A stretch of 64,000 nucleotides of DNA, from positions 64,001 to 128,000 of the forward strand of contig CAVSLC010000005.1 in NCBI GenBank assembly GCA_963728565.1, given 5' to 3'. The stretch comes from an uncultured delta proteobacterium (GTDB taxonomy: Bacteria > Desulfobacterota > Binatia > UBA9968). Made by a program: the position numbers and the translations under genes. A model generated the notes under the pieces. The model was given only the letters and a program-made list of their open reading frames with translations. It was not told where the DNA came from and searched no databases. This document shows, in pieces, positions 1 to 64,000 of this stretch. Each line of letters opens with the position of its first letter. Position 1 is the stretch's first letter.

Positions 1-306
1 GACTCCACAGGACGAGGTGGCCGTTAACGGCGGCTCCGAGTGATCGGGGGAAAGTACCACAGAAAAAATACCGCCTGTCCTCATGGCAGGTAAGGTTGAA
101 ATGGCGAGGTAAGAGCTCACCGGTTCATCAGTGATGATGAACGCATGGCAAACCCCACCTGGAGCAAGACCAAATAGGAGGGTAGGGTGGTCCGCCCATA
201 TCCCTCGGGTAAGGTCGCTCGATCCCAGGAGCAATCCTGGGGCAAGATGAATGATCGCTGTGGCTCTTTTTGAGAGTCATTACAGAATCCGGCTTACGAT
301 CCACTT
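1..306 (+). ncRNA. rnpB: RNase P RNA (type A), 5' end truncated by window edge
   Basis: Conserved RNase P segments: GGAAAGTACCACAGAAAA, GGTAAGAGCTCACCG, GGCAAACCCCACCTGGAGCAAGACCAAATAGG, AGATGAATGAT and the 3' signature ACAGAATCCGGCTTAC (282-297). Confidence 0.95.
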
Positions 307-551
307 TAGCCTAGCTTAGTTTTCCCTCCTCTACTGCCCCGAGCCGATTGCCCTCAGGATTCTGTTCCTGCCGGTTAACCGCCGTAACCCCGCCTACTTT
401 GGGCCGTCATCCCACTGCAAGGTCTGCCAAATTCCTTCCAAACCGTTTTAGTTGCGCGAGACTATCGTTTCGAGCGATGTCGTAGCCTTCCGGCGGATGC
501 CGCGAGGCCGGATAAAACTTTTAAAAATCAGCGAAAAATCGAACAAATTTA

Positions 552-616
552 TTGACAGTGCGTACTCGTGAAGTTATAAGTGGCGCTGTGGTGGGAGAAA
601 GTGGGATAATCTCCCA
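552..616 (+). promoter_or_regulatory. sigma70 promoter of dcw operon with MraZ-type GTGG(GA) repeats
   Basis: TTGACA (552-557), 17 bp spacer, TATAAG (575-580); GTGG at 580, GTGGGA at 591 and 601 (about 10 bp period), matching known MraZ operator repeats. Confidence 0.75.
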
Positions 617-643
617 TAAATCAGTTCTTCGGCCGGTTTGTAT

Positions 644-1096
644 ATGTTTCGTGGCAGCTTTGAGCACACTCTTGACGGCAAGGGGCGGTTAAGTATTCCG
701 TCGAAATTTCGCGACATTTTGCTCGGAAAGGGCGATGAGCGGATCATCATGACGAACTTCGTCGTCGATGGTTTGCGTTGTCTCGACGTTTATCCCATCG
801 ACGAATGGCTACGGCTCGAACAGCAGATCAGCCAGCGACCAAAGTTCGAACGCCGTATGGTGTTGTTTCAAAACTTCTACTTGGGCGGGGCCTGTGAGTG
901 CCTGTTGGACAAACAGGGACGTATTCTCATCCCTCCTTCGTTGAGGAAGTATGCCGATCTCAAGCGCGACGTGGTTCTGGTTTCGGCTCTCGAAAAATTC
1001 CGTGTCTGGGACCAAGAAACTTGGAAGCAGTTCTTCGCCGATGCGGAAGGCAAATTGATGCAAGATCCTGATTTTCTCGGCGATCTCGGCTTGTGA
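644..1096 (+). CDS. mraZ: division/cell wall cluster transcriptional repressor MraZ
   Basis: MFRGSFEHTLDGKGRLSIP and second repeat LDKQGRILIP; first gene of dcw cluster. Confidence 0.96.
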   Translation: MFRGSFEHTLDGKGRLSIPSKFRDILLGKGDERIIMTNFVVDGLRCLDVYPIDEWLRLEQQISQRPKFERRMVLFQNFYLGGACECLLDKQGRILIPPSLRKYADLKRDVVLVSALEKFRVWDQETWKQFFADAEGKLMQDPDFLGDLGL

Positions 1097-1146
1097 GAAT
1101 GGCGGCGCGGATTCATCGCAGTGGTTGGATGAAAGGAGAATAAGAA

Positions 1147-1509
1147 ATGCTACCGCAAAATAACATTCAGGATATTTCCGTGATTGACGTTTCCGGCGAT
1201 ATCGATTTTCGTGAAATGATCCGCATCAAAAACGTTATCGGCGGATTGATCGAAAAAGACCGTTTGAAGGTGGTTCTTAATCTCCGGGCAGTCGATCACA
1301 TCAATTATTTAAGTATCGGCGTGTTGCTCGAGCGTTTGAAACTGCTCAGAAATCTTAATGGCGATCTTAAGCTCGCCGGCATGAGTCCGTTTCTCCGTGA
1401 TATCTTCAAGGTTGTCGGCATGGACCGCTTCTTCGAAGATTATACCTCTCTTGAAGACGCAATCGAAAGCTTCGATGACGATTGGGAGGGGGACGGCACT
1501 AGTCATTAA
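1147..1509 (+). CDS. STAS-domain / anti-sigma factor antagonist-like protein
   Basis: 120 aa, RBS AAAGGAG; STAS pattern (VIDVSGDID...VVLNLRAVDHINYLSIGVLL...GDLKLAGMSPFLRDIFKVVGMDRFF..Y.SLEDAI). Confidence 0.85.
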   Translation: MLPQNNIQDISVIDVSGDIDFREMIRIKNVIGGLIEKDRLKVVLNLRAVDHINYLSIGVLLERLKLLRNLNGDLKLAGMSPFLRDIFKVVGMDRFFEDYTSLEDAIESFDDDWEGDGTSH

Positions 1510-2439
1510 TGAACTTTGCCCACACTTCGGTTCTGATTCAGGAATCGATGGGGCTGCTCAAGCCCAGACCAGGAGAGTGTTATCTTGATGGAACCTTGGG
1601 AGGAGGTGGGCACGCAGAGGAGATACTTCTCCGCAGCAGTCCCGATGGCCGAGTCTTAGGGCTGGATTGGGATGAGGATGCGGTGACGGCAGCAGGGCAG
1701 CGACTGAGTCGCTTCGGAGAGCGGCTGACACTTCGCCGTGCAAATTTTGATCAGGCGAAGGATATTCTGGCGGCTATAAACTGGGAGTCGAGTGGATGGT
1801 GCGCTCTTGGATTTAGGTGTCTCATCGCATCAGTTCGATGCCGCGGAAAGAGGCTTCAGCTTTCAAAGGAGCGCTCCATTGGACATGCGCATGGACCGTC
1901 GCCAGAAATTGACAGCGCTCGAAATCGTCAACTCTTTTCCCGAGGCGGAGATAGCAAAAATTATCAGCGATTATGGCGAAGAGCCCAGAGCGCGTCGCAT
2001 CGCCGCCGCGATCGCGACAGAGCGGAAAGGTCGCGCCATCGAGACCACGATCGATCTGGCGGAGCTCATCGTTCGAATCAAAGGAAAGCGGAGCCGTGCT
2101 CATCATCCGGCAACGCAGACGTTTCAGGCGCTAAGAATTGCGGTCAACCGCGAACTGGAAACTCTCAAGCGGTTTTTGGAATACGGCTATGAATTGCTCC
2201 AGCCTGGCGGGCGTATGGTGATTATTTCGTTTCATTCATTGGAAGATCGACTGGTCAAAACAGCTTTTCGCAAATGGAGCGAGAAATGTATTTGCCCGCC
2301 CAGAACTCTCAAGTGCGAATGCGGCTGGAGTCAGAAGGCGCAAAGATTAACCCGCAAACCGATCATCGCATCGGCTGAAGAAGTCAGGGCTAACCCTAGG
2401 GCGCGTGCGGCGAAGCTGCGCGCGGTAGTGCGACTATGA
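1509..2439 (+). CDS. rsmH: 16S rRNA m4C1402 methyltransferase RsmH (one apparent frameshift near 1785)
   Basis: N-part HTSVL..DGTLGGGGH in ORF 1509-2192; C-part DLGVSSHQFD..RGFSF..PLDMRMD, HPATQTFQALRIAVN, ISFHSLEDR, NPRARAAKLR in ORF 1792-2439. Confidence 0.92.
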
Positions 2440-2798
2440 GAACGAAAACAGCCGCTGCCGTTGATCTAAACTCACGCCGTGCGGTTCGGCCGGTGAAAGC
2501 GAAACAGCCTAACCGGGCACCAAAGCGCAAAGGCCACCAGCATCTTGTTGCTATCTGCGCTCTGGCCTTTTGTTTGTTCATTTTAGGATTGGTTCATGTC
2601 TGGTTGCGTTTACAGGTAGTCCATATGGGTTATGTGCTTTCGACCACTACAAAACTGCAGGGCCGGCTTGAACAAGAGAACCGAGAATTGAAGGTTGAAC
2701 TTGCCAGTTTGACCTCTCCAGACCGTTTGGAAGCGATGGCGCGCCGAAGACTGGGCTTGATGCCGCCCGAGAAGGGTCAGGTTCTCGTATTGCCATGA
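2436..2798 (+). CDS. ftsL: cell division protein FtsL
   Basis: Basic N-tail, one TM helix, coiled coil ending LEAMARRRLGL; lies between rsmH and ftsI. Confidence 0.85.
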   Translation: MRTKTAAAVDLNSRRAVRPVKAKQPNRAPKRKGHQHLVAICALAFCLFILGLVHVWLRLQVVHMGYVLSTTTKLQGRLEQENRELKVELASLTSPDRLEAMARRRLGLMPPEKGQVLVLP

Positions 2799-4744
2799 AA
2801 AGAGCTCCGCAGACCAGCCATGTGCGTTTGACCGTTGCCAAGATTCTCTTTCTGGCAATTTTCCTGGTGGTCGGCGGGCGCGCATTTTATTTGCAAGCAC
2901 TGCAGGGCGATCGGCTCATGCGCTTGGGCCAGCGGCAACATCTGAAAGAATGGACCGTGCTGCCGAAGCGAGGAGGGGTGTTCGACAGGGGCGGCGAAGC
3001 GCTGGCATTGAGTCTCGAGGCGCAGTCGGTTTACGCGCGCCCCCGGCGCATTCAAGATGCTGCCAAGAGCGCCGGTGATTTAGCGCGAGTTCTAAAAATC
3101 AGTTCAGCGGAGATAAGAGAGAGGCTCACTTCCGCCAAGCCTTTTGTCTGGATCAAGCGACAGATTTCCCCCGATGAGGCGGGTCAGATTCAGAATCTCA
3201 AAATCGAAGGCGTAGGCATGTTTCACGAACCGCATCGCTACTATCCGCAGGGTCAGCTTGCCGGGCAGGTGATCGGTTTCGTCGGCCGTGATTCCGAAGG
3301 ACTTGAAGGTTTGGAGCTGCGCTACAATGAGTACATTCGTGGGGAAACGGGCTCCTCTGTGTCCGAGCGCGATGCTTTGGGCCGCCGTGTGCTCGTGGAA
3401 GGCATCGAAGGACTTCAAATCCCCGCAGGCGGCGATATTCATCTAACCCTCGACACGTCCATTCAGCATCTGGCCGAAAAAGAACTTGAAGCCTCCATCG
3501 ACAAATACCGCGCAAAGGCGGGCGTTGCGATTGCGGTCGAGCCACGCACCGGTGAAATTTTGGCATTGGCCAACTATCCGACGTTCAATCCTAACAATTA
3601 TTCGGCCGCCTCCCCTGAGCAGCGGCGCAATCGCGCGGTGACGGATAGCTTTGAACCGGGTTCCACGTTCAAAACAATCGTCGCAGCAGCCGCTCTCGAA
3701 GAGGGAATCGTCGACAAAGAGGATTTGTTTTTCTGTGAATACGGCAAATTCAGTTATGCGGGCAGAATCATTCACGATACCCACCCGCATGGCTGGCTGC
3801 CATTCTCCAAGATCCTTCAGGTATCGAGCAACATCGGCTTTTCCAAAGTTGCCGACAAATTGAAAAAGGATCGGCTCTTCAAATACATCGAGAAATTTGG
3901 TTTTGGTCAAGTGAGCGGCATCGATATGCCGGGGGAAGTTCCAGGATTACTGCGTCGCCCGGAAACGTGGTCTGGGATAGACTTGGCAACTCATGCTTTC
4001 GGTCAGGGATTGTCGGCGACGCCGCTGCAAATGGTGATGGCTTATGCGGCGATTGCTAATGGCGGCTTTCTAATGCGTCCCTATGTGGTCCGGCGCGCTC
4101 TGAGTCCAAAAGGCGAAGTCCTGATAGAAAATCAGCCTCATGTCGTTCGCCGTGTGGTTTCAGAGAGAACCGCCCGCTTGCTCGCCTCCATGCTTCAAGA
4201 TGTTACCGCCGAGGGCGGCACCGGGAGGATGGCAAAAGTGGAAGGGTTCGATGTTGCCGGGAAGACGGGTACGGCGCAAAAAGTCGATCTGGTAAATGGC
4301 GGCTATGACGCCAAAAAGCGTGTCGCATCGTTCGTCGGTTTCGTTCCCGCGGACGAACCTCGCTTGGTATTGATGGTGCTCGTCGATGAACCGCAAAGTA
4401 ACGTCTATGGTGGTGTTGTAGCCGCGCCGGTTTTCCAAAATATCGCGCGCGGCGCCTTGCGCCATTTTGGTGTTGCCGCCCAGACAGCTGAACCGATCGC
4501 CGGCCCGGTGGCTGAAGCGGACATTCCGCTACGGCGCGCGCCGAAGAGGAGTAGCCAGGCTGTCTTCGATACTGGAGCCACCCCGGATTTTGTTGGTCTT
4601 AGCCTGCGTGAAGCCGTGGAGAAAGCGCGTGATCTAAATCTCAAGGTAAAAATTCACGGCAATGGCTATGTGGTCAAGCAGTCACCAGGCCCCGGAGGGC
4701 GCTGGGATGAAAACGGCATGCTGGTGTTGAATCTGCAAGGATGA
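2795..4744 (+). CDS. ftsI: peptidoglycan transpeptidase FtsI/PBP3 with C-terminal PASTA domain
   Basis: EPGSTFK (SxxK), SSN (SxN), KTGTAQK motifs; PASTA-like PDFVGLSLREA at C-terminus. Confidence 0.95.
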   Translation: MKRAPQTSHVRLTVAKILFLAIFLVVGGRAFYLQALQGDRLMRLGQRQHLKEWTVLPKRGGVFDRGGEALALSLEAQSVYARPRRIQDAAKSAGDLARVLKISSAEIRERLTSAKPFVWIKRQISPDEAGQIQNLKIEGVGMFHEPHRYYPQGQLAGQVIGFVGRDSEGLEGLELRYNEYIRGETGSSVSERDALGRRVLVEGIEGLQIPAGGDIHLTLDTSIQHLAEKELEASIDKYRAKAGVAIAVEPRTGEILALANYPTFNPNNYSAASPEQRRNRAVTDSFEPGSTFKTIVAAAALEEGIVDKEDLFFCEYGKFSYAGRIIHDTHPHGWLPFSKILQVSSNIGFSKVADKLKKDRLFKYIEKFGFGQVSGIDMPGEVPGLLRRPETWSGIDLATHAFGQGLSATPLQMVMAYAAIANGGFLMRPYVVRRALSPKGEVLIENQPHVVRRVVSERTARLLASMLQDVTAEGGTGRMAKVEGFDVAGKTGTAQKVDLVNGGYDAKKRVASFVGFVPADEPRLVLMVLVDEPQSNVYGGVVAAPVFQNIARGALRHFGVAAQTAEPIAGPVAEADIPLRRAPKRSSQAVFDTGATPDFVGLSLREAVEKARDLNLKVKIHGNGYVVKQSPGPGGRWDENGMLVLNLQG

Positions 4745-4750
4745 TTCGAG

Positions 4751-6289
4751 ATGCGTCTCAAGGATTTTCTGACGCTGCAGAAGCCCGAGCAAGCCGAAGG
4801 AGATCTTGATCAAGAAGTAGCTGGTCTGGTTTATGACTCACGGCGGGTGACCAAAGGGGATGTGTTTTTCGCCGTGCCGGGCGAGCGGGCGAATGGCCAT
4901 CAATTTGTAAATCAAGCCATCGAACGCGGTGCCATTGCAGCCGTTGTTTCCGTTACAGCCAATGTGCGCCCGGGAGTGACGTTCGTTCGCGTTCACGACG
5001 TGAGGGCGACCATGGGTTTATGGGCCGCCCATTTTTATGCGCAGCCTGGGCGCCGCCTTAAAATTGTCGGGGTTACCGGGACTAACGGGAAGACCACGAC
5101 CACCTACCTGATCGAGTCCATATTTGCTTCGGCCGGCCTGGAGCCGGGAGTGATCGGGACCATCAATTATCGATACGGCGGCAAAGAAATGCCTGCGCAT
5201 CATACGACACCGGAATCTCTAGAGCTTCATGCGCTGATGGCCGAAATGACGCAAGACGGTGCGCGGTCGATGGTCATGGAAGTCTCGTCGCATGCGCTGG
5301 TTCAGGGGCGAGTTCGTGGGGTCGACTTTGATGTCGGTGTCTTCACCAATCTTTCACGCGATCATCTGGACTATCATAAGAACATGGATGATTATTTCCT
5401 CGCCAAGAGCAGGTTGTTTACCGATTACCTACCAGCGAGCGCTAAAACAGCCAAAGCAGCGGTCGTCAACGGCGATGATGCCAGAGGACGCGAGCTTCTG
5501 AGTAAAGCGCAACGCGCCGGTGTAACGACCTGGAGTTATGGCTCTGGAGAAGAATGGGATATCAAACCGCTGCAAGTGCATCACGATGTCAGCGGTCAGC
5601 GTGGAAAAATCAAGGTCAAAGATCGAGTGATCGAGTTTTCATCGGAGCTGATCGGCTCGGCAAACTTGGATAACATTCTTGCCGCCGTCGGTGTTGGCTT
5701 TGCGTTGGAAATCCCGGTGACGGCGATTGTCGACGGCATCAGAAAACTCCGATGCGTTCCCGGGCGCTTGCAACGGGTCGAAAACTCATGCGGGGTTCTT
5801 GTTCTGGTGGATTATGCTCACACGCCGGATGCACTGGAGAAAACTCTCGGCGCAGTCCGGCCGCTGACCGATGCCAGAGTTGTGACGGTTTTTGGTTGCG
5901 GCGGCGACCGCGACCGCGGCAAACGGCCGTTGATGGGCGAAATTGCCGCGCGTCTCAGCGATGTAGTCATTTTGACTTCCGACAATCCTCGTTCAGAGGA
6001 TCCCATGCGTATTATCCAGGAGATCGAGGTGGGTATGCAGAAAGCCGGAATCTCCAAACTTGAAGCTCGAGCGGCAAGCGTCCACGATGTTCACGGATAC
6101 GGAGTCGAGGCGGACCGGCGCAAAGCGATTGGCCTCGCATTGAGCTGGGCCCAACCGGGTGATGTTGTGGTGATTGCCGGGAAGGGGCATGAGGATTATC
6201 AGATCCTGGGCAAGGAGAAGATCCACTTTGATGACCGTGAGGTCGCCCGGGAAATCTTGGATTGCCAGGCGAGCGTCCTCCAGACTTGA
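4751..6289 (+). CDS. murE: UDP-MurNAc-tripeptide synthetase (meso-DAP ligase)
   Basis: GVTGTNGKTTT, TTPES, MEVSSH, DYAHTPDAL, GCGGDRD, TSDNPRSE (DNPR = DAP type), AGKGHEDYQ. Confidence 0.96.
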   Translation: MRLKDFLTLQKPEQAEGDLDQEVAGLVYDSRRVTKGDVFFAVPGERANGHQFVNQAIERGAIAAVVSVTANVRPGVTFVRVHDVRATMGLWAAHFYAQPGRRLKIVGVTGTNGKTTTTYLIESIFASAGLEPGVIGTINYRYGGKEMPAHHTTPESLELHALMAEMTQDGARSMVMEVSSHALVQGRVRGVDFDVGVFTNLSRDHLDYHKNMDDYFLAKSRLFTDYLPASAKTAKAAVVNGDDARGRELLSKAQRAGVTTWSYGSGEEWDIKPLQVHHDVSGQRGKIKVKDRVIEFSSELIGSANLDNILAAVGVGFALEIPVTAIVDGIRKLRCVPGRLQRVENSCGVLVLVDYAHTPDALEKTLGAVRPLTDARVVTVFGCGGDRDRGKRPLMGEIAARLSDVVILTSDNPRSEDPMRIIQEIEVGMQKAGISKLEARAASVHDVHGYGVEADRRKAIGLALSWAQPGDVVVIAGKGHEDYQILGKEKIHFDDREVAREILDCQASVLQT

Positions 6290-6291
6290 GT

Positions 6292-7686
6292 ATGGCATGG
6301 ACGTTAGATGAGATTCTCACGGCTACGGGTGGTAAGTCGGAAGGCCGACCTAAAGCCAGCCGGTTCGATGAAATCGTTACGGATTCCAATAAAGTGAAAA
6401 CAGGTTCTGTTTTTGTCGCGCTCAAGGGCGAGAGATTCGATGGGCATCGTTTCATCAAAGACGCGATCAGCCGCGGAGCCGGGTGTCTGGTGGTTCACCA
6501 ACCTCTGCGCCCTGCCGATCTCAGGAGTGTTACCGCCGTCAAAGTGCCCGATACGCTTCGAGCCTTGGGAGACCTGGCCCACTTCCGCCGTGAGCAATAC
6601 GGGCCGAAGGTGCTGGCGATTACCGGGTCCAACGGAAAGACCACAACCAAGGAAATGTTAGCGGCGATTTTGCAGCGCGCTTCTCTGGACCGCCAGCCGC
6701 TCGCCGGAAGGGTGCTAAAAACCGAAGGCAATTTCAACAACCTGGTGGGCTTGCCGTTGACCTTGCTGCGGCTTCGTAAGCGGCACCGGGTGGTGGTTGT
6801 GGAAATGGGAACCAATCGGCCCGGCGAGATCGGCCGGTTGGCTGAGATAGCGGCGGCCGATATGGCGATCATTACCTCGGTGGCGCCGGCTCATTTGGAA
6901 GGGCTGAATAGTTTGGCCGGTGTCGCGAAGGAAAAGGGCGCTTTGTTCAGCGGTATGCGCGCGGGGGGCACCATCGTAGTTAACCTCGATGATCCGCGGG
7001 TGCGGCGCCTGGGTGAAAGATTCAGCGGCAACAAAGTCACTTACGGTAAGGGAGGTCAGATCAGCGCGGAGTCCGGTTCATTGCTGGCTTCAGGAGCAAT
7101 GCGATTTACCCTGCGCGCCGGGCATCAGCGGGCGCACGTTCGTCTTAATTTTGTCGGCCAGCATAATATCGCCAATGCACTCGGCGCCGCCGCCATGGCC
7201 TACAGCTTAGGCATACCGCTGCCGGCGATTCGGCGCGGTTTGGAAAGCGTTAAGCCTTACAGCATGCGAATGCAGATGGAGAGATGGCGCGGCGTCGGCA
7301 TTATCAACGATGCCTACAACGCCAATCCGGCATCGATGATCGCCGCCATCAAAACGTTGGCCCAAATGAACTCCTGCGGAGAACGAATCGCCGTGCTTGG
7401 CGACATGTTCGAGCTCGGCAAACAAAGCCAACGGGAGCATCTGCGTCTTGGCAATCAACTGGCGCGCGCTGGACTGGACCGCGCCTATCTTTTAGGGGAG
7501 CGGGCGCCGGACGTCAGAAAAGGCGCGCTGCGCGCCGGCATGAAGCCGGAGCAAGTTATCGTCGGTGAAAGTCATGGCGACATCGGCCGGCGGTTGCGCG
7601 CTCACTTGAAGAAAGGCGATTGGCTTTTGATCAAGGGTTCGCGAGGTATGAAGATGGAAACAGTCTTGTCGGAGCTGAAAGGTTAG
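6292..7686 (+). CDS. murF: UDP-MurNAc-pentapeptide synthetase
   Basis: [53 protein letters not shown]. Confidence 0.96.
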
Positions 7687-7687
7687 A

Positions 7688-8770
7688 TTGATATTGCTGT
7701 ACTACTTGCTGTTCCCATTGCACACGACTTATTCCGGCTTCAATGTTTTTCGCTACATAACTTTCCGGGCAGCGATGGCTGCGCTGGTGGCATTGCTTGT
7801 ATCTTTTCTTTTGGGACCGCGATTGATTCGAGCGCTAACACAAAAGCATATCGGGCAGCAGATCAGGGACGACGGGCCGGCCTCTCACGCGGTCAAAGCG
7901 GGAACGCCGACGATGGGCGGAGCGCTGATACTCCTGGCGCTAACCTTTTCAACCCTTCTGTTGGGAGACATCGGCAATCGCTATGTGTTGCTTGCGCTGC
8001 TCGCGACTGTCGGCGCGGGACTGGTTGGATTCGTCGATGATTACCTGAAGCTTACCCGCAGGAGCAGCAAGGGATTGCCGCCTCGGGCGAAATTACTGGG
8101 TCAATTCGTGATGGCCTTTGTCGTCGCTCTGGCGCTTTACTATATGCCTAAGTTCAGCACCGAGATCAGCCTTCCTTTTATCAAAAACTTTCGTCCGGAT
8201 CTGGGCGTGCTCTATGTGCCCTTCGCAATGTTTGTGATCGTCGGCGCTTCTAATGCCGTTAATCTCACTGACGGGCTTGACGGTTTGGCGATTGGACCGG
8301 TGATGGTCGCCGCCGGCACCTATGCGGTGATCGCCTATGTTACCGGACATATGAAATTGGCTGAGTATCTGCAGATTCCTTACGTCGCTGGCGTGGGTGA
8401 ACTGAGCGTATTTTGCGCCGCAGTGGTCGCCGCAGGGTTGGGATTTCTCTGGTACAACGCCTATCCCGCGCAGATGTTCATGGGTGACGTGGGCTCGTTG
8501 GCGCTTGGAGCGGCTCTCGGAGCGGTTGCCGTGATGACCAAGAACGAGATTCTATTGGTCATCGTGGGCGGCGTATTCGTTGCAGAGGCGCTCTCGGTCA
8601 TCTTCCAGGTTGCCTCCTACAAGCTCAGGCGCAAGCGAGTCTTTCTGATGGCGCCGATTCATCACCATTATGAGCTCAAGGGTTGGAAGGAGCCGCAAAT
8701 CATCGTGCGGTTTTGGATTATCGCGTTTATCTGCGCCGTGATCGGCCTTAGCACGCTCAAGCTCCGGTAA
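7688..8770 (+). CDS. mraY: phospho-N-acetylmuramoyl-pentapeptide transferase
   Basis: [44 protein letters not shown]; polytopic membrane protein. Confidence 0.97.
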
Positions 8771-8784
8771 AATGGCATTGGAAA

Positions 8785-10119
8785 ATGGATCTCAGGGGCA
8801 AGAAAGTCATGGTGCTCGGCCTGGCGCGCACCGGCCGGGACACAGCGCGGTTTCTCGCGCAGCGCGGGGCCATCGTGCGGGTTAGCGATCTTCGCCCGGC
8901 GGCTGATCTGCAGGGCGAGTTGAACGCGCTTGCGGGGTTGCCGATTCAATACCATCTCGGCGGCGAGGATCTAAATTGGCTCGAAGGCGTTGACATGGTT
9001 GTGCCGAGCCCCGGTGTGCCGATGAACAATTTGCTTCTCCAGGAGGCCGGCCGTCGCGGCGTCGAAATCATTAGCGAGATCGAACTGGCTTATCGCTCTT
9101 TGTCGCTGCCGCTGATCGCCATCACCGGAACCAACGGAAAGAGCACCACCACGACCTTGATCGGCGAGATTCTTAAGGCAAACGGAACAAAAACTTTTGT
9201 CGGTGGCAATCTCGGCATGCCCCTGATCGGATGCGGACTGGATAACTGGGATTGGGGAGTTGTCGAAGTCAGCAGCTTTCAGCTCGAATGGGTGAAATGG
9301 TTTCGTCCGCGGATCGCCGTGCTCCTTAATATAAGCGAAGATCATCTCGATCGTTATACGGACCTTGCCGCTTACGCCCATGCCAAGCAAAGAATCTTCG
9401 CCGCTCAAAGTGAACAAGACATCGCGATTCTCAACCGTGACGATTCGCGGGTTTGGGCGATGCGGCGGCAATTGCGCTCGCAAGTTGTCTCCATCGGCTT
9501 TTCCGAGGTGCCCAATGGGGTTTTTGCCGAGCGCGATGCCATCGTTTGGCGCGACGGCCAAGGCGAAGAAAGATTTTCGTTGACCGCGGTTAAAATCAAA
9601 GGCGTGCACAATGTCGAGAATATGATGGCGGCAATTGCGGCGTCCAAGTCGGTGGGTGTCGGCTATGATGTCATCCAGGAGACTTTGGATACCTTTCCCG
9701 GCCTCGAGCATCGCCTGGAGTTTGTCCGGGAGAAAGATGGGATTCGTTACTTCAACGATTCCAAGGGCACCAACGTCGGCGCGGTCGAGAAGTCGCTGGC
9801 GAGTTTTTCCGAGCCGGTGATTCTCATTGCCGGCGGTGTCGATAAAGGCGGCGATTACGGCCCGCTGCAAAACTACATCCGGCAGCGAGTGCGTCGCTTG
9901 GTGTTGTTCGGAGCAGCCAAAGAGATCATCGCCGAAGCGCTCGGCCACCTCACCGAAACCGTAATCGTAGCAGATCTGGCCGCGGCCGTAAGCGACGCCG
10001 CCGCGCATGCGCAACCCGGCGATGTCGTGTTGTTGTCGCCGGCGTGTTCCAGCTTCGACATGTTTCGCAACTATGCCGAAAGGGGCAAAGCCTTTAAAAG
10101 CCTGGTGCACGCCTTATGA
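8785..10119 (+). CDS. murD: UDP-MurNAc-L-Ala:D-Glu ligase
   Basis: SPGVP, ITGTNGKSTTT, EVSSFQLE, DHLDRY, NDSKGTN, LSPACSSFDMF. Confidence 0.96.
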   Translation: MDLRGKKVMVLGLARTGRDTARFLAQRGAIVRVSDLRPAADLQGELNALAGLPIQYHLGGEDLNWLEGVDMVVPSPGVPMNNLLLQEAGRRGVEIISEIELAYRSLSLPLIAITGTNGKSTTTTLIGEILKANGTKTFVGGNLGMPLIGCGLDNWDWGVVEVSSFQLEWVKWFRPRIAVLLNISEDHLDRYTDLAAYAHAKQRIFAAQSEQDIAILNRDDSRVWAMRRQLRSQVVSIGFSEVPNGVFAERDAIVWRDGQGEERFSLTAVKIKGVHNVENMMAAIAASKSVGVGYDVIQETLDTFPGLEHRLEFVREKDGIRYFNDSKGTNVGAVEKSLASFSEPVILIAGGVDKGGDYGPLQNYIRQRVRRLVLFGAAKEIIAEALGHLTETVIVADLAAAVSDAAAHAQPGDVVLLSPACSSFDMFRNYAERGKAFKSLVHAL

Positions 10120-11210
10120 GAGATGCGCTGGCGGTTGATAAATGGATTTTCTTCTCGGTTGTCGCGCTGATGGCGCTGGGGCTGACGATGGTCCTCAGCA
10201 CCAGCTATCTTTATGCTCAGGAGCGATTTGGTGACGGCATCTATTTCTTTCGCAAGCAGTTGATCGCCATGGGCGCTGGCCTGGTTGCCTTGGTCATCGG
10301 ATCGCTTATTCCGCCGGCGTTGTTGCGCCGTCTCGCCTATCCCTTGCTGGCAGTGACTCTTATTGTCTTGATTCTGGTTTTGATTCCAGGGGTCGGCGCT
10401 ATGCGCGGCGGCGCCCGACGCTGGCTGACGCTCCCAGGTTTCGCATTTCAGCCGGGGGAGCTGGCAAAGCTCGCCCTGGTTTTTTATCTGGCCCATTCAA
10501 TGGCGCGCAAGCAAGAAAAGATCAAAACCTTCGCCGTTGGTGTCCTGCCGCATCTGATTGTCGCCGGCGCTGTTCTCGGGCTTCTTTTGTTGCAGCCGGA
10601 TTTCGGCACGGCTTTGATTCTGACAGTCGTGCTCTATCTGCTGTTGTTCGTCGGCGGCGCGCGCATCCCGCATCTCTTAGGCACCGGTGCGTTGGCGCTT
10701 CCGGTGTTGGCTTATGTGATGTTGACCGCGGAATACCGTTTGCGCCGCTTGATGACTTTCATGGATCCGTGGCGCGACGCGTCCAGCAGTGGTTTCCAAG
10801 TCATTCAATCGCTCATCGCCTTCGGTTCCGGTCAGCTTTGGGGCCGGGGACTCGGGGAAAGCCGGCAAAAACTTTTTTATCTACCGGAGGCGCATACCGA
10901 TTTCGTGTATTCAGTCATTGGCGAGGAGATGGGGCTGCTTGGCGCGCTGGCTGTCTTGGCTCTTTTCGGCATCATTCTCATGCGCGGCCTGCGCCTGACG
11001 TCGAAAATCGAGGAGCCGTTCGAGCAGTATTTGGCCTTCGGCTTAACCGTCCTGTTGGGCATGCAAGGTCTGATTCACATGGGCGTGGTCATGGGGCTTA
11101 TGCCCACCAAGGGTCTGGTGTTGCCATTTATCAGTTATGGCGGGTCGGCCATTGTCGTCAATCTGGCGGAGGTGGGACTACTGCTGGGACTCTCGCGCAG
11201 GAGATTATAG
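10116..11210 (+). CDS. ftsW: SEDS family peptidoglycan polymerase FtsW
   Basis: GARRW, FQPGELAK, LQPDFGT, LPEAHTDF, PTKGLVLPFISYGGS. Confidence 0.96.
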   Translation: MRDALAVDKWIFFSVVALMALGLTMVLSTSYLYAQERFGDGIYFFRKQLIAMGAGLVALVIGSLIPPALLRRLAYPLLAVTLIVLILVLIPGVGAMRGGARRWLTLPGFAFQPGELAKLALVFYLAHSMARKQEKIKTFAVGVLPHLIVAGAVLGLLLLQPDFGTALILTVVLYLLLFVGGARIPHLLGTGALALPVLAYVMLTAEYRLRRLMTFMDPWRDASSSGFQVIQSLIAFGSGQLWGRGLGESRQKLFYLPEAHTDFVYSVIGEEMGLLGALAVLALFGIILMRGLRLTSKIEEPFEQYLAFGLTVLLGMQGLIHMGVVMGLMPTKGLVLPFISYGGSAIVVNLAEVGLLLGLSRRRL

Positions 11211-12278
11211 ATGCGCGTTATTTTGGCCGGCGGGGGAACCGGCGGTCATCTGTTCCCGGGGCTGGCGGTAGCCCGTGAGTTTCAACGACGTGATGCAATG
11301 ACGGAAATCTTGTTTGTCGGTACCGAAAGGGGGATCGAAGCGCGAGTGCTGCCGCATGAGGGCTTCCGTCTTGAAACGATAGATGTGAAAGGACTTAAAG
11401 GTCGGGGTGTTCGCGGCCTGTTGGACGCATTGTACGGGATTCCCGCCGGGCTCCTGCAATCGCTCGGAATCGTCAGGCGCTTTCGACCCGACTGCATTCT
11501 CGGCCTCGGCGGATATGCATCCGGACCGCTGCTGCTGGCGGCGAAGTTGCGGGGTATCCGCTGCGCTATCATGGAACAAAACCTTCAACCGGGCTTTACC
11601 AATAAGATGCTGGCGCGCTTTGTCGATAGGATTTTTACTTCATACCGCGAGACGGCCTGCTACTTGCCAAGCAAAAAGGTGCTCGAGACAGGAAATCCAG
11701 TGCGTTGGCAGAGGCTGCCGGATGCAGCCAAAGGTGAGAAGTTCACCCTGTTGATATTCGGCGGAAGCGCCGGCGCGCACCGCATCAATATGGCTGTCCT
11801 CGATGCGCTTGAGCAGATGACGGAGTTGGCGTCGCAGCTCCGAATTGTTCATCAGACTGGCGCCGCGGATTTTTCCGCAATCAGCAAAGCCTATCAAGCT
11901 TTACCGTTTGACGCGGAGGCGCTGCCGTTTATCGACAGAATGGACGATGCTTATGCGCGCGCCGATCTCGTGCTGTGCCGAGCCGGCGCTACAACAGTGG
12001 CGGAGCTCACGGCGTTCGGCAAAGCGGCGATTCTAATCCCCTACCCATACGCGATTTATGATCACCAACGCTGGAATGCTCAAGCGCTCGCTGCCAAAGG
12101 AGCTGCCGAGGTGATTCTCGATCAGGAATTGAATGGCGCAGAACTGGCTGTGCGTCTGCGGGGTTATCTGGCGGATCGGAAAAAAATCGAAGCCATGGCA
12201 AGAGCGGCGCTCGCCATGGGCAGGCCGGAAGCCGCGGCGCGCATTGTCGATGAGTGTTACGCATTGGCGCAGGTTTAA
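11211..12278 (+). CDS. murG: lipid I GlcNAc transferase MurG
   Basis: GGGTGGHLFPG, GGYAS, EQN, GNPVR, GGSAGA, RAGATT, HQRWNA. Confidence 0.96.
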   Translation: MRVILAGGGTGGHLFPGLAVAREFQRRDAMTEILFVGTERGIEARVLPHEGFRLETIDVKGLKGRGVRGLLDALYGIPAGLLQSLGIVRRFRPDCILGLGGYASGPLLLAAKLRGIRCAIMEQNLQPGFTNKMLARFVDRIFTSYRETACYLPSKKVLETGNPVRWQRLPDAAKGEKFTLLIFGGSAGAHRINMAVLDALEQMTELASQLRIVHQTGAADFSAISKAYQALPFDAEALPFIDRMDDAYARADLVLCRAGATTVAELTAFGKAAILIPYPYAIYDHQRWNAQALAAKGAAEVILDQELNGAELAVRLRGYLADRKKIEAMARAALAMGRPEAAARIVDECYALAQV

Positions 12279-12294
12279 GAGTGATCAACGTTTC

Positions 12295-13665
12295 ATGTTG
12301 CACAAGAAGCATCGAGTTCATTTTGTCGGGATTGGCGGCATCGGCATGAGCGGCATCGCTGAGGTGCTCTTGAACTCAGGATACGTGGTGAGCGGTTCGG
12401 ATCTGCACGACAGCGAAGCGATCCGACGGCTGCGCAATCTGGGCGCGCAGATTTTCGTCGGCCATCAGGAAGAAAACTTGACAGTGAATCCTTCCGTGGT
12501 GGTGATCTCGACGGCGGTTAAGTACTCGAACCCGGAAGTACTGGAGGCGCGCCGCCGGCAGATCCCGGTAATTCCCAGAGCGGAAATGCTCGCCGAGTTG
12601 ATGCGCATGAAGTACGGCATCGCAGTGGCCGGCAGCCACGGAAAAACGACCACAACTTCGATGACGGCTGCGGTTTTGAGCCTTGCGGGGCTCGATCCGA
12701 CGATGGTCATCGGCGGCCGCGTTCATATGCTCGGCACCAACGCCAAGATGGGCCAAGGCGAGATCCTGGTTGCCGAAGCCGACGAGAGTGACGGCAGTTT
12801 CTTGCTGCTGACGCCGACCATCGCCGTCGTCACCAACATCGACCGCGAGCATATGGATTTTCACCAGACGATGGACCGACTGAATGAAAGTTTCCTGACA
12901 TTTGTCAACAAGGTTCCTTTCTACGGGCTGGCCGTGTTGTGTATCGATAATCCCAACGTGCGTGCCTTGTTCCCCAAGGTGCGCAAACGTTTCGCCACTT
13001 ACGGACTTTCGCCGGAGGCCGATTTTTCCGTTGAGGATTTGCAGATGAAAGCGGGTGGCGTGGAATTCACTGTACTGCATCACGGCAAATCACTGGGGCA
13101 GCTGAAATTGCAGCTTCCCGGGCGTTACAGCGCCACCAATGCGCTTGCCGCCGTCGCTGTCGCTCATGAGTTGGAGATCCCTTTTTGCCGTACTGCCGAG
13201 GCACTTGCGGCATTCAACGGCATCCATCGCCGTTTCGAGATTAAAGGGCAAATTCGCGATGTCCTGGTGATCGACGATTACGGCCATCACCCTGTGGAAG
13301 TGCGCGCGACCATTAGCGCGATTCGGGAAAGTTGGAAGCGCCCCTTGACCGTGATCTTTCAACCGCACCGCTACAGTCGGACCCAGGACCTCTTTGACGA
13401 CTTTCTGATGGCCTTCGAAGGCGCTGACCGTTTGGTCCTGACCGAAATTTACGGGGCCGGAGAGGATCCCATCCCGGGGGTTACCGGGGAAGCCCTCTAC
13501 CAGGCCATCAAGCGCCAGGGGCATATGGATGTTGAATTCATCGCCGACAAGACGAGCATTGCACCGCAATTGGCCGGGCAATTGGTGGCCGGGGATGTCG
13601 TCCTGACTCTGGGGGCCGGAGATATTTATAAAGTTGGAGAAAGCATCGTCGCGGCTTTGGCATGA
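12295..13665 (+). CDS. murC: UDP-MurNAc:L-Ala ligase
   Basis: HFVGIGGIGMSGIA, GSHGKTTTT, EADESDGSF, DDYGHHP, FQPHRYSRT; start placed at ATG 12295. Confidence 0.96.
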   Translation: MLHKKHRVHFVGIGGIGMSGIAEVLLNSGYVVSGSDLHDSEAIRRLRNLGAQIFVGHQEENLTVNPSVVVISTAVKYSNPEVLEARRRQIPVIPRAEMLAELMRMKYGIAVAGSHGKTTTTSMTAAVLSLAGLDPTMVIGGRVHMLGTNAKMGQGEILVAEADESDGSFLLLTPTIAVVTNIDREHMDFHQTMDRLNESFLTFVNKVPFYGLAVLCIDNPNVRALFPKVRKRFATYGLSPEADFSVEDLQMKAGGVEFTVLHHGKSLGQLKLQLPGRYSATNALAAVAVAHELEIPFCRTAEALAAFNGIHRRFEIKGQIRDVLVIDDYGHHPVEVRATISAIRESWKRPLTVIFQPHRYSRTQDLFDDFLMAFEGADRLVLTEIYGAGEDPIPGVTGEALYQAIKRQGHMDVEFIADKTSIAPQLAGQLVAGDVVLTLGAGDIYKVGESIVAALA

Positions 13666-13755
13666 ACGGCAACTAACGCCTCGGAAGCATAATCGGTTCG
13701 GGAGCTGTTTAAGATTGAAAGCTGCAGCGCATCGAAAGCTCTTGTGATGTTTGCA

Positions 13756-14707
13756 ATGAATCCGAACTCGCACGAAACAGGCTTGGTGCAGGAACTCCAA
13801 TCGATCTCCGGTCTGAGGGTTAAAGTTTCAGAACCGCTGGCCCGTTACACATCCATCAAAGTAGGCGGCCCGGCGGATTATTTCATCGATGTAGAAAGCG
13901 AAAGCGCTTTGGCGCAACTGCTGTCGTTGTTGAGCTTGCGGGGCATGCCGTTCTGTCTCCTGGGCAATGGCAGCAACGTGTTGATCAGCGATTTCGGTGT
14001 TGAAGGCGTGCTGATTCATCTGGTCGGCGATTTCAAACATGTCGAGTGGCACGAACAGGCAAACGAGTCATGGGTGGAAGCGGGCGCGGCCCAAGCGGTG
14101 ACGCAATTGGTGCGGCAGGCGGCCCGGCGCGGTTACGGCGGTCTGGAGTTCGCCGAGGGGATTCCGGGCAGCGTCGGAGGCGCGCTGGTCATGAACGCGG
14201 GAGCGTATGGGTCGGAATTCGAGAAAGTGGTCGACACTGTTTACGGTATGACGCGGCAAGGAAGTCCGCTTCAATTTAATCGAGAACAGATGAGATTCAC
14301 CTATCGTGACTCACATTTGCCACCAGGAACCGTTGTCACCCGCGTGCGTTTGTCCGTGCATCGGCAAGAATCGTCCAAAGTCAGCATGAAAGTTCGTGAG
14401 CTGGTGACCAAGAGAAAGAGCAGCCAACCTTCGGGTTACCCGAATTCCGGCTCAATGTTTCGCAATCCGGCGGACGATTACGCCGGGAGATTAGTCGAGG
14501 CTGCCGGGCTTAAAGGGAAACAAATCGGGCTGCGCACAAATTTCCCCAAAGCACGGCAATTTCATTGTCAATCTAGGCGGCGCCAGCGCTGACGATGTGC
14601 GTCGACTGATGGAGCTGGCGCGCGCTGAAGTTGCTGCGCAGTTCGGCGTTGTCTTAAATCCCGAAGTGAAGCTGATCGGCAGGTGGCCGTCGGCCAAAGC
14701 GGAGTAA
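13756..14707 (+). CDS. murB: UDP-N-acetylenolpyruvoylglucosamine reductase (apparent extra base near 14528)
   Basis: GGPAD, GNGSNVL, GIPGSVGGALVMNAGAYG, SGSMFRNP; removing one G from GGG at ~14528 restores AQISPKHGNFIVNLGGA...LNPEVKLIG with stop at 14705-14707. Confidence 0.92.
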
Positions 14708-14712
14708 ACGCG

Positions 14713-15528
14713 ATGCAGTTGGCAGTTTCTCGAAAAGACAATCGCAAAAAAGATAGATTTCCATGGCGCCGCCGGCTCGCGACCCTCGGGATTCTGGTGA
14801 TCTTCGCCGGCGCCGTTTGGATCCTGTATGGGTGGCGCGAACAGGTCGTTTCAGCGTCTGTGGCGGCGCGGCGGTTTATCTTCGAAAACCCTTACTTCGC
14901 CGTGCGCGAAATTCAAGTTCGAGGCGCCGACAAGGTGCGCGGCAATGAGATCATTTCCATCGCCGGATTGCGCCATGGGATGAATCTTTGGAACATCGAG
15001 CCGGAAAAAATCGAGAAGAAGGTTTCCAGGCATCCTTGGGTGCGGAGGGTATTGGTTCGGCGCGAATTCCCCCGCCGTGTTGTCATCGAAGTGGAGGAGC
15101 GTCGACCCAAGGCGATCGTGGCGGTCGGCAAACTTTACTATGTCGATGCCGATGGAGTTCTCTTTAAAGAAGTAGCGCAAGGAGAAAATGTCAGATTCCC
15201 CATGCTAACCGGCATTCGGACCGAAGAACTCGGATCGTCCGATCCCGCCGTAAAGCGAAGAATACAGGATGCCCTTCGACTGGGCGATCTGATGGCGAAG
15301 GATTCACACGCGCTGTCCGAGATCCACTTTGATGCGCCGGATCGTTTGGTGGTCTACACGATCGCTCATCCGGTGGCCATTCACATGGGGTGGGGCGATT
15401 GGGAAAGGAAGCTTCAACGTTTGGATCGCGTGATGACATTGTGGCGGGGAAAAGAGGAAAGGCTCGGCTCCTTGGATGTGAGTTTCCAGGACCAAGTGGT
15501 AACGCGGTTGCGGCGCCTGCCGCAGTAA
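14713..15528 (+). CDS. ftsQ: cell division protein FtsQ/DivIB
   Basis: Single TM then POTRA-like domain (FAVREIQVRG..HPWVRRVLVRREFPRRVVIEVEER); directly upstream of ftsA. Confidence 0.9.
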   Translation: MQLAVSRKDNRKKDRFPWRRRLATLGILVIFAGAVWILYGWREQVVSASVAARRFIFENPYFAVREIQVRGADKVRGNEIISIAGLRHGMNLWNIEPEKIEKKVSRHPWVRRVLVRREFPRRVVIEVEERRPKAIVAVGKLYYVDADGVLFKEVAQGENVRFPMLTGIRTEELGSSDPAVKRRIQDALRLGDLMAKDSHALSEIHFDAPDRLVVYTIAHPVAIHMGWGDWERKLQRLDRVMTLWRGKEERLGSLDVSFQDQVVTRLRRLPQ

Positions 15529-15553
15529 CGAAAGAAAATTCGGCAAGACAGGT

Positions 15554-16783
15554 ATGGCAAAGAAACACAGCATCATTGTGGGATTGGACATTGGTACGTC
15601 CAAGGTCTGCAGCGCCGTCGGTGAAATGACCGAGCATGGCGTGGAAATCATTGGAATCGGCTCTCATGGCTCCTCGGGGATGCGCAAGGGGGTTGTCATC
15701 AATATCGACAACACCGTGGCATCGATCAAGAAGGCTGTTGAAGAAGCGGCATTAATGGCCGGGTGTGAAATTAATACCGTTTTTACCGGGATCGCTGGAA
15801 GTCACATCAAAGCCTTCAACAGCCACGGCGTGGTTGCGGTCAAGACCCGAGAAGTCAGTCAGAGAGACCTGGACCGGGTGCTGGACGCGGCCAAAGCGGT
15901 GGCGATTCCAACCGATCAGGAGGTAGTCCATGTTTTGCCTCAGGATTACATTATCGACGATCAAGACGGTATCAAAGATCCACTGGGAATGTCCGGGGTT
16001 AGACTCGAAGCCAGAGTTCACATTGTCACCGGAGCGACTACAGCCATGCAAAATATCGTCAAGTGCTGTAACCGTTCGGGGCTTCATGTTGCCGACGTCG
16101 CATTGATGCCCTTGGCATGCGCGGATGCGGTACTCACCGATGACGAGAAGGATCTCGGTGTTGCCTTGGCGGATATGGGAAGCGGCACGACGGATATCAC
16201 GATTTTTCACGATGGCGCGGTCAAACACACAGCCGTTCTGCCGATCGGCGGGAATCATGTCACCAACGATATCGCCGCCGGTCTTAGAACTCCTTTCGCG
16301 GATGCGGAGCGCATCAAGTTGCGCTACGGCTGCGCCAAAGCATCCATGGTCGCTGAACAGGCGCGATTGGAAGTTCCCAGCTCTGCCGGTAAGCCGCAGC
16401 GGTCCGTCTCGCGGCAAATCTTGTGTGAGATCATTGAGCCGCGAATGGACGAGGTCTTTCAGTTGATCCGCAGGGAGATCCTGAAATCCGGCTACGAAGA
16501 CTATCTCGGCTCAGGTGTGGTGATGACGGGCGGATCGATGCTCCTGCCCGGAGCCCTCGAAGCGGCCGAAGTTGCCATCGGGTGCCCGGTACGGCTGGGA
16601 ACGCCGCGGCATGTCGGCGGTTTGGTCGACGTTATCGCAAATCCGGTTTACTCCAGCGCCATCGGCCTGGTTCTCTATGGCATCAAGCGTCAGGAGCGCA
16701 GTTTCTTCCGTGTGCGAGAGGATGCCACCATCCTAGCAAAGGTAAAGCATCGAATGTCGGATTGGCTCAGTGATTTTTTCTGA
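15554..16783 (+). CDS. ftsA: cell division protein FtsA
   Basis: [41 protein letters not shown] and C-terminal amphipathic helix ([10 protein letters not shown]). Confidence 0.96.
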
Positions 16784-16827
16784 AACAGCAACAGATCTTA
16801 TTAACGGTATTAGAAGGAGGAAGGCTT

Positions 16828-18093
16828 ATGTTTGAATTTGTCGAGGAGTTTAATCTGAACGCCCGTATCAAGGTCATCGGCATCGGTGGCGGCGGTGGTA
16901 ATGCGGTGAACACGATGATTGGCGGTAAGCTGAACGGCGTCGAGTTTTTGGTGGCAAACACCGACGCGCAATCGCTGGATGCCAGTCGCGCACCCGTACG
17001 AATCCAGCTGGGTGGGGCGGTGACCAAAGGACTTGGAGCCGGCGCCAATCCCGAAATCGGCCGGCGCGCGGCTTTGGAGGATCAGGAGACCATCAAAGAG
17101 TACTTAGCCGGTTCCGATATGATTTTTATCACCGCCGGCATGGGTGGTGGAACGGGAACCGGAGGGGCGCCGGTGATCGCCAGGGTCGCGCGAGAAGTCG
17201 GCGCGTTGACTGTGGGTGTGGTCACGAAGCCCTTCATATTCGAAGGTAAGAAGCGGATGCGGCAGGCAGAAGAGGGCATCGCAGAGCTCAAGAGCAGCGT
17301 CGACACCCTGATCGTTATCCCAAATCAAAGGTTGCTGAGCATCGCCGCCAAAACAACAACGATGTTGGAAGCGTTCCATAAGGCGGACGAAGTGCTGCTT
17401 CAAGCAGTCAGAGGGATCTCTGATCTGATCATCACGCCGGGCTTGATCAATCTTGATTTCGCCGATGTCAGGACGGTCATGGCGGAGATGGGCTTGGCGC
17501 TAATGGGCGCTTCAACCGCCACCGGGGAGAATCGCGCTATCGAAGCGGCGCAGCGAGCAATATCGAGTCCGCTGCTCGAAGACATTTCGATTCAAGGCGC
17601 GCGCGGCGTTCTGATCAACATCACCGGCGGGCCCGATCTCTGTCTGCATGAAGTGAACGAGGCGGCTTCAATGATTCAGGAAGAGGCTCACGATGAGGCG
17701 AATATCATTTTCGGCGCGGTTATAGACGAAACCATGCTTGATGAAATCCGCATCACGGTGATTGCAACGGGTTTTGGAGAAGGCAAGGACGACCGCAAAC
17801 CGGTTATCACAAGTTCCGGCCATGTCTCTTCCATGAACGCCTTGAACACCATGAATCACGTGGCCAACAGTGTGCCTAGTGCGGCAAACGTCAATCCGAT
17901 CAAGAATAAGAAAGTCGTGCATCTCGGGACAATCGTTGACGATCTCGACGCGCCCACATGGCAGCGCAAGAAGCCCGGCAGCGAGGAAGTAGAAACGGTG
18001 ACGCTGAGCAAGAGCACTTTGCAGTTGAGCACCGGGCAAGAGGAAGATGACAAGTATGACATTCCGACGTTTTTGAGACGGCAGATGGACTGA
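16828..18093 (+). CDS. ftsZ: cell division GTPase FtsZ
   Basis: GGGGGNAVN, tubulin motif GGGTGTG, NLDFADV, C-terminal DIPTFLR. Confidence 0.98.
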
Positions 18094-18113
18094 ACGGGAT
18101 CCATTTCGTAGGG

Positions 18114-18213
18114 CCGTTACAAGCTAAGTTCTAATCTCCTATGATGCGGTTCCGCTCGGCGAATGGATATTTTTCCGATCTCGAGCGGCATCCGGTGAAC
18201 GCCTTGTAACTGG
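18114..18213. other. long imperfect hairpin between convergent ftsZ and ddl
   Basis: Nested complementary blocks GTTACAAG(18116-23)/CTTGTAAC(18203-10), GTTC/GAAC, GATGC/GCATC, CCGCTCG(18152-58)/CGAGCGG(18182-88). Confidence 0.45.
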
Positions 18214-18388
18214 ACGGGCGCTGTGTGGGGACGTTGCAGTGATAAAGTCCGACACTTAAAAATGTGCCGGTTCTCGCGGGTGCTCTCGCGTTGGCAGGAA
18301 CTTCTCAGCGTTTCTGACACTTGGTCTTGAAACATTGAATGCGCGGCGGCCGATCTCGCCGAGCGCTTTACCGCGCTGGTTGGTTGAT

Positions 18389-19474
18389 TTAGACGCTGGT
18401 TCGAAGACGTTGCTCCCGCCGGAAACGCTGCAGAGCAAGTTGGATGAGCCGGTCGATCAGCTTGGGGTAGGGAATCCCGCTTGCTTCCCACATCTTCGGA
18501 TACATACTTATTTGCGTGAAACCAGGGATTGTGTTGATCTCGTTGACCAGAACCTGACCGTCGTTCTTAACGAAAAAATCGACCCGCGCCATTCCTTCGC
18601 AGCACAGTGTTTTGTAGGTGGTAATTGCGATCTCCTGGACGGATTTGACGGTCGCTCTGGGTAATTTGGCGGGGATCTCCAAGCGCGACCCCTGGTCGTC
18701 GATATATTTTGCTTCATAGGAATAAAAATTATGACCCGTGACGATCTCTCCCGGCAACGATGCGATCGGATCATCGTTACCCAAAACCGAACATTCGATC
18801 TCGCGACCTTCGATGAATTCTTCGATCAGGATTTTATTGTCAAAGCGGAATGCTTTCTTTACTGCTGCTTCCAGTTCCGGCCTGCTCGCTACTTTGCTGA
18901 TTCCAACGGACGAGCCGAGATTGGCGGGTTTGACGAACAGCGGCTGGCCGAGCGTTTTTTTGATGCGGGAAAATTGGATCCGATCCGCGGTACTGCGGTC
19001 ATAGGCATGAAATCGGCCGACCGGGATGCTCGCATCGCGGAGCAGCCGCTTCATGACATCTTTATCCATGCCGATTGCGGATCCCAGGACGCTTGCTCCG
19101 ACAAACGGCAGGTTGGCCAGCTTGAGCAGGCCCTGAACCGTTCCGTCTTCGCCGAAAGGGCCGTGAAGGACCGGAAACACGACGTCGACCCCCAGACTAG
19201 CACCGCCCAGTGGAACTAAACTGGATTGTTTAGCGCCCGGCAAAATCGCGGTCAACTGCGAATCATCAAATGGCATGACTCGCTTCTGCCCGTTACGCAA
19301 CAGACGAGCGCCTTTGTCGTAGGACCAACGGCCTTGATTGTCGATGCCGATGGCGATGACCTCATACTTGCTCTTATCCATTGCCGCGACGATATTGCGC
19401 GCAGAAATTAGCGAAATTTCGTGCTCGGCAGATCGGCCGCCGAAGAGAATGGCAACCCGCAACTTATTTTTCAT
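18389..19474 (-). CDS. ddl: D-alanine--D-alanine ligase
   Basis: GGRSAEHEISL, PVLHGPFGEDG, KPANLGSSVG, YSYEAKY, RVDFF, NEINTIPGFT..SMYP. Confidence 0.96.
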   Translation of the reverse strand: MKNKLRVAILFGGRSAEHEISLISARNIVAAMDKSKYEVIAIGIDNQGRWSYDKGARLLRNGQKRVMPFDDSQLTAILPGAKQSSLVPLGGASLGVDVVFPVLHGPFGEDGTVQGLLKLANLPFVGASVLGSAIGMDKDVMKRLLRDASIPVGRFHAYDRSTADRIQFSRIKKTLGQPLFVKPANLGSSVGISKVASRPELEAAVKKAFRFDNKILIEEFIEGREIECSVLGNDDPIASLPGEIVTGHNFYSYEAKYIDDQGSRLEIPAKLPRATVKSVQEIAITTYKTLCCEGMARVDFFVKNDGQVLVNEINTIPGFTQISMYPKMWEASGIPYPKLIDRLIQLALQRFRREQRLRTSV

Positions 19475-19541
19475 GAAGAATTAGGTGCAGAAGCGAGCCC
19501 CACTATGTGACCCGCATCGACGTGATGGAAAGCTGGACGAC

Positions 19542-20720
19542 TTATGACTTTTTAGCTTGGGGGGCCTGCTGCTCGATGACTTTGACCACTTTCCCGGGAT
19601 AGTTTCTCTTCTCGAATTGAAGGACAAAGTACTTGGCTTTCACGGGGTCGCCTTTGTTGTCGAAACTAATCTCACCGGTTACGCCTCTGAAATTCTTGAG
19701 CTTTCGAACCGCCGCAGAAACTTCCCCACGACTGGGTTTTTTCCCGCCGTTTGTTTTAAGCGTTTGTTCTACCGCCTTGATGCCGACTTGCGCCGCGTCA
19801 TATCCGTACATCGCGAAGGATTCGACTTCTTTGCCGAAGCGCTGCTTGAACTTCTTGGCGAAAGCGGCAGTCTCCGGATAGGCGTCCGGCGGCCCGGCGA
19901 CGGTTGTATAGTAGGATCCGGTTACATGCTGGCCGGCGATCTTAACCATCTCCGAGGAATCCAAACCATCAGGTCCCATGAACGCCGCCTTAACTCCCTT
20001 TTCGCGCATCTGTTTTAGCAGCAACCCACCCTGATGATAGATGCCACCGAAGTAGACCAAGTCCGGATTTTTCGCTTTCAATGGAATAATCATAGGGGCA
20101 AAATTCGCCCGCTCTTCAGTGCCGTCATAACCCAAGACGCTGAGCCCTAGTTTCTTTGCTTCGTTGCGGAAGTTGTCCGCTACGCCTTGCCCATAAAGGG
20201 TTTTGTCATGGATGATATAAACCGATTTGAGTTTTAGGTCCTGGGCGGCAAAGCGGGCGCCGACGGGTCCCTGAACATCATCGCGGCCGCAAACGCGATT
20301 GACATTGGCATAGCCGCGATCGGTAATCTCAGTTGCCGTGTTGGCCGGCGAGATCATTGCCAACATCGCGTCTTTGTAGACTTCGGAGGCAGGCAGCGCG
20401 ACCCCAGAATTGAAGTGGCCTACCAGCACAAGGACATCGGGATCGGCGACCAGGTTTCTTGCGTTGGCGACGCCGACTTCTGGTTTGGCTTGGTCATCGT
20501 AGGGAACAAACACAAGGTCGTACCCCAACGACTTGAATGATTTTGCCGCTTCTTCAACCGCCAGCTGGGCACCGAGCTTGATGTGCTCGCCCAGAGCGGC
20601 TTGTTCACCGGAGAGTGGCGCTTGAACGGCAATTTTGATCGTGCCCTTCTGGGCTGTAGCGGGAACCGGAATGCTCAAGAGCAGCAAGAACAACAGCAGT
20701 AAAGTTCGACGGGGAATCAC
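19542..20720 (-). CDS. branched-chain amino acid ABC transporter substrate-binding protein (LivK/LivJ family)
   Basis: Signal peptide; APLSG, DDQ, VGHFNSG, HDKTLYGQG, GPDG, YGYDA, FDNKGD. Confidence 0.9.
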   Translation of the reverse strand: MIPRRTLLLLFLLLLSIPVPATAQKGTIKIAVQAPLSGEQAALGEHIKLGAQLAVEEAAKSFKSLGYDLVFVPYDDQAKPEVGVANARNLVADPDVLVLVGHFNSGVALPASEVYKDAMLAMISPANTATEITDRGYANVNRVCGRDDVQGPVGARFAAQDLKLKSVYIIHDKTLYGQGVADNFRNEAKKLGLSVLGYDGTEERANFAPMIIPLKAKNPDLVYFGGIYHQGGLLLKQMREKGVKAAFMGPDGLDSSEMVKIAGQHVTGSYYTTVAGPPDAYPETAAFAKKFKQRFGKEVESFAMYGYDAAQVGIKAVEQTLKTNGGKKPSRGEVSAAVRKLKNFRGVTGEISFDNKGDPVKAKYFVLQFEKRNYPGKVVKVIEQQAPQAKKS

Positions 20721-20745
20721 AATCGTGTGTCCCTCCTTTTGGCGA

Positions 20746-20774
20746 AATTTACGCGATCAACGTGCGCCAGTCAA
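20746..20774 (-). promoter_or_regulatory. putative sigma70 promoter of the LivK-family gene
   Basis: Minus strand TTGACT-N17-TAAATT just upstream of RBS AAGGAGG. Confidence 0.5.
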
Positions 20775-20847
20775 TGCGAATCTCGGTTCGCGTTCCGGGG
20801 GGTCGGTGATTGACACTGGAAGAGGAGCGGGGTTAGTTTCAAGTTCC

Positions 20848-21243
20848 ATGATTATCAGCGTTGGCATTGACTTGGTTGAAGTGGAACGGATTCGCGCAGC
20901 CTTGGAACACCCTCGGATCGGTGTTCGATTTCGCGAACGGGTCTATACGCCGCGGGAAATTGCTTATTGCGAGAGACGCCAACGAGGCCGCTTCCAAAGT
21001 TACGCCGGCCGTTTCGCCGCCAAGGAAGCCGTCATGAAGGCGCTGGGTCGGGGCTGGGGAGCGCAGGTGCGTTGGCTCGATATCGAAGTTGCTCGGGCCA
21101 GCAGCGGCAAACCTGATATCGTCCTGCATAGTAAAACTGCGCAGCTAGCGGAAAAGCTCGGAATCCAACACTGGGCATTGTCGATTACCCATACCGATCA
21201 ACACGGCATGGCGTATGTCATCGCTCAGGATGAGCGAAGCTAA
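20848..21243 (+). CDS. acpS: holo-[acyl-carrier-protein] synthase
   Basis: MIISVGIDLVEVERI, AGRFAAKEAVMKALG, GKP, LSITH; start placed at ATG 20848. Confidence 0.93.
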   Translation: MIISVGIDLVEVERIRAALEHPRIGVRFRERVYTPREIAYCERRQRGRFQSYAGRFAAKEAVMKALGRGWGAQVRWLDIEVARASSGKPDIVLHSKTAQLAEKLGIQHWALSITHTDQHGMAYVIAQDERS

Positions 21244-21286
21244 TCGAAAGCCACCGAAGAACCGGCAAGCGCAACCATCAGGGGCC

Positions 21287-21529
21287 TCATGCGCCGGCAG
21301 GCTTCTTGACTGGCAATAGAAAGAGCAGACCCAAAGCCCATATACCAAAGATTAGCCCGCCGATGCTCCATGGCACCGTTCGCCTGCCGCTATGAGCCGC
21401 AATGACCGAACATAGAATTGCGTCCAGACTGTGAACCAGCGCTATTGTTCGGTAAAGCGAAGTGGCTTCCATATTGGGCTTGATAAAAAGAAGGCCGGAG
21501 AGATAGCCGAGGAGATAATAGAAATCCAT
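21287..21529 (-). CDS. small hypothetical membrane protein
   Basis: 80 aa from MDFYYLLG, with hydrophobic segments and W...GLIFGIWALGLLFLLP ending. Confidence 0.6.
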   Translation of the reverse strand: MDFYYLLGYLSGLLFIKPNMEATSLYRTIALVHSLDAILCSVIAAHSGRRTVPWSIGGLIFGIWALGLLFLLPVKKPAGA

Positions 21530-21595
21530 CAGTGACCCTTGACGCTTACTTCTTGCGCCTAATATACTCGGTCTTCGCAAAATTGAAATGTTATC

Positions 21596-22627
21596 ATGCG
21601 TGTAAAAACAATTGAGTGGAAAAATGATCAGGTGGTCATGCTCGATCAGCGGCTGCTGCCGCACAAAGAAATCAATCGTGTTTGCCGCGACTACAAAGAA
21701 GTAGCGGCCGCGATCAGCCAGATGGTCATTCGCGGGGCGCCCGCTATCGGTGTTGCTGCGGCAATGGGAGTCGCGCTGGGAGCCTTAAAGAGCAAAGCGA
21801 AAAATTTTGATGAAGACTTCGATGAGATCGTATCAACCCTGGCGAAAACTCGTCCGACGGCAGTCAATTTGTTTTGGGCGCTTGAACGCATGAAGAAGGT
21901 TTATCTAGAAAACCGTGACGGCGGAGTGGAAGCTGTCAAGCGGTCGCTTAAGATCGAAGCACAAAAAATCTATAAAGAGGACATCGCCGCTAACAAGAAA
22001 ATAGGCGGGTTTGGCGCCAAACTGTTGACCGATGCAAAACATGTTATGACCCACTGTAATGCCGGAGCTTTGGCGACCGCCGGCTACGGCACGGCACTGG
22101 GTGTGATCCGCGCGCTCAAAGAATCGGGCCAAAAATTCGAAGTTCTGGTCAATGAAACCCGCCCGTTTTTACAGGGCGCCAGACTTACGGCATGGGAGCT
22201 CAAGAAGGAAAAGATTGCCGCAACCTTGATTACCGACAACATGTCTGGATATCTGATGCAGACGGGGCGGGTCGATGCGGTAGTTGTCGGTTGCGATCGG
22301 ATTGCGGCCAATGGCGATGTAGCCAATAAGATCGGCACGTATACCATTGCAGTTCTGGCGCGGCGACACGGCATCCCGTTCTATGTCGCCGGACCGACTT
22401 CTTCGATCGATTTGAATTGCCCTACGGGGAAGGATATCCCGATCGAGCAGCGCGACCCCAAGGAAGTGTCGCACATGTTCGGCAGACCGCTTGCGCCTGA
22501 AGGCATGAATATCCTAAATCCCGCGTTTGATGTGACTTCACAAGAATTGATCTCAGCGATCATCACCGAGAAGGGAATCATTTATCCGCCGTATCGACAG
22601 AATATCGAAAACCATGTCAGACATTGA
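21596..22627 (+). CDS. mtnA: S-methyl-5-thioribose-1-phosphate isomerase
   Basis: LDQRLLP, IRGAPAIG, RPTAVNLFWA, THCNAGALAT, ETRPFLQGARLTAWEL, NKIGTY, NPAFDVT. Confidence 0.95.
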   Translation: MRVKTIEWKNDQVVMLDQRLLPHKEINRVCRDYKEVAAAISQMVIRGAPAIGVAAAMGVALGALKSKAKNFDEDFDEIVSTLAKTRPTAVNLFWALERMKKVYLENRDGGVEAVKRSLKIEAQKIYKEDIAANKKIGGFGAKLLTDAKHVMTHCNAGALATAGYGTALGVIRALKESGQKFEVLVNETRPFLQGARLTAWELKKEKIAATLITDNMSGYLMQTGRVDAVVVGCDRIAANGDVANKIGTYTIAVLARRHGIPFYVAGPTSSIDLNCPTGKDIPIEQRDPKEVSHMFGRPLAPEGMNILNPAFDVTSQELISAIITEKGIIYPPYRQNIENHVRH

Positions 22628-23957
22628 GAAAAAGGACCAGCTGGAAGAATACTTCCATGCGGCGGGCAAACCCCGCGAACGCTGGCGGGTCGGCACTGAG
22701 TACGAAAAAGTTGGCATCGATCGCAGCAGCGGCAAAGCCATTCCTTATTCTGGACCACGCGGCGTCGAGTCGATTCTGAAGAGACTGATCGACCGCTTTG
22801 GCTGGGAGCCGGAAGAACAGGATGGGCATATTATCGCGCTGAGCCGCGACAACGCGCAGATCACATTAGAGCCCGGCGGACAGATCGAGCTCAGCGGTGA
22901 ACCGTGCGACAGCATTCACTGCACCTATGCTGAATTCACTCAGCACATCCGCGAGCTGTTGGAGGTTTCGGAGCCTCTCGACGTTGTCTTCCTCGGATTG
23001 GGCATGCAACCGGTGAGCCGATTGGATGAGATCGAATGGGTGCCCAAAAAACGCTACCGGATCATGGGGCCCTATATGCCCAAAGTCGGCAGGCTAGGCC
23101 AGCGCATGATGAAGCAGACGGCGACTGTTCAAGCCAATATCGATTACCGTGACGAAAAAGATGCCATGGCAAAGTTTCGCACGGGCATGGGATTGACACC
23201 CATCTTTATTTCCATGTTCGCTAATTCGCCCATCTGCGATGGCCAGTTGAATGGCTACCGAAGTTATCGTGAGCATATCTGGACCGATACTGATAAAAGC
23301 CGATCCGGGATGCTAAAGTTCGCGTTCTCTCCGGACGTTTCTTTCGCGCACTATGTCGAATACGCGCTGGACGTACCGATGTATTTCATCGTCCGGAATA
23401 AGAACTACATCGACATGACTGGAACAACGTTTCGTCAATTCCTGGCGTACGGCTGGAATGGTGAGCGCGCGACCCTGGATGACTGGCATGATCATCTGAC
23501 GACGTTGTTCCCTGAAACCCGGATCAAGCGATATATTGAGGTGCGCTCCGCGGACAGCCAGCCGCCGGAACTGATGCCGGCCCTTTCGGCGATCGTCAAG
23601 GGTGCGTTCTACGAGTCCGACTGTTTAGATGCCGCTTGGGATCTGGTCAAGGACTGGACCTGGGATGAACGGATGCAGGTCTATCTCGATTCACATCGCG
23701 ACGCTCTAGCCGCGCGCATCAGGCGCTATTCACTCCTGGATTTGTCGAAGGAATTATTACAGATCGCCGTGGAAGGTCTGAGACGCCAGAAGATGTTCAA
23801 TGCGCTCGGAGAGGATGAGACTATCTACCTTGAACCGCTGGACAAACTCCTATCGCTGGGGAAATGTCCCGCCGATCTGCTTATTGAAAAATGGCAAGGC
23901 GAGTTGGATCAAGACATCCGGAAGTTAATTGCGTACAGCGCTTATCAACTCCCATAG
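22614..23957 (+). CDS. gshA: glutamate--cysteine ligase (GCS2 / plant-alphaproteobacterial type)
   Basis: VGTEYEK, ITLEPGGQIELSG, MMKQTATVQANID, FANSP, YALDVPMYF, HLTTLFPETRIKRYIEVRSAD. Confidence 0.88.
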   Translation: MSDIEKKDQLEEYFHAAGKPRERWRVGTEYEKVGIDRSSGKAIPYSGPRGVESILKRLIDRFGWEPEEQDGHIIALSRDNAQITLEPGGQIELSGEPCDSIHCTYAEFTQHIRELLEVSEPLDVVFLGLGMQPVSRLDEIEWVPKKRYRIMGPYMPKVGRLGQRMMKQTATVQANIDYRDEKDAMAKFRTGMGLTPIFISMFANSPICDGQLNGYRSYREHIWTDTDKSRSGMLKFAFSPDVSFAHYVEYALDVPMYFIVRNKNYIDMTGTTFRQFLAYGWNGERATLDDWHDHLTTLFPETRIKRYIEVRSADSQPPELMPALSAIVKGAFYESDCLDAAWDLVKDWTWDERMQVYLDSHRDALAARIRRYSLLDLSKELLQIAVEGLRRQKMFNALGEDETIYLEPLDKLLSLGKCPADLLIEKWQGELDQDIRKLIAYSAYQLP

Positions 23958-25036
23958 ACTTCATCGATCAGCCTGCTGTGATTGAGTGCGAGCAGTTGCC
24001 CGACGAGTTGGTTAGCCGGCGTGCCCCGCTGCTCCCGTAAACAGCGCATTTTAAGTTTACTGATACGCGCGGAACTTTCGTTGATTCTGGCCCGTAGCTG
24101 GGTATCCCGCCGCGCTTCACGGCAAAGCAGCTCAACGATGCCGGCGGCTTTTGTAAGATCATGACAATAAAGAAGCACGTTGACTCCGGCGCGCACGGAT
24201 GAAACAGCCGCTTCCTCGGTATCGAAGTTTCCGGTAATCGCTTTCATCTCCATATCATCGCTAAACACCAGTCCTTCATAGCCGAGCTCTTGGCGTAAGA
24301 CTCCGGTGACAATTCGGCTTGAGAGGGTCGCGGGAAATTCTTGGTCAAACGCCGGAAAAACCACATGAGCGGTCATCATGGCTTCGATTCGATTTCTGCA
24401 GGCATGGAGGAAAGGCATTAATTCGACTGCGCGCAGTTCGCTCAGTGATTTCGCTACCAGGGGAAGCTTTAGGTGCGAGTCTGTGTCCGTATTGCCGTGA
24501 CCAGGGAAATGCTTGCCGCATGGGATGATGCCGCCGCTGCGCAGGCCTTCGCTCCAGGCCAGCGCCATTACCGCTACGTGATCCGGTGTTATCCCGAAAG
24601 AGCGGTCGCCAATGATTGGGTTTTCGGCATTGGAATTAACATCCAACACTGGAGCAAAATTAAGATTGACGCCGAGCAGAGTAAGTTCCGCGGCGACAGC
24701 GCGCCCAACTCTAAAGGCGAGATCGGGGCTGCCCGTTTTGCCGACCAGCGTGGCGGATGGAAAATGGGTAAAAGGCCAAGGCAGGCGATGAACTCTGCCG
24801 CCTTCTTCATCGATCGCGATAAACGGAAGATTGCAAGTAGCTGTGGCAAGCGTGCGACACAAAGAATGAATTTGCGCTGGTTCGCAGCAATTGCGGCTAA
24901 AGAGAATAAAACCGCCGAAATTTAGGGACCGGCAGATCTTCAATTCGGACGTTGTCAGCTCACAACCGCCAATACCCACCATCAGCATCTGACCAACGTT
25001 GGTCTCCAGTTTTTTCACGATCACCAACTCTACCAT
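23945..25036 (-). CDS. nagZ: beta-N-acetylhexosaminidase (GH3)
   Basis: GGFILFSRN, IDEEGGRVHR, APVLDV, KHFPGHGNTDTDSH, SDDMEMKA. Confidence 0.93.
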   Translation of the reverse strand: MVELVIVKKLETNVGQMLMVGIGGCELTTSELKICRSLNFGGFILFSRNCCEPAQIHSLCRTLATATCNLPFIAIDEEGGRVHRLPWPFTHFPSATLVGKTGSPDLAFRVGRAVAAELTLLGVNLNFAPVLDVNSNAENPIIGDRSFGITPDHVAVMALAWSEGLRSGGIIPCGKHFPGHGNTDTDSHLKLPLVAKSLSELRAVELMPFLHACRNRIEAMMTAHVVFPAFDQEFPATLSSRIVTGVLRQELGYEGLVFSDDMEMKAITGNFDTEEAAVSSVRAGVNVLLYCHDLTKAAGIVELLCREARRDTQLRARINESSARISKLKMRCLREQRGTPANQLVGQLLALNHSRLIDEVYGS

Positions 25037-25081
25037 ACGGTGGACGATTTTTGATGGATTGTGTTATATTCGCAGACTTCC

Positions 25082-25723
25082 ATGAGCAATACCAAGTACA
25101 TTGTGGTCGAGGGACCAATCGGCGTGGGCAAGAGCAGCTTGGCCAAGATTCTCGCCAGTGAGTTTCAGGCTCGATCCCTGTTCGAGCGTATTGAAGACAA
25201 TCCGTTTTTGCCGAAATTTTATAAGGCGCGGCAAACCTACGCGTTTCAAAATCAGACCTTTTTCTTGCTCAACCGTTATCAGCAACAGATGGAGTTAAGT
25301 CAGCAGGATCTCTTTAACCAGAATATTATCGCCGACTATTTGTTTGCAAAAGATAGAATTTTCGCGACTCTGACGTTGAGCGTCGAAGAATTGAACCTGT
25401 ACCAGCAAATCTATTCTCTTTTGAATGCCCGGGTGCCTAAACCCGATCTGGTGGTCTACCTGCAGGCCCGTCCCGAAGTACTTTACAAGAGAGTTAAAAA
25501 AAGGGATAAAAAATATGAACGCGGCGTAACTTTCGAATACCTGAACGAGGTAGCTCAGGCTTATAACCAGTTTTTTTTCCATTATGACGAAACGCCACTG
25601 TTGGTGGTGAACACGTCAAAGATTGATTTCGTTGAGAGCAGCAAGGATTTGGCTGACTTGATCAAGGAAATCAACAATATGGGTTCGGGTACGCAGCACT
25701 TTATACCGCTTGGATCCAGATAA
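25082..25723 (+). CDS. deoxynucleoside kinase family protein
   Basis: EGPIGVGKS P-loop, NPFLPKFY, FLLNRYQQ, DYLFAKDRIFA, PDLVVYL. Confidence 0.9.
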   Translation: MSNTKYIVVEGPIGVGKSSLAKILASEFQARSLFERIEDNPFLPKFYKARQTYAFQNQTFFLLNRYQQQMELSQQDLFNQNIIADYLFAKDRIFATLTLSVEELNLYQQIYSLLNARVPKPDLVVYLQARPEVLYKRVKKRDKKYERGVTFEYLNEVAQAYNQFFFHYDETPLLVVNTSKIDFVESSKDLADLIKEINNMGSGTQHFIPLGSR

Positions 25724-25764
25724 TTGGACTGAGACGGATGCCAACATTGAGTAGCGATTTGCGG

Positions 25765-25828
25765 AGAGCCTTCTAACAGGTTCTTCGATCCTATTGGCCT
25801 TCCGGCTTGTCTGGGGGGCTTTTTTTTT
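25765..25828 (+). promoter_or_regulatory. terminator-like stem + U9 directly upstream of panB (candidate pan-motif attenuator)
   Basis: AGAGCCTTCTAACAGGTT pairs with GGCTTGTCTGGGGGGCTTT (one bulge, G-U pairs); T9 at 25820-25828 ends 16 nt before the panB ATG. Confidence 0.6.
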
Positions 25829-25844
25829 GCGGGAGGGTAGCCGG

Positions 25845-26648
25845 ATGGCGGAAAAGGTCACTGTGCCGGGCATTGTCAAGATGAAGCGAGAAGGAAAAAA
25901 AATTACTTCCCTTACGGCTTACGACTACTCGCTTGCGCGAATCCTCGATAATGCTGGCGTGGACGTTATATTGGTGGGGGACTCTGTCGGCAGTGTTGTT
26001 CAAGGGCAACCCAATACTTTAACGGTGACAATGGATGAGATGATTTATCATACGCGTATCGTAGCGCGGGGTTGCAAGCGCGCTCTTGTCGTCGGCGACA
26101 TGCCGTTTTTATCCTTTCAAGTTGGCAGGGAACAAGCGCTGCGCAATGCCGGACGATTCCTTCAAGAAGCTGGCGCGGAAGCAATCAAGCTTGAAGGCGG
26201 AGTAAGCATGAGCGACACCATCGCAGCCATCGTTAACGCCGGAATTCCAGTAATGGGACACGTCGGGTTGACACCCCAGTCGGTGCATCAGTTCGGCGGC
26301 TACAAGATCCAGGGTCGTGAAAAAGGACAACACGAGATCATTATGCGGGATGCTTTGGCCGTTCAAGAGGCGGGTGCCTTTGCCATTGTAGTTGAAGGAG
26401 TTCCAACGGCTCTTGCTAAGGAAATAACGGAACGTATAAGCATTCCAACGATTGGCATCGGCGCCGGTATTCACTGCGACGGACAGGTTCTAGTACTGCA
26501 TGACATGCTTGGTCTGTTCGACGATTTCACCCCCAAGTTCGTCAAGCGCTATGCCGACATCAAAGGGTCGGTGGCTGCCGCGGTAAAGGATTTCGTCGAT
26601 GAAGTTCGGGAGCGTAAATTTCCTGGTGAGGAACATTCATTCAAGTGA
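25845..26648 (+). CDS. panB: 3-methyl-2-oxobutanoate hydroxymethyltransferase
   Basis: LTAYDY, LVGDS, DMPFLSF, IKLEGG, GHVGLTPQS, IGIGAG..CDGQVLV.HD. Confidence 0.96.
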   Translation: MAEKVTVPGIVKMKREGKKITSLTAYDYSLARILDNAGVDVILVGDSVGSVVQGQPNTLTVTMDEMIYHTRIVARGCKRALVVGDMPFLSFQVGREQALRNAGRFLQEAGAEAIKLEGGVSMSDTIAAIVNAGIPVMGHVGLTPQSVHQFGGYKIQGREKGQHEIIMRDALAVQEAGAFAIVVEGVPTALAKEITERISIPTIGIGAGIHCDGQVLVLHDMLGLFDDFTPKFVKRYADIKGSVAAAVKDFVDEVRERKFPGEEHSFK

Positions 26649-26696
26649 AGACTGACTAAGCCGTGCATGAGGGATTTCGCGACGGACCGTTATTGA

Positions 26697-27554
26697 ATGC
26701 GTATAATCCGGAACACTACAGAGATGGCCGATTGGAGCCAAGCTGAGCGGCAGCAAGGCCAGCGCATTGCTTTTGTGGCGACAATGGGCGCTCTTCATCA
26801 AGGGCACTTGAGCCTGGTGCGTGAGGCCAAGAGAAGAGGAAGTCGGATCGTGGTCTCGATTTTTGTTAATCCGACGCAGTTTGCTCCGGCTGAGGATTTC
26901 GCCGCTTATCCTCGAAACTTCGTCCGTGATCGCGGTTTGCTCGAGACAGAAGGAGTAGATGTACTCTTCCACCCGGCGGCTGAAGACATCTACCCTCCGG
27001 GCAATCAAACGCACGTTGAAGTCAAAGAGCTTAGCAATTTCTTATGCGGAGCGAGGCGGCCGGGTCACTTCCTGGGGGTCGCTACTGTTGTGACCAAGCT
27101 TTTCAATCTCGTTCGCCCGGACGCGGCTATTTTTGGAGAGAAGGATTACCAGCAACTGCAGATCATTAGACGGTTGGTGCGCGATCTGTTTTTGGACGTT
27201 GAAATTGTCGCCCATCCGATTGTGCGTGAAAGCGACGGAGTTGCCATGAGCTCGCGCAACGCATACCTTAATGCCGACGAAAGAAAGGCGGCGCGCTGTT
27301 TGTCGCGTTCGCTGGACTGGGCGGAATGCTTGGTCCGCCAGGGTGAGACTTCGGCGAAAGCCATTGCCGAAGCGATCATTGCGGAACTGCACAATGAACC
27401 GTTGGCGGTGGTCGAGTATGTTACCGTTAGCGATGTCGAAACCTTAGAACCGCTCGAGCAAATTCGACAGTCGGCGCTTCTAGCGTTGTCCGTTACCATC
27501 GGTCAAGCGCGCCTTATCGACAATAAAGTTCTGCTGCGATCTTCAGGAGAATAG
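26697..27554 (+). CDS. panC: pantoate--beta-alanine ligase
   Basis: TMGALHQGH, SIFVNPTQF, RPGHF.GV, FGEKDYQQ, AMSSRN, RLIDN. Confidence 0.96.
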   Translation: MRIIRNTTEMADWSQAERQQGQRIAFVATMGALHQGHLSLVREAKRRGSRIVVSIFVNPTQFAPAEDFAAYPRNFVRDRGLLETEGVDVLFHPAAEDIYPPGNQTHVEVKELSNFLCGARRPGHFLGVATVVTKLFNLVRPDAAIFGEKDYQQLQIIRRLVRDLFLDVEIVAHPIVRESDGVAMSSRNAYLNADERKAARCLSRSLDWAECLVRQGETSAKAIAEAIIAELHNEPLAVVEYVTVSDVETLEPLEQIRQSALLALSVTIGQARLIDNKVLLRSSGE

Positions 27555-28208
27555 GTGGGGACAGAGGTGCCAGTCAAGACTAGAGTACGGCTGCGAGAGA
27601 ACTTTCAACGTTATTTTCTCGCCGGGCTGCTGGTGTTTTTGCCGGTAGTGATCACGCTATGGTTTCTCGGATGGGTTATTGGTCTCTTAGATGGACTGCT
27701 TGATGTCTTACCGGCTGGTGTCCATCCCCAAACCTATTTGCCTTTTGCAATCCCCGGATTGGGCGCGCTGGTCACGGTGACGTTGATTTTATTTCTCGGG
27801 ATTCTTACACGAGGCGTGGCGACTCGGCGATTTCTCGCGGCCTGGGAGAATATTTTCGTAAAGATCCCGATTTTCCGTGGTGTCTATACCGCTGTCCAGA
27901 AACTTGTCCAAACGTTTTTGGGGCAATCAGAGAACTCCCGCCAGGTAGTCATGATCGAGTATCCACGCAAGGGGATCTATACTGTGGGGTTTGCTATGGG
28001 CCGAGCATGGCGTGAGCTTGAAAATAAGCAAGATGCTCAGCTTGTCAACGTCTTCGTTCCGACAACCCCTAATCCGACTTCGGGATTTTACCTTCTTGTG
28101 CCAACAGCGGAGATTTCCCCGCTCGACATGACGATGGAAGAAGCCCTTAAGCTCATAACTTCTGGCGGCTTGATTACTCCAGACGACAAGAGCAGGCGTC
28201 GTGGCTAA
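27555..28208 (+). CDS. DUF502 family membrane protein
   Basis: FLAGLLVFLP, IPGLG, VMIEYPRKG, VFVPTTPNPTSG, MTMEEALKLITSGG. Confidence 0.88.
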   Translation: MGTEVPVKTRVRLRENFQRYFLAGLLVFLPVVITLWFLGWVIGLLDGLLDVLPAGVHPQTYLPFAIPGLGALVTVTLILFLGILTRGVATRRFLAAWENIFVKIPIFRGVYTAVQKLVQTFLGQSENSRQVVMIEYPRKGIYTVGFAMGRAWRELENKQDAQLVNVFVPTTPNPTSGFYLLVPTAEISPLDMTMEEALKLITSGGLITPDDKSRRRG

Positions 28209-28680
28209 GGAAAAGGCGACGGGCGAACAGAATGTTTGTATTAACCGGCAGGCCCGGCACAACTATTTTATAGAGGAGACCTATGAGGCCGGTCTGATGT
28301 TGCTGGGCAGCGAGGTGAAGTCCCTGCGCGACGGCAAGGCGAACCTGACGGACAGTTACGCGCGCATTCAGAAGGGCGAAGCCTTCTTGGTCAATGCTCA
28401 TGTCAGCCATTACCCGGGAGCTAACCAGTTCAATCACGAGCCGACGCGGACCCGCAAGCTGCTTCTACACGCGCGCGAAATAGAGAGACTCACCGGCAAA
28501 ACGAAGGAACGAGGCTTGACGCTGGTGCCGTTGAGATTATATTTCAAGAACGGCAAGGCGAAAGTCGAACTAGGACTGGCGCGGGGCAAAAAGCTCTACG
28601 ATAAGCGCGAAACATTGCGCCGCAAAGTTGTTGAACGTGAAATTGAGCGTTCCTTAAGACAAAAAAGTAAGTCCAGATAG
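28201..28680 (+). CDS. smpB: SsrA-binding protein
   Basis: NRQARHNY, EAGL.L.GSEVKSLR, RTRKLLLH, GKKLYDKRE. Confidence 0.97.
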   Translation: MAKEKATGEQNVCINRQARHNYFIEETYEAGLMLLGSEVKSLRDGKANLTDSYARIQKGEAFLVNAHVSHYPGANQFNHEPTRTRKLLLHAREIERLTGKTKERGLTLVPLRLYFKNGKAKVELGLARGKKLYDKRETLRRKVVEREIERSLRQKSKSR

Positions 28681-28742
28681 AGAGCTGACGTTCCTGGACT
28701 GGCCCTCGCAACCGCCTGCCGAAAGCGGTAACATGATCACAT

Positions 28743-29093
28743 GGGGGCGATGTGGGTTCGACGGGGGTGGGAAGTCAAAGTGGCATGCCGGGGTACTGTT
28801 GTCCCGTTAAACAAACAGACTGCAATTTAAACGCAGATAATTTCGAATACCAACTAGCTGCCTAACCGCAGTTAGCGTCCTACCGATCTTCTCCCACGAG
28901 ATCGGATAGGATGTCATTCAGTGGGATGGGCCGATTTCTCTGCCGGAGGGGATGAGGCTGAGATCTAAACCGGATGGCCCTTCGAAATCCTGCCGTTGGG
29001 AGTTCCAAGGGTGACACTAGAACATCGGCTAAGCATGTAGTCGCGGAGATGGAAGACCTTCGGACGGGGGTTCGATTCCCCCCGCCTCCACCA
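28743..29093 (+). ncRNA. ssrA: tmRNA; tag peptide (A)ADNFEYQLAA*
   Basis: 5' GGGGGCGA..GGTTCGAC, 3' T-arm and acceptor GGGGGTTCGATTCCCCCCGCCTCCACCA; tag ORF GCAGATAATTTCGAATACCAACTAGCTGCCTAA (28833-28865); follows smpB. Confidence 0.96.
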
Positions 29094-29164
29094 ATCATGG
29101 TTCCAGGACCAATCGCGGGAATCAAAGCACGCTGAGCTGTTGGGGGGTATTGCGTCGGATTGAA

Positions 29165-29397
29165 CCCAGATTCCGCAGTTGCGGTTGGGATAGGAAGCGC
29201 GAGGCAGAACCCTTGCGCCGCGCATTCGATGGGTTTGTGCCTTTGAGCAGTAGCGGTGCTTCGAGGGATTGTGAAAGCCCCATAGCAACGTCGTGCGAGA
29301 TTCGCAAAATAGCTTTGAGACTTCACAGCCGGACGCCTTCGCTGCTCTAGGATTCCACCTCGCTTCCGGCATTTTTGGTTCGACTGCGGAATCCGGG
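29165..29397. mobile_element. MITE copy 1 (233 bp, non-autonomous)
   Basis: Terminal IRs CCCAGATTCCGCAGTTG / CGACTGCGGAATCCGGG (15/17), flanked by direct repeat TTGAA (29160-64, 29398-402); homologous in inverted orientation to 50650-50889. Confidence 0.85.
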
Positions 29398-29800
29398 TTG
29401 AAAGCCGCGGTGCCTAGAAACGGAAACCGCCCACCGGGCGATGCAGAACTGCGGGCAGGTATAGCGATATGGGGTCGCAACCGACGGGGCGGTGCGGGAC
29501 CCAAGTGGCGCTCTGCCTCCACCGACGGTCAGTTTATCCGAACATTGTGGAGTCGCTCAAGCGGAGCATGGATCGGTTGCCACCCCGCAGCCGCACCGAC
29601 AGTGCACGCACACACATCAAAGAACCTCTAAAGCCACAAGCTTAGCCGGCCTTGACCTGGCCAGACCAAGTTTCGCCGTCAGATACCTGATGAATGCGGA
29701 TCACTTCGTCACAACCTAAGTACCGTCATAGGAGAGCCAACTCGAGTGATAACGGTCTTGTCTATGCCCCTTTTTGCCGCCTAAAACAAAATGCAGCCTG

Positions 29801-30670
29801 TCATTTGTCTCTTCCGTTCACTTCACCGCCACTTCTTTCGACTAATGCGAATCTTATCTTGCATTTCACGCCAGCGAGAATCCGGTGATTTGGATTCGGT
29901 AAATTAAGCCTAACGCGAAATGTGCCGCTTGCAGGATCGACGACTCGATCGACGATTGCGACCCGCACCTCGTGGGAAGAATGTGCAGGTGCCTCAAGGC
30001 TGATTTTGGCAGGCGTTCCCACCTCGACTTTGTTTCGCAATGAAACCGGCGCAAAAACTTCGACTCGTAGAGGATCGATCTGCGCAATTTTAACTATAGG
30101 CGAGTCGTTCTTGAACTGCCCGGAAACGAACTCCCCGGCCGACAGGAAACGCTCCACGACCACTCCGGTAATGGGGCTGCGGATGATATTTCGCGACAGC
30201 GCCACGTTTGCACGCTCCAGTTCGAGACTGGCAAGGCGCTGGTTGTCCATGGCACTGACGAGAGCCATTTCGGCGAGCTGCTTTTCCGTTTGCGCCTCTT
30301 GCAAGTCTGCGAGAGCGATAAGGTCGCGTTGGTACAATTTCTCTGCCCGGGCAAGCTTCAATGAGCTATATGTCAATCTCGCTTCTCCGGATTTGATCGC
30401 CGCTTCAACCGTCGCGCGGGCGCGCGCAACGGTTACGTTGGCGCTTTCCAGGCTCGAGTCTAGCTGAGCCACGATTTGGCCTTTTTTTACGAAAGCCCCT
30501 CGGTCCACATATACTTTCTCTAAGACGCCCTCGATAGGACTGCTGAGATGCACGACTTCCTGGGGAGCGACCAAGCAATCGAGGTTTCCGTCTTTTTCTG
30601 TCGTGTCGCCGCGGCCCAGCTGGCCGGACAACCAGAACATCGCCGCAAAGATCAACGTTCTCTTACGCAT
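29801..30670 (-). CDS. periplasmic adaptor (membrane fusion protein, RND/HlyD type)
   Basis: N-terminal hydrophobic signal; lipoyl-like halves SSPIEGVL..V.V..G..VKKGQ and IRSPITGVV; helical hairpin; VDPASGTFRVR. Confidence 0.88.
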   Translation of the reverse strand: MRKRTLIFAAMFWLSGQLGRGDTTEKDGNLDCLVAPQEVVHLSSPIEGVLEKVYVDRGAFVKKGQIVAQLDSSLESANVTVARARATVEAAIKSGEARLTYSSLKLARAEKLYQRDLIALADLQEAQTEKQLAEMALVSAMDNQRLASLELERANVALSRNIIRSPITGVVVERFLSAGEFVSGQFKNDSPIVKIAQIDPLRVEVFAPVSLRNKVEVGTPAKISLEAPAHSSHEVRVAIVDRVVDPASGTFRVRLNLPNPNHRILAGVKCKIRFALVERSGGEVNGRDK

Positions 30671-30682
30671 TTGTTCCTCCGG

Positions 30683-32675
30683 TTATTCAAGTTGTCCAGA
30701 AAACGCGAGCGCACCTTGCAACTGTTCATCGACTCTGAGGAGATCACGGCGTTTGCAGCCGTTGAACCGTTCCGCGGCACACTGTGCCCAGCGAAGCGCC
30801 AAGTTGCCGAGGCGCGGGTGGATGCGCTGACAGGGAGAAAGCGTTCCGGTCACCCACTGCCTGAATATCCCGCCATGCATACGGACGATTTCATCCTCGA
30901 GTGAAAAAATCATCTCATAGCTGCCGGGTTCGCCTTGGCGGCCACAGCGTCCCCAGAGCTGTCGGTCAACGCGACGCGAATCGTGCGGTTCAGTCCCGAT
31001 GACGTGCAGGCCTCCCAGCTCTGCCACGCCCGGAGCTAGGCGAATATCGGTGCCGCGGCCGGCCATGTTGGTTGCCACAGTGATCTGGCCCCATGCCCCC
31101 GCCTCGGCTATGACCGCGGCCTCTGCCTCGTCCTGGCGGGCGTTGAGCACACGATGCGGCACCCCGGCGGCGCTGAGTAGCTTGCTGCAAGATTCCGAGG
31201 CAGCTACCGACTTCGTGCCGATCAGGATAGGTCTCTGCCCGGTTCTAAGCTCGATGACCCGCGCAACGACGGCCTGCCACTTCGCTTCCGCTGTCGGGTA
31301 GACGCGATCACCCAAATGCACGCGGCGCGGCGCATGGTGTGTGGGTACGCGGACAACTGCCAGACCGTAGACCGACCAGAGTTCGCCGCGCACTTCACGG
31401 GCCGTGCCCGTCATGCCCGCGAGACGGCGGTAACGCCGAAAAAAGTGTTGGTAACTAATGCGTGACAACGGATCATTGGGCGCCGTGATCGCGCAGCCTT
31501 CTTTGATCTCGATCAGCTGATGCAGACTGTGCTCCCACGACCGATCTGCCATGATTCGCCCGGTATTCTCGTCGATGATTTGGATCTTGCCGTCCTTGAG
31601 CAAGTAGTGTGTGTCGCGGTGCATCAAGTGAAGCGCCGTCAAGCGCTTGACACACAAGCTCCTCGCGGCGCCAGGAGTTTACGAGAGAGGCATGGGACTG
31701 AAAAGATCCGACGGATCTTGCCCGACCGGACTCGGTTAAATGGATCAGCCGTTCACGCCCATCGATGGTGAAATCGATGCCGGTCTCGAGCTCGCCGGCG
31801 GCGCACCATGCGGCCTGATAATCGCCGCCGGCCTCCGCGCCATCGCTCGCCGGTTTGGAAATGATCAAAGGCGTGCGCGCCTCATCGATCATCACGCTGT
31901 CGGCCTCGTCCACTATGGCGAAATGCAGTCCTCGCAACAGCAACTGGGGTCGGTGCGACGGCGCAAGAGCGAGGCGCGCGATGTGTAATTGAAGCCGTCC
32001 TGACTGTTGCTTCAAAGCGATGCGATCGCGTAGATAGTCGAAAACCAGTTCGTTGTTTGTGCAATAGGTCACGTCACAAGCATAAGCTTGTCGGCGCGCC
32101 GCAGTGCTCATCCCGGAGGTGACGATGCCGACGCTGAGTCCGAGCGCGCGATACAGAGGGCGCATCAAGTTGGCATCGCGTCGCGCAAGATAATCGTTGA
32201 CAGTGACCACGTGGACGGGTAACCCCGCTAGAGCCGCGGTTGCACTGGGCAATGTCGCCGTCAATGTCTTGCCTTCTCCGGTATCCATCTCCGCGATCAT
32301 GCCGTTTAGCAGAATCCAGCCGCCCATGACCTGTACATCAAAGGGTCGCATGGCGAGCACGCGGGCAGCGGTTTCCCGGATGAGCGCGAATGCTTGCGTC
32401 ACTATTTCAAACTTCCAGGTGTGACCCCGCAGGTGATGGCGCAATTGCTCGGCGCAGGAGCGCAGCTCGCTGCTGTCAAGTGTCTGGAGTCGAAGGCCCT
32501 GAATCGACACGGCTTCAACAAAGCGTTGACAATGGAGTGCATGAATACGGAAATAGCGGACTGCCGGGCCAAGCAGGCGCGCGCAAGCCCGGTCGAGGCG
32601 ATTCTCGAAAGTGTGCCGGCGCTCCGCATATGCGCCACGCGGAAGCCCCATCGCTGGAAAACGCACGTCAGACAT
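30683..32675 (-). CDS. short SecA paralogue (~663 aa; one apparent extra base near 31641)
   Basis: EMDTGEGKTL, VHVVTVNDYLARRD, TNNELVFDYLRD, DEADSVMIDEARTPLIIS in ORF 31473-32687; GMTGT, VLNAR, ATNMAGRGTDI, SRRVDRQL.GR.GRQGEPG in ORF 30683-31657. Confidence 0.88.
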
Positions 32676-34812
32676 GGAACCTCGCAAGAAAAAGCTGACG
32701 CAACTGGCGATGCCAGCGGCTCGCTATAGGCTCCCAGCCATGGTCGAAGCGCACATGTACTCGTCCGCCGAACGACTGAATGCTGGCGCTTGCTGGAAGC
32801 GCCAGGTCGAACTGAAAAGTTTTTTCGACAGTCCTCAATCCATCCTTGTCGAGCGGATCGACCGCCATCCTGCCGCCGCCCTGATTGCCCAATGCGCTCG
32901 TCGGCAATTTTTCGCTGGCGGCAGGAACCTCGCGTTGTACCGTGGTCGTAAAGATCTCGTGAGGACGACCGATCAATCGCAGCTCGATGCGCTTGGTTTG
33001 ATGGCGCACCAGCTCGACATCGGCTTCGGGAACCACCACACGAGCGGTAAGCGCAGAGGTATCGAGTACGTATCCAAGCGTCGCGCCCTGATTGATAAAA
33101 CGCCCGGGCAGCTTTGCGGCATCAGGAATTTCAAAAATGCCGTCAGTACGGCTCCGAATCAAAAGATCGTTTACTCGTTCAGTGGCACGAGCGAGTCGTT
33201 GCTCGACGTGGACGATCTCGTCTCGCACAATCTGCGCTTGGCGGATGTCAATCAGGAGGAGCGCGCGATAGCGGGTATCCAGTTCGTCGAGCCGGGCTTG
33301 AAGCACCCTGACTCGGGCGGTGAGCTGCGGGTCGTAACACTCAATAAGAATATCGCCGCTTCGAACTGGCGAACCGGCGCGTGCGACAATGCGCTTGACG
33401 AACCCGTCGGTTGCCGCGCGCAGACGCGCCTGTTCGGGGAGCCAGATCACGCCTTCGGCGCCGGTGCGGAGGGGTAGCGGCAGCCAAAGGATCGCGGTCG
33501 ACAGAGCAACCGTCGCCAGCAAGCTTGTAGCTAGAGCTCGGCGGCGAACGATGCGAATGCCCGGGTCGGTGCATAAGTAGACTAAAGCTTTGACCAGCGG
33601 TCCGAGTATCCAGAGGACGATACCCGCCAGTGCCAACAAAACACCCACGAAGAAAAACTTGCCGGCAATAAAGAGCGTAATCGCCGCGAGGGCGAAAAGC
33701 CGATACAGAAACGCGGCGATGGGATACACCGTCAGCCAGACTCGTTCGGCGAGCTCTGCGGTTTGCGCTTGTGCGTCCTGACGGCCGAACACATAGCGCT
33801 CGCAGAGATACACCAGATAACGATGCGAGCGGGCACGCAGGTTCGGTATTTCCAGGTAGTCGGAAAGCATGTAGTACCCGTCATAGCGCAGCAGAGGGTT
33901 GGCATTGAAGAGGATCGTGGATATACCGGCAAGGAATAGGACGTTATATGCTGCCGTTCGGATCGCACCCGCTTCGATGTTCAACCAAAGAAACAGCGCG
34001 CATGATGCGATAAACAGTTCCACCATCATCCCCGCGGCGCCAACTACAATACGCTGCCACTTGGACGGAAAGGCAGAGGCGGACGAAGCATCAACATAGG
34101 GTATGGGTTGGAAGGCGATCAGCAGCACTCCCATCTCATGGACTTCCCCCCCATAGGCTCTTGTCGCCAAGCCGTGGCCGAACTCATGGAGAATCTTGAT
34201 CAGCGGAAATAGCAGCCACAAAACTGCGATATTCTGAGGCGTGAGAATCCGATCGGCGACCGTCAGGGTCAACTCCGACCAGTGGATTGCCGCTTGGCTT
34301 GCCGCCGTTCCGACCACAGCAAGCCATAGGATCAGAGCGCCGCGACATAGCAGTGGCCGTACCAGCGGCAGCAATGGCGTCATGATCCGTTCTGGATCGA
34401 AGAGCGGAAATTTCGTCGAAAGTGGATTCAGGAACCGGCTCTGTCGCTCCGTGCGGCACTCCCGTTCCTGACGCAGGAGCAGTTCCGCAAGATCCGCAGG
34501 GACGTCGCACTGCATCAGCTCTCCAGTGTGCAGCTGAGCCAAAAGTTGCACAACATCATTCTGTGTCGGCGCCTGGTCGCCGAGGTTTGCTTCCGCGGCT
34601 TGATACATTTCCTGCACTGTCAGGCTGCCGTTCATCAGGCCTAGGAAAGCGTACGCAGCCGAGGAAACGCGGTGTTGGCGGTATCTCGTATGATCCTGGA
34701 GCACGTACCAGCGTTTTCCTCGATACTGATGGCGCCGCACTTCCACGTGGCTGCGCAGGCGCGGCCGGAGAGGAGCAATGCGGTACCAATACGGATGGGA
34801 TAACTGCGGCAT
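32668..34812 (-). CDS. fusion of PqqD/RRE-like domain, M50 (site-2) intramembrane peptidase and HlyD-like adaptor domain
   Basis: HEFGHG (HExxH) and NANPLLRYDGYY (NxxPxxxxDG) in a multi-TM region; N-terminal wHTH pattern (..MNGSLTVQEM..TQNDVVQLLAQL); C-terminal ATDGFV..G..V..GD, hairpin, IRSRTDG. Confidence 0.85.
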   Translation of the reverse strand: MPQLSHPYWYRIAPLRPRLRSHVEVRRHQYRGKRWYVLQDHTRYRQHRVSSAAYAFLGLMNGSLTVQEMYQAAEANLGDQAPTQNDVVQLLAQLHTGELMQCDVPADLAELLLRQERECRTERQSRFLNPLSTKFPLFDPERIMTPLLPLVRPLLCRGALILWLAVVGTAASQAAIHWSELTLTVADRILTPQNIAVLWLLFPLIKILHEFGHGLATRAYGGEVHEMGVLLIAFQPIPYVDASSASAFPSKWQRIVVGAAGMMVELFIASCALFLWLNIEAGAIRTAAYNVLFLAGISTILFNANPLLRYDGYYMLSDYLEIPNLRARSHRYLVYLCERYVFGRQDAQAQTAELAERVWLTVYPIAAFLYRLFALAAITLFIAGKFFFVGVLLALAGIVLWILGPLVKALVYLCTDPGIRIVRRRALATSLLATVALSTAILWLPLPLRTGAEGVIWLPEQARLRAATDGFVKRIVARAGSPVRSGDILIECYDPQLTARVRVLQARLDELDTRYRALLLIDIRQAQIVRDEIVHVEQRLARATERVNDLLIRSRTDGIFEIPDAAKLPGRFINQGATLGYVLDTSALTARVVVPEADVELVRHQTKRIELRLIGRPHEIFTTTVQREVPAASEKLPTSALGNQGGGRMAVDPLDKDGLRTVEKTFQFDLALPASASIQSFGGRVHVRFDHGWEPIASRWHRQLRQLFLARFHV

Positions 34813-34824
34813 AGAAGAATCAGG

Positions 34825-36684
34825 CTACGGCGCCCAGGACCAAGCAAAGAGACGCAGCCAATCCAAAGCGCGATGGGTCCAGATCCAAATCAAACGACGA
34901 CGGCCGATCTCAATCTTAGCGACTCCTTCCATACCGGGCCGTAACTGTGGCAGAGCTTTTTCCAGTGCAGCCTCTACCCGGAAATAATTGCGTCCTTCGC
35001 TTGCCGCCGATACCGGTGTGATTTTCTGCACTCGGAAAGGCAAAGGCCTGGTTGGAAATGCAGCCAACGCGAGATCTCCGCGCTGTCCGACCACGACTTC
35101 CGCGGCGTCGCGTTCATCGACCTGCAGGACGACGCGGTAGGTGTTCAGCGGCGCGACTTCATACAAAATCTGGCCGCGCTCAGTCGGCGCGCCCATGGAT
35201 TGGCTCAGGTCGCCGCTGATCACGACGCCGTCGATTGGAGCGAGAAGGTGAGCGCGCGAGATTTGGTCTTCGATTAGGGCGAGCTCTGCCTCGGCTTGGG
35301 CGACCTGCGCCGCAGCGATCTTCACCTGGGACGCATTCTGCTGCGCCAGTGCGACGTTGTACTGCTTGCCGTACTGCTCTTTTTGGCTAAGCCATTTGAG
35401 CTGTTCGAGATTGAGATCGCGAGTATCCAGGGTCGCGAGAATTTCCCCGGCTTGCACCGTATCACCGGGGCGCGCTCTTGCGGTCGCAATGTAGCCATTG
35501 AAAGGCGCGACCGCGACCCGCTGGCTCTGTGCCTCGATCAGCATCTTGGTGGAAACGCGATATTGACCATTGGCGAAGATGAAAAACAGGATTACTGCGG
35601 CGGCCACCGCACTGCCGAACTTTGCTGCGGCATGGTCTGGTCCGACGACAGCGTTCCATCGCTCTCTTATTGCGTCCACGCCGCGGATTCTGAGCGGGCG
35701 TTCATCGCGCTTTTTCATTTCTAAAATCGGTCCGACGAGCGCTGCAATCGTTTCGCACATTTCGACGGTAGCGCCTTCCAAGGGACGATCGGCAAGCCGC
35801 TCCAAAGTAAGCACGCCGTAGATTTCGCCCTCGCGACCCAACGGCACAGAGCAGATTGCGCTGCTGCCGTGTCGTTGTGCGAGTTCCTGATGATGTTGAG
35901 CGATTGAACATAGTCTGTCTGAACTGGGCGGATACAGGATCGGTGTCTCCTGATCACAAGCTTCCTCCATAGCGGCTTCTATGGCGCGACTCAGGTTTGT
36001 GCGTTTGCCGAAGCGCGCATTGTGGGAAATCGCTTGCAGATTGATCCGGTCTTCGTCGCGAAAGCCCAGACTGACGCGCTCGCAAAACAGCCGTGTTGCC
36101 AGATCCGCTACCAACGCGGTGGCGGCCCGATGAAAGCTCTTCTCTTCGACGACAACCGCAAGTGCGTGGAGAACACCCTGTAAGCGCTCCTTCTGACGCT
36201 CGCTTTCGAGATATCTCTGGCGCTCCAGCATGACTTCCAGCCAGGCTGCGCCCCAGGAAAGCTGCTGGAGCGCGGTCTGGAGTGCGGCGGACGAACGCGG
36301 CGTGAGTCTAAGAACGACAACACCGAAGAGCTGCGGGCCGATCAAGATCGGATATGCGAGCTCATGGAATTCCTGAATGGCGCCGCCCGGACTACTGCGG
36401 ACTTTACGTTGAATGATCAGCGGCGACCGTTCTCGGATGGTCTGTTCGGCGGAAGCATTTAGTTCATCGGAGACTTTGTCGCCCGGCGGCCAACAGCCCT
36501 TGATCTTATAGGGGCCTTCATCGGGAGCGCCGATCAGCACAGATGCTGCGCTCACGCCGCCAATCAGCTGGCATTGATGCACAATCCAGGCTGCACAAAA
36601 ACCGTCCTCCGTGACCGCTCCGGGGACTCCCGTCCAGAGGGAATCTTGGCTGTTATTCGCTAACGCAGCATGGGCAGAACTCAT
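34825..36684 (-). CDS. GAF-domain-containing HlyD-family periplasmic adaptor
   Basis: Two GAF-like segments (ELAYPILIGPQLFGVVVL; ICSVPLGREGEIYGVLTLER), one TM, MFP motifs APFNGYI..PGDTV..GE.L and APIDGVVISGD; start at ATG 36684 assumed. Confidence 0.83.
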   Translation of the reverse strand: MSSAHAALANNSQDSLWTGVPGAVTEDGFCAAWIVHQCQLIGGVSAASVLIGAPDEGPYKIKGCWPPGDKVSDELNASAEQTIRERSPLIIQRKVRSSPGGAIQEFHELAYPILIGPQLFGVVVLRLTPRSSAALQTALQQLSWGAAWLEVMLERQRYLESERQKERLQGVLHALAVVVEEKSFHRAATALVADLATRLFCERVSLGFRDEDRINLQAISHNARFGKRTNLSRAIEAAMEEACDQETPILYPPSSDRLCSIAQHHQELAQRHGSSAICSVPLGREGEIYGVLTLERLADRPLEGATVEMCETIAALVGPILEMKKRDERPLRIRGVDAIRERWNAVVGPDHAAAKFGSAVAAAVILFFIFANGQYRVSTKMLIEAQSQRVAVAPFNGYIATARARPGDTVQAGEILATLDTRDLNLEQLKWLSQKEQYGKQYNVALAQQNASQVKIAAAQVAQAEAELALIEDQISRAHLLAPIDGVVISGDLSQSMGAPTERGQILYEVAPLNTYRVVLQVDERDAAEVVVGQRGDLALAAFPTRPLPFRVQKITPVSAASEGRNYFRVEAALEKALPQLRPGMEGVAKIEIGRRRLIWIWTHRALDWLRLFAWSWAP

Positions 36685-36703
36685 GATCGTCCGGCCACAG
36701 ACG

Positions 36704-36719
36704 GCAAGAACTATGCCGA
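36704..36719 (-). promoter_or_regulatory. possible sigma54 (-24/-12) promoter of the export operon
   Basis: Minus strand TCGGCATAGTTCTTGC = GG-N10-GC; very close to the assumed ATG, so uncertain. Confidence 0.35.
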
Positions 36720-36903
36720 CATTCCAGCAAGCGCGCTCTCTTGGTTGAGTCAGGGTTGTCGTCGCAGAGCGCGCCTCACAAGGAATCCAAGGGTGAAGAA
36801 ATCCCGAAAGACGAATCATGGAGCCCGGCAAGGTGAGTGAGTTTATGGCGAGACATGACCTCAAATCTGCCAGTTGCTGTGCGGAAACGTACGAAAAATG
36901 AGT

Positions 36904-37971
36904 TCAGGGAGACTCGGCGGCCGGTGCAAGACCAATCTCGATCAGAAAAACAGGACCATGATCGTGATTGCTCACCGTCACCGTGCCGTCGTGAGCCTCG
37001 ATGATCTGCCTGGAGATCGCCAGGCTCAAACCGGAGCCTTGATGGTGATGCGCGATATCCTGCACGGATAGCAGGTTGAAAATTTCTTCCTGCTGCTCCA
37101 TCGGAATCTTCTCTCCGTCGTTGGCAACTTCGATCCGCAGTCGGTCTCCAAGTCTATGAGCGCGTACCTCGACGGCACTGCCTTCGCGAGCGAATTTCAC
37201 GGCATTGTCCAACAGCGCGCTGATCGCAATCGTGAACAGCTTTAGATCTGCATCAATGCGCAAAGTTTCGTCGCCGGAAAACCGCAACGTGCAATGTTGT
37301 TCATTTTGCTGAAATGTTTGCCGATACTCTGAAAAGAATAAGCTGAGCGGGGCATTGGCCTTTTCGATCCGAACCTCTCCTAACTTTAGATCGCTTAACA
37401 AGAGTGTCTTTTCGCACGATTGCAAGAGTTTTTCGCCGCATCTCTGAATCTCATCGACAAATGTTTTTTCCTCGCCGACGAGGTGTTCGCTTTCACGCAG
37501 CAACCGAATGTAGCCAAAGATCGCGGTGAGCGGAGTGCGCGTTTCGTGACTGAGCAGATTGATGAGATTGGTCTTGATTTTGTTGATTTCCTCGGCATTT
37601 TTCAGCCGAAGAAAGACCTTTACCTTGGCGAGGAGTTCGCTCGCTTCGAACGGTTTCATGATGTAGTCATCCGCCCCAATTTCGTATCCGAAAAGTCTAT
37701 CTTCAAGCAACATTTTCGAGGACACGAGAATGATCTTCAGATTCGAAAACACGTTATTGCTCCGAATCCTGCGACACACTTCATATCCATCGATATCGGG
37801 CATCATGATATCCAGCAAGATTAGATCGACTTTCGGGCAAGTATTTAAATAAGCGAGCGCTTCTTCGCCCGAGGAGACGAGATGGATGGTATGTTCGTTC
37901 TCCAGGATCAGCCTGTAAATTTCCAAAATAATTGGGTCGTCGTCGACCGCCAGGATGGTTGCCGTCATCAT
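36904..37971 (-). CDS. cytoplasmic receiver + histidine kinase hybrid (REC-HisKA-HATPase)
   Basis: ILAVDDD..DLILLDIMMPDIDG..KPF; SHETRTPL; LLDNAVKF; GSGLSLAIS. Confidence 0.9.
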   Translation of the reverse strand: MMTATILAVDDDPIILEIYRLILENEHTIHLVSSGEEALAYLNTCPKVDLILLDIMMPDIDGYEVCRRIRSNNVFSNLKIILVSSKMLLEDRLFGYEIGADDYIMKPFEASELLAKVKVFLRLKNAEEINKIKTNLINLLSHETRTPLTAIFGYIRLLRESEHLVGEEKTFVDEIQRCGEKLLQSCEKTLLLSDLKLGEVRIEKANAPLSLFFSEYRQTFQQNEQHCTLRFSGDETLRIDADLKLFTIAISALLDNAVKFAREGSAVEVRAHRLGDRLRIEVANDGEKIPMEQQEEIFNLLSVQDIAHHHQGSGLSLAISRQIIEAHDGTVTVSNHDHGPVFLIEIGLAPAAESP

Positions 37972-38113
37972 ATATTGCTCATGCGCATCCGCCGTATCTT
38001 AACACGAGATCAGAAGCAGGACTGGAAATTTCAATTTGCTGTCCCTCGCAATCCTGTTGGCTCCGGCATTGCGTAAACCGCACTTCCTTTAGAAGAGGGA
38101 ACGACAAAACCGT

Positions 38114-41100
38114 ATGAAAGCGCCTTTAAGCGCCATCAGGCATCGTGATCTGGACGGCTGTTCAGTTAAACTACTCCAGAGAGCGGCCAAATTCGTCCAT
38201 CGGCTGGCTTTAAAACGGATCAGCAAGCACCGAGCAGCCGGTGCCATCCGCAGTCCAAGTGAGTTCATCATTGAACCTTTGGAAGAACGGCTGTTGATGT
38301 CGGCGGACCCCATTTCCGGCGGCATCGTGACTGTTGAGCCGGTTTCATTGCCAAGAAGCGATCCGGCGGCGATCAGCGCGCCGCTTTTGGACGAGTTGCA
38401 TACTACGATTTCGGTCAGCCAGGGAGAAGCGTCATCAATCGGCAGCGCATCACCGGCGAGGCAAGCGCGCAGCGAAGTCGTGTTCCTCGATTCGAGGATT
38501 GAATCTCGCGAGGATTTCGTTCGGGATCTCCTCGCCAACTCGAGTGCAATTCGTCAGATTGATGTTTTCGTGCTTGACGCGGAGCGCGACGGCATCGAGC
38601 AGGTAAGCGAAGCTCTGGCAGGTTACACGAACTTGGATGCTGTGCATTTTATTTCCCATGGCTCTGGTGGTGTGGTGCAATTGGGTGACACACGGCTCGA
38701 CCACGATTCGACACAGATTCGGGCGCAGGCCCTTGCTGCCTGGAGCGCGGCGTTGAGCATCGACGCTGACCTGCTCTTTTACGGCTGCGATGTAGCGAGC
38801 TCTCCATCAGGAATTGCGCTAGTTGAAAGATTGAGTCTCCTTACCGGTAGCGATATCGCCGCGAGCATTAATCGGACTGGTTTCGGCGAGTCCGGGGCCG
38901 ACTGGATACTTGAGCATCGGGTGGGGGAAATAGAAGCCGCAATCGCTGTGAGTCCATCGCTGCAAGCGGCTTGGGCAGGGATTCTGGCGACGCCGACCGC
39001 CTCCAACCTGAACACCGCGGAGAAGTACACCCTGAATACGCCGCTGAACCTCGCCGACATCGTGGTCAATGATGCGGATGGCGATGCCGTGACGGTGACC
39101 CTGACCGTGTCGAACACTGCGGCGGGGCGCCTCTCGACGGGCGCTTCGGGCGCCGTCACCTCCACCTACAATACGATCACCGGAGTCTGGTCGGCAAGCG
39201 GCGCGGTTGACGACGTCAATGTCCTGCTGGCCAATGTGAGGTATACCCCGAGCCTTCTTTTCCTCGGCAACTTTACGATCGCCACTCGTGTCGATGACGG
39301 GGGTTCTCCGCCGCTCAGCGGCGTTAAGAATATGTCCGCGGCACTTATCAACCTGCCGCCAACCGCAACCAATCTGAGCGCACCCGAAACGTTTACCGAG
39401 GATTCGGCGATCAATTTAACAAATATCGTCATCAGCGATCCTGACAGCCCCAATGTAACGGCGCGGTTGACCTTGTCGAATCCTGCGGCGGGAAGTCTCA
39501 ATACAGGCAGCTCGGGAGCGGTGACTTCAACTTTCAACCCGGTCACGGGCATGTGGTTGGCGAGTGGCGCGATCGCCGACGTCAACGCGCTGCTGGCGGG
39601 GCTCATCTTTACGCCGGCCGCCGATTACGATGATAACTTCACGATCAGTACCCGGGTGGACGACGGCGTCGCTGCCGCGATCACCGGAACAAAGAGTATG
39701 ACGGCAGTTCCCATCAACGACGCACCGACGGCCTCGAACCTGAATGCCGCGGAAACCTACACAGAAAATCAGTCGTTGAACCTGGCGGACATTGTGATCG
39801 TCGATGTGGATGGTCCGAGCGTCACTGCGATCCTGACTCTTTCCGATACCTCGGCCGGCAGTCTCAATACCGCAACTTCCGGCTCGGTGACCTCGACCTA
39901 TACTGCCGGAACCGGCGTGTGGTCGGCAAGCGGCGCTCTCAACGACGTCAATGCGCTTCTTGCGGGGCTGACCTTCACACCGACCGCTCTTTACAGCAGC
40001 AGTTTCACTATCGCCACAAGCGTCGATGATGGCGTGGCGCCGGCGATCACCGGCACGAAGAGCATAACGGCAAATATCATTAATGTGGGGCCGCTGGCGT
40101 CCAACTTGAGCGAGCCGGAAACGTACACAGAGGATATTGCACTCGACTTGATCGACATCGTCGCGAGCGATCTCGACAGTCCCAACGTGACCGTCACGCT
40201 TACCCTCTCCGACCCTGCGGCGGGCACCCTCGCTACAGCGACATCGGGACAAGTGACGTCGACATTCGAATCGCTGACCGGCACATGGTCGGCAAGCGGC
40301 GCGATTGCCGATGTGAACACGCTGCTGGCAGGCCTGACCTTTACTCCGGCAGCGGACTACAACAGCAACTTTACTATCGCCACCAGCGTCGATGACGGCG
40401 TGGCGCCGCCCGTCACTGGGCTTAAAATCCTGACCGCGGTCGCCGTCAACGATGCACCGGTGGCGAGCAATCTCAGTGAACCGCAGACTTACACGGAAGA
40501 TACGGCGCTCGACCTGACCGATATTGTGGTGAGCGACGTGGACAGCGCGAATGTGACGGTGACTTTGACGCTGTCGGATCCGGCCGCCGGCAGTCTCAAT
40601 ACCGCCACGGCGGGAGCCGTGACCTCGACCTACAACGCAGGGACGGGGGCGTGGAGCGCGAGTGGCGCGGTGGCGGATGTGAACACGCTGCTGGCAGGGC
40701 TGACGTTTAGTCCGGCGCTGAACTACAACAGCGACTTCACGATTGCCACCAGCGTCGATGACGGCGTGGCGCCGCCCGTCACTGGAGTCAAAACCATGAT
40801 CGCCGCGGCCGTCAACGATGCGCCTGTTAACAACCTACCACCGCCGCAAGCGACACCGCAGGATACTTCGTTGAGCTTCGGTGCGGGCGGCGGAAATGCC
40901 ATCTCCGTCACCGACGTCGATGCGGGAACGGATCAAATCGAGGTGACGCTGACGGCCGGCAACGGAACGCTTACGCTGCATTGGCCGTCCGGGACCGCCG
41001 CGCCCGCGGGTAGCGAATTCCGGATCAACACGATCACGACCGACCGTCAGGCAATGCTCAATGGCGAGTTCTATGGTGCCACCACCTCGAGTTCGGTGGG

Positions 41101-44100
41101 CCCCGAGCAGTTGCCACGGATCCGAACGGCAATTTTGTTGTGGTCTGGTCGAGCAAAAATCAAGACGGTGACGGCTGGGGGATTTACGCGCAAAGATACA
41201 ACGCCGCCGGCGCGGCACAGGGTGGCGAATTCCGCATCAATACCACTGTCGTGAAAGATCAGCTGCATGCGTCGGTGGCCATGGACGATGCCGGCAACTT
41301 CGTCGTTGTTTGGGCGAGCAAGGACCAAGACGGCGACAATTGGGGAGTCTACGCCCAACGCTACGATTCGAGCGGTGTTGCACAGGGCGGCGAGTTTCAA
41401 GTCAACACAAACATCACCAAGGAGCAACTCGGGCCCAGCATCGCCATGTCCGCCGACGGCGACTTTGTGATCGTATGGTCGAGCAATGATCAGGACGGAG
41501 ACGACTGGGGCGTTTACGCCAAGCGCTATTATGCGGCCGGAATGGTGCAAGGCGGTGAGTTCCGCGTCAATACCACCACCACCAAAGATCAGACCGCCTC
41601 CGCGGTGGCCATGGATGCCGAAGGCAATTTCTCGTCACTTGGTCCAGCAAAGACCAGGACGGAGATAACTGGGGAGTTTACGCTAAGCGCTACAATGCCG
41701 CCGGACTGGCGCAGGGCGGTGAGTTCCGCGTCAACACGTATACCGGCAAAGAGCAAGAGTTTCCCTCGGTCGCAATGGACGCCGCCGGCAATTTCGTCGT
41801 CACCTGGTCGAGCAAAGATCAGGACGGCAACAACTGGGGCATTTATGCCAAGCGCTATGACGCCGGCGGCGTCGCCCAGGGAGCCGAGTTCCTGGTCAAT
41901 CAGACGACAGCAATGAGCAGCTGCACTCGTCGGTCTCGATGGACGCCGACGGCGATTTTGTCATCACCTGGTCGAGCAAGGATCAGGACGGCAATGGTTG
42001 GGGAGTCTACGCACGCCAATACACGGCAGACGGCACGGCCAAATCAGGTGAGGTGCTGATCAATACGACGACTGCGGGGGACCAGCATCTGTCTTCTGTC
42101 GCGATGGATGCCAGCGGCGACTTCGTGGTTGTCTGGACAGGCGCCGGGCCGGGCGACTCGCTGGGCGTGTTCGGACAGCGCTTCACTATCTCCAGCCCTT
42201 TGACGTTCGCCGCCGGCGATGGAACCCGCGACGCAACGATGACTTTTCGTGGAACGGCGGCGGAGGTGAATGCGGCGCTCGATGGCTTGGTCTTTACGCC
42301 GACTGCCGGTTTCAACGGCCTTGCTTCCATTACGGTCAGCACAAGCGACTTGGGGAACAGCGGCACCGGCGGTCCTCAGTCAAGCAGCGCCACCGTCAAC
42401 ATCGCTGTCGGAAATGGAAATCTCCCTCCTACCCTGAACCTCACAGGCGGTGCGGTCACTTATACCGAGAACGACCCGGCAACCGTGATCGATCCAGCTG
42501 CGACCGTGGGTGATCCCGACTCGGCAGACTTCGACGGTGGGCAGCTGAGTGTATTCCTGAGCGCGGGCGGCACGGACAACGACCGCCTCGGTATACGAAA
42601 CGAGGGCACGGGCGTGGGACAGATCGGCGTCTCAGGCAATATCGTCACCTATAACTTCGGCGCAGGCGCGGTGGCAATCGGCACGTTCGACGGCGGCATG
42701 GACGGTGTCACGCCTCTGGTGGTGACGTTCACCGCGAGTGCGACACCGGCAGCTGTCCAGGCGCTTGCGCGCAACATCACGTACCAGAACCTGTCCGACG
42801 ATCCGTCTACTTTGAATCGCATCGTGGAATTCACCCTGACGGACGGCGACGGCGGCACGAGCAGCGCGGCGAGTCGAAACATCAATGTAACCGCGATCAA
42901 TGACGCGCCTATGGCAACGAACCTCAGTGCCGGGGAGACTTACACAGAGGACACGGCGCTCGATCTGACCGATATCGTGGTGAGCGACGTGGACAGCGCC
43001 AATGTGACGGTGACTTTGACGCTGTCGGACTCGGCCGCCGGCAGTCTCAATACCGCCACCTCGGGAGCCGTGACCTCGACCTACAATGCCGCAACCGGCC
43101 TCTGGACAGCGAGCGGCGCGGTGGCGGACGTGAACACGCTGCTGGCAGGGCTGACGTTTAGTCCGGCGCGGACTACAACAGCGACTTCACCATTGCCACC
43201 AGCGTCGATGACGGCGTGGCGCCGGCCGTCACCGGAGTCAAAGCCATGACTGCCGTCGCCGTCAACGACGCGCCTATGGCAACGAACCTCAGTGCCGGGG
43301 AGACTTACACAGAGGACACGGCGCTCGAATCTGACCGACATTGTGGTGAGCGACGTGGACAGCGCCAATGTGACGGTGACTTTGACGCTGTCGGACTCGT
43401 CCGCCGGGAGTCTCAATACCGCCACCTCGGGAGCCGTGACCTCGACCTATAATGCCGCAACCGGCCTCTGGACAGCGAGCGGCGCGGTGGCAGATGTGAA
43501 CACGCTGCTGGCAGGGCTGACGTTTAGTCCGGCAGCGGATTACAACAGCGACTTCACGATTGCCACCAGCGTCGATGACGGCGTGGCGCCGGCCGTCACC
43601 GGAGTTAAAACCATGACCGCCATCGCCGTCAACGATGCACCGGTTCTGGTCAATAATACGCTGACCATCAACGAGGGCGGTAGCGTGACGCTTTCCGGCA
43701 CTGAGATGTCGGCGACGGATGTGGACAATGCGAGTGGGACTCTGACGTTTTCGGTATCCAACGTCACCGGCGGTCAATTTGAGCTTGTTGCCAGCCCGGG
43801 AGCAGCAATTACCACCTTCACGCAGGCCCAAGTAACGGCTGGCGCAGTTCGTTTCATCCACGACGGCGGAGAGGCTGCGCCGAGCTACAATCTGACCGTG
43901 TCTGACGGCTCTCTCACCGATGGTCCCGCCGCTGCCAGCATCACTTTCGCCAATATCAACGACGCGCCTATGGCAACGAACCTCAGTGCCGGGGAGACTT
44001 ACACAGAGGACACGGCGCTCGATCTGACCGATATCGTGGTGAGCGACGTGGACAGCGCCAATGTGACGGTGACTTTGACGCTGTCGGATCCAGCCGCCGG

Positions 44101-46113
44101 CAGTCTCAATACCGCCACCTCGGGAGCCGTGACCTCGACCTACAATGCCGCAACCGGCCTCTGGACAGCGAGCGGCGCGGTGGCGGATGTGAACACGCTG
44201 CTGGCAGGGCTGACGTTTACGTCCGGCAGCGGACTACAACAGCGACTTCACGATTGCCACCAGCGTCGATGACGGCGTGGCGCCGGCCGTCACCGGAGTC
44301 AAAGCCATGACTGCCGTCGCCGTCAACGACGCACCTATGGCAACGAACCTCAGTGCCGGGGAGACTTACACAGAGGATACAGCGCTGGATCTGACCGACA
44401 TTGTGGTGAGCGATGTGGACAGCGCCAATGTGACGGTGACTTTGACGCTGTCGGACTCGTCCGCCGGGCAGTCTCAATACCGCCACCTCGGGGGCCGTGA
44501 CCTCGACCTACAATGCCGCAACCGGCCTCTGGACAGCGAGCGGCGCGGTGGCAGATGTGAACACGCTGCTGGCAGGGCTGACGTTTAGTCCGGCAGCGGA
44601 TTACAACAGCGACTTCACCATTGCCACCAGCGTCGATGACGGCGTGGCGCCGGCCGTCACCGGAGTTAAAACCATGACCGCCATCGCCGTCAACGATGCA
44701 CCGGTTCTGGTCAATAATACGCTGACCATCAACGAGGGCGGTAGCGTGACGCTTTCCGGCACTGAGATGTCGGCGACGGATGTGGACAATGCGAGTGGGA
44801 CTCTGACGTTTTCGGTATCCAACGTCACCGGCGGTCAATTTGAGCTTGTTGCCAGCCCGGGAGCAGCAATTACCACCTTCACGCAGGCCCAAGTAACGGC
44901 TGGCGCAGTTCGTTTCATCCACGACGGCGGAGAGGCTGCGCCGAGCTACAATCTGACCGTGTCTGACGGCTCTCTCACCGATGGTCCCGCCGCTGCCAGC
45001 ATCACTTTCGCCAATATCAACGACGCACCTATTCTAATCAACAATCACTTGGTCATCCGGCAAGGCTCGTCGGCCGTGCTCAGCAGCGCAAATCTTTCCG
45101 CTTCGGATGTAGATAACCCTCCTGCCGGTTTGACCTTCGACGTGTCCAATATAAACGGCGGCCGTTTCGAACGAACTTCAGGCCCGGGTGTTGCCATTAC
45201 GAGCTTTAGCCAGGCAGAGGTAACCGGCGGCGGCATTCGCTTCGTACATACCGGCGGTAACACAGCGCCGAGCTACGATGTGACTGTGTCTGATGGCAGT
45301 CTTTCCGTCGGCCCGCTTCCAGCGGCAGTGGCTTTTGAGCCTCTGGATGACAGCGGCGAGGATCTCACGCCTACACAGACCACGCCGCTGGCACCGATAG
45401 CTCCGACGCTGCCCATACCGGAGATAACTCCACCGCTCGTGTTGCCTCCGAATTCCACCGGTGGCCCTGTCGGAAAGACTGACGTTGACACCAATCCTTC
45501 GAACGCGTCGCTCGGGGTGGATACGTTGGCTGAGGTGCAGCCCTATCAGAGTCCCGATAGCACGCAAGAAGCGAGTACGACAAGCAGGCCGCTGCCGGCC
45601 CGGACCACCGAAAAGGGGGCTGAGATTCGGGACGGCCTCTCTCTGAAAACAGATTCGTCTGTGACAGCGACCGATGTGACTGTCGATGAAACTGAGACAG
45701 ACACGGTTCAGCGCGGCGAACTGGGTTCAATCGTCGATGGGCAAAGTTTTGTGCAAGAGTTGAATAGGCTGCGAGAGGAACTTGCCGAGGAAATCGATTC
45801 GGAGAGACTTGTTGTCGGCTCCTCGGTTACCGTCGCGACGGGCTTCTCGATCGGTTATGTGCTCTGGCTGCTGCGCGGCGAAGTGTTGCTGACCAGCCTG
45901 TTGGCGTCCTTGCCCGCCTGGCGCCTCATCGATCCGCTGCCGGTGCTCTCGTTTGTAAGCAAGCGTTCCGAGGACGATGACGACGATGACTCCATTGAAG
46001 CCGCGGTCCAGAAAGGTGCAGCTATTGCTCCGGCCGAAGCCGACTCTGCGCGCGTGCCACAGCAAGGAACCCGATCGATCCGCTGGCGCATGGTGGCGGA
46101 GCCGGCTGAATAG
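38114..46113 (+). CDS. giant repeat surface protein/adhesin (~2,660 aa; about 7 apparent single-base frameshifts)
   Basis: Continuous repeat architecture across ORFs 38114-41254, 41140-41916, 41775-42059, 41939-43249, 43292-44272, 44277-44588, 44497-46113; LEPRxLL-like motif ([13 protein letters not shown]), DUF4347-like domain, NDAP-linked Ig/cadherin-like repeats, hydrophobic C-terminal motif. Start codon uncertain. Confidence 0.85.
38990..40813 (+). repeat. five tandem ~366 bp (122 aa) Ig/cadherin-like coding repeats
   Basis: Unit NLS..ETYTED..L.L.DIVV.D.D...[19 protein letters not shown]....TG.WSASGA..DVN.LLAGLTF.P; NDAP-type junctions at ~39716, 40082, 40448, 40814. Four more copies start at ~42900, 43262, 43958, 44323. 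Confidence 0.9.
41014..42190 (+). repeat. seven tandem ~165 bp (55 aa) coding repeats, predicted beta-propeller blades
   Basis: Unit EF.(I/V)NT....(D/E)Q...SVAMD..G(N/D)[12 protein letters not shown](I/V)YA.RY...G..QGG starting at ~41014, 41227, 41392, 41557, 41721, 41886, 42050. Confidence 0.85.
42902..45027 (+). repeat. near-identical ~1,060 bp tandem duplication inside adhesin gene
   Basis: 42902 onward matches 43961 onward, and 43921 matches 44982, with only scattered differences. Confidence 0.9.
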
Positions 46114-46121
46114 AAAGCGGA

Positions 46122-48668
46122 GTGCAGTTCGTGAAACGTCTGAGCGCAAAATGCCACATTGCTTTGGGGCTGACGTTTTTGCTGGTCAGCCTAGTGCTCG
46201 CTTGTTTCTATCTGGGGCTCATACCCGATCGCCTCGGCGCGATCCGCGCCGGTCGAGCGGCTCTCGCTGAGTCGATTGCTGCCAATAGCTCGGTGTTCAT
46301 CAGCCAATCGGATCTACGGCGGTTAGAGATGACGCTTCGATTTGTCGTCGCACGCAATCCCGAGATTCTCTCGGCTGCGATGCGGCGCGCCGACGGCGAA
46401 ATCGTTGTGAATATCGGCGACCACGGTCGCCACTGGCGTAATTTGCACGATGAACATTCGACTGACTCGCAGCTGCGAGTGCCGATAATGGCCAGTAAGC
46501 AGAAGTGGGGAAGCCTGGAACTTCGTTTGCAGCCTCTGACCCCGACCGCTTGGTACGGCTTCGTTTTCGACCCGAGATTCAAGTTGCCCCTATTTCTCGC
46601 GCTTTGCGCTTTTCCCCTATTTTACTTTTACCTGGGCAAAATGCTCCGCGAACTCAACCCGTCGCAGGCAATTCCAGCCCGGGTGCGCTCCGCGCTCGAT
46701 ACGATGGTGGAAGGTCTCCTGGTGATCGACGCCAACGGCCGTATCGTATTGGCGAACCAGGCTTTCGCTTCCATAGTCGGCAAGATACCCGATGAACTCA
46801 TCGGCCTGAGCGCGTCCGAGTTCTCATGGTCAAACAGCGACGGCACGGCGCTCGAGCAGGATTCAGCACCGTGGCTCAAAGCGCTTCGTGATCAGTGCCT
46901 GCAAAAGAATTTGATGGTCGCGCTCAGCGACTATCAGCAGAAGCGCCGCGCGTTCATCGTGAACTGCTCGCCGATCTTTGTCGGCAAAGGGCGGACCGGC
47001 GGTGTCTTAATCAGCTTGGACGATGTTACGGAACTGGAAGAGAAAGAGATCGAACTCCGCCAGTCCAAGGAAGCCGCCGAGATTGCCAACCGCGCGAAAA
47101 GCGAATTCCTCGCGAATATGAGCCATGAGATCAGGACGCCGATGAATGCCATTCTCGGCTTTACCGAGGTGCTCAGGCGCGGCTACGGCCAAAACGAGCA
47201 AACCTGGCAGAAGCACCTGCACACGATTCACTCCAGCGGCAAACATTTGCTCGAGTTGATCAATGACATCCTGGATCTGTCCAAAATTGAAGCAGGCGGC
47301 TTGCGGGTCGAGAAGATCCCGTGCAAACCGCACGAGGTCGTCCGAGACGTGGTTCAGGTCTTGTCGGTCAAAGCGCGGGAAAAATCCGTTTCGTTGGATA
47401 TCGAGTTCGCCAGTGCCGTACCGGAAACAATTCTGAGCGATCCTTCGCGCCTGCGTCAGATTCTCACGAATCTGGCCGGCAACTCCATCAAGTTTACCGA
47501 AGAGGGTGGGGTCAAGATTGTGCTTGGTCTGTCGCGGAGCGATAGTGACGCGCAACTGACTCTGGCGGTGATCGACACTGGAATCGGCATAGCCGAAGAC
47601 AAGCAGCAAGCGATCTTCGATCCTTTCGTCCAGGCGGACACGTCGGTTACCCGGAAATTCGGCGGCACCGGACTCGGACTCGCGATCAGTCGCCGGTTCG
47701 CGCAGGCTCTCGGCGGTGACATAACGCTGCGCAGCGAACCCGGCAAGGGGAGCGTCTTTACTGTCAGGATCGACACAGGACCGCTTGATGGCGTTCGAAT
47801 GCTCCAGCCCGCCGAAGCGTTGGCGGCGAGCGAACAGATTTCTACCGAGACTCGCCCTCGCTGGGATTTTCCTCCCGCCCGAGTGCTCGTGGTCGACGAT
47901 GGCGATGAAAACCGGGAGCTGGTCACGGTGGTTCTGCAGGAGATCGGGCTCAAAGTCGAGGGCGCTGAAAACGGCCAAGTGGCGGTTGCAAAGGCCCTCC
48001 AGGAGGAATTTGCGGTCATCTTTATGGACGTGCAGATGCCGGTGATGGATGGTTTGACGGCCACCCGTCAACTGCGCCTACGTGGGCTCAAGACCCCAAT
48101 TATCGCGTTGACCGCGCACGCGATGAAGGGCTTCGAAGAAGAGATTCTGGCCGTGGGATTTTCCGGCTATCTCACGAAGCCGATCGATATAGATGCCTTG
48201 ATCCACAAACTGGCCGAGTTGCTGCGAGCGCGCAGCATCGAAGCCACGCCTCCCGAGACTCAAGTAGCCGCAGGTCCAATTTCTGCGGCAATCGGCTCGG
48301 CCCGGCAAGCGGACGAGCCGCCGCTGGTCTCGCGTCTGGCAGCAAATAATCCGCGTTTCGTTCCAATCATCGAAAAATTTGCGCGACGTCTTACCGATCA
48401 GCTCGATGCCATGGCGAAGGCTTGGGAGGAAAAAAACTATGACGAGCTGGCGAGCCTCGGGCACTGGCTCAAAGGAGCCGGCGGCACCGTCGGATTCGAT
48501 GCTTTCACCGAGCCTGCCTACGTTCTTGAGCAATCGGCGAAGGGGCGCAAAGAGGAAGAGACCGAGGCGGCACTCGCGGAACTTCGCCGACTCGCCGGTC
48601 GCGTCAGGGTTGGCAGCGAAGCCCTGTCGCCCTCGATTGCTGTCGTTGCCGGCTCGGCCAACGGCTAA
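46122..48668 (+). CDS. membrane hybrid sensor kinase (2 TM, PAS, HisKA, HATPase, REC, Hpt)
   Basis: [19 protein letters not shown] (PAS); [14 protein letters not shown]; NSIKFT, DTGIGI, GGTGLGL; [10 protein letters not shown]; Hpt [13 protein letters not shown]. Confidence 0.93.
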
Positions 48669-48688
48669 CAACTGCAAGGAGCAGCTTT

Positions 48689-50542
48689 ATGAATGCCCAA
48701 CAAATTCAAATTGATTTTGCCGTAGGCGAACAGGAGGCATTGACCCGTACCGACACACTGGGGAACGCGGTGTCAAATAGCTCAGACGTCGACTACGGCG
48801 ATCTTTATGAGCCATTGCGCGACGCCACCGTGATGATGGTCGATGATGAGCCGACGACAATCGACGTCTTGCAGGCATTTCTTGAGAACGAGGGATACAC
48901 GCGATTCGTTACGATCAGCGACTCTAGTCGTGCGATGGATCTCGTTGCGAGCGAAAACCCCGACGTCCTGCTCCTCGATTTGCACATGCCGCAAGTGACC
49001 GGATTCGACATTCTGACGCTGCTCCGCCGCGATGCCCGCTTTCGGCACATGCCGGTGATTGTTCTGACGTCCGCCTCCGACCCCGCCACCAAGTTGAAGG
49101 CACTGAAGTTAGGCGCCAGTGATTTTCTGGCCAAGCCTGTGGATCCAAGTGAGTTGGCGCTTCGGTTGCGCAACACCCTTGCCGCTAAGGCCTATCAAGA
49201 TCGGCTTACATTCTATGATTCACTTACCGGTTTGCCTAATCGGCGCCTGTTCTGGGATCGACTCCTCTGGTCGCTGCGATGCGCCATTCGTGAAGGAACG
49301 ATGGGTGCGGTGCTGCACATCGACCTGGATCATTTCAAAAAGATCAATGACAGCTTGGGGCATGAGATCGGCGATGGCTTACTTGTAGAAGTTGCCCGAC
49401 GGCTGCAGTCGTGCATACCGGAGTTAAACGTCACTAGTGATAAGGGCGCCGCAGATTTGCAGCCGTTCCTTTCCCGTGTTGGCGGTGACGAATTCAACCT
49501 GTTGCTGCCCGAGATGAGGCGGGTGGAGGAAGTTGTCCGCACTGCCGGCGCGCTCCTCGCAGCCATGAAAGAACCTTTTTTCATCGATCAGCACGAAGTG
49601 TTCATCACTGGGACGATCGGGGTAGCCGTTTTCCCGAATGATGGAGAGTCCGGCGACGCACTCCTCCAGCACGCAGGCGTGGCGCTGAACCAGGCGAAGC
49701 AGCGGGGACGAAACACCTATGAGTTCTATTCGCCGAAAATGAACGCGCGGGCGCTCGAGCGCCTGAAACTTGAAAATGACCTGCGCCGTGCGTTGGACCG
49801 TGACGAATTGCTGCCGTTTTATCAACCGAAGGTGAATTTGCAAACCGGAAGAGTCGTCGGAGCGGAAGTGCTGCTGCGCTGGAACCACCCCTTCCGAGGA
49901 TTCATATCTCCTGCGGAATTCATCCCGTTAGCGGAGGAGAACGGCATGATTATCGACTTCGGCGCCTGGATACTCAATGCCGCGTGTATGCAAAACAAGG
50001 CATGGCAAACTGCGGGTTTGGAAAATATTCGCGTCGCAGTTAACGTCTCTCCACAGCAATTCCGCGACAGTAGCTTCTTGGCAAGACTGCGCGCGACGCT
50101 GGAGTCAAGCAAGCTTGCTCCGGAATTTCTCACTCTTGAACTCACCGAAAATACTATAATGGGAAATGCCCAACGCAACTTGGACCTTCTGAATGAGATT
50201 CGCGCGATGGGCGTCAAGCTCTCGGTCGATGACTTCGGAACGGGATACTCTTCGCTCAGTTACCTGAAAAGGCTGCCTCTTGATGAGCTCAAAATCGACC
50301 GTTCATTTATCATCGATATCCGGTCAGACAAAGATGATGCGCCGATTGTCACAGCGATCATCGCCATGGCACACAGCTTGAATTTACGTGTCGTGATGGA
50401 GGGAATCGAAACTGAACATCAGCTGGTGTTCTCGCGCGATCGCGGCTGTGATGAATATCAAGGATTTTTTTTCAGTAAGCCTGTACCTAGCCAAGAATTT
50501 GAGACTCTTCTTGAGAGATCGCTGACCCATGCCTCACAATAG
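48689..50542 (+). CDS. REC-GGDEF-EAL response regulator (diguanylate cyclase/phosphodiesterase)
   Basis: VMMVDDE..LLDLHMP..KP; DLDHFKKINDSLGH..RVGGDEF; EVLLRW, VNVS, ELTE, DDFGTGYSS, KIDRSF, EGIE, QG. Confidence 0.94.
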   Translation: MNAQQIQIDFAVGEQEALTRTDTLGNAVSNSSDVDYGDLYEPLRDATVMMVDDEPTTIDVLQAFLENEGYTRFVTISDSSRAMDLVASENPDVLLLDLHMPQVTGFDILTLLRRDARFRHMPVIVLTSASDPATKLKALKLGASDFLAKPVDPSELALRLRNTLAAKAYQDRLTFYDSLTGLPNRRLFWDRLLWSLRCAIREGTMGAVLHIDLDHFKKINDSLGHEIGDGLLVEVARRLQSCIPELNVTSDKGAADLQPFLSRVGGDEFNLLLPEMRRVEEVVRTAGALLAAMKEPFFIDQHEVFITGTIGVAVFPNDGESGDALLQHAGVALNQAKQRGRNTYEFYSPKMNARALERLKLENDLRRALDRDELLPFYQPKVNLQTGRVVGAEVLLRWNHPFRGFISPAEFIPLAEENGMIIDFGAWILNAACMQNKAWQTAGLENIRVAVNVSPQQFRDSSFLARLRATLESSKLAPEFLTLELTENTIMGNAQRNLDLLNEIRAMGVKLSVDDFGTGYSSLSYLKRLPLDELKIDRSFIIDIRSDKDDAPIVTAIIAMAHSLNLRVVMEGIETEHQLVFSRDRGCDEYQGFFFSKPVPSQEFETLLERSLTHASQ

Positions 50543-50649
50543 TCAAGCTAATTGATTTTCTGCTCTACGGAGACTTCGTAGCGGACAGCCGCATTTGCAA
50601 TAACCTCCTACATCTTCTGTCGTCAAGCATGCTAGATCCAACGACCGAA

Positions 50650-50889
50650 CCCGTATTCCGCAGTCGAGCCAAAAATGCCGGAAGCGAGGTGGAATCCTGG
50701 AGCAGCGAAGGCGTCCGGCTGTGAAGTTTCAAAGCTATTTTGCGGCTCCCGCCCGACGTTGCTATGAGGCTTCCACATTCCCTCGAAGCACCGCTGAGTG
50801 ATCGCTGCTCAGAGGCACAAACCCATCGACTTCGCTACGGAAGGGTTCTGCCTCGCGCTTCCTGTCCAATCGCAACTGCGTTATCCGGG
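50650..50889. mobile_element. MITE copy 2 (240 bp), inverted relative to copy 1
   Basis: Ends CCCGTATTCCGCAGTCG / CAACTGCGTTATCCGGG; flanks CCGAA and CTGAA (4/5); interior is a diverged reverse complement of 29165-29397. Confidence 0.85.
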
Positions 50890-51237
50890 CTGAACAGAAT
50901 AATTCACCGATACTGCTGCCGGGAGTTAGGGTTAAAGATGTGCATTGGTATCGTGGGGAAATGGATTATTGGAGTGGTCGAAACTACCTTTTAGGTTGAG
51001 TCAAAGCCCCCGAGCTAATTCCTGCCCCAACTAAGTGGAATTTGGTGCGCAAGGGATCGTTGAGCATCTCTCTAAATAGGATCAGATGAAAGTCCGAAGA
51101 GCAACTATAGCGAAATAACGATATTAGCTTCGGGGCAACAAGCGCTTTTCTTGCCTGCAGTATGTAAGTAGTTCAGGTAAATATAGCCACGCCGTTCCCC
51201 CCGCCAATCGAGATATATACTGACTGAAGGTCAGGGC

Positions 51238-51281
51238 AAAAGCAGCGCAGCCTCTGCTCCTAGGAGCAGAGGCTGCGCTGC
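51238..51281 (-). terminator. intrinsic terminator after sigma factor gene (perfect 40 bp palindrome)
   Basis: GCAGCGCAGCCTCTGCTCCTAGGAGCAGAGGCTGCGCTGC (51242-51281) is its own reverse complement; followed by TTTT on the minus strand, 35 bp past the stop. Confidence 0.7.
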
Positions 51282-51316
51282 ATGTCACGCTAGCTCTGAT
51301 ACAGATGCTGCGAGCG

Positions 51317-52849
51317 TTACGCCGCATCGCTGGTCGGCGGTATTGGTTTCCGCCGATTAGGATTGCGCAGAATCTGAAGTGATTTCTGCTCGATCTGTCG
51401 GATTCGCTCTCGGGTAACGGCAAAGATCTCACCGAGTTCCTCTAATGTATAGTCTCTTTCTTCCTCGATACCGAAGCGCATTCTCAACACGGTTTCCTGC
51501 CGAGGTGTCAGAACTGCCAGAGCTTTTCTGACATCGGTTCTCAGGACTCCTTCCATTGCTTCTTTATCAGGTTGAGGATTGATACGGTCCTCGACGAAAT
51601 CGGCGAGCTGATCACCGTCTTCCCAAACCGGTGTCTGTAGTGAGACAGGTTCTCCCTGTGTTTGCATGACTCTAAGCATTTCTGGAACAGACATGTCCAT
51701 CTCTTTTGCCAGTTCTTCCGGCTTAGGCTCCCGGCCCAGGGTCCGTTGTAAATGATGAGCCGTCTGAATAACTTTGTTCCTTAGTTCAACTCGGTGGACC
51801 GGAATGCGAATCATCCGTCCGGTATCGATCAAACCGCGTGTGATCCCTTGTCGGATCCACCAACTTGCATAAGTAGAGAACCGGTACCCTAAGCGGTAAT
51901 CAAATTTCTCAACCGCTCTCATTAGCCCGAGGTTACCCTCCTGAATCAAATCCAATAGACTCAAGCCTCGATTCGTGTACTTCTTCGCGATGCTGACAAC
52001 CAATCGGAGATTAGCTTCGGTGAATTCAGTTTTAGCTACATTCACCAAGCTCTCGGTTTCAGTAATTCGGGTAGCAAGGGCGTGTATTTCGCCCGCTCTG
52101 AAGCCCGACATGGGCTTCAATCTGCTCAATTTGAGTTACAAGCCCGGCGCGTCTGGACTTGGTAGCCGCATGTGCGCGTTCCTCGAGTTCAGTGATGCTC
52201 TTGGACGATTGTTTTAGTTTCTGCACCATGGATTCGAGACGGGAAGAGGAAAGTCCAACCTCGCGCAGCAGGCCGACGATTCTGTTGACCAGATTTGCGT
52301 GGGTTTTATTGAGAGCATTCCGGCGCTGTTCCGATACGCGTTTTTGATTCAGCTGCCGGCGAACCTTATCTTGCTCGTGCCTGAGACGCTTGAGTTTGCT
52401 TATGGCTCTCAGAAAAGGCTTGGGATCGAAGCTTATCCGGTTCTCGTCTTCCTCGGCGTCCGATTTTTCTAAAACTTCTCGGAGATCGAGTTCGCCACTG
52501 GCCACGGCATCGCCAAGGCTGATGGTGTAGTGCAGGCACATCGGAGCATTAAACAGGGCTTCAATGATCGCATTTTTGCCCAAATCCATTTTCCTGGCGA
52601 GCTCGACTTCTCGTTCTCGGCTAAGTAGCGGAATGGATCCAATTTCATGTAAGTAGGTTGTAATTGGATCGACTGTCAGTCCTTTTTCTTCAGGCTGCGC
52701 TTCTGCTTCCCCGCCCTGTTCCTCCTCTGTCGCACATCGGAACCGAGCTCCAACTCGGGTTCATCCGCGTCTAGCTCGTCTGATTCATCTTTTTCGATTT
52801 CCAACAATTCATCGTTGGGTCTATTGGTGGGTTCGATATCTGTCCGCAT
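51317..52849 (-). CDS. RpoD-like sigma70 factor, probable paralogue (two apparent frameshifts, ~52735 and ~52100)
   Basis: RBS GAGGAG + ATG 52849; acidic N-tail; region 1.2 [26 protein letters not shown]; region 2 [50 protein letters not shown]; region 4 [17 protein letters not shown]. Confidence 0.88.
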
Positions 52850-52944
52850 GGTTTCTCCTCAAATCTTTAGACGATAAGGGCCGTCACTTCTCAGCCCGGC
52901 GGTATCATTTCGCTGATGCGCGTCTGCTTTAACTTAAAAATTCA

Positions 52945-52960
52945 AGCGAATTCGATGCCA
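52945..52960 (-). promoter_or_regulatory. putative sigma54 promoter upstream of sigma factor gene
   Basis: Minus strand TGGCATCGAATTCGCT = GG-N10-GC, ~95 bp upstream of ATG, with an AT-rich tract further upstream. Confidence 0.45.
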
Positions 52961-53336
52961 TTTTGCCTTCTTCAATTGTTTCGTTGTTGTTTCTTAATAA
53001 ATTCTCATAACTGAGACACGGCCACAAGCGATGGTCTCCTCTAATGTGAGAATCGACAGGATGATCACAGGAACTTTGGCTTTGAGTTACGGCGCTGGTC
53101 TGGTGGCTACTTGGTTCGCGTCGCGGGCATCGTAAAATCTAAGGATCGTCACCTGGCATGTCAAGCTAAAGTATTAAAAAGTTTAATTAAGATGCCTCTT
53201 TCAAAGGTATTTCGACGAGAATTCCGCGCCGAGGTCATGTAAGAGCGGTAACCCCGCCGCGGCTGAAGCCGCTTGCGTGGCGATTTCTGGGTGAAGCCAA
53301 CCCCCAAAAACTCAGATCTCGGCGTCAGCAGTTAGC

Positions 53337-54492
53337 TATGACAACCCGCAAACGCGAAATTTAAACGGAGTTAGATAATGCCTCGCCGCCTGTCGGTTTT
53401 ACCAGCAGCGCGGCACCGAGTTGCAATCCTACTTTGTAGTCGCGGGTGATCGGGTTGGGCTGGATGACGTGAACCATTTCAATTAAGGTCCGATGAGCGG
53501 CGCTTCGCGTCCCTCATTCGGGCGCCTTCCCGCTGCGCCGTGGAGCACACTGCCATAGGTCTTAAATCCGTTTTGTTTAATTACCGAAGACGCGGCGATG
53601 AGTTCCTCGCTCGTAACACCGGGCCGGCAAATACTTTTGACATTTTCGTAATACTCTGGAGCGACATCAAAGAGCTTACGATAGAGCGGCGAGGGCTCGC
53701 GCCGCACGGCAAAGGGACGGTGAATTGAGTCGAATAGCCCAGTAGCTCACAGTCAATTCGGAAATAACGACGCTGCCGGTGTTCAAGACTCTTTCGGTTG
53801 CGTGCTGTCAAGGGACAAACCGGTCGGGCTCGTCCATACGGGTGCTGGCTATGAAGTGGATGCCTGGGTCGCCGCCGTGTTACGGCAGGCATCACAGATG
53901 ACCCCAAGAATCTCCTGGTCGTTCATTCCAGGATGAAGACGCTGCTCAAACGCGATGCAGGCGAGATCGGTCAAGAATCCGCTGCGCCTGAGGTAGATTA
54001 ATTCCTCCTCGCTACGGACTCCTCCGGATTCGGTTAAACAAGGGACCGAACTCTCTACGAGATCTGCTTCGGGAAGGAGACGCTTGAGTTCCGTAACGTG
54101 GCCATAGGGAATGGCGCGCAAAGTCACGAGACCAATTCTGCACTTAGCGAGGGCTTTACACCGGATCTCTTCAACGAGCGTCGGTATAGGCGAAGGCCTG
54201 TACCAGCGCACATCGGAAATTATCGATCGGGCTTTAGCACACGGCTGATGATTGAAGAAGTGAATAAAACAGGTCGCTTCTCCATCGCGGGGAACCAAAA
54301 CCCAGCAGGGTGATTGCGCGAGATAATTCGAAATGAAATATAGTGGACCTCGGAAGAGCCCCGTGCACCGACGATTAGAATCGCGTGAACGTCTTGTTCT
54401 TCCATGGCCTGCCGCACGGCGCGGATAGCGGCGACGTACTCTTCATCGGAAAAGCATGGGAATAAGTTGGTTTGCTTTTCAACTGCCGTCAT
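53337..54492 (-). pseudogene. decayed M24 (Xaa-Pro aminopeptidase/creatinase-like) gene
   Basis: Fragments FSDEEY...VRQAMEEQDVHAILIVG, VPRDGEATCF, VRSEEELIYLRRS, LHPGM, HVIQPN spread over several frames, with far more breaks than neighbouring genes. Confidence 0.7.
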
Positions 54493-54754
54493 GTTTGCTC
54501 CTACACCGATTTGCCGTCTCGTGGTCTTGTTTCTTTAGATCAGCCGGCTGGCACTTTACCGACCTAAGCGCCTTCCGGAATATCAAGCATTCGCAACCGT
54601 TATGGGTTCGCCCCGAATACTTGACAATCCTTAAACGGATCGGCTAGTGCTTACAACTGATTGCCGAGATTGTTGACCATGGGGGCGCGGCTTTTTGCGG
54701 CTATCTTGCATTGCGACGAATCTCATTTTGATTCACCCCTTAGGAGGACCTTCC

Positions 54755-55462
54755 ATGAAAGCACAGGAATGGCGTCAGGAATTAGGTGAATGTGTGCGCT
54801 ACTTGTTTCGATCTTCTGAGATGGAGCACTTCTATTCCGTCGCAATGACCACGCAACGGGCGCGGATTTATCTCTTGCAACTGAGCCTTTACGTCCGGCA
54901 GCGCCGTAACTTCTGGCCGCAAGTGGCTGCAAATTGCCCCGAATTCGACGTAAAACAGCGAATTCTGTCTCATGAGTACGAGGAGTTAGTTGAGGACGAG
55001 CACTCGAAACACGGTCATCTCGATCTGATTTTTCGTCAAGGCAAAGAGGTTGGGCTCAGTTTGGACGAGATCGTGAACGCGGAACCGTTACCGACAACGA
55101 CAGCGGCGATTTACGCTTGGTTCTGGATTGCCCGTAACCGCCCCTGGCAGGAGGCAATCGCGGCATCGACGATTGCGGAATGGACCAACGATGATCGGCT
55201 ACTGGGGGACCTTGGCGGCGGGAATTGCAGTCGTTTGTATAAAATCTGGAAAACGGATTTAAATCTTAGCGATGCGCAAATGCCGAATTTTACAGCCCAC
55301 AGCAAGGCTGATGTAAAACATTCCGACATGTTTATCGATGTACTGGAAAGATACGTCGGGCCCGGGCGTGAGCAAGACGTGCTGAAGACTGCGAAAGAAT
55401 CGATGGACATCCATCGGGCGTACTTTGGAGGAATGGCTCAAGCTATGTCGAAAGCGCCGTAA
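54755..55462 (+). CDS. heme-oxygenase-like diiron enzyme (PqqC/TenA/CADD-like fold)
   Basis: RBS AGGAGG; ligand pattern HEYEE....HSKHGH, IAE, HSKADVKH (HxxxDxxH); PLPTT and PWQEA motifs typical of the family. Confidence 0.75.
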   Translation: MKAQEWRQELGECVRYLFRSSEMEHFYSVAMTTQRARIYLLQLSLYVRQRRNFWPQVAANCPEFDVKQRILSHEYEELVEDEHSKHGHLDLIFRQGKEVGLSLDEIVNAEPLPTTTAAIYAWFWIARNRPWQEAIAASTIAEWTNDDRLLGDLGGGNCSRLYKIWKTDLNLSDAQMPNFTAHSKADVKHSDMFIDVLERYVGPGREQDVLKTAKESMDIHRAYFGGMAQAMSKAP

Positions 55463-55480
55463 ACCATTCAGGAGAATCTT

Positions 55481-56497
55481 ATGAAACTAGCCGAATTAGA
55501 CGGCCAGTTAGCAAAAAACCAACTAGCCGGCTTCTGGAACACCCGTGTTCCAGGTCATTCCGCGGAAGCGCCGTACCTCTGGAAATGGGAGGCGCTGCTG
55601 GATGGCTTATTGAAGGCAAGCGAGACGATTGGGATCGAGCAGGCGGAGCGTCGCGCCATTCGGCTGGTAAGCCCGCACGTACCAAACAAATCGACTTCTC
55701 ACACCGTGCAGCTCACATTCTCAATCGTCAATCCGGGAGAGGTCGCGAGAGCGCATCGCCATAACATGGCTGCGATCCGCTTCGTTGTCCAAGGGAAGGG
55801 TGCCTATACCGCAGTTCAGGGTGAAAAGTTTCCCATGGAAGAGGGTGATTTGGTGCTGACACCCAACTGGACCTGGCACGAGCATCACAACGAGTCTGAA
55901 GATCCAATCATCTGGCTCGACGGCTTGGACGGCCCATTGATCCAAGCGCTGAACGTTCTGTTCTTCGAGGAGTCTGAAAAACCCGAACTACCGATCACAC
56001 GCGCAACCGGCGAATCGCTGAGCCGTTTAGGCTTTGCCCGCGCGCCGAAAGTGGATAACACGCCGGCTCGCGGTGTTCCCTTCCGGTATGGATGGCAGGA
56101 TACCTACAAAACGCTCAAACTCCTGAGCAGAAGCGAGCAGGATCCATACGACGGAACTTTGCTGCGTTACATCAATCCCGCCACGGGCGGGTATACTTAT
56201 CCAACGATGTCGTGTGAGATACAGCTTTTCAAGCCGAAATGCATAACCAACTCACATAGGCATACGAGCACGGCAGTTTACCATGTTTTTAAAGGCCGGG
56301 GCCGGACTGCCGTAGGAGAAAGTCATCTCGAATGGAAGAAAGGCGATTCTTTCGTGATCCCGCTTTGGCAGTGGCATTCACACGAAAACCCATTCGAAGA
56401 AGAAGCAATTCTTTTTTCGATCAATGACCGTCCGGTGATGGAAACACTGCAACTCTATCGCGAAGAGTTCAGCAACGGCAACAAGAGTGCTGAATGA
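55481..56497 (+). CDS. gentisate 1,2-dioxygenase family bicupin
   Basis: AERRAIRL, PGEVARAHRH..AAIRFVVQG, TPNWTWHEH, WLDGLD.P, YINP.TGG...PTM, HRHTS.AVYHV..G. Confidence 0.88.
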   Translation: MKLAELDGQLAKNQLAGFWNTRVPGHSAEAPYLWKWEALLDGLLKASETIGIEQAERRAIRLVSPHVPNKSTSHTVQLTFSIVNPGEVARAHRHNMAAIRFVVQGKGAYTAVQGEKFPMEEGDLVLTPNWTWHEHHNESEDPIIWLDGLDGPLIQALNVLFFEESEKPELPITRATGESLSRLGFARAPKVDNTPARGVPFRYGWQDTYKTLKLLSRSEQDPYDGTLLRYINPATGGYTYPTMSCEIQLFKPKCITNSHRHTSTAVYHVFKGRGRTAVGESHLEWKKGDSFVIPLWQWHSHENPFEEEAILFSINDRPVMETLQLYREEFSNGNKSAE

Positions 56498-56623
56498 AGT
56501 ACATTCTTTGCTTTCATGGAGCGTGAACTTCATCCGACGTTCGTTTCTAGACAGTGCCGCCGACTCCTGCGCAGCGGTAGTCACTAAGAGACAATTATGA
56601 ACTAACTCCACCTGGTTAACTGG

Positions 56624-57628
56624 ATGGCTTCTACAACAAGCATTAGGCTCGCGAGTCGAACTTACGATGGCATTCTGCCGATCCTGCGCGGCCAAATGCA
56701 GGTTCCGGGATTTGACCTGCATATCACCGAGACGAGCGATGTCGCTGGTATGTTCGCCGGGATGTTCAAAGGTCAGTATGACGTTGGCGAAATGTCGCTG
56801 GGCGAGTTGATTTACTATACTTCACGATCCAAAGCTGAATTCATCGGCATCCCGGTCTTTCCTTCCAGAATGTTTCGGCATGGGTTTATATTTTGCCGCC
56901 GCTCTGCCGGGGTGAACAGTCCCGGTGATCTGAGCGGCAAAAGCGTAGGATTTCTACGCTGGGTGCAAACAGCGGCGATATGGATGCGCGGCATGCTTGT
57001 CGATGAATACGGTATTTCGGCCTCTGCCACTAAATGGTGCATTGCTTCGATGCATCATTGGGACGATGTGGATCCCGGTGCCACAGTCCAGCCGCGCGAC
57101 GGTTCGATTATTCATCGGATCGAAAGCACGGGAAAGAATGCATCCGAGCGCGCTTGTCGCGCATTGTTCGACGGCGAAGTTGACGCCCTCGGAGTAACAG
57201 AGTCGCAACTGCCGACGTTGCTAGCGAATGATGCAGTCTGCCGATTATTCAATAATCCGCGGGAGGTGGAGGTCAGCTACTTCCGCAAGACGAGAATTTT
57301 GCCGATTATGCATGTTGTCGCATTGCGAAAAGATTTGGCTGATCAGCATCCGAAACTGCCGGAGAACCTTTTTCGCCTTTACTCAGGTGCCAAAAGGTGG
57401 GCACAGCAGTGGCGAAGGACGATTCCGAGTTTGGTTGAGGCTTGGCCGGTTCATTATTTGTCTGAAGAAGAAAAAATTTTTCAGACCGATCCCTGGGAGT
57501 ACGGCTTGGAGCCGAATCGGCACGTGATCGATAAGTTTCTTGCCTACTGCTACGCACAAGGCGTTAGCGCGAAGCAAATTGCGCCTGATGAGTTGTTCTC
57601 TCCTAGCACTTTGAAACTCGTGGAATGA
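56624..57628 (+). CDS. 4,5-dihydroxyphthalate decarboxylase-like protein (periplasmic-binding fold)
   Basis: YDVGEMSL, IPVFPSRMFRH, QTAAIWMRGML..EYG, PIMHVVA, DPW.YGLEPNR. Confidence 0.8.
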   Translation: MASTTSIRLASRTYDGILPILRGQMQVPGFDLHITETSDVAGMFAGMFKGQYDVGEMSLGELIYYTSRSKAEFIGIPVFPSRMFRHGFIFCRRSAGVNSPGDLSGKSVGFLRWVQTAAIWMRGMLVDEYGISASATKWCIASMHHWDDVDPGATVQPRDGSIIHRIESTGKNASERACRALFDGEVDALGVTESQLPTLLANDAVCRLFNNPREVEVSYFRKTRILPIMHVVALRKDLADQHPKLPENLFRLYSGAKRWAQQWRRTIPSLVEAWPVHYLSEEEKIFQTDPWEYGLEPNRHVIDKFLAYCYAQGVSAKQIAPDELFSPSTLKLVE

Positions 57629-57659
57629 GTTTCACAACCTGAACGAAAGGAAATCCTTG

Positions 57660-59153
57660 ATGTCTACTGCACTGGCCAGCAAAACTCAAAGCGTTGCCGC
57701 CTGCGATCTGCGCGATTGGCTCGGACAAGTGGAAGCCATGGGACAATTGGCGAGCATCTCCGGCGCTCATTGGGATGTGGAACTCGGCGCGCTTACCGAG
57801 ATGATACTCGAGCGAATGCCTACGCCACCGGCCGTCATGTTCGATTCTGTTCCCGGTTACGAGCCGAATCGCCGAGTTCTTGCCAATATGCTGGAGAGCT
57901 TGGAACGCACTGCGGTGACTCTGAATCTGCCGATTGAGCTCAACACGATATCCTTAATCGATGCTCTGCGGGCAAGGCTTCGAGCGCTTCAACCGATCAA
58001 ACCAAATGTCGTCTCCACTGGCGCTGTAATGGAAAATGTTGAACGCGGCGATCAAGTTGATTTGCTCAGATTTCCTGTGCCGCGCTGGCACGAGGGCGAC
58101 GGAGGACGCTATTTGGGAACAGCGCATCTCGTGATTACTCGTGATCCGGAGAGTGGGGTGGAAAACGTCGGCTGTTATCGCGTCATGCTTCAGGATAAGG
58201 ACAAGGTCGGCCTTTATATCTCGCCGGGTAAACATGGACGAATGCACTATGAGAAAGCGATGAAAGCTGGTAAATCATTTCCGGTTGCCATGGTGTTTGG
58301 GCAACATCCATTGCTATTCATCGCCGCGTCCCAAGCAGTGCCATTCGGCGTTAATGAATATGACTGGACCGGCGGGATCCTGGGTCAGCCCATCGACGTT
58401 ATCAAGGGGCCTCTCACTGGACTCCATTTCCCGGCCTCGGCGGAAATTGCAATCGAAGGCGAAATTACACCCGGGGAAATGCTTCCGGAAGGTCCTTTTG
58501 GCGAATGGCCTGGTTATTACGCTAGCGCTCGCCGCGCCGAGCCGTTTGTACGCGTTAAGGCGTTATATTATCGAAATGACCCGATCATTTGCGGTGCCGC
58601 TCCTTTCAAACCGACGATTCATGGCATGTATCGTTCCTGTTTGCGCGCCGCTACAGTATGGAACGGTATGGAGCAAGCCGGCGTGCCGGATATTCGTGGT
58701 GTTTATCTACCACCGCCGGCGCAGCGCTTCATGATTGTTGTAGCGATCAAGCAACGCTATCCAGGCCATGCAAAGCAAGCTGCCTTGGTGGCGTCGCAAT
58801 GTCATGCGGGTGCCTACCTGGGTCGGTACGTGATTGTTGTCGATGAGGACATCGATATCACAAACATAAACGAAGTGGTCTGGGCCATAGCTACTCGCTC
58901 AGACCCGGCAACCTCGGTCGATATCCTGCGCCGCACATGGAGTGGTCCCCTGGATCCGATCATTCAGCCGGGTCAAAAGGGACATAACTCGCGCATGATC
59001 ATTGAAGCGGTACGGCCTTATGAGTGGCGTGATCGTTTTCCAGCGACCAGCGCGATCAGCGATGAAACCCGTAAAGAATACTCCGCAAAATGGGCGAAGG
59101 AGCTGGGCGAAATCGAAGGTCGATATACGCGAACGCGTGCGCGACCCGTTTGA
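57660..59153 (+). CDS. UbiD family prFMN-dependent decarboxylase
   Basis: DLRDWL, FDSVPGY, DGGRYLGT, NVGCYR, PASAEIAIEG, EGPFGEWPGYY, VDEDID...V.WAIATR.DP. Confidence 0.92.
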   Translation: MSTALASKTQSVAACDLRDWLGQVEAMGQLASISGAHWDVELGALTEMILERMPTPPAVMFDSVPGYEPNRRVLANMLESLERTAVTLNLPIELNTISLIDALRARLRALQPIKPNVVSTGAVMENVERGDQVDLLRFPVPRWHEGDGGRYLGTAHLVITRDPESGVENVGCYRVMLQDKDKVGLYISPGKHGRMHYEKAMKAGKSFPVAMVFGQHPLLFIAASQAVPFGVNEYDWTGGILGQPIDVIKGPLTGLHFPASAEIAIEGEITPGEMLPEGPFGEWPGYYASARRAEPFVRVKALYYRNDPIICGAAPFKPTIHGMYRSCLRAATVWNGMEQAGVPDIRGVYLPPPAQRFMIVVAIKQRYPGHAKQAALVASQCHAGAYLGRYVIVVDEDIDITNINEVVWAIATRSDPATSVDILRRTWSGPLDPIIQPGQKGHNSRMIIEAVRPYEWRDRFPATSAISDETRKEYSAKWAKELGEIEGRYTRTRARPV

Positions 59154-59390
59154 TACTGAGCAGACTGAGAGCCAACGTCAGTATCGCGCATCCTCACAGC
59201 TTCCCTATTGAAATGCAGTCTTATCCGTTCTCGGAGAATCTCGAGTAGACGAAAATTGTAATATTTGGTCAATATTGTCCATAGCCAGAGATTCTCAGCG
59301 CCTCTTGCCCCTGCCTAGCGTTCCCCGCCTACTAGAGGAATTATTTGGAATTATCGGTCCTTACGCCAGTGAGCCTGTGGCTCGACTTCT

Positions 59391-59407
59391 CTGGCATGCC
59401 TTGTGCT
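59391..59407 (+). promoter_or_regulatory. putative sigma54 promoter upstream of HTH gene
   Basis: CTGGCATGCCTTGTGCT = GG-N10-GC, 47 bp upstream of ATG 59455. Confidence 0.5.
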
Positions 59408-59454
59408 CCATGGCATTACTGAACTCGCGAAAAAATTCGGAAGGAGAACTACGG

Positions 59455-59676
59455 ATGGAAGAGATAATGACCCCCTCTGAGGTTGCAAATTTACTGAAAA
59501 TCCACCTGAAGACTGTCTATAAGCTAGCGGAGAAGGGAGTTATTCCCGGTAACCGTATTGGGCGGAGTTGGAGATTCAGCCGAAGCGATGTACTCGAATT
59601 AGTCTCCAGTAAGCCCATCAATCTGTCGGACAGCGACACCGACGATCAGGTCGGCAGACTAGCCGCTGTAAAGTGA
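59455..59676 (+). CDS. excisionase-type (HTH_17) DNA-binding protein
   Basis: RBS AAGGAG; MTPSEVANLLKIHLKTVYKLAEKGVIPGNRIGRSWRF. Confidence 0.88.
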   Translation: MEEIMTPSEVANLLKIHLKTVYKLAEKGVIPGNRIGRSWRFSRSDVLELVSSKPINLSDSDTDDQVGRLAAVK

Positions 59677-60005
59677 CGCAGAGTCCCCAGACTCGGGAGT
59701 AGATTACGCTGCCGGCGTTGCTCGACTGAGTTTTGTTACGCCCCTACTCAGGTGAGGTAGATAAACGTTTTGGGCGCTCGGTCGAGGCGAGACTAGGAGG
59801 CATTGATGCCTCGCGTGAACCAGATTCGGAAGCGCTCTACGCTGCCCAATCGCCTCGACGAGCACAAGCAAGTATTCGGTTCTGACTGCATGGAAGAGAG
59901 ACTTGGGAACTTGGGCGACAGCGGCTTGAACTGCCATCGCATGTCGTTCCAACAAACCCCGATGCTTTGATCTTGGCGCGAATCGAAACCTTAGAACTGC
60001 AAGGC

Positions 60006-60029
60006 AAATATCGCCTAAAATATCGCCTA
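60006..60029 (+). repeat. 12 bp direct repeat AAATATCGCCTA x2
   Basis: Exact tandem copy ending 21 bp upstream of ATG 60051. Confidence 0.7.
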
Positions 60030-60050
60030 ATCAGATAACGTCGATTGCAA

Positions 60051-60783
60051 ATGGAAACATTAATCGCTGTTTTCAGTGGCGTGGCCTTCCTGGCACTCAT
60101 CGTCTATCTGTGGAACTCCGATCCTGCTGCGAAGCATGACAAAAACGAAGCAATCAAAGAAGCACGTTGGCCGGCGGAAGTTAATCAAGCCAACGAAAGT
60201 ACTTCGCCCACCCTCCAGTTCAAACACGTCGCGCAGCTAGAGGAGAAGATCCAATCATCAAAAAGCGAGCATGCTGAAGCCTTCAACGAAGTTGCTGACT
60301 GCACGCAAAAAGCTACGACTAATCATTTGGATTTACAGGAGGCGCAGGCAAGTGCCGACCGTAGTTCGCAACGAGTCGTCGAATTGGAAACGAGAGAATT
60401 CACTTTTGCAGCGCCGATTAGCTGAACTCAGCAGTCAACAGAGCAGTCGCGAGAGTGAGATGGCTTCACTCAAGCAGGAACTAGCGAAACTCCGCGCGTT
60501 TGGACATGAAGTTGAGAATCTTCAGAAAGAAAAAGCACAACTAATCGAACAGCTGGCAAAATCCGAGATCGAGAACGCGACGAATGCGCGAGCATCGGTC
60601 GCGCTACAAGATTTGGCAGCGAAGCAATCCGAATTCGAAGACAAACTCAGGAGCTTGCGCGAGGAAAATACACGCCTCCTTGGCGAAATAACCGCGCTCC
60701 GCTCATCCCTTCGTGACAAAATCAAAACTCAACTGGATGGACTTCAGGAACTCTATCGTAATCTCACTCCCGAGCTGAACTAA
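60051..60783 (+). CDS. hypothetical membrane-anchored coiled-coil protein (apparent extra base near 60386)
   Basis: N-terminal TM (LIAVFSGVAFLALIVYLW) in ORF 60045-60425 continues into heptad-rich ORF 60271-60783 if one G is removed. Confidence 0.6.
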
Positions 60784-60898
60784 ATCCTTTCGCGCGACGC
60801 TCACGATTACTGACTGAACTCTCCTCTCATCGATGCGTGACGTGGTTGCCATCGCGCCGTAATAGCCAAAACACATCAGTTTAGACCATAACCGTAGC

Positions 60899-60973
60899 TG
60901 GTGCGCCCGACAGGAATCGAACCTGTACTTAGGGTTCCGGAGACCCTCGTGATGTCCTTTTCACTACGGGCGC
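60899..60973 (-). tRNA. tRNA-Arg(CCG)
   Basis: GCGCCCG acceptor stem, anticodon arm AGGGT-CTCCGGA-ACCCT, T-loop GGTTCGATTCC, encoded CCA. Confidence 0.95.
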
Positions 60974-61163
60974 CTTCAATTCTCTTACATCCGCGACTTG
61001 TCAGAGTCAATGTGAGAATGGCTCGCTGCAATGGCGTGTGACATGTCTCACAGCAACAGCGGTTCAATCGGTTGAGGAGAGTCGAATTCGCGCTTTTTCA
61101 TGCTTGTGCTGCCTTGGATTGGGCACTCATCTAAAAATAGTATTTGGCTATCGCAAGTTGCTT

Positions 61164-62043
61164 ATGCTACCGATAAGCGTGAGGATTCGAGCTCCGGCAA
61201 AAATCAATCTGGGATTACGCATCGTAGGCCAACGAGATGATGGATATCATCTGCTGGACACCATTATGGTCCCGGTTTCTTTGTATGATGAGATCCACAT
61301 TTTTGCTAAATCCGCCAGAGAGGTGTGCGGTAGCAGTTCAAAGTTGACTGTGACCTGTGATAATCCCGCGGTGCCGAGCGACGAAGGGAATATTGTTTTC
61401 CGCGCCGCGAACCTGATCATCGAGGAAAATTCGATTCGGGAGAGAGTAGAAATTCACATTAAAAAAACGAATTCCCATTGGGGCAGGATTGGGAGGCGGC
61501 AGTTCCGATGCGGCGGCGACGCTCATTGCAATGAATTCTCTCTTTGGGCTCAACTACTCTACGCGGCAGCTTAAGAAACGAGCATATGGGCTAGGCGCTG
61601 ATGTTCCGTTCTTCATCGATTGTAGACCTGCGCGCGCCAGAGGTATCGGCGAACGCCTTACGCCAATCAAATCTCTGCCCTGGAAATGGGCAGTGATTGT
61701 CTACCCTGGATTTCCTGTGGCGACTAGTTGGGTATACCGGGAATTTGCTGCTAAGTTGACAAAACTTATGGCAAATACTAGCATTATTTCACCACTTAGG
61801 AAGTCATCTGGTCAACAAAGATTGCTAGTCAATGACTTGGAAAGTGTAACTATGGCTCGATATCCCCGTATAAAATCGCTGAAAAGAGAATTGATTGCGG
61901 AGGGCGCAGCCGGAGCTCTAATGTCGGGTAGTGGCTCTGCGGTTTTTGGCCTATTTGATTCCAGAGGAAACGCTGCACGGGCGTTGTCCCGATTGCAGAA
62001 GGAGGATGGGGTAGATACGTTTCTAGTGCGTTTGTTAATCTAA
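61164..62043 (+). CDS. ispE: 4-diphosphocytidyl-2-C-methyl-D-erythritol kinase (extra A in A7 run at ~61461-61467)
   Basis: APAKINLGL..G.RDDGYH; IPIGAGLGGGSSDAA, GADVPFF, GIGE.L, NDLE, MSGSGSAVF. Confidence 0.93.
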
Positions 62044-62116
62044 AGATCGATATAGGCAAAGCCCAATCAGAGCAAAAGTCAGGAAGTCGGTTAACCTGTC
62101 AAAAGAGGAGGTCTCG

Positions 62117-62404
62117 ATGCAGGTTACGGAAGTAAGAGTCTTTCCTGTCGACGAAGATAAGCTGAGGGCTTACGTAACTATCACTCTCGATCATTGTTTT
62201 GTGATCAGAGATTTAAAAATTATCAAAGGAACCACTGGATACTTTGTGTCGATGCCCAGTAAGAAACGAAAAGATGGGACCTATAAAGATATCGCGCATC
62301 CCATCAATAACGAAACACGTAGAATGTTAGAAGAGAAAGTAATCGCCGAATATGAGAAAGTTGCTGCGGAGGGTGGGAGCCAGAGGGCTCTAGGAAATGG
62401 TTAG
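62117..62404 (+). CDS. spoVG: septation regulator / nucleic-acid-binding protein SpoVG
   Basis: MQVTEVRV, FVIRDLKII.G..G.FVSMPSKK..DG.YKDIAHPIN.ETR. Confidence 0.95.
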   Translation: MQVTEVRVFPVDEDKLRAYVTITLDHCFVIRDLKIIKGTTGYFVSMPSKKRKDGTYKDIAHPINNETRRMLEEKVIAEYEKVAAEGGSQRALGNG

Positions 62405-62455
62405 TTGATCCTCTGCCCCAGGGCCGGATTAGCTTCTCTCGAGAAGTTTGGGGAT

Positions 62456-62529
62456 TGGGCGGTCGCCAAGCGGTAAGGCCCCGGACTTTGGATCCGGTAT
62501 CGAAGGTTCGAATCCTTCCCGCCCAGCCA
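62456..62529 (+). tRNA. tRNA-Gln(UUG)
   Basis: TGGGCGG acceptor, D-loop CCAAGCGGTAAGG, anticodon arm CCGGA-CTTTGGA-TCCGG, GGTTCGAATCC, CCA. Confidence 0.95.
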
Positions 62530-62570
62530 GTCTTAATCTTGTAATCATCAACAGATTATCATAGTTTAGG

Positions 62571-62606
62571 TTGCGCCGTTCATAGTCGAACGGCGCAATT
62601 CGTTTT
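62571..62606 (+). terminator. probable intrinsic terminator after tRNA-Gln
   Basis: TTGCGCCGTTC-ATAGTC-GAACGGCGCAA 11 bp stem followed by TTCGTTTT. Confidence 0.65.
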
Positions 62607-62711
62607 GGCAGTAGACACTTTCATTTTACTCTCCGTCTGTTGTGTTGGAGCTGTAGTGCCAGTGATGTTGTAGGGGAAGTATGTAAAAAGCGGAAATGGG
62701 AATTCATCACT

Positions 62712-63666
62712 ATGAGCCAGCAGAATACCGACATAAAGATCTTTGCCGGAAACTCCAATCCTCCCCTTGCCAGGGAAATTAGTAATTACCTGGCAGTGCC
62801 GCTAGGAAAAGCGACAGTGGAAACCTTTAGCGATGGCGAAAGCAAGGTCGAGATTAAGGAGAATGTGCGCGGCGCTGATGTGTTTGTTTTGCAATCTACT
62901 TCAGCGCCAGGAAATCATCATTTGATGGAGCTCTTGTTGATGCTGGATGCGTTCAAGAGAGCTTCGGCAAAGCGTATCACCGCCGTGATGCCTTACTACG
63001 GTTATGCGCGCCAAGATCGGAAAGTGCTCCCTCGAGTTCCAATCAGCGCTAAACTGGTGGCCGACTTGATTACAACAGCGGGCGCCTCACGAATGCTGAC
63101 ATTGGATCTTCACTCGGGACAGATTCAAGGTTTTTTTGACATTCCGGTGGATAATTTGTATGCGACGCCAGTTTTACTCCAGCATCTTGAAAAAGCAGCT
63201 GAACCACAACGAAGTGACGATCATTTCTCCTGATGCGGGCGGCGTTGAGCGGGCTCGGGCCATCGCAACTCGGCTGGACGCATCGTTGGCGATTATCGAC
63301 AAGCGGCGAGTAGGGCCAAATGTAGTCGCCGAAATGAAGATCATCGGTGAAGTGCAGGATCAGGTCGCGATTTTAGTCGATGATATGGTGGATACTGCTG
63401 GAACATTGACGATGGCCGCAGAAGCGCTCAAAAAAGAAGGTGCCAAGAGAATCATCGGTTGTTGCACTCATGCGGTTCTTTCCGGCCCGGCGATCCAGCG
63501 GATTCAGGATTCACCCCTAGAGGAGCTAATCGTTACCAATACTATTCCGTTGCAATCTGAAGCGACTCATTGCGGCAAGATGAAGGTTCTATCTGTCGCG
63601 CATCTCATCGGAGAAGCCATCCGGCGCACGCACGAGGAAGAATCCATTAGTTCTTTATTTGTGTAG
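62712..63666 (+). CDS. prs: ribose-phosphate pyrophosphokinase (apparent extra base near 63188)
   Basis: [34 protein letters not shown]; [33 protein letters not shown]. Confidence 0.95.
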
Positions 63667-63691
63667 CCGGATCTAACAGGAGGTCAGTTTC

Positions 63692-64000
63692 TTGGAAACT
63701 TTAGATATTGAAGTCAACGCCCGCGAACCGGGAAGCAAGCACCAAGCCCGGCGGTTGCGGCGGGAAGGAAAGATCCCTGCGGTTCTGTATGGACCGAAAG
63801 TTCAACCACTTGCAATGGAGCTAAACCGGAAAGAGTTTTCGAGTCGAGTTGCCGGATTAGAGGGGTCGCATTTAGTTCGATTGAAATCGGCTTCCAGCGC
63901 GCTTGCTGACAAAGTCGCTTTGGTGAAGGAGATGCAATATCATCCGATTACCGGGGATGTGATTCACGCTGATTTCTATGAGGTCGATCTCTCAGCAAGA
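63692..64000 (+). CDS. rplY: 50S ribosomal protein L25/Ctc, truncated by window edge
   Basis: RBS AGGAGG, TTG start; ARRLRREGKIPAVLYG ... VKEMQYHPITGDVIHADFYEV. Confidence 0.93.
   Translation, partial: METLDIEVNAREPGSKHQARRLRREGKIPAVLYGPKVQPLAMELNRKEFSSRVAGLEGSHLVRLKSASSALADKVALVKEMQYHPITGDVIHADFYEVDLSAR

Follow-up and report, generated by a model that had tools for sequence, protein, structure and literature searches.

Giant adhesins and RTX proteins are exported by type I secretion systems (HlyB-HlyD-TolC; LapB-LapC-LapE with LapA), and in accessory Sec systems a SecA2 paralogue is reserved for special surface proteins, which are often very large. Canonical SecA works on SecY via its wing domain, IRA1/two-helix-finger region and C-terminal tail.

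The genes analysed here correspond to a locus that has already been described, the four-gene "secondary SecA_DEAD" locus of Kamneva, Poudel and Ward (2015, PLoS One, PMC4452313), in which genes for GAF-HlyD, Peptidase_M50-HlyD, SecA_DEAD and HlyD proteins were suggested to form an operon with a patchy spread across phyla. Section 17 of that article holds the hypothesis that SecA replaces the ABC ATPase and provides ATP, while the M50 protein is the membrane part and forms the pore. A sequence-only reading of the present DNA had cited the report; the article exists and its content is as cited. The mechanistic idea of that reading is not new and equals the published one. A term search of the main text of the article gave no occurrence of adhesin, cadherin, DUF4347 or cargo; no cargo is named there, and neither an RRE domain nor an N-terminal leader is mentioned. 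No prior report of a link between this module and LEPR-XLL cargo was found in the literature searched, and the link was tested here by genome co-occurrence and co-location. Giant proteins of Omnitrophota and Actinobacteria contain SecA DEAD and preprotein-binding domains, and their authors suggest that these domains help to export the giant itself (bioRxiv 10.1101/2023.11.21.568195).

Our analysis covered a stretch of 64,000 nucleotides (the window), which holds the following features:

28743..29093, plus strand: ssrA (tmRNA; ARAGORN), context outside the machine
29801..30670, minus strand: small periplasmic adaptor (MFP), 289 aa (HlyD_D23, E 2.1e-20)
30683..32687, minus strand: short SecA-like ATPase with NBD1, PPXD, NBD2 and the scaffold-helix start (SecA_DEAD, E 1e-86)
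32668..34812, minus strand: fusion of RRE/PqqD-like domain, M50 protease and MFP (M50-MFP), 714 aa (Pfam)
34825..36864, minus strand: GAF-MFP, 679 aa (GAF, E 1.5e-11; HlyD_D23, E 1.2e-17)
36904..37971, minus strand: REC-HisKA-HATPase hybrid, first gene of the minus-strand operon (Pfam)
37972..38113, no strand: divergent spacer of 142 bp between operon and adhesin gene (sequence and ORF coordinates)
38114..46113, plus strand: LEPR-XLL/DUF4347 cadherin-like adhesin, about 2,660 codons (domains and frames)
46122..48668, plus strand: hybrid sensor kinase PAS-HisKA-HATPase-REC-Hpt (Pfam)
48689..50542, plus strand: REC-GGDEF-EAL protein, which makes or breaks c-di-GMP (Pfam)

The genes named in the sequence-only reading were found where it had placed them, including the 12-bp gaps of the operon (30670/30683 and 34812/34825) and the 8-bp overlap of the M50-MFP and SecA-like genes, the latter provided that the SecA-like gene begins at its likely start, the ATG at 32675. 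The operon does run divergently from the adhesin gene, but the divergent gene is that of the REC-HisKA-HATPase protein (37971..36904), which heads the operon. The part from 46122 to 50542 is not adhesin but encodes the kinase and the REC-GGDEF-EAL protein (Pfam). ABC, RND, SecY and OEP proteins are absent among the block ORFs scanned, in agreement with the earlier claim, and queries with one TolC and one DUF3467 example gave no match within the 64-kb window. The own genome holds six OEP genes, none of them in the block, and one SecY; SecY2 was not found in it. The small MFP scores 124.1 bits with TIGR01730 RND_mfp (cut-off 94.9), and hydropathy gives the GAF-MFP a cytoplasmic GAF domain, a single hydrophobic segment (about 412-430) and a periplasmic adaptor. 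The left edge of the block, which is GC-rich (0.57-0.62 at 30-50 kb of the window versus 0.50-0.55 in the flanks), is marked by ssrA, directly after smpB (28201-28680; SmpB Pfam, E 5.9e-61).

With type I secretion the locus shares an envelope-spanning layout, HlyD/MFP adaptors and a TolC partner (presumed here), as well as a cargo gene beside the machine, a huge repeat adhesin and nearby c-di-GMP-linked regulators. Unlike type I secretion, it has no ABC transporter but a protease and a SecA-type motor; the signal is N-terminal instead of C-terminal, the cargo lacks RTX repeats, and an N-to-C direction with a C-terminal anchor is implied in place of an N-terminal plug. Like the accessory Sec systems of Gram-positives and mycobacteria (SecA2, SecA2/SecY2), it pairs a second SecA with special, often very large surface proteins; in contrast to them, its SecA-like protein is truncated after NBD2, far below the cut-offs of the SecA2 models, coupled to adaptors and a protease, and without a SecY2. 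RRE-fused RiPP metalloproteases (NF041824; YydH/LiaK, NF058609) have the same PqqD-like fold before a HExxH site-2-type protease and the same logic of binding a leader and then cutting it, whereas the present protease carries a fused periplasmic adaptor, scores under both family cut-offs, and has as presumed substrate a protein of thousands of residues instead of a short peptide. The Omnitrophota giants likewise tie a SecA motor without scaffold and wing parts to giant-protein export, but their SecA lies inside the giant, whereas here it is a separate 667-aa motor in an operon with adaptors and protease (bioRxiv 10.1101/2023.11.21.568195).

Eighty loci, spread over at least seven phylum-level groups, show the gene order GAF-MFP, M50-MFP, SecA-like, small MFP. 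One carrier of the module, Falsiroseomonas bella CQN31 (locus L062), is culturable. All four parts reach at least 100 bits in 57 of the 80, many of the remainder being short contigs; at this threshold the GAF-MFP is represented in 74 and the small MFP in 63 of the related loci. Among 401 genomes sampled across the phylum, 12 carry the M50-MFP, 10 a LEPR-XLL match (LEPR-8K), 7 both and 386 neither (Fisher p = 2.9e-10, related genomes not being independent); in the order sample (101 genomes) the M50-MFP occurs in 4, LEPR-8K in 4 and both in 3. In six of the seven co-occurring genomes a LEPR frame of 1,053 to 19,211 aa starts or ends no more than about 3 kb from the module. Five of the 12 module-bearing genomes of the phylum sample gave no LEPR match, and three LEPR matches, two of them weak, occurred without the module; some of these genomes are fragmented. 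One complete chromosome carries three M50-MFP and three DUF4347 genes in one-to-one pairs. Where at least 6 kb could be read on either side of the module (35 loci), the flanks held an ORF with the LEPR motif in 11 cases, an open-ended giant ORF (at least 1,737 aa) in 14, a closed ORF of at least 1,000 aa in 4 and no large neighbour in 6; as a rough background, an ORF of at least 1,000 aa occurs in 303 of 1,972 22-kb windows of the own genome. A lack of co-occurrence with such substrates was to refute the sequence-only reading; the module does co-occur and co-localise with LEPR-XLL/DUF4347 proteins across genomes. An OEP gene adjoins the module in only 9 of the 80 loci, and homologues of the hybrid kinase and of the REC-GGDEF-EAL protein are present in 9 (955 bits in L089) and 12 (675 bits in L089, 479 bits in L099), respectively.

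The adhesin itself combines a LEPR-XLL match (24.1 bits, cut-off 17; residues 51-68, leader motif at nt 38279-38305) with a DUF4347 domain (E 6.4e-47, about 38477-38986), cadherin-like repeats and a C-terminal hydrophobic anchor motif (about 45808-45954). As had been noted from its letters, it has no classical signal, the highest 12-residue Kyte-Doolittle mean within the first 110 aa being 1.12, without a hydrophobic core, and no RTX nonapeptide in any of the three frames. Every neighbouring giant with a readable N-terminus begins with the leader, in which a LEPRLLLSAD-like motif comes after a basic stretch; an alignment of 28 N-termini shows no variation at the E and R of this motif and at least 90% conservation at its L, S and A. 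Seven upstream giants could be extended to or near the N-terminus; six of these begin with the motif, the seventh being masked at that point. The strict motif has one match in the own genome (4.18 million six-frame residues), and the single module, the single DUF4347 gene and this match lie side by side. The C-terminal anchor is common to the adhesin and five other complete short neighbours (6/6).

M50-MFP comprises the RRE/PqqD-like domain (about 8-105), an M50 site-2-protease membrane domain with HExxH at 209-213 and NxxPxxxxDG at 303-312, whose residues are invariant across 46 sequences, and the MFP part (about 445-714). Pfam reports Peptidase_M50 (28.7 bits, cut-off 27.2), HlyD_3 and a weak PqqD. 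With the AF2 model (mean pLDDT 86.8) Foldseek lists MexA first (E 4.7e-11), then MacA and AcrA; the adaptor domains resemble these TolC/OprM-docking adaptors. The model of the N-terminal domain (pLDDT 82.4) is matched by lasso B1 proteins with bound leader (Z 9.3 and 9.1), PqqD (Z 8.9 over 89/94 residues) and other RREs, while Foldseek by itself returned no RRE at E <= 0.001; this domain is predicted to fold like the leader-recognition element of RiPP pathways. Its likeliest role, overlooked in the sequence-only reading, is recognition of the N-terminal LEPR leader of the cargo. Complex prediction from analyst-supplied alignments of M50-MFP 1-445 and leader 30-95 gave 0.52 (runs 0.52, 0.50 and 0.55; best of three controls 0.00), on a scale where 58 of 80 solved complexes pass, as do 2 of 110 mismatched pairs, and where passes at 0.60 or below comprise only 7 of the 80, plus both mismatches. 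At least 51% of contacts agree between runs, with a partner pLDDT of at least 48, and the predicted complex lends weak support to leader binding.

The SecA-like ATPase (P-loop_SecA, E 1.2e-54; SecA_PP_bind, E 1e-15; Pfam) keeps the Walker A, DEAD, MTGTA and GRGTD motifs. It covers positions 8-616 of 787 of TIGR00963 with a score under the cut-off, and its C piece aligns with residues 336-648 of 871 of T. maritima SecA. The protein ends at the scaffold-helix start and retains nothing beyond it, and hence is without wing domain, IRA1/two-helix-finger region and C-terminal tail. Since genomes of the same genus encode canonical SecA, the short protein is an extra copy. Three modules (L089, L090 and L091) have no SecA-like gene; the motor may thus be dispensable, or one motor may serve several modules. 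M50-MFP remains beside LEPR genes even there.

Taken as a whole, we consider it fairly probable that the block encodes a machine dedicated to exporting and processing the adjoining LEPR-XLL adhesin, guided by the leader of the latter and working without an ABC transporter, with a putative pore and TolC partner. The absence of a Sec signal from the adhesin is seen directly; the remaining steps we infer. The RRE-like domain of M50-MFP would bind the leader (basic stretch and LEPRLLLSAD-like motif) in the cytoplasm, the short SecA-like ATPase would clamp the chain and drive its export N-terminus first, and the M50 protease would cut the leader off. M50-MFP, GAF-MFP and small MFP, for which the sequence-only reading proposed a single hetero-oligomer, would connect across the periplasm with a TolC-type channel whose gene lies elsewhere. 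In this class of adhesins the conserved C-terminal hydrophobic segment may stay in the inner membrane and tether the fibre, a mirror image of type I adhesins with their C-terminus-first exit and N-terminal plug, and the GAF domain, the two kinases and the GGDEF-EAL protein may set the timing. As a first guess the inner-membrane pore would be a ring of M50-MFP/GAF-MFP membrane domains, as a second SecYEG; no site-2 protease is known to conduct proteins. Several observations count against leader-guided export: the modules without a SecA-like gene, the module-bearing genomes without a LEPR match and the LEPR matches without a module, the six well-flanked loci with no large neighbour, the small number of loci with an adjoining OEP gene, the weak support from complex prediction, the Foldseek search without an RRE match, and the broken adhesin frame of this assembly. 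Likewise, M. extorquens arrays reanalysed in section 17 of PMC4452313 showed the GAF gene alone to be expressed in exponential growth.

That the SecA-like paralogue might instead target and drive the leader-tagged adhesin into SecYEG, with the three adaptors (M50-, GAF- and small) acting only afterwards to remove the leader and pass the chain on to TolC, would agree with its NBD1, PPXD and NBD2, with the one SecY of the own genome and with its status as an additional copy. Against this, the protein lacks precisely those parts that canonical SecA uses on SecY, the LEPR leader has no hydrophobic core and there is no SecY2; we regard this route as unlikely. The module could also be a device for regulated proteolysis or release, comparable to LapG/LapD control of LapA, in which M50 cuts the C-terminal anchor or the leader on c-di-GMP/GAF signals and export takes another route. 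Site-2 proteases do cut in or beside membrane segments, the C-terminal hydrophobic motif is conserved in all six complete short neighbours, the window's included, and kinase and GGDEF-EAL genes recur. However, the larger neighbours with readable C-termini have no anchor and yet the module is kept, the feature common to all neighbours is the N-terminal leader, and an ATPase with a preprotein-binding domain and three TolC-type adaptors would be left unexplained; we regard this reading as quite unlikely.

Decay of the system in this organism, on an acquired island, is suggested by the broken frames, the GC-rich position beside ssrA and the fact that the module was not found in five same-genus genomes of the order sample. 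The SecA-like gene is represented by two overlapping ORFs (32687..31473 and 31657..30683), split by a 1-nt insertion near 31641-31644, and of the "8 kb adhesin gene" claimed earlier the coding region (38114..46113) stands but not the single frame, as it consists of at least five ORFs in changing frames. But the extra base at 31641/31644 is absent from contigs of all four soil-metagenome runs, without it a single frame of about 667 codons results, and the SecA-like gene is intact in the population. The comparison with run contigs covers the SecA-like gene, and the adhesin breaks are those of this assembly; among housekeeping genes, rsmH and prs are split within the same 64 kb and ispE looks split, so the frameshifts in both genes are probably assembly errors, and decay appears very unlikely. 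Highly improbable, finally, is a RiPP-type or small-molecule efflux or maturation system (RRE-protease and adaptors) with a coincidental or only regulatory adjacency to large genes. Among named families, the first 400 residues of M50-MFP are indeed closest to the daptide intramembrane proteases (NF041824, E 6.9e-50), and the adaptors score best with RND-type models. The NF041824 score, however, is 170 bits against a cut-off of 300, the annotated block ORFs include neither a small precursor gene nor a modification enzyme, LEPR co-occurrence and adjacency are strong, and the single leader motif of the own genome adjoins the module.

Leader-guided export is the favoured reading, and the block is best explained as one member of a widespread module whose LEPR-leader cargo ranges from about 900 to over 19,000 residues. 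As module and LEPR-tagged adhesin travel together across many bacteria, they probably represent an export route for very large proteins.

The block consists of five tightly spaced genes on the minus strand, separated by a 142-bp spacer from an adhesin gene on the plus strand, with further regulatory genes behind the latter.

37971..36904, minus strand: REC-HisKA-HATPase hybrid (Pfam)
36864..34825, minus strand: GAF-adaptor, a GAF domain joined to a membrane-fusion-type adaptor (GAF-MFP; family models)
34812..32668, minus strand: PqqD-like domain, M50 site-2 protease and HlyD-type adaptor fused in one protein of 714 aa, called M50-adaptor here (family models)
32687..30683, minus strand: SecA-like gene (family models)
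30670..29801, minus strand: small adaptor (family models)
38114..46113, plus strand: adhesin gene with LEPR-XLL, DUF4347, cadherin-like repeats of ~122 aa and 55-aa repeats
3' of the adhesin gene: PAS-HisKA-HATPase-REC-Hpt kinase, then REC-GGDEF-EAL protein (Pfam)

The ORF coordinates confirmed the two 12-bp gaps that the sequence-only reading had described in the operon, and its 8-bp overlap is true when the SecA-like gene starts at ATG 32675. In line with that reading, no ABC, RND, SecY or TolC-type outer-membrane factor (OEP) gene occurs among the annotated ORFs of the block, and the adhesin is devoid of a hydrophobic signal core and of RTX repeats (0 nonapeptides in three frames). The proposed gene set stands, but with corrections: the SecA-like gene is split, the adhesin frame is broken and regulatory genes are added. 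Across the whole genome (80.6%-complete assembly), one SecY and six OEP genes were found, every one outside the block, the closest OEP gene lying on the same contig at a distance of ~160 kb.

The SecA-like gene is represented in the window by two overlapping ORFs. Contigs from three studies, representing four soil-metagenome runs, were aligned to 29801-38700, a region chosen to avoid long repeats, and one base was missing at 31641/31644 in all four, precisely at the SecA-like frame shift; one of these contigs (X1) is otherwise identical to the window over long stretches. As none of the four carries the extra base, the gene is intact in the population, with ~667 codons. The adhesin shows at least five frame changes in this assembly, and spacings of 367 and 2450 nt between its repeats, beside 366 and 2451, show single-base indels. 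Two overlapping ORFs covering consecutive parts of one Pfam profile replace an intact frame in each of the housekeeping genes rsmH/mraW and prs (ribose-phosphate pyrophosphokinase), and ispE (GHMP kinase) seems split likewise, with a profile match for its second ORF only (window 1509-2439, 61038-62043 and 62640-63666). Since these genes lie broken or apparently broken in the same 64 kb, assembly indels are the likelier cause of the adhesin frameshifts, a pattern that suggests frequent single-base indels in the assembly.

The 21-kb block (29800-50600) begins directly after smpB and the tmRNA gene (28201-29093; tag ADNFEYQLAA), and its GC content of 0.57-0.62 lies 4-10 points above the 0.50-0.55 of both flanks. 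The module was not found in five same-genus genomes of the order sample. Based on GC content, position at ssrA and absence from same-genus genomes, the block fits a horizontally acquired island at ssrA; no integrase among the scanned ORFs and no direct repeat of at least 16 nt shared by its ssrA end and its opposite end were found. Elsewhere in the window, at 8785-13665, Pfam identified a partial dcw (cell-division/cell-wall) cluster with ftsW, murG and murC, an ordinary context.

The SecA-like protein covers positions 8-616 of 787 in TIGR00963 and ends where the scaffold helix begins, so it is left without the wing domain, the IRA1/two-helix-finger region and the C-terminal tail. Canonical secA was not found on any contig of the 80.6%-complete assembly, and we considered the short protein as the sole SecA of the organism. 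This was rejected and the missing gene ascribed to assembly incompleteness, because canonical secA was matched in all seven same-genus genomes (above the cut-off in four, in pieces in three), with frames of ~1,200 aa where complete; the short SecA is thus an extra copy. An accessory Sec system would call for a score over the SecA2 cut-off and for a SecY2 partner, whereas the two pieces of the SecA-like gene reached at best 319.9 and 223.2 bits with SecA2 models (cut-off 1085) and the genome has one SecY only.

The adhesin fits the LEPR-XLL/DUF4347 proteins: LEPR-XLL (NF012209) was matched at residues 51-68 with 24.1 bits (cut-off 17), followed by DUF4347 (PF14252) at residues 122-291 with 159.8 bits. 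An alignment of 28 N-termini revealed a leader composed of a basic stretch and then a LEPRLLLSAD-like core, in which E and R are invariant. The strict leader motif occurs once in the whole genome of the window, in the adhesin. Among related loci, for which a one-genome-per-species scan matched at least 600 stretches and confirmed 571 relatives, the motif was present in 16 of the 80 best loci kept (of at least 571), in every case close to the N-terminal end of a large ORF adjoining the module.

The gene order of the module is conserved across these best 80 of at least 571 loci, and 57 of the 80 carry all four parts (GAF-adaptor, M50-adaptor, SecA-like protein and small adaptor). In single-sequence phmmer searches, the C-terminus of the adhesin found none of the 80 loci and its N-terminus 12; before extension of the upstream giants, the cargo link was thus undercounted. 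In many other related loci a giant ORF runs past the 10-kb flank, and where at least 6 kb was available on each side (35 loci), 25 contain an ORF that either carries LEPR or is giant and open-ended, 4 a closed ORF of at least 1,000 aa and 6 none of these. Ten upstream giants were extended toward their N-termini: six begin with the leader motif, one is masked at its N-terminus and three still run off their contigs. The motif-bearing extended frames include one of ~8,260 aa from Falsiroseomonas bella that lacks DUF4347, and others of 9,147 and 14,390 aa.

Co-occurrence was also counted in two unbiased genome samples. In the phylum sample of 401 genomes, the M50-adaptor was found in 12, LEPR matches of the survey (LEPR-8K) in 10 and both in 7, the two genes adjoining in 6 of these 7; the order sample of 101 genomes held the M50-adaptor in 4, LEPR-8K in 4 and both in 3. 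Misses run both ways, with M50-adaptors lacking a LEPR hit and LEPR hits lacking the module. The module does co-occur with LEPR/DUF4347 substrates across genomes and so passes the test that the sequence-only reading had set for itself, and it is this substrate link, by co-occurrence and adjacency, that supports part of the earlier export interpretation; the roles proposed there, of the M50 protein as channel, of the adaptors as hetero-oligomeric conduit and of a TolC encoded elsewhere, are putative.

Open LEPR-starting frames just upstream of the module reach 19,211 aa (G331:C2:23891 onward), 15,080 aa (G385:C1:94747 onward), 14,390 aa (G107:C11, loci L095/L096) and 9,417 aa (G164:C1:1915 onward), which places them among the largest bacterial frames. 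Two further genes accompany the module in a part of the 80 best loci: a DUF3467 gene (~140 aa) just upstream of the GAF-adaptor in 20 (e.g., L004:162-587), and a TolC-type OEP gene 3' of the small adaptor in 9 (e.g., L055:14990-16435). Neither was found in the window, and DUF3467 was not found in the whole assembly either.

Some modules have no SecA-like gene. Loci L089 (G108:C1:4128000-4147999) and L090 hold the GAF-adaptor, M50-adaptor and small adaptor in this order, then a LEPR/DUF4347 gene; in L091 (G103:C8) a divergent M50-adaptor (27% identity) immediately precedes a LEPR gene. Three modules but a single SecA-like gene lie on one chromosome. Because modules lacking the motor still pair the M50-adaptor with a LEPR gene, the M50-adaptor appears to be the closest partner of the leader.

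The first ~105 residues of the M50-adaptor have a predicted fold of three strands and three helices, and in a full-library structural alignment the domain model superposes on leader-bound lasso B1 proteins, PqqD and other recognition elements (RREs) of RiPP pathways (Z 7-9.3, with 8.9-9.3 for PqqD and lasso B1). The aligner's two highest-ranked hits, at Z 10.4 and 9.8, were winged-helix domains from unrelated enzymes, and Foldseek returned nothing at E <= 0.001 for the 135-residue RRE model, RRE proteins being listed only at E 0.04-0.5. Complex prediction of the RRE-M50 part with the leader scored 0.52 versus 0.00 for controls, which lends weak support to a putative contact between them. Both site-2-protease motifs, HExxH and NxxPxxxxDG, show no variation across 46 sequences. 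Over its C-terminal 270 residues the M50-adaptor matches MexA (Foldseek E 4.7e-11), MacA and AcrA, and the whole-protein model was matched by Foldseek in its adaptor part only. The family is very large and of near-constant length, with at least 7,114 clusters at E <= 1e-20 among 8,000 candidates scored, most of 714-716 aa. Ten order-sample genomes also hold adaptor-less frames of 409-521 aa whose match, at 25-33% identity, is confined to the RRE-M50 part (e.g., G034:C8:38657-39628, G064 and G063); these probably represent another kind of RRE-site-2 protease, one that stands alone. G034 has an additional LEPR frame of 3,283 aa on a different contig.

Several known systems share parts with the block. 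The RRE fold and both protease motifs are common to the M50-adaptor and the RRE-fused site-2 protease of RiPP pathways (daptide protease, NF041824), but the score against that model was 170.2 bits, under the cut-off of 300, and RiPP pathways have a short precursor and modification enzymes, whereas no modification enzyme occurs among the annotated block neighbours. With type I secretion the block shares the HlyD/MFP adaptor, of which it has three domains; the ABC transporter that serves there as motor and channel is absent from the annotated block ORFs, and this adhesin has neither the RTX repeats nor the C-terminal signal of type I cargo. RTX-like repeats are present in some LEPR cargos of other loci (L012, L005). 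The block also resembles the secondary SecA_DEAD loci of Kamneva et al. (2015; PMC4452313), which likewise contain a SecA_DEAD protein shorter than the canonical one and extra to it, together with Peptidase_M50-HlyD, GAF-HlyD and HlyD in one cluster. Those authors had already proposed that the SecA_DEAD protein gives ATPase activity and the M50 protein the membrane part replacing the ABC transporter, so the mechanism suggested by the sequence-only reading is their hypothesis. The cargo is not named in the main text of that paper, and the openly searchable literature yielded no experimental study and no paper tying the module to LEPR-XLL proteins. As far as our searches reach, one computational paper describes the module, and neither its link to the cargo nor recognition of the leader has appeared in print.

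At its C-terminus the adhesin carries a hydrophobic anchor and an acidic tail. Five further LEPR neighbours, complete and of the shorter kind, end like the window's adhesin in a hydrophobic motif built around a central arginine-glycine, with a proline-x-tryptophan, and then a charged tail (six sequences compared by eye); neither Pfam nor NCBIfam has a model covering this motif, and the Atlas returned unnamed clusters only. The kinase and GGDEF-EAL genes recur with this anchor-bearing class. The shared motif and the recurring genes suggest, at the sequence level, that the class may have a C-terminal tether and c-di-GMP control. Larger LEPR neighbours have different C-terminal ends, and in giants without the anchor two other recurring motifs were seen by eye near the C-terminus, 'IDW(G/N/Q)' and, a few residues before the stop, 'W(L)xxF(L/V)' (L027, L029, L037, L051, L057 and others; L006, L012, L015, L017, L022 and L062); these could be a second recognition element.

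LEPR-XLL giants have no Sec signal, and the window's adhesin has no type I signal as well. A plausible reading, which we hold tentatively and rate somewhat short of probable, is that the module constitutes a distinct secretion pathway of diderm bacteria: the RRE would read the N-terminal LEPR leader, the wingless SecA would drive the chain from N- to C-terminus through a pore of protease-adaptor and GAF-adaptor into TolC, and the fused site-2 protease would clip the leader. Its cargos would include some of the largest proteins in bacteria, with frames of 9,000-19,000 residues next to the module, and in the DUF4347 class export would end with a C-terminal membrane tether. Genetics may be approached in cultured carriers, such as Falsiroseomonas bella CQN31 among the related loci and Methylobacterium extorquens AM1, named as a carrier by Kamneva et al. 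(PMC4452313), and the leader motif together with the M50-adaptor gene offers simple genome markers for such cargos. If true, the pathway would give a concrete, testable answer to how LEPR-XLL giants exit the cell, a TolC-type conduit would be powered in a new way, by a SecA-family motor in place of an ABC, RND or MFS pump, and RiPP-style leader recognition by an RRE would no longer be confined to short peptides but extend to proteins thousands of residues long.

Follow-up and report, generated by a model that had tools for sequence, protein, structure and literature searches.

An RRE-fused site-2 protease with a HlyD domain as a candidate leader reader in a putative export locus for LEPR-leader proteins

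Introduction

Little is understood of the way in which bacteria export proteins that are 5,000–19,000 residues long and have no Sec signal. A locus in the 64,000-nucleotide stretch of DNA analysed here (the window), from an uncultured member of the Binatia, raises a question that touches on this problem: what does a membrane protease fused to a RiPP-recognition-element (RRE) domain and a periplasmic adaptor domain do beside the gene of a cadherin-like adhesin? Comparison with other genomes suggests that this fusion protein (P0001) reads and probably removes a short N-terminal tag of the adjoining adhesin, as part of a little-known export machine.

The architecture of P0001 is less new than the initial annotation implied, and both the fusion of an RRE with a site-2 protease and the surrounding gene cassette have already been published. 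In a preprint by Ren et al. (bioRxiv 10.1101/2023.03.08.531785), the daptide protein MpaP is presented as an RRE fused to a site-2 protease, an intramembrane leader peptidase whose action depends on the RRE. [quoted passage not shown]

Results

Domain composition of P0001

P0001 is encoded by a real open reading frame at the coordinates given in the initial annotation, on the minus strand (Table 1), and has more than 7,000 homologues, mostly of 714–716 aa. An RRE/PqqD-type winged helix is followed by an intact M50 site-2 protease and then by a HlyD adaptor domain. About seven hydrophobic segments, located by hydropathy only, lie between residues 154 and 444 and form a polytopic core; with this number of membrane helices, the N-terminus is predicted to be inside and the HlyD domain outside.

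Table 1 Features of the locus, in window coordinates
Feature	Position	Strand	Basis and remarks
RRE-M50-HlyD fusion gene (P0001)	32668..34812	minus	714 aa; ORF, Pfam and NCBIfam domains
RRE/PqqD-like winged-helix domain, residues ~17–100, predicted cytoplasmic	34513..34764	minus	AlphaFold2, VIA-align, Pfam, PDB profile matches
M50/site-2-protease membrane domain, residues ~150–445	33478..34365	minus	Motifs, hydropathy, Pfam, NCBIfam
HlyD-type periplasmic adaptor domain, residues ~446–714	32671..33477	minus	Pfam HlyD_3 and HlyD_D23
Short SecA-like ATPase, NBD1-PPXD-NBD2, without wing/scaffold	30683..32687	minus	Pfam and NCBIfam SecA domains
GAF-HlyD adaptor, immediately upstream of P0001, same operon	34825..36864	minus	679 aa; Pfam GAF and HlyD
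Short HlyD/RND-type adaptor, last cassette gene	29801..30670	minus	289 aa; Pfam HlyD_D23, HlyD_3, Biotin_lipoyl_2
REC-HisKA-HATPase protein, head of the minus-strand gene row	36904..37971	minus	355 aa; Pfam
Cadherin-like adhesin, putative cargo, divergent from the cassette	38114..46113	plus	ORF list; Pfam DUF4347, Cadherin_3/4/5
LEPR-XLL-type leader motif, 18 residues, adhesin residues 49–66	38258..38311	plus	DNA; NF012209
DUF4347 domain of the adhesin, residues 122–291	38477..38986	plus	Pfam PF14252, E 6.4e-47

The AlphaFold2 model of residues 1–135 (pLDDT 83.7) is composed of three strands (residues 23–30, 33–40 and 45–49) followed by three helices (51–58, 66–80 and 84–96). When this model was compared with 48,161 chains by VIA-align, TbiB1 (Z 8.1, 82 of 84 residues), lasso B1 (Z 8.0) and PqqD (Z 7.8, 89 of 94 residues) were among the matches, with Z of about 8 falling within the range which the tool itself warns can reflect a common arrangement. 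RiPP proteins with an RRE occupy 15 of the 25 top rows of that search. A Foldseek search of the PDB yielded nothing at E ≤ 1e-3; its best match was GdmN (1.7e-3), and its E-values to RREs are weak (0.026–0.36; TbiB1 0.026). At the profile level, Pfam PqqD matches residues 37–96 of whole P0001 with E 0.0087, and residues 1–135 alone with E 8.7e-4 and 20.0 bits, which is below the gathering score of 23.4 bits. The same profile matches 45 of 51 orthologous N-domains at E ≤ 0.01 (best 4.3e-9), and a precomputed PF05402 match is present in 27 of 120 among the homologues listed. In addition, a profile built from the 51 N-domains and run against PDB sequences placed PqqD in the top three positions (3g2b, E 8.3e-4; 5sxy, 0.032; 5vrd, 0.46). 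The model, the VIA-align matches and the PqqD profile matches support the PqqD/RRE fold proposed in the initial annotation, whereas its extent, given there as the first ~85 aa, has to be redrawn to residues ~17–100.

The M50 motifs, which had been described as intact, are indeed so. HEFGH occupies residues 209–213 (nt 34174–34188) and is an HExxH sequence in a membrane helix, and NANPLLRYDG at residues 303–312 (nt 33877–33906) is a second motif of the NxxPxxxxDG type, associated with the third zinc ligand. H209, E210, H213, N303, N305, P306 and D311 are invariant across 60 homologues. Pfam Peptidase_M50 scores 28.7 bits, above its cut-off of 27.2. The best NCBIfam matches of the whole protein are daptide_HExxH (NF041824), which covers residues 17–396 with E 6.9e-50, and a weak match to YydH/LiaK (NF058609; E 9e-9, residues 180–324). 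A hydrophobic helix at residues 426–444 precedes the HlyD domain, where HlyD_3 (37.1 bits) and HlyD_D23 (32.3 bits) both exceed their Pfam cut-offs on residues 461–632, bearing out the HlyD-like domain assigned earlier.

The gene cassette and its neighbourhood

The P0001 gene is the second of a four-gene cassette (29801–36864) in the order GAF-HlyD, M50-HlyD, short SecA-like ATPase and HlyD, and the order is the same in the related loci, 80 from many phyla. GAF-HlyD lies upstream of the M50 gene in 77 of the 80 loci and the SecA-like gene downstream of it in 72; of the eight loci with no SecA-like match, seven stop no more than 320 nt from the M50 gene, and the eighth is locus L009. A homologue of the short HlyD protein is present in 61 of the 80, one of them a probable cross-hit. 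The 289-aa adaptor of the window itself matches TIGR01730 with 124 bits, above the cut-off. The REC-HisKA-HATPase gene is not conserved elsewhere (a match in only 2 of 80 related loci), and a hybrid kinase (46122–48668) and a REC-GGDEF-EAL protein (48689–50542) also flank the window locus.

SecA profiles match the SecA-like protein up to profile position ~547 of 789, and the protein retains SecA_PP_bind (Pfam). In the window a single extra base near 31641–31644 divides its gene into two ORFs; the frame is continuous without that base and encodes 667 aa. The extra base is absent from all four metagenome contig sets that cover the site.

The flanks of 11 related loci yielded no type I ABC exporter, their sole ABC match being a soluble ABC-F-type protein (locus L080), and neither an ABC_membrane nor a C39 domain turned up in the window ORFs scanned. 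An inner-membrane channel is not evident for the cassette. The window contains no TolC gene; six OEP proteins are encoded elsewhere in the genome, and in 3 of the 11 loci TolC lies next to the cassette.

A protein with the ~100-aa DUF3467 domain is encoded upstream of the cassette in 33 loci and is the only conserved small ORF. It was not found in the genome of the window (80.6% complete), and its profile gave nothing convincing against PDB sequences (best E 0.06); it may be a chaperone, though this is conjecture.

The adhesin and its leader

The adhesin would comprise ~2,660 aa if continuous; in the assembly it is distributed over at least five ORFs, with frame changes and one in-frame stop. 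If the interruptions of this gene and of the SecA-like gene are real, the system would be defective in this strain. The LEPRxLL-type leader that the initial annotation ascribed to the adhesin is recovered by NCBIfam LEPR-8K (NF012209) at 24.1 bits, against a cut-off of 17 bits. Aligned with 14 other leaders, it shares the invariant pattern E..E.R.L.SAD and departs from the consensus at the Pro position, with LEERLLM in place of LEPRxLL. As read from their sequences, the leaders have a basic N-terminal stretch and no hydrophobic Sec-type core. The adhesin is the sole LEPR-8K match above cut-off in this genome, which contains exactly one P0001 homologue and one such leader protein, and the two adjoin.

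Association of the P0001 family with LEPR-leader proteins

In three of five genomes, the giant ORF directly upstream of the cassette starts with a LEPR leader above cut-off (7,038, 6,668 and 15,050 aa), and in a fourth a 13,324-aa giant has a weak leader match of 12.6 bits. Leader-bearing ORFs lie inside 11 of the 80 loci, the window being additional. In a phylum sample of 401 genomes, 27 have a homologue, 13 a leader and 10 both; among 301 genomes of a second sample the numbers are 88, 50 and 49. Fisher tests for this co-occurrence give 8e-11 and 9e-31, respectively, values that are overstated because related genomes are not independent. Of the leader genomes, 3 of 13 and 1 of 50 lack a homologue. 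At least 25 of the 50 leader genomes of the second sample have a leader gene no more than 10 kb from one of the homologues listed. The two genes are often adjacent, and the adjoining proteins reach ~19,000 aa as open frames. Homologue genomes with no leader are common (17 of 27 and 39 of 88); these either use other cargo types or have giant genes that were missed in fragmented assemblies.

Two leader variants, …LEPRxLLSAD and ALEPRxLFDGAA, follow two deep branches of the RRE-M50-HlyD protein. Leaders adjoining P0001-type genes read …LEPRxLLSAD in 12 of 12 cases, and those adjoining paralogues of 25–30% identity read (A)LEPRxφφD[GA][AT]… in 11 of 11. By hhalign, the N-domain of the paralogues is a homologue of the RRE (probability 96.6%, E 5e-10, 121 columns). 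In four of five genomes of this second class, the only SecA_DEAD gene is the canonical secA (911–966 aa), far from the locus. Since the second branch mostly lacks a SecA-like gene, the component common to all leader-associated loci examined is the RRE-M50-HlyD protein, not the SecA-like ATPase. For the same reason, the sequence comparison points to the RRE-M50-HlyD protein as the leader reader.

Comparison with known systems

Like MpaP and other RRE-fused site-2 proteases, P0001 has an N-terminal RRE on an M50 domain, with homology over residues 17–396. The proposed logic is also shared: an acidic/hydrophobic motif in the leader (ELExMEAP in daptides) would be bound by the RRE, and the leader then cut off by the protease. 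P0001 differs in adding a C-terminal HlyD domain, in a presumed substrate of thousands of residues instead of a short peptide, and in its score of 170.2 bits against the 300-bit cut-off of the equivalog model NF041824. The context differs as well, with a SecA-like/adaptor cassette in the window and an ABC transporter in daptide clusters. The window ORFs scanned yielded no domain of a daptide cluster, which comprises an oxidative decarboxylase, an aminotransferase and a methyltransferase besides short precursors that end in a C-terminal Thr. YydH/LiaK is likewise an M50-type HExxH membrane protease acting on a ribosomal peptide; P0001 scores 35 bits with its model, far below the 225-bit cut-off, and that model contains neither RRE nor adaptor.

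The proposed system resembles type I secretion by peptidase-containing ABC transporters (PCATs), where leader recognition, cleavage and export reside in one inner-membrane component with a HlyD adaptor and a TolC duct, and its cargo likewise includes RTX-repeat giants. It differs in having no ABC transporter or C39 peptidase, the protease being M50 and the recognition element an RRE; the motor, where present, is SecA-like, and the signal is N-terminal, whereas in classical RTX substrates it lies at the C-terminus.

The window locus belongs to the secondary SecA_DEAD locus type, with all four genes in order. As described in PMC4452313, that locus has the same genes (GAF-HlyD, Peptidase_M50-HlyD, SecA_DEAD without wing/scaffold, and HlyD/Biotin_lipoyl) and lacks an ABC transporter, and in some cases OEP lies next to it. 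PqqD and DUF3467 are terms absent from the main text of that article, beyond which go the RRE reading, the link to LEPR leaders and the SecA-less sister class. A different arrangement is reported in a preprint by West-Roberts et al. (bioRxiv 10.1101/2023.11.21.568195), where wingless SecA domains lie inside giant proteins. In the literature searched, which included few subscription journals, we found no link between the cassette and LEPR-leader proteins and no naming of the N-domain as an RRE.

Discussion

On balance, we think it probable that P0001 is the signal-reading and signal-cutting subunit of an envelope-spanning machine that exports LEPR-leader proteins, the cargo here being the adhesin at 38114. 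The cytoplasmic RRE (~17–100) would bind the leader, a basic stretch followed by φFExLEPRxLLSAD, much as RiPP enzymes bind leader peptides, and the adjacent M50 intramembrane zinc protease would remove it. The HlyD domain of P0001, the GAF-HlyD protein and the short HlyD protein may together form a passage through the periplasm that leads to an outer-membrane duct of the TolC type, encoded elsewhere, and the 667-aa wingless SecA-like ATPase would feed the unfolded chain. The comparisons establish the domain folds with their motifs, the conserved cassette, its link to LEPR-leader proteins by genome and neighbourhood, and the matching of leader class to RRE-M50-HlyD class; from these we infer the contact between RRE and leader, the cleavage, the way and direction in which the cargo travels, and what each adaptor does. 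Several observations weigh against this reading. The PqqD score of P0001 is below the Pfam cut-off, the Foldseek matches are weak, and the Z values are of a size that a common arrangement can give. The leader in the window lacks the consensus Pro, many homologue genomes have no leader, and some leader genomes have no homologue. No inner-membrane channel is evident, the window has no TolC gene, two genes of the system are interrupted in this assembly, and many cargo giants have the RTX repeats of ordinary type I substrates.

The cassette may instead serve LEPR-leader proteins with the leader being read elsewhere, for example by the preprotein-binding domain of the SecA-like protein or the N-terminal part of GAF-HlyD, and with the RRE binding another cargo segment, a partner subunit or a regulatory peptide. 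In favour of this, SecA proteins bind signal sequences, and the SecA-like protein keeps SecA_PP_bind; moreover, co-occurrence and co-variation tie the leader to the locus and not to the RRE as such. However, the four second-class genomes with no SecA-like gene keep RRE-M50-HlyD beside the leader protein, and the RRE domain is kept across the deep split of the family. The homologous daptide RRE, too, is reported as the element of leader dependence in the preprint (bioRxiv 10.1101/2023.03.08.531785). We regard reading by another component as rather unlikely.

A role without export appears less likely still. By analogy, the machine might anchor and release the adhesin, or control its quality, with export proceeding by another route and the M50 protease clipping a tag under signal control; regulated release is a feature of the LapA adhesin. 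The GAF sensor domain fused to one adaptor, the two-component and c-di-GMP genes flanking the window locus, the RTX repeats typical of ordinary type I substrates in many cargo giants and the lack of an evident inner-membrane channel are compatible with this idea. Against it, neither the flanks of the 11 loci nor the larger ORFs of the window yielded a type I ABC exporter, and a conduit is what three adaptors and an ATPase look like, with TolC adjoining in 3 of 11 loci. The leader, moreover, lies at the very N-terminus, facing the cytoplasm, and lacks a hydrophobic anchor. Very improbable is a small RiPP-like peptide matured and exported by P0001, as by MpaP or YydH, with the adhesin as a coincidental neighbour. 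The best NCBIfam matches of P0001 are to those families and some LEPR-motif open frames are short (116–700 aa), but no RiPP tailoring enzyme domain was found in the ORFs of the window, the loci share no small precursor-like ORF family (their one conserved small ORF encodes the DUF3467 domain protein), the daptide score is far below its cut-off, and the link to large LEPR-leader proteins is strong.

The reading of P0001 as leader receptor and protease can be extended, more tentatively, to the whole family. It is possible, though we hold this with some reserve, that RRE-M50-HlyD serves as both receptor and peptidase for the signal in a widespread, so far unnamed secretion pathway dedicated to LEPR-leader proteins. 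RiPP-style recognition would then have been recruited for protein targeting, with leader dialects (…LLSAD versus …LFDGAA) matching receptor lineages and the SecA-like motor being an add-on of one lineage. If this is true, the LEPR-XLL tag, catalogued but without a function in the literature searched, would be the address label for a dedicated machine, and the cassette unexplained since 2015 would gain a role. RRE domains, hitherto a hallmark of small-peptide natural-product pathways, would act in protein secretion as well. The cargo of the pathway would include some of the largest bacterial proteins (open frames up to ~19,000 aa), and the family would provide a testable receptor–signal pair together with a cargo-prediction rule for thousands of genomes.

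P0001 combines an RRE-like domain, a site-2 protease and an adaptor

P0001, the RRE-M50-HlyD fusion protein, is encoded by a single ORF and consists of three parts. The initial annotation had described a PqqD-like N-terminus with a three-strand/three-helix pattern, and both features are borne out here. In the whole protein the Pfam PqqD match is weak (residues 37-96, E 0.0087), and residues 1-135 alone score 8.7e-4 and 20.0 bits, short of the gathering score of 23.4. Among orthologous N-domains, 45 of 51 match PqqD at E<=0.01 (best 4.3e-9). Moreover, a precomputed PF05402 match is on record for 27 of the 120 homologues listed, and one listed homologue is annotated as 'PqqD family peptide modification chaperone'. 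When PDB sequences were compared with the 51-domain profile, PqqD chains took ranks 1-3 (3g2b, E 8.3e-4; 5sxy, 0.032; 5vrd, 0.46).

An AlphaFold2 model of residues 1-135, built from the 51-sequence alignment A1 (pLDDT 83.7), has predicted strands at 23-30, 33-40 and 45-49, then helices at 51-58, 66-80 and 84-96, followed by a linker helix. In a structure scan of this model against 48,161 PDB representatives, the RRE matches were led by TbiB1 (Z 8.1, 82/84 residues), a lasso-peptide B1 protein (Z 8.0) and PqqD (Z 7.8, 89/94), and next came the RRE regions of ThcOx, TigE, PbtF, MibB, LynD, CteB, MccB, NisB and TglI; RRE-bearing RiPP proteins make up 15 of the 25 best rows. The top two rows are C-terminal winged-helix domains of other enzymes (Rv2067c, Z 9.8; NovN, Z 8.6), and a Foldseek search with the model gave no match at E<=1e-3. 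For these two reasons the assignment draws on the combined evidence and not on any one score; taken together, the evidence points clearly, across the family, to an RRE/PqqD fold for the modelled N-domain.

The M50 motifs are intact, as had been claimed (HEFGH at 209-213, NANPLLRYDG at 303-312), and the catalytic residues are invariant among 60 homologues. The proposed HlyD-like domain was also recovered. The protease core contains about seven hydrophobic helices by hydropathy. Since this number is odd, the RRE would be cytoplasmic and the adaptor periplasmic, a topology predicted from hydropathy alone.

Features of the window and of the compared loci
Feature	Position	Strand	Remark
Short HlyD adaptor	29801-30670	minus	Pfam/NCBIfam
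SecA-like ATPase	30683-32687	minus	start overlaps M50 gene stop
P0001 gene	32668-34812	minus	single ORF, 714 aa, three parts
HlyD-type adaptor of P0001	residues 461-632	minus-strand gene	above Pfam cut-offs
GAF-HlyD	34825-36864	minus	Pfam
REC-HisKA-HATPase	36904-37971	minus	head of gene row
Adhesin	38114 to about 46113	plus, divergent from cassette	LEPR-8K motif, DUF4347, cadherin-like repeats
PAS hybrid histidine kinase with Hpt domain	46122-48668		after adhesin
REC-GGDEF-EAL protein	48689-50542		after hybrid kinase
DUF3467 genes (examples)	L011:7737-8051, L021:7683-8030, L080:7755-8051		plus 30 further loci

The cassette and adhesin in the window

The P0001 gene is the second in a row of four tightly packed minus-strand genes. 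The SecA-like protein has no wing/scaffold part, since its alignment with SecA models stops at about position 547 of 789. Its gene is split into two overlapping ORFs by one extra base at 31641-31644. This base is absent from contigs of four soil-metagenome runs from two studies, at 31644 in X1, X2 and X3 and at 31641 in X5, and the frame without it is open over 667 aa. This makes the break either a fault of the assembly or a lesion in this strain, as opposed to a property of the gene itself. In the window's genome, whose assembly is 80.6% complete, SecA_DEAD matches nothing but the two halves of this gene; a housekeeping secA was not found in that assembly and presumably lies in the unassembled part. 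The window lacks a TolC gene, and six TolC-type outer-membrane proteins (OEPs) are encoded elsewhere in the genome.

The adhesin carries its LEPR-8K motif (NCBIfam NF012209) at residues 51-68, with 24.1 bits against a cut-off of 17. Its gene is broken into at least five ORFs: the reading frame shifts near 41140-41254, 41916-41939, 44272-44277 and 44497-44588, and a stop codon interrupts it between 43249 and 43292. One low-depth contig is the sole support for an extra G after 41088, and the remaining breaks lie outside contig coverage; the breaks reflect either assembly error or decay. The flanking signalling genes and the GAF domain of one of the adaptors hint at second-messenger control of the adhesin system. 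Near the start of the window, a complete-looking dcw division/cell-wall cluster extends from mraZ to ftsZ (638-18093). Its mraW methyltransferase gene is seemingly divided between two ORFs that overlap (1509-2192 and 1792-2439), perhaps through a further single-base assembly error.

Conservation of the cassette

P0001 has more than 7,000 homologues, mostly of 714-716 aa, and the RRE and M50 part alone yields 3,120 cluster representatives at E<=1e-30. We compared 80 loci labelled as Planctomycetota, Gemmatimonadales, Methylomirabilia, Burkholderiales, Desulfobacterota-type lineages, Omnitrophota and others. A GAF-HlyD gene lies upstream of the M50 gene in 77 of them, a SecA-like gene downstream in 72, and a short HlyD gene nearby in 61. 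Of the eight loci without a SecA-like match, seven end <=320 nt from the M50 gene; the eighth is L009, in which the next ORF after the M50 gene bears a leader. In 33 of the 80 loci a DUF3467 protein of ~100 aa is encoded between the giant cargo gene and GAF-HlyD, and it may be a cargo chaperone; its profile matched no PDB sequence, and no copy turned up in the window's genome. Among 11 loci examined, TolC-type OEP genes adjoin the cassette in three and an ABC exporter in none. Next after the cassette in L021 (15672-20346) and L022 come two Hsp70-like genes, of which one carries a DUF3731 'DnaK-related' domain, and a DnaJ-domain gene occupies the same position in L012.

Linkage to LEPR-leader proteins

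Directly upstream of the cassette, 21 loci have giant RTX-repeat ORFs running off the locus edge. LEPR/DUF4347-type ORFs occur in 11 clusters' worth of loci, the window included, and an HMM built from 15 leaders matched ORFs in 11 loci plus the window. Five genomes with edge-cut giant ORFs were checked for LEPR-8K. The ORF ending at the cassette starts with an above-cut-off match in G001 (7,038 aa), G003 (6,668 aa) and G004 (15,050 aa); the start of the G005 giant (13,324 aa) matches weakly (12.6 bits), and G002 has its matches on contigs other than that of the cassette. Five further cassette genomes have no giant gene closer than 10 kb; four of them encode LEPR proteins elsewhere, with as many as nine in G406, and in the fifth, G409, no LEPR protein was found in the genome.

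Genome-wide co-occurrence was counted in two blind samples, with P0001 homologues at E<=1e-20 and leaders above the LEPR cut-off. A homologue occurs in 27 of the 401 genomes sampled from the window's phylum, a leader in 13 and both in 10; among 301 genomes around G406, these counts are 88, 50 and 49. Fisher tests give 8e-11 and 9e-31, respectively, values inflated by the non-independence of related genomes. In 8 of the 10 genomes of the first sample that have both genes, the two share a contig and are no more than about 10 kb apart; the second sample shows this in at least 25 of its 50 leader genomes. Counting against the link, the 27 and 88 genomes with a homologue include 17 and 39, respectively, in which no leader was seen, and a homologue was not seen in three and one leader genomes, respectively. 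The window's genome contains a single homologue and a single leader protein, encoded next to each other. Paired open frames include 19,211 aa (G206), 16,090 aa (G420) and 15,434 aa (G432); G432 has three separate cassette-cargo pairs (C29, C1 and C25, with cargo frames of 11,649, 15,434 and 12,894 aa).

The longest leader-bearing open frames span 19,211 aa (G206:C2:23891) and 19,427 aa (G492:C115:112865). Short frames of 116-700 aa also start with LEPR-type motifs (for example G406:C41:32116-32175); they lie partly in assemblies whose other genes seem frameshifted, and may encode small cargo.

Two leader classes and the candidate leader reader

Many leader-adjacent homologues share only 25-30% identity with P0001, and eleven of these were retrieved and compared. 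All eleven are M50-HlyD proteins of 697-753 aa. PqqD matches only one of them, weakly, and their N-domain profile is homologous to the P0001 RRE in hhalign (probability 96.6%, E 5e-10, 121 columns). The leaders beside them read (A)LEPRxφφ-D-[G/A]-[A/T] in 11 of 11 cases, whereas …LEPRxLL-S-A-D, preceded by FE, is found in 12 of 12 leaders beside P0001-type genes; three further leaders in the P0001-type alignment, from outside the neighbourhood check, also read SAD. The leader dialect thus tracks the branch of the receptor candidate.

In four of five second-class genomes, the only SecA_DEAD gene found was a canonical secA of 911-966 aa far from the locus; in the fifth (G416), every SecA-like gene sits beside one of its two P0001-type cassettes. 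The second-class locus L125 (G533:C1:3158000-3172000) encodes OEP, HlyD, HlyD and RRE-M50-HlyD, and no ATPase. RRE-M50-HlyD is the sole component common to every leader-linked locus examined, and the SecA-like gene is not, which favours RRE-M50-HlyD rather than the SecA-like protein as leader reader, with the RRE as putative contact point.

No ATPase gene was seen near the sister-class loci L125, L127 and L124. L124 has a ShlB/FhaC-type two-partner-secretion transporter next door and two proteins (720 and 763 aa) without a Pfam match. Just downstream of the L125 genes lie TspB-like and Zot-like ORFs (8456-11404), typical of filamentous prophages.

Relation to known systems and proposed mechanism

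Daptide proteases, as described in a preprint (bioRxiv 10.1101/2023.03.08.531785), fuse an RRE to a site-2 protease, as does P0001. P0001 is homologous to this family but scores 170 bits against its 300-bit cut-off, and lacks both the daptide gene context and the daptide type of substrate. The cassette is the locus described without a function by Kamneva, Poudel and Ward 2015 (PMC4452313), in whose main text the cargo is unnamed and the term PqqD is absent. Culturable carriers exist: these authors list META1p2399-2402 of Methylobacterium extorquens AM1, and the compared locus L068 comes from Desulfobulbus rhabdoformis DSM 8777. The RRE/protease fusion and the cassette are already published; the RRE reading inside the cassette, its link to LEPR-leader cargo and the pairing of two leader classes with two receptor classes, in which the SecA-like motor is optional, were not found in the searchable literature.

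In LEPR leaders a basic stretch precedes an acidic/hydrophobic motif, and there is no hydrophobic Sec-type core. They resemble the short motifs that dock onto RREs as an additional β-strand. Besides the daptide leader, those of cyanobactin and nisin are examples of such motifs. The daptide motif is given as ELExMEAP in the same preprint (bioRxiv 10.1101/2023.03.08.531785). We infer a pathway of four steps, in which the RRE would capture the leader in the cytoplasm, the M50 domain would cut it off, and the chain would be carried out via the three adaptors and a TolC duct; in the P0001 branch, transport would be driven by the wingless SecA-like ATPase.
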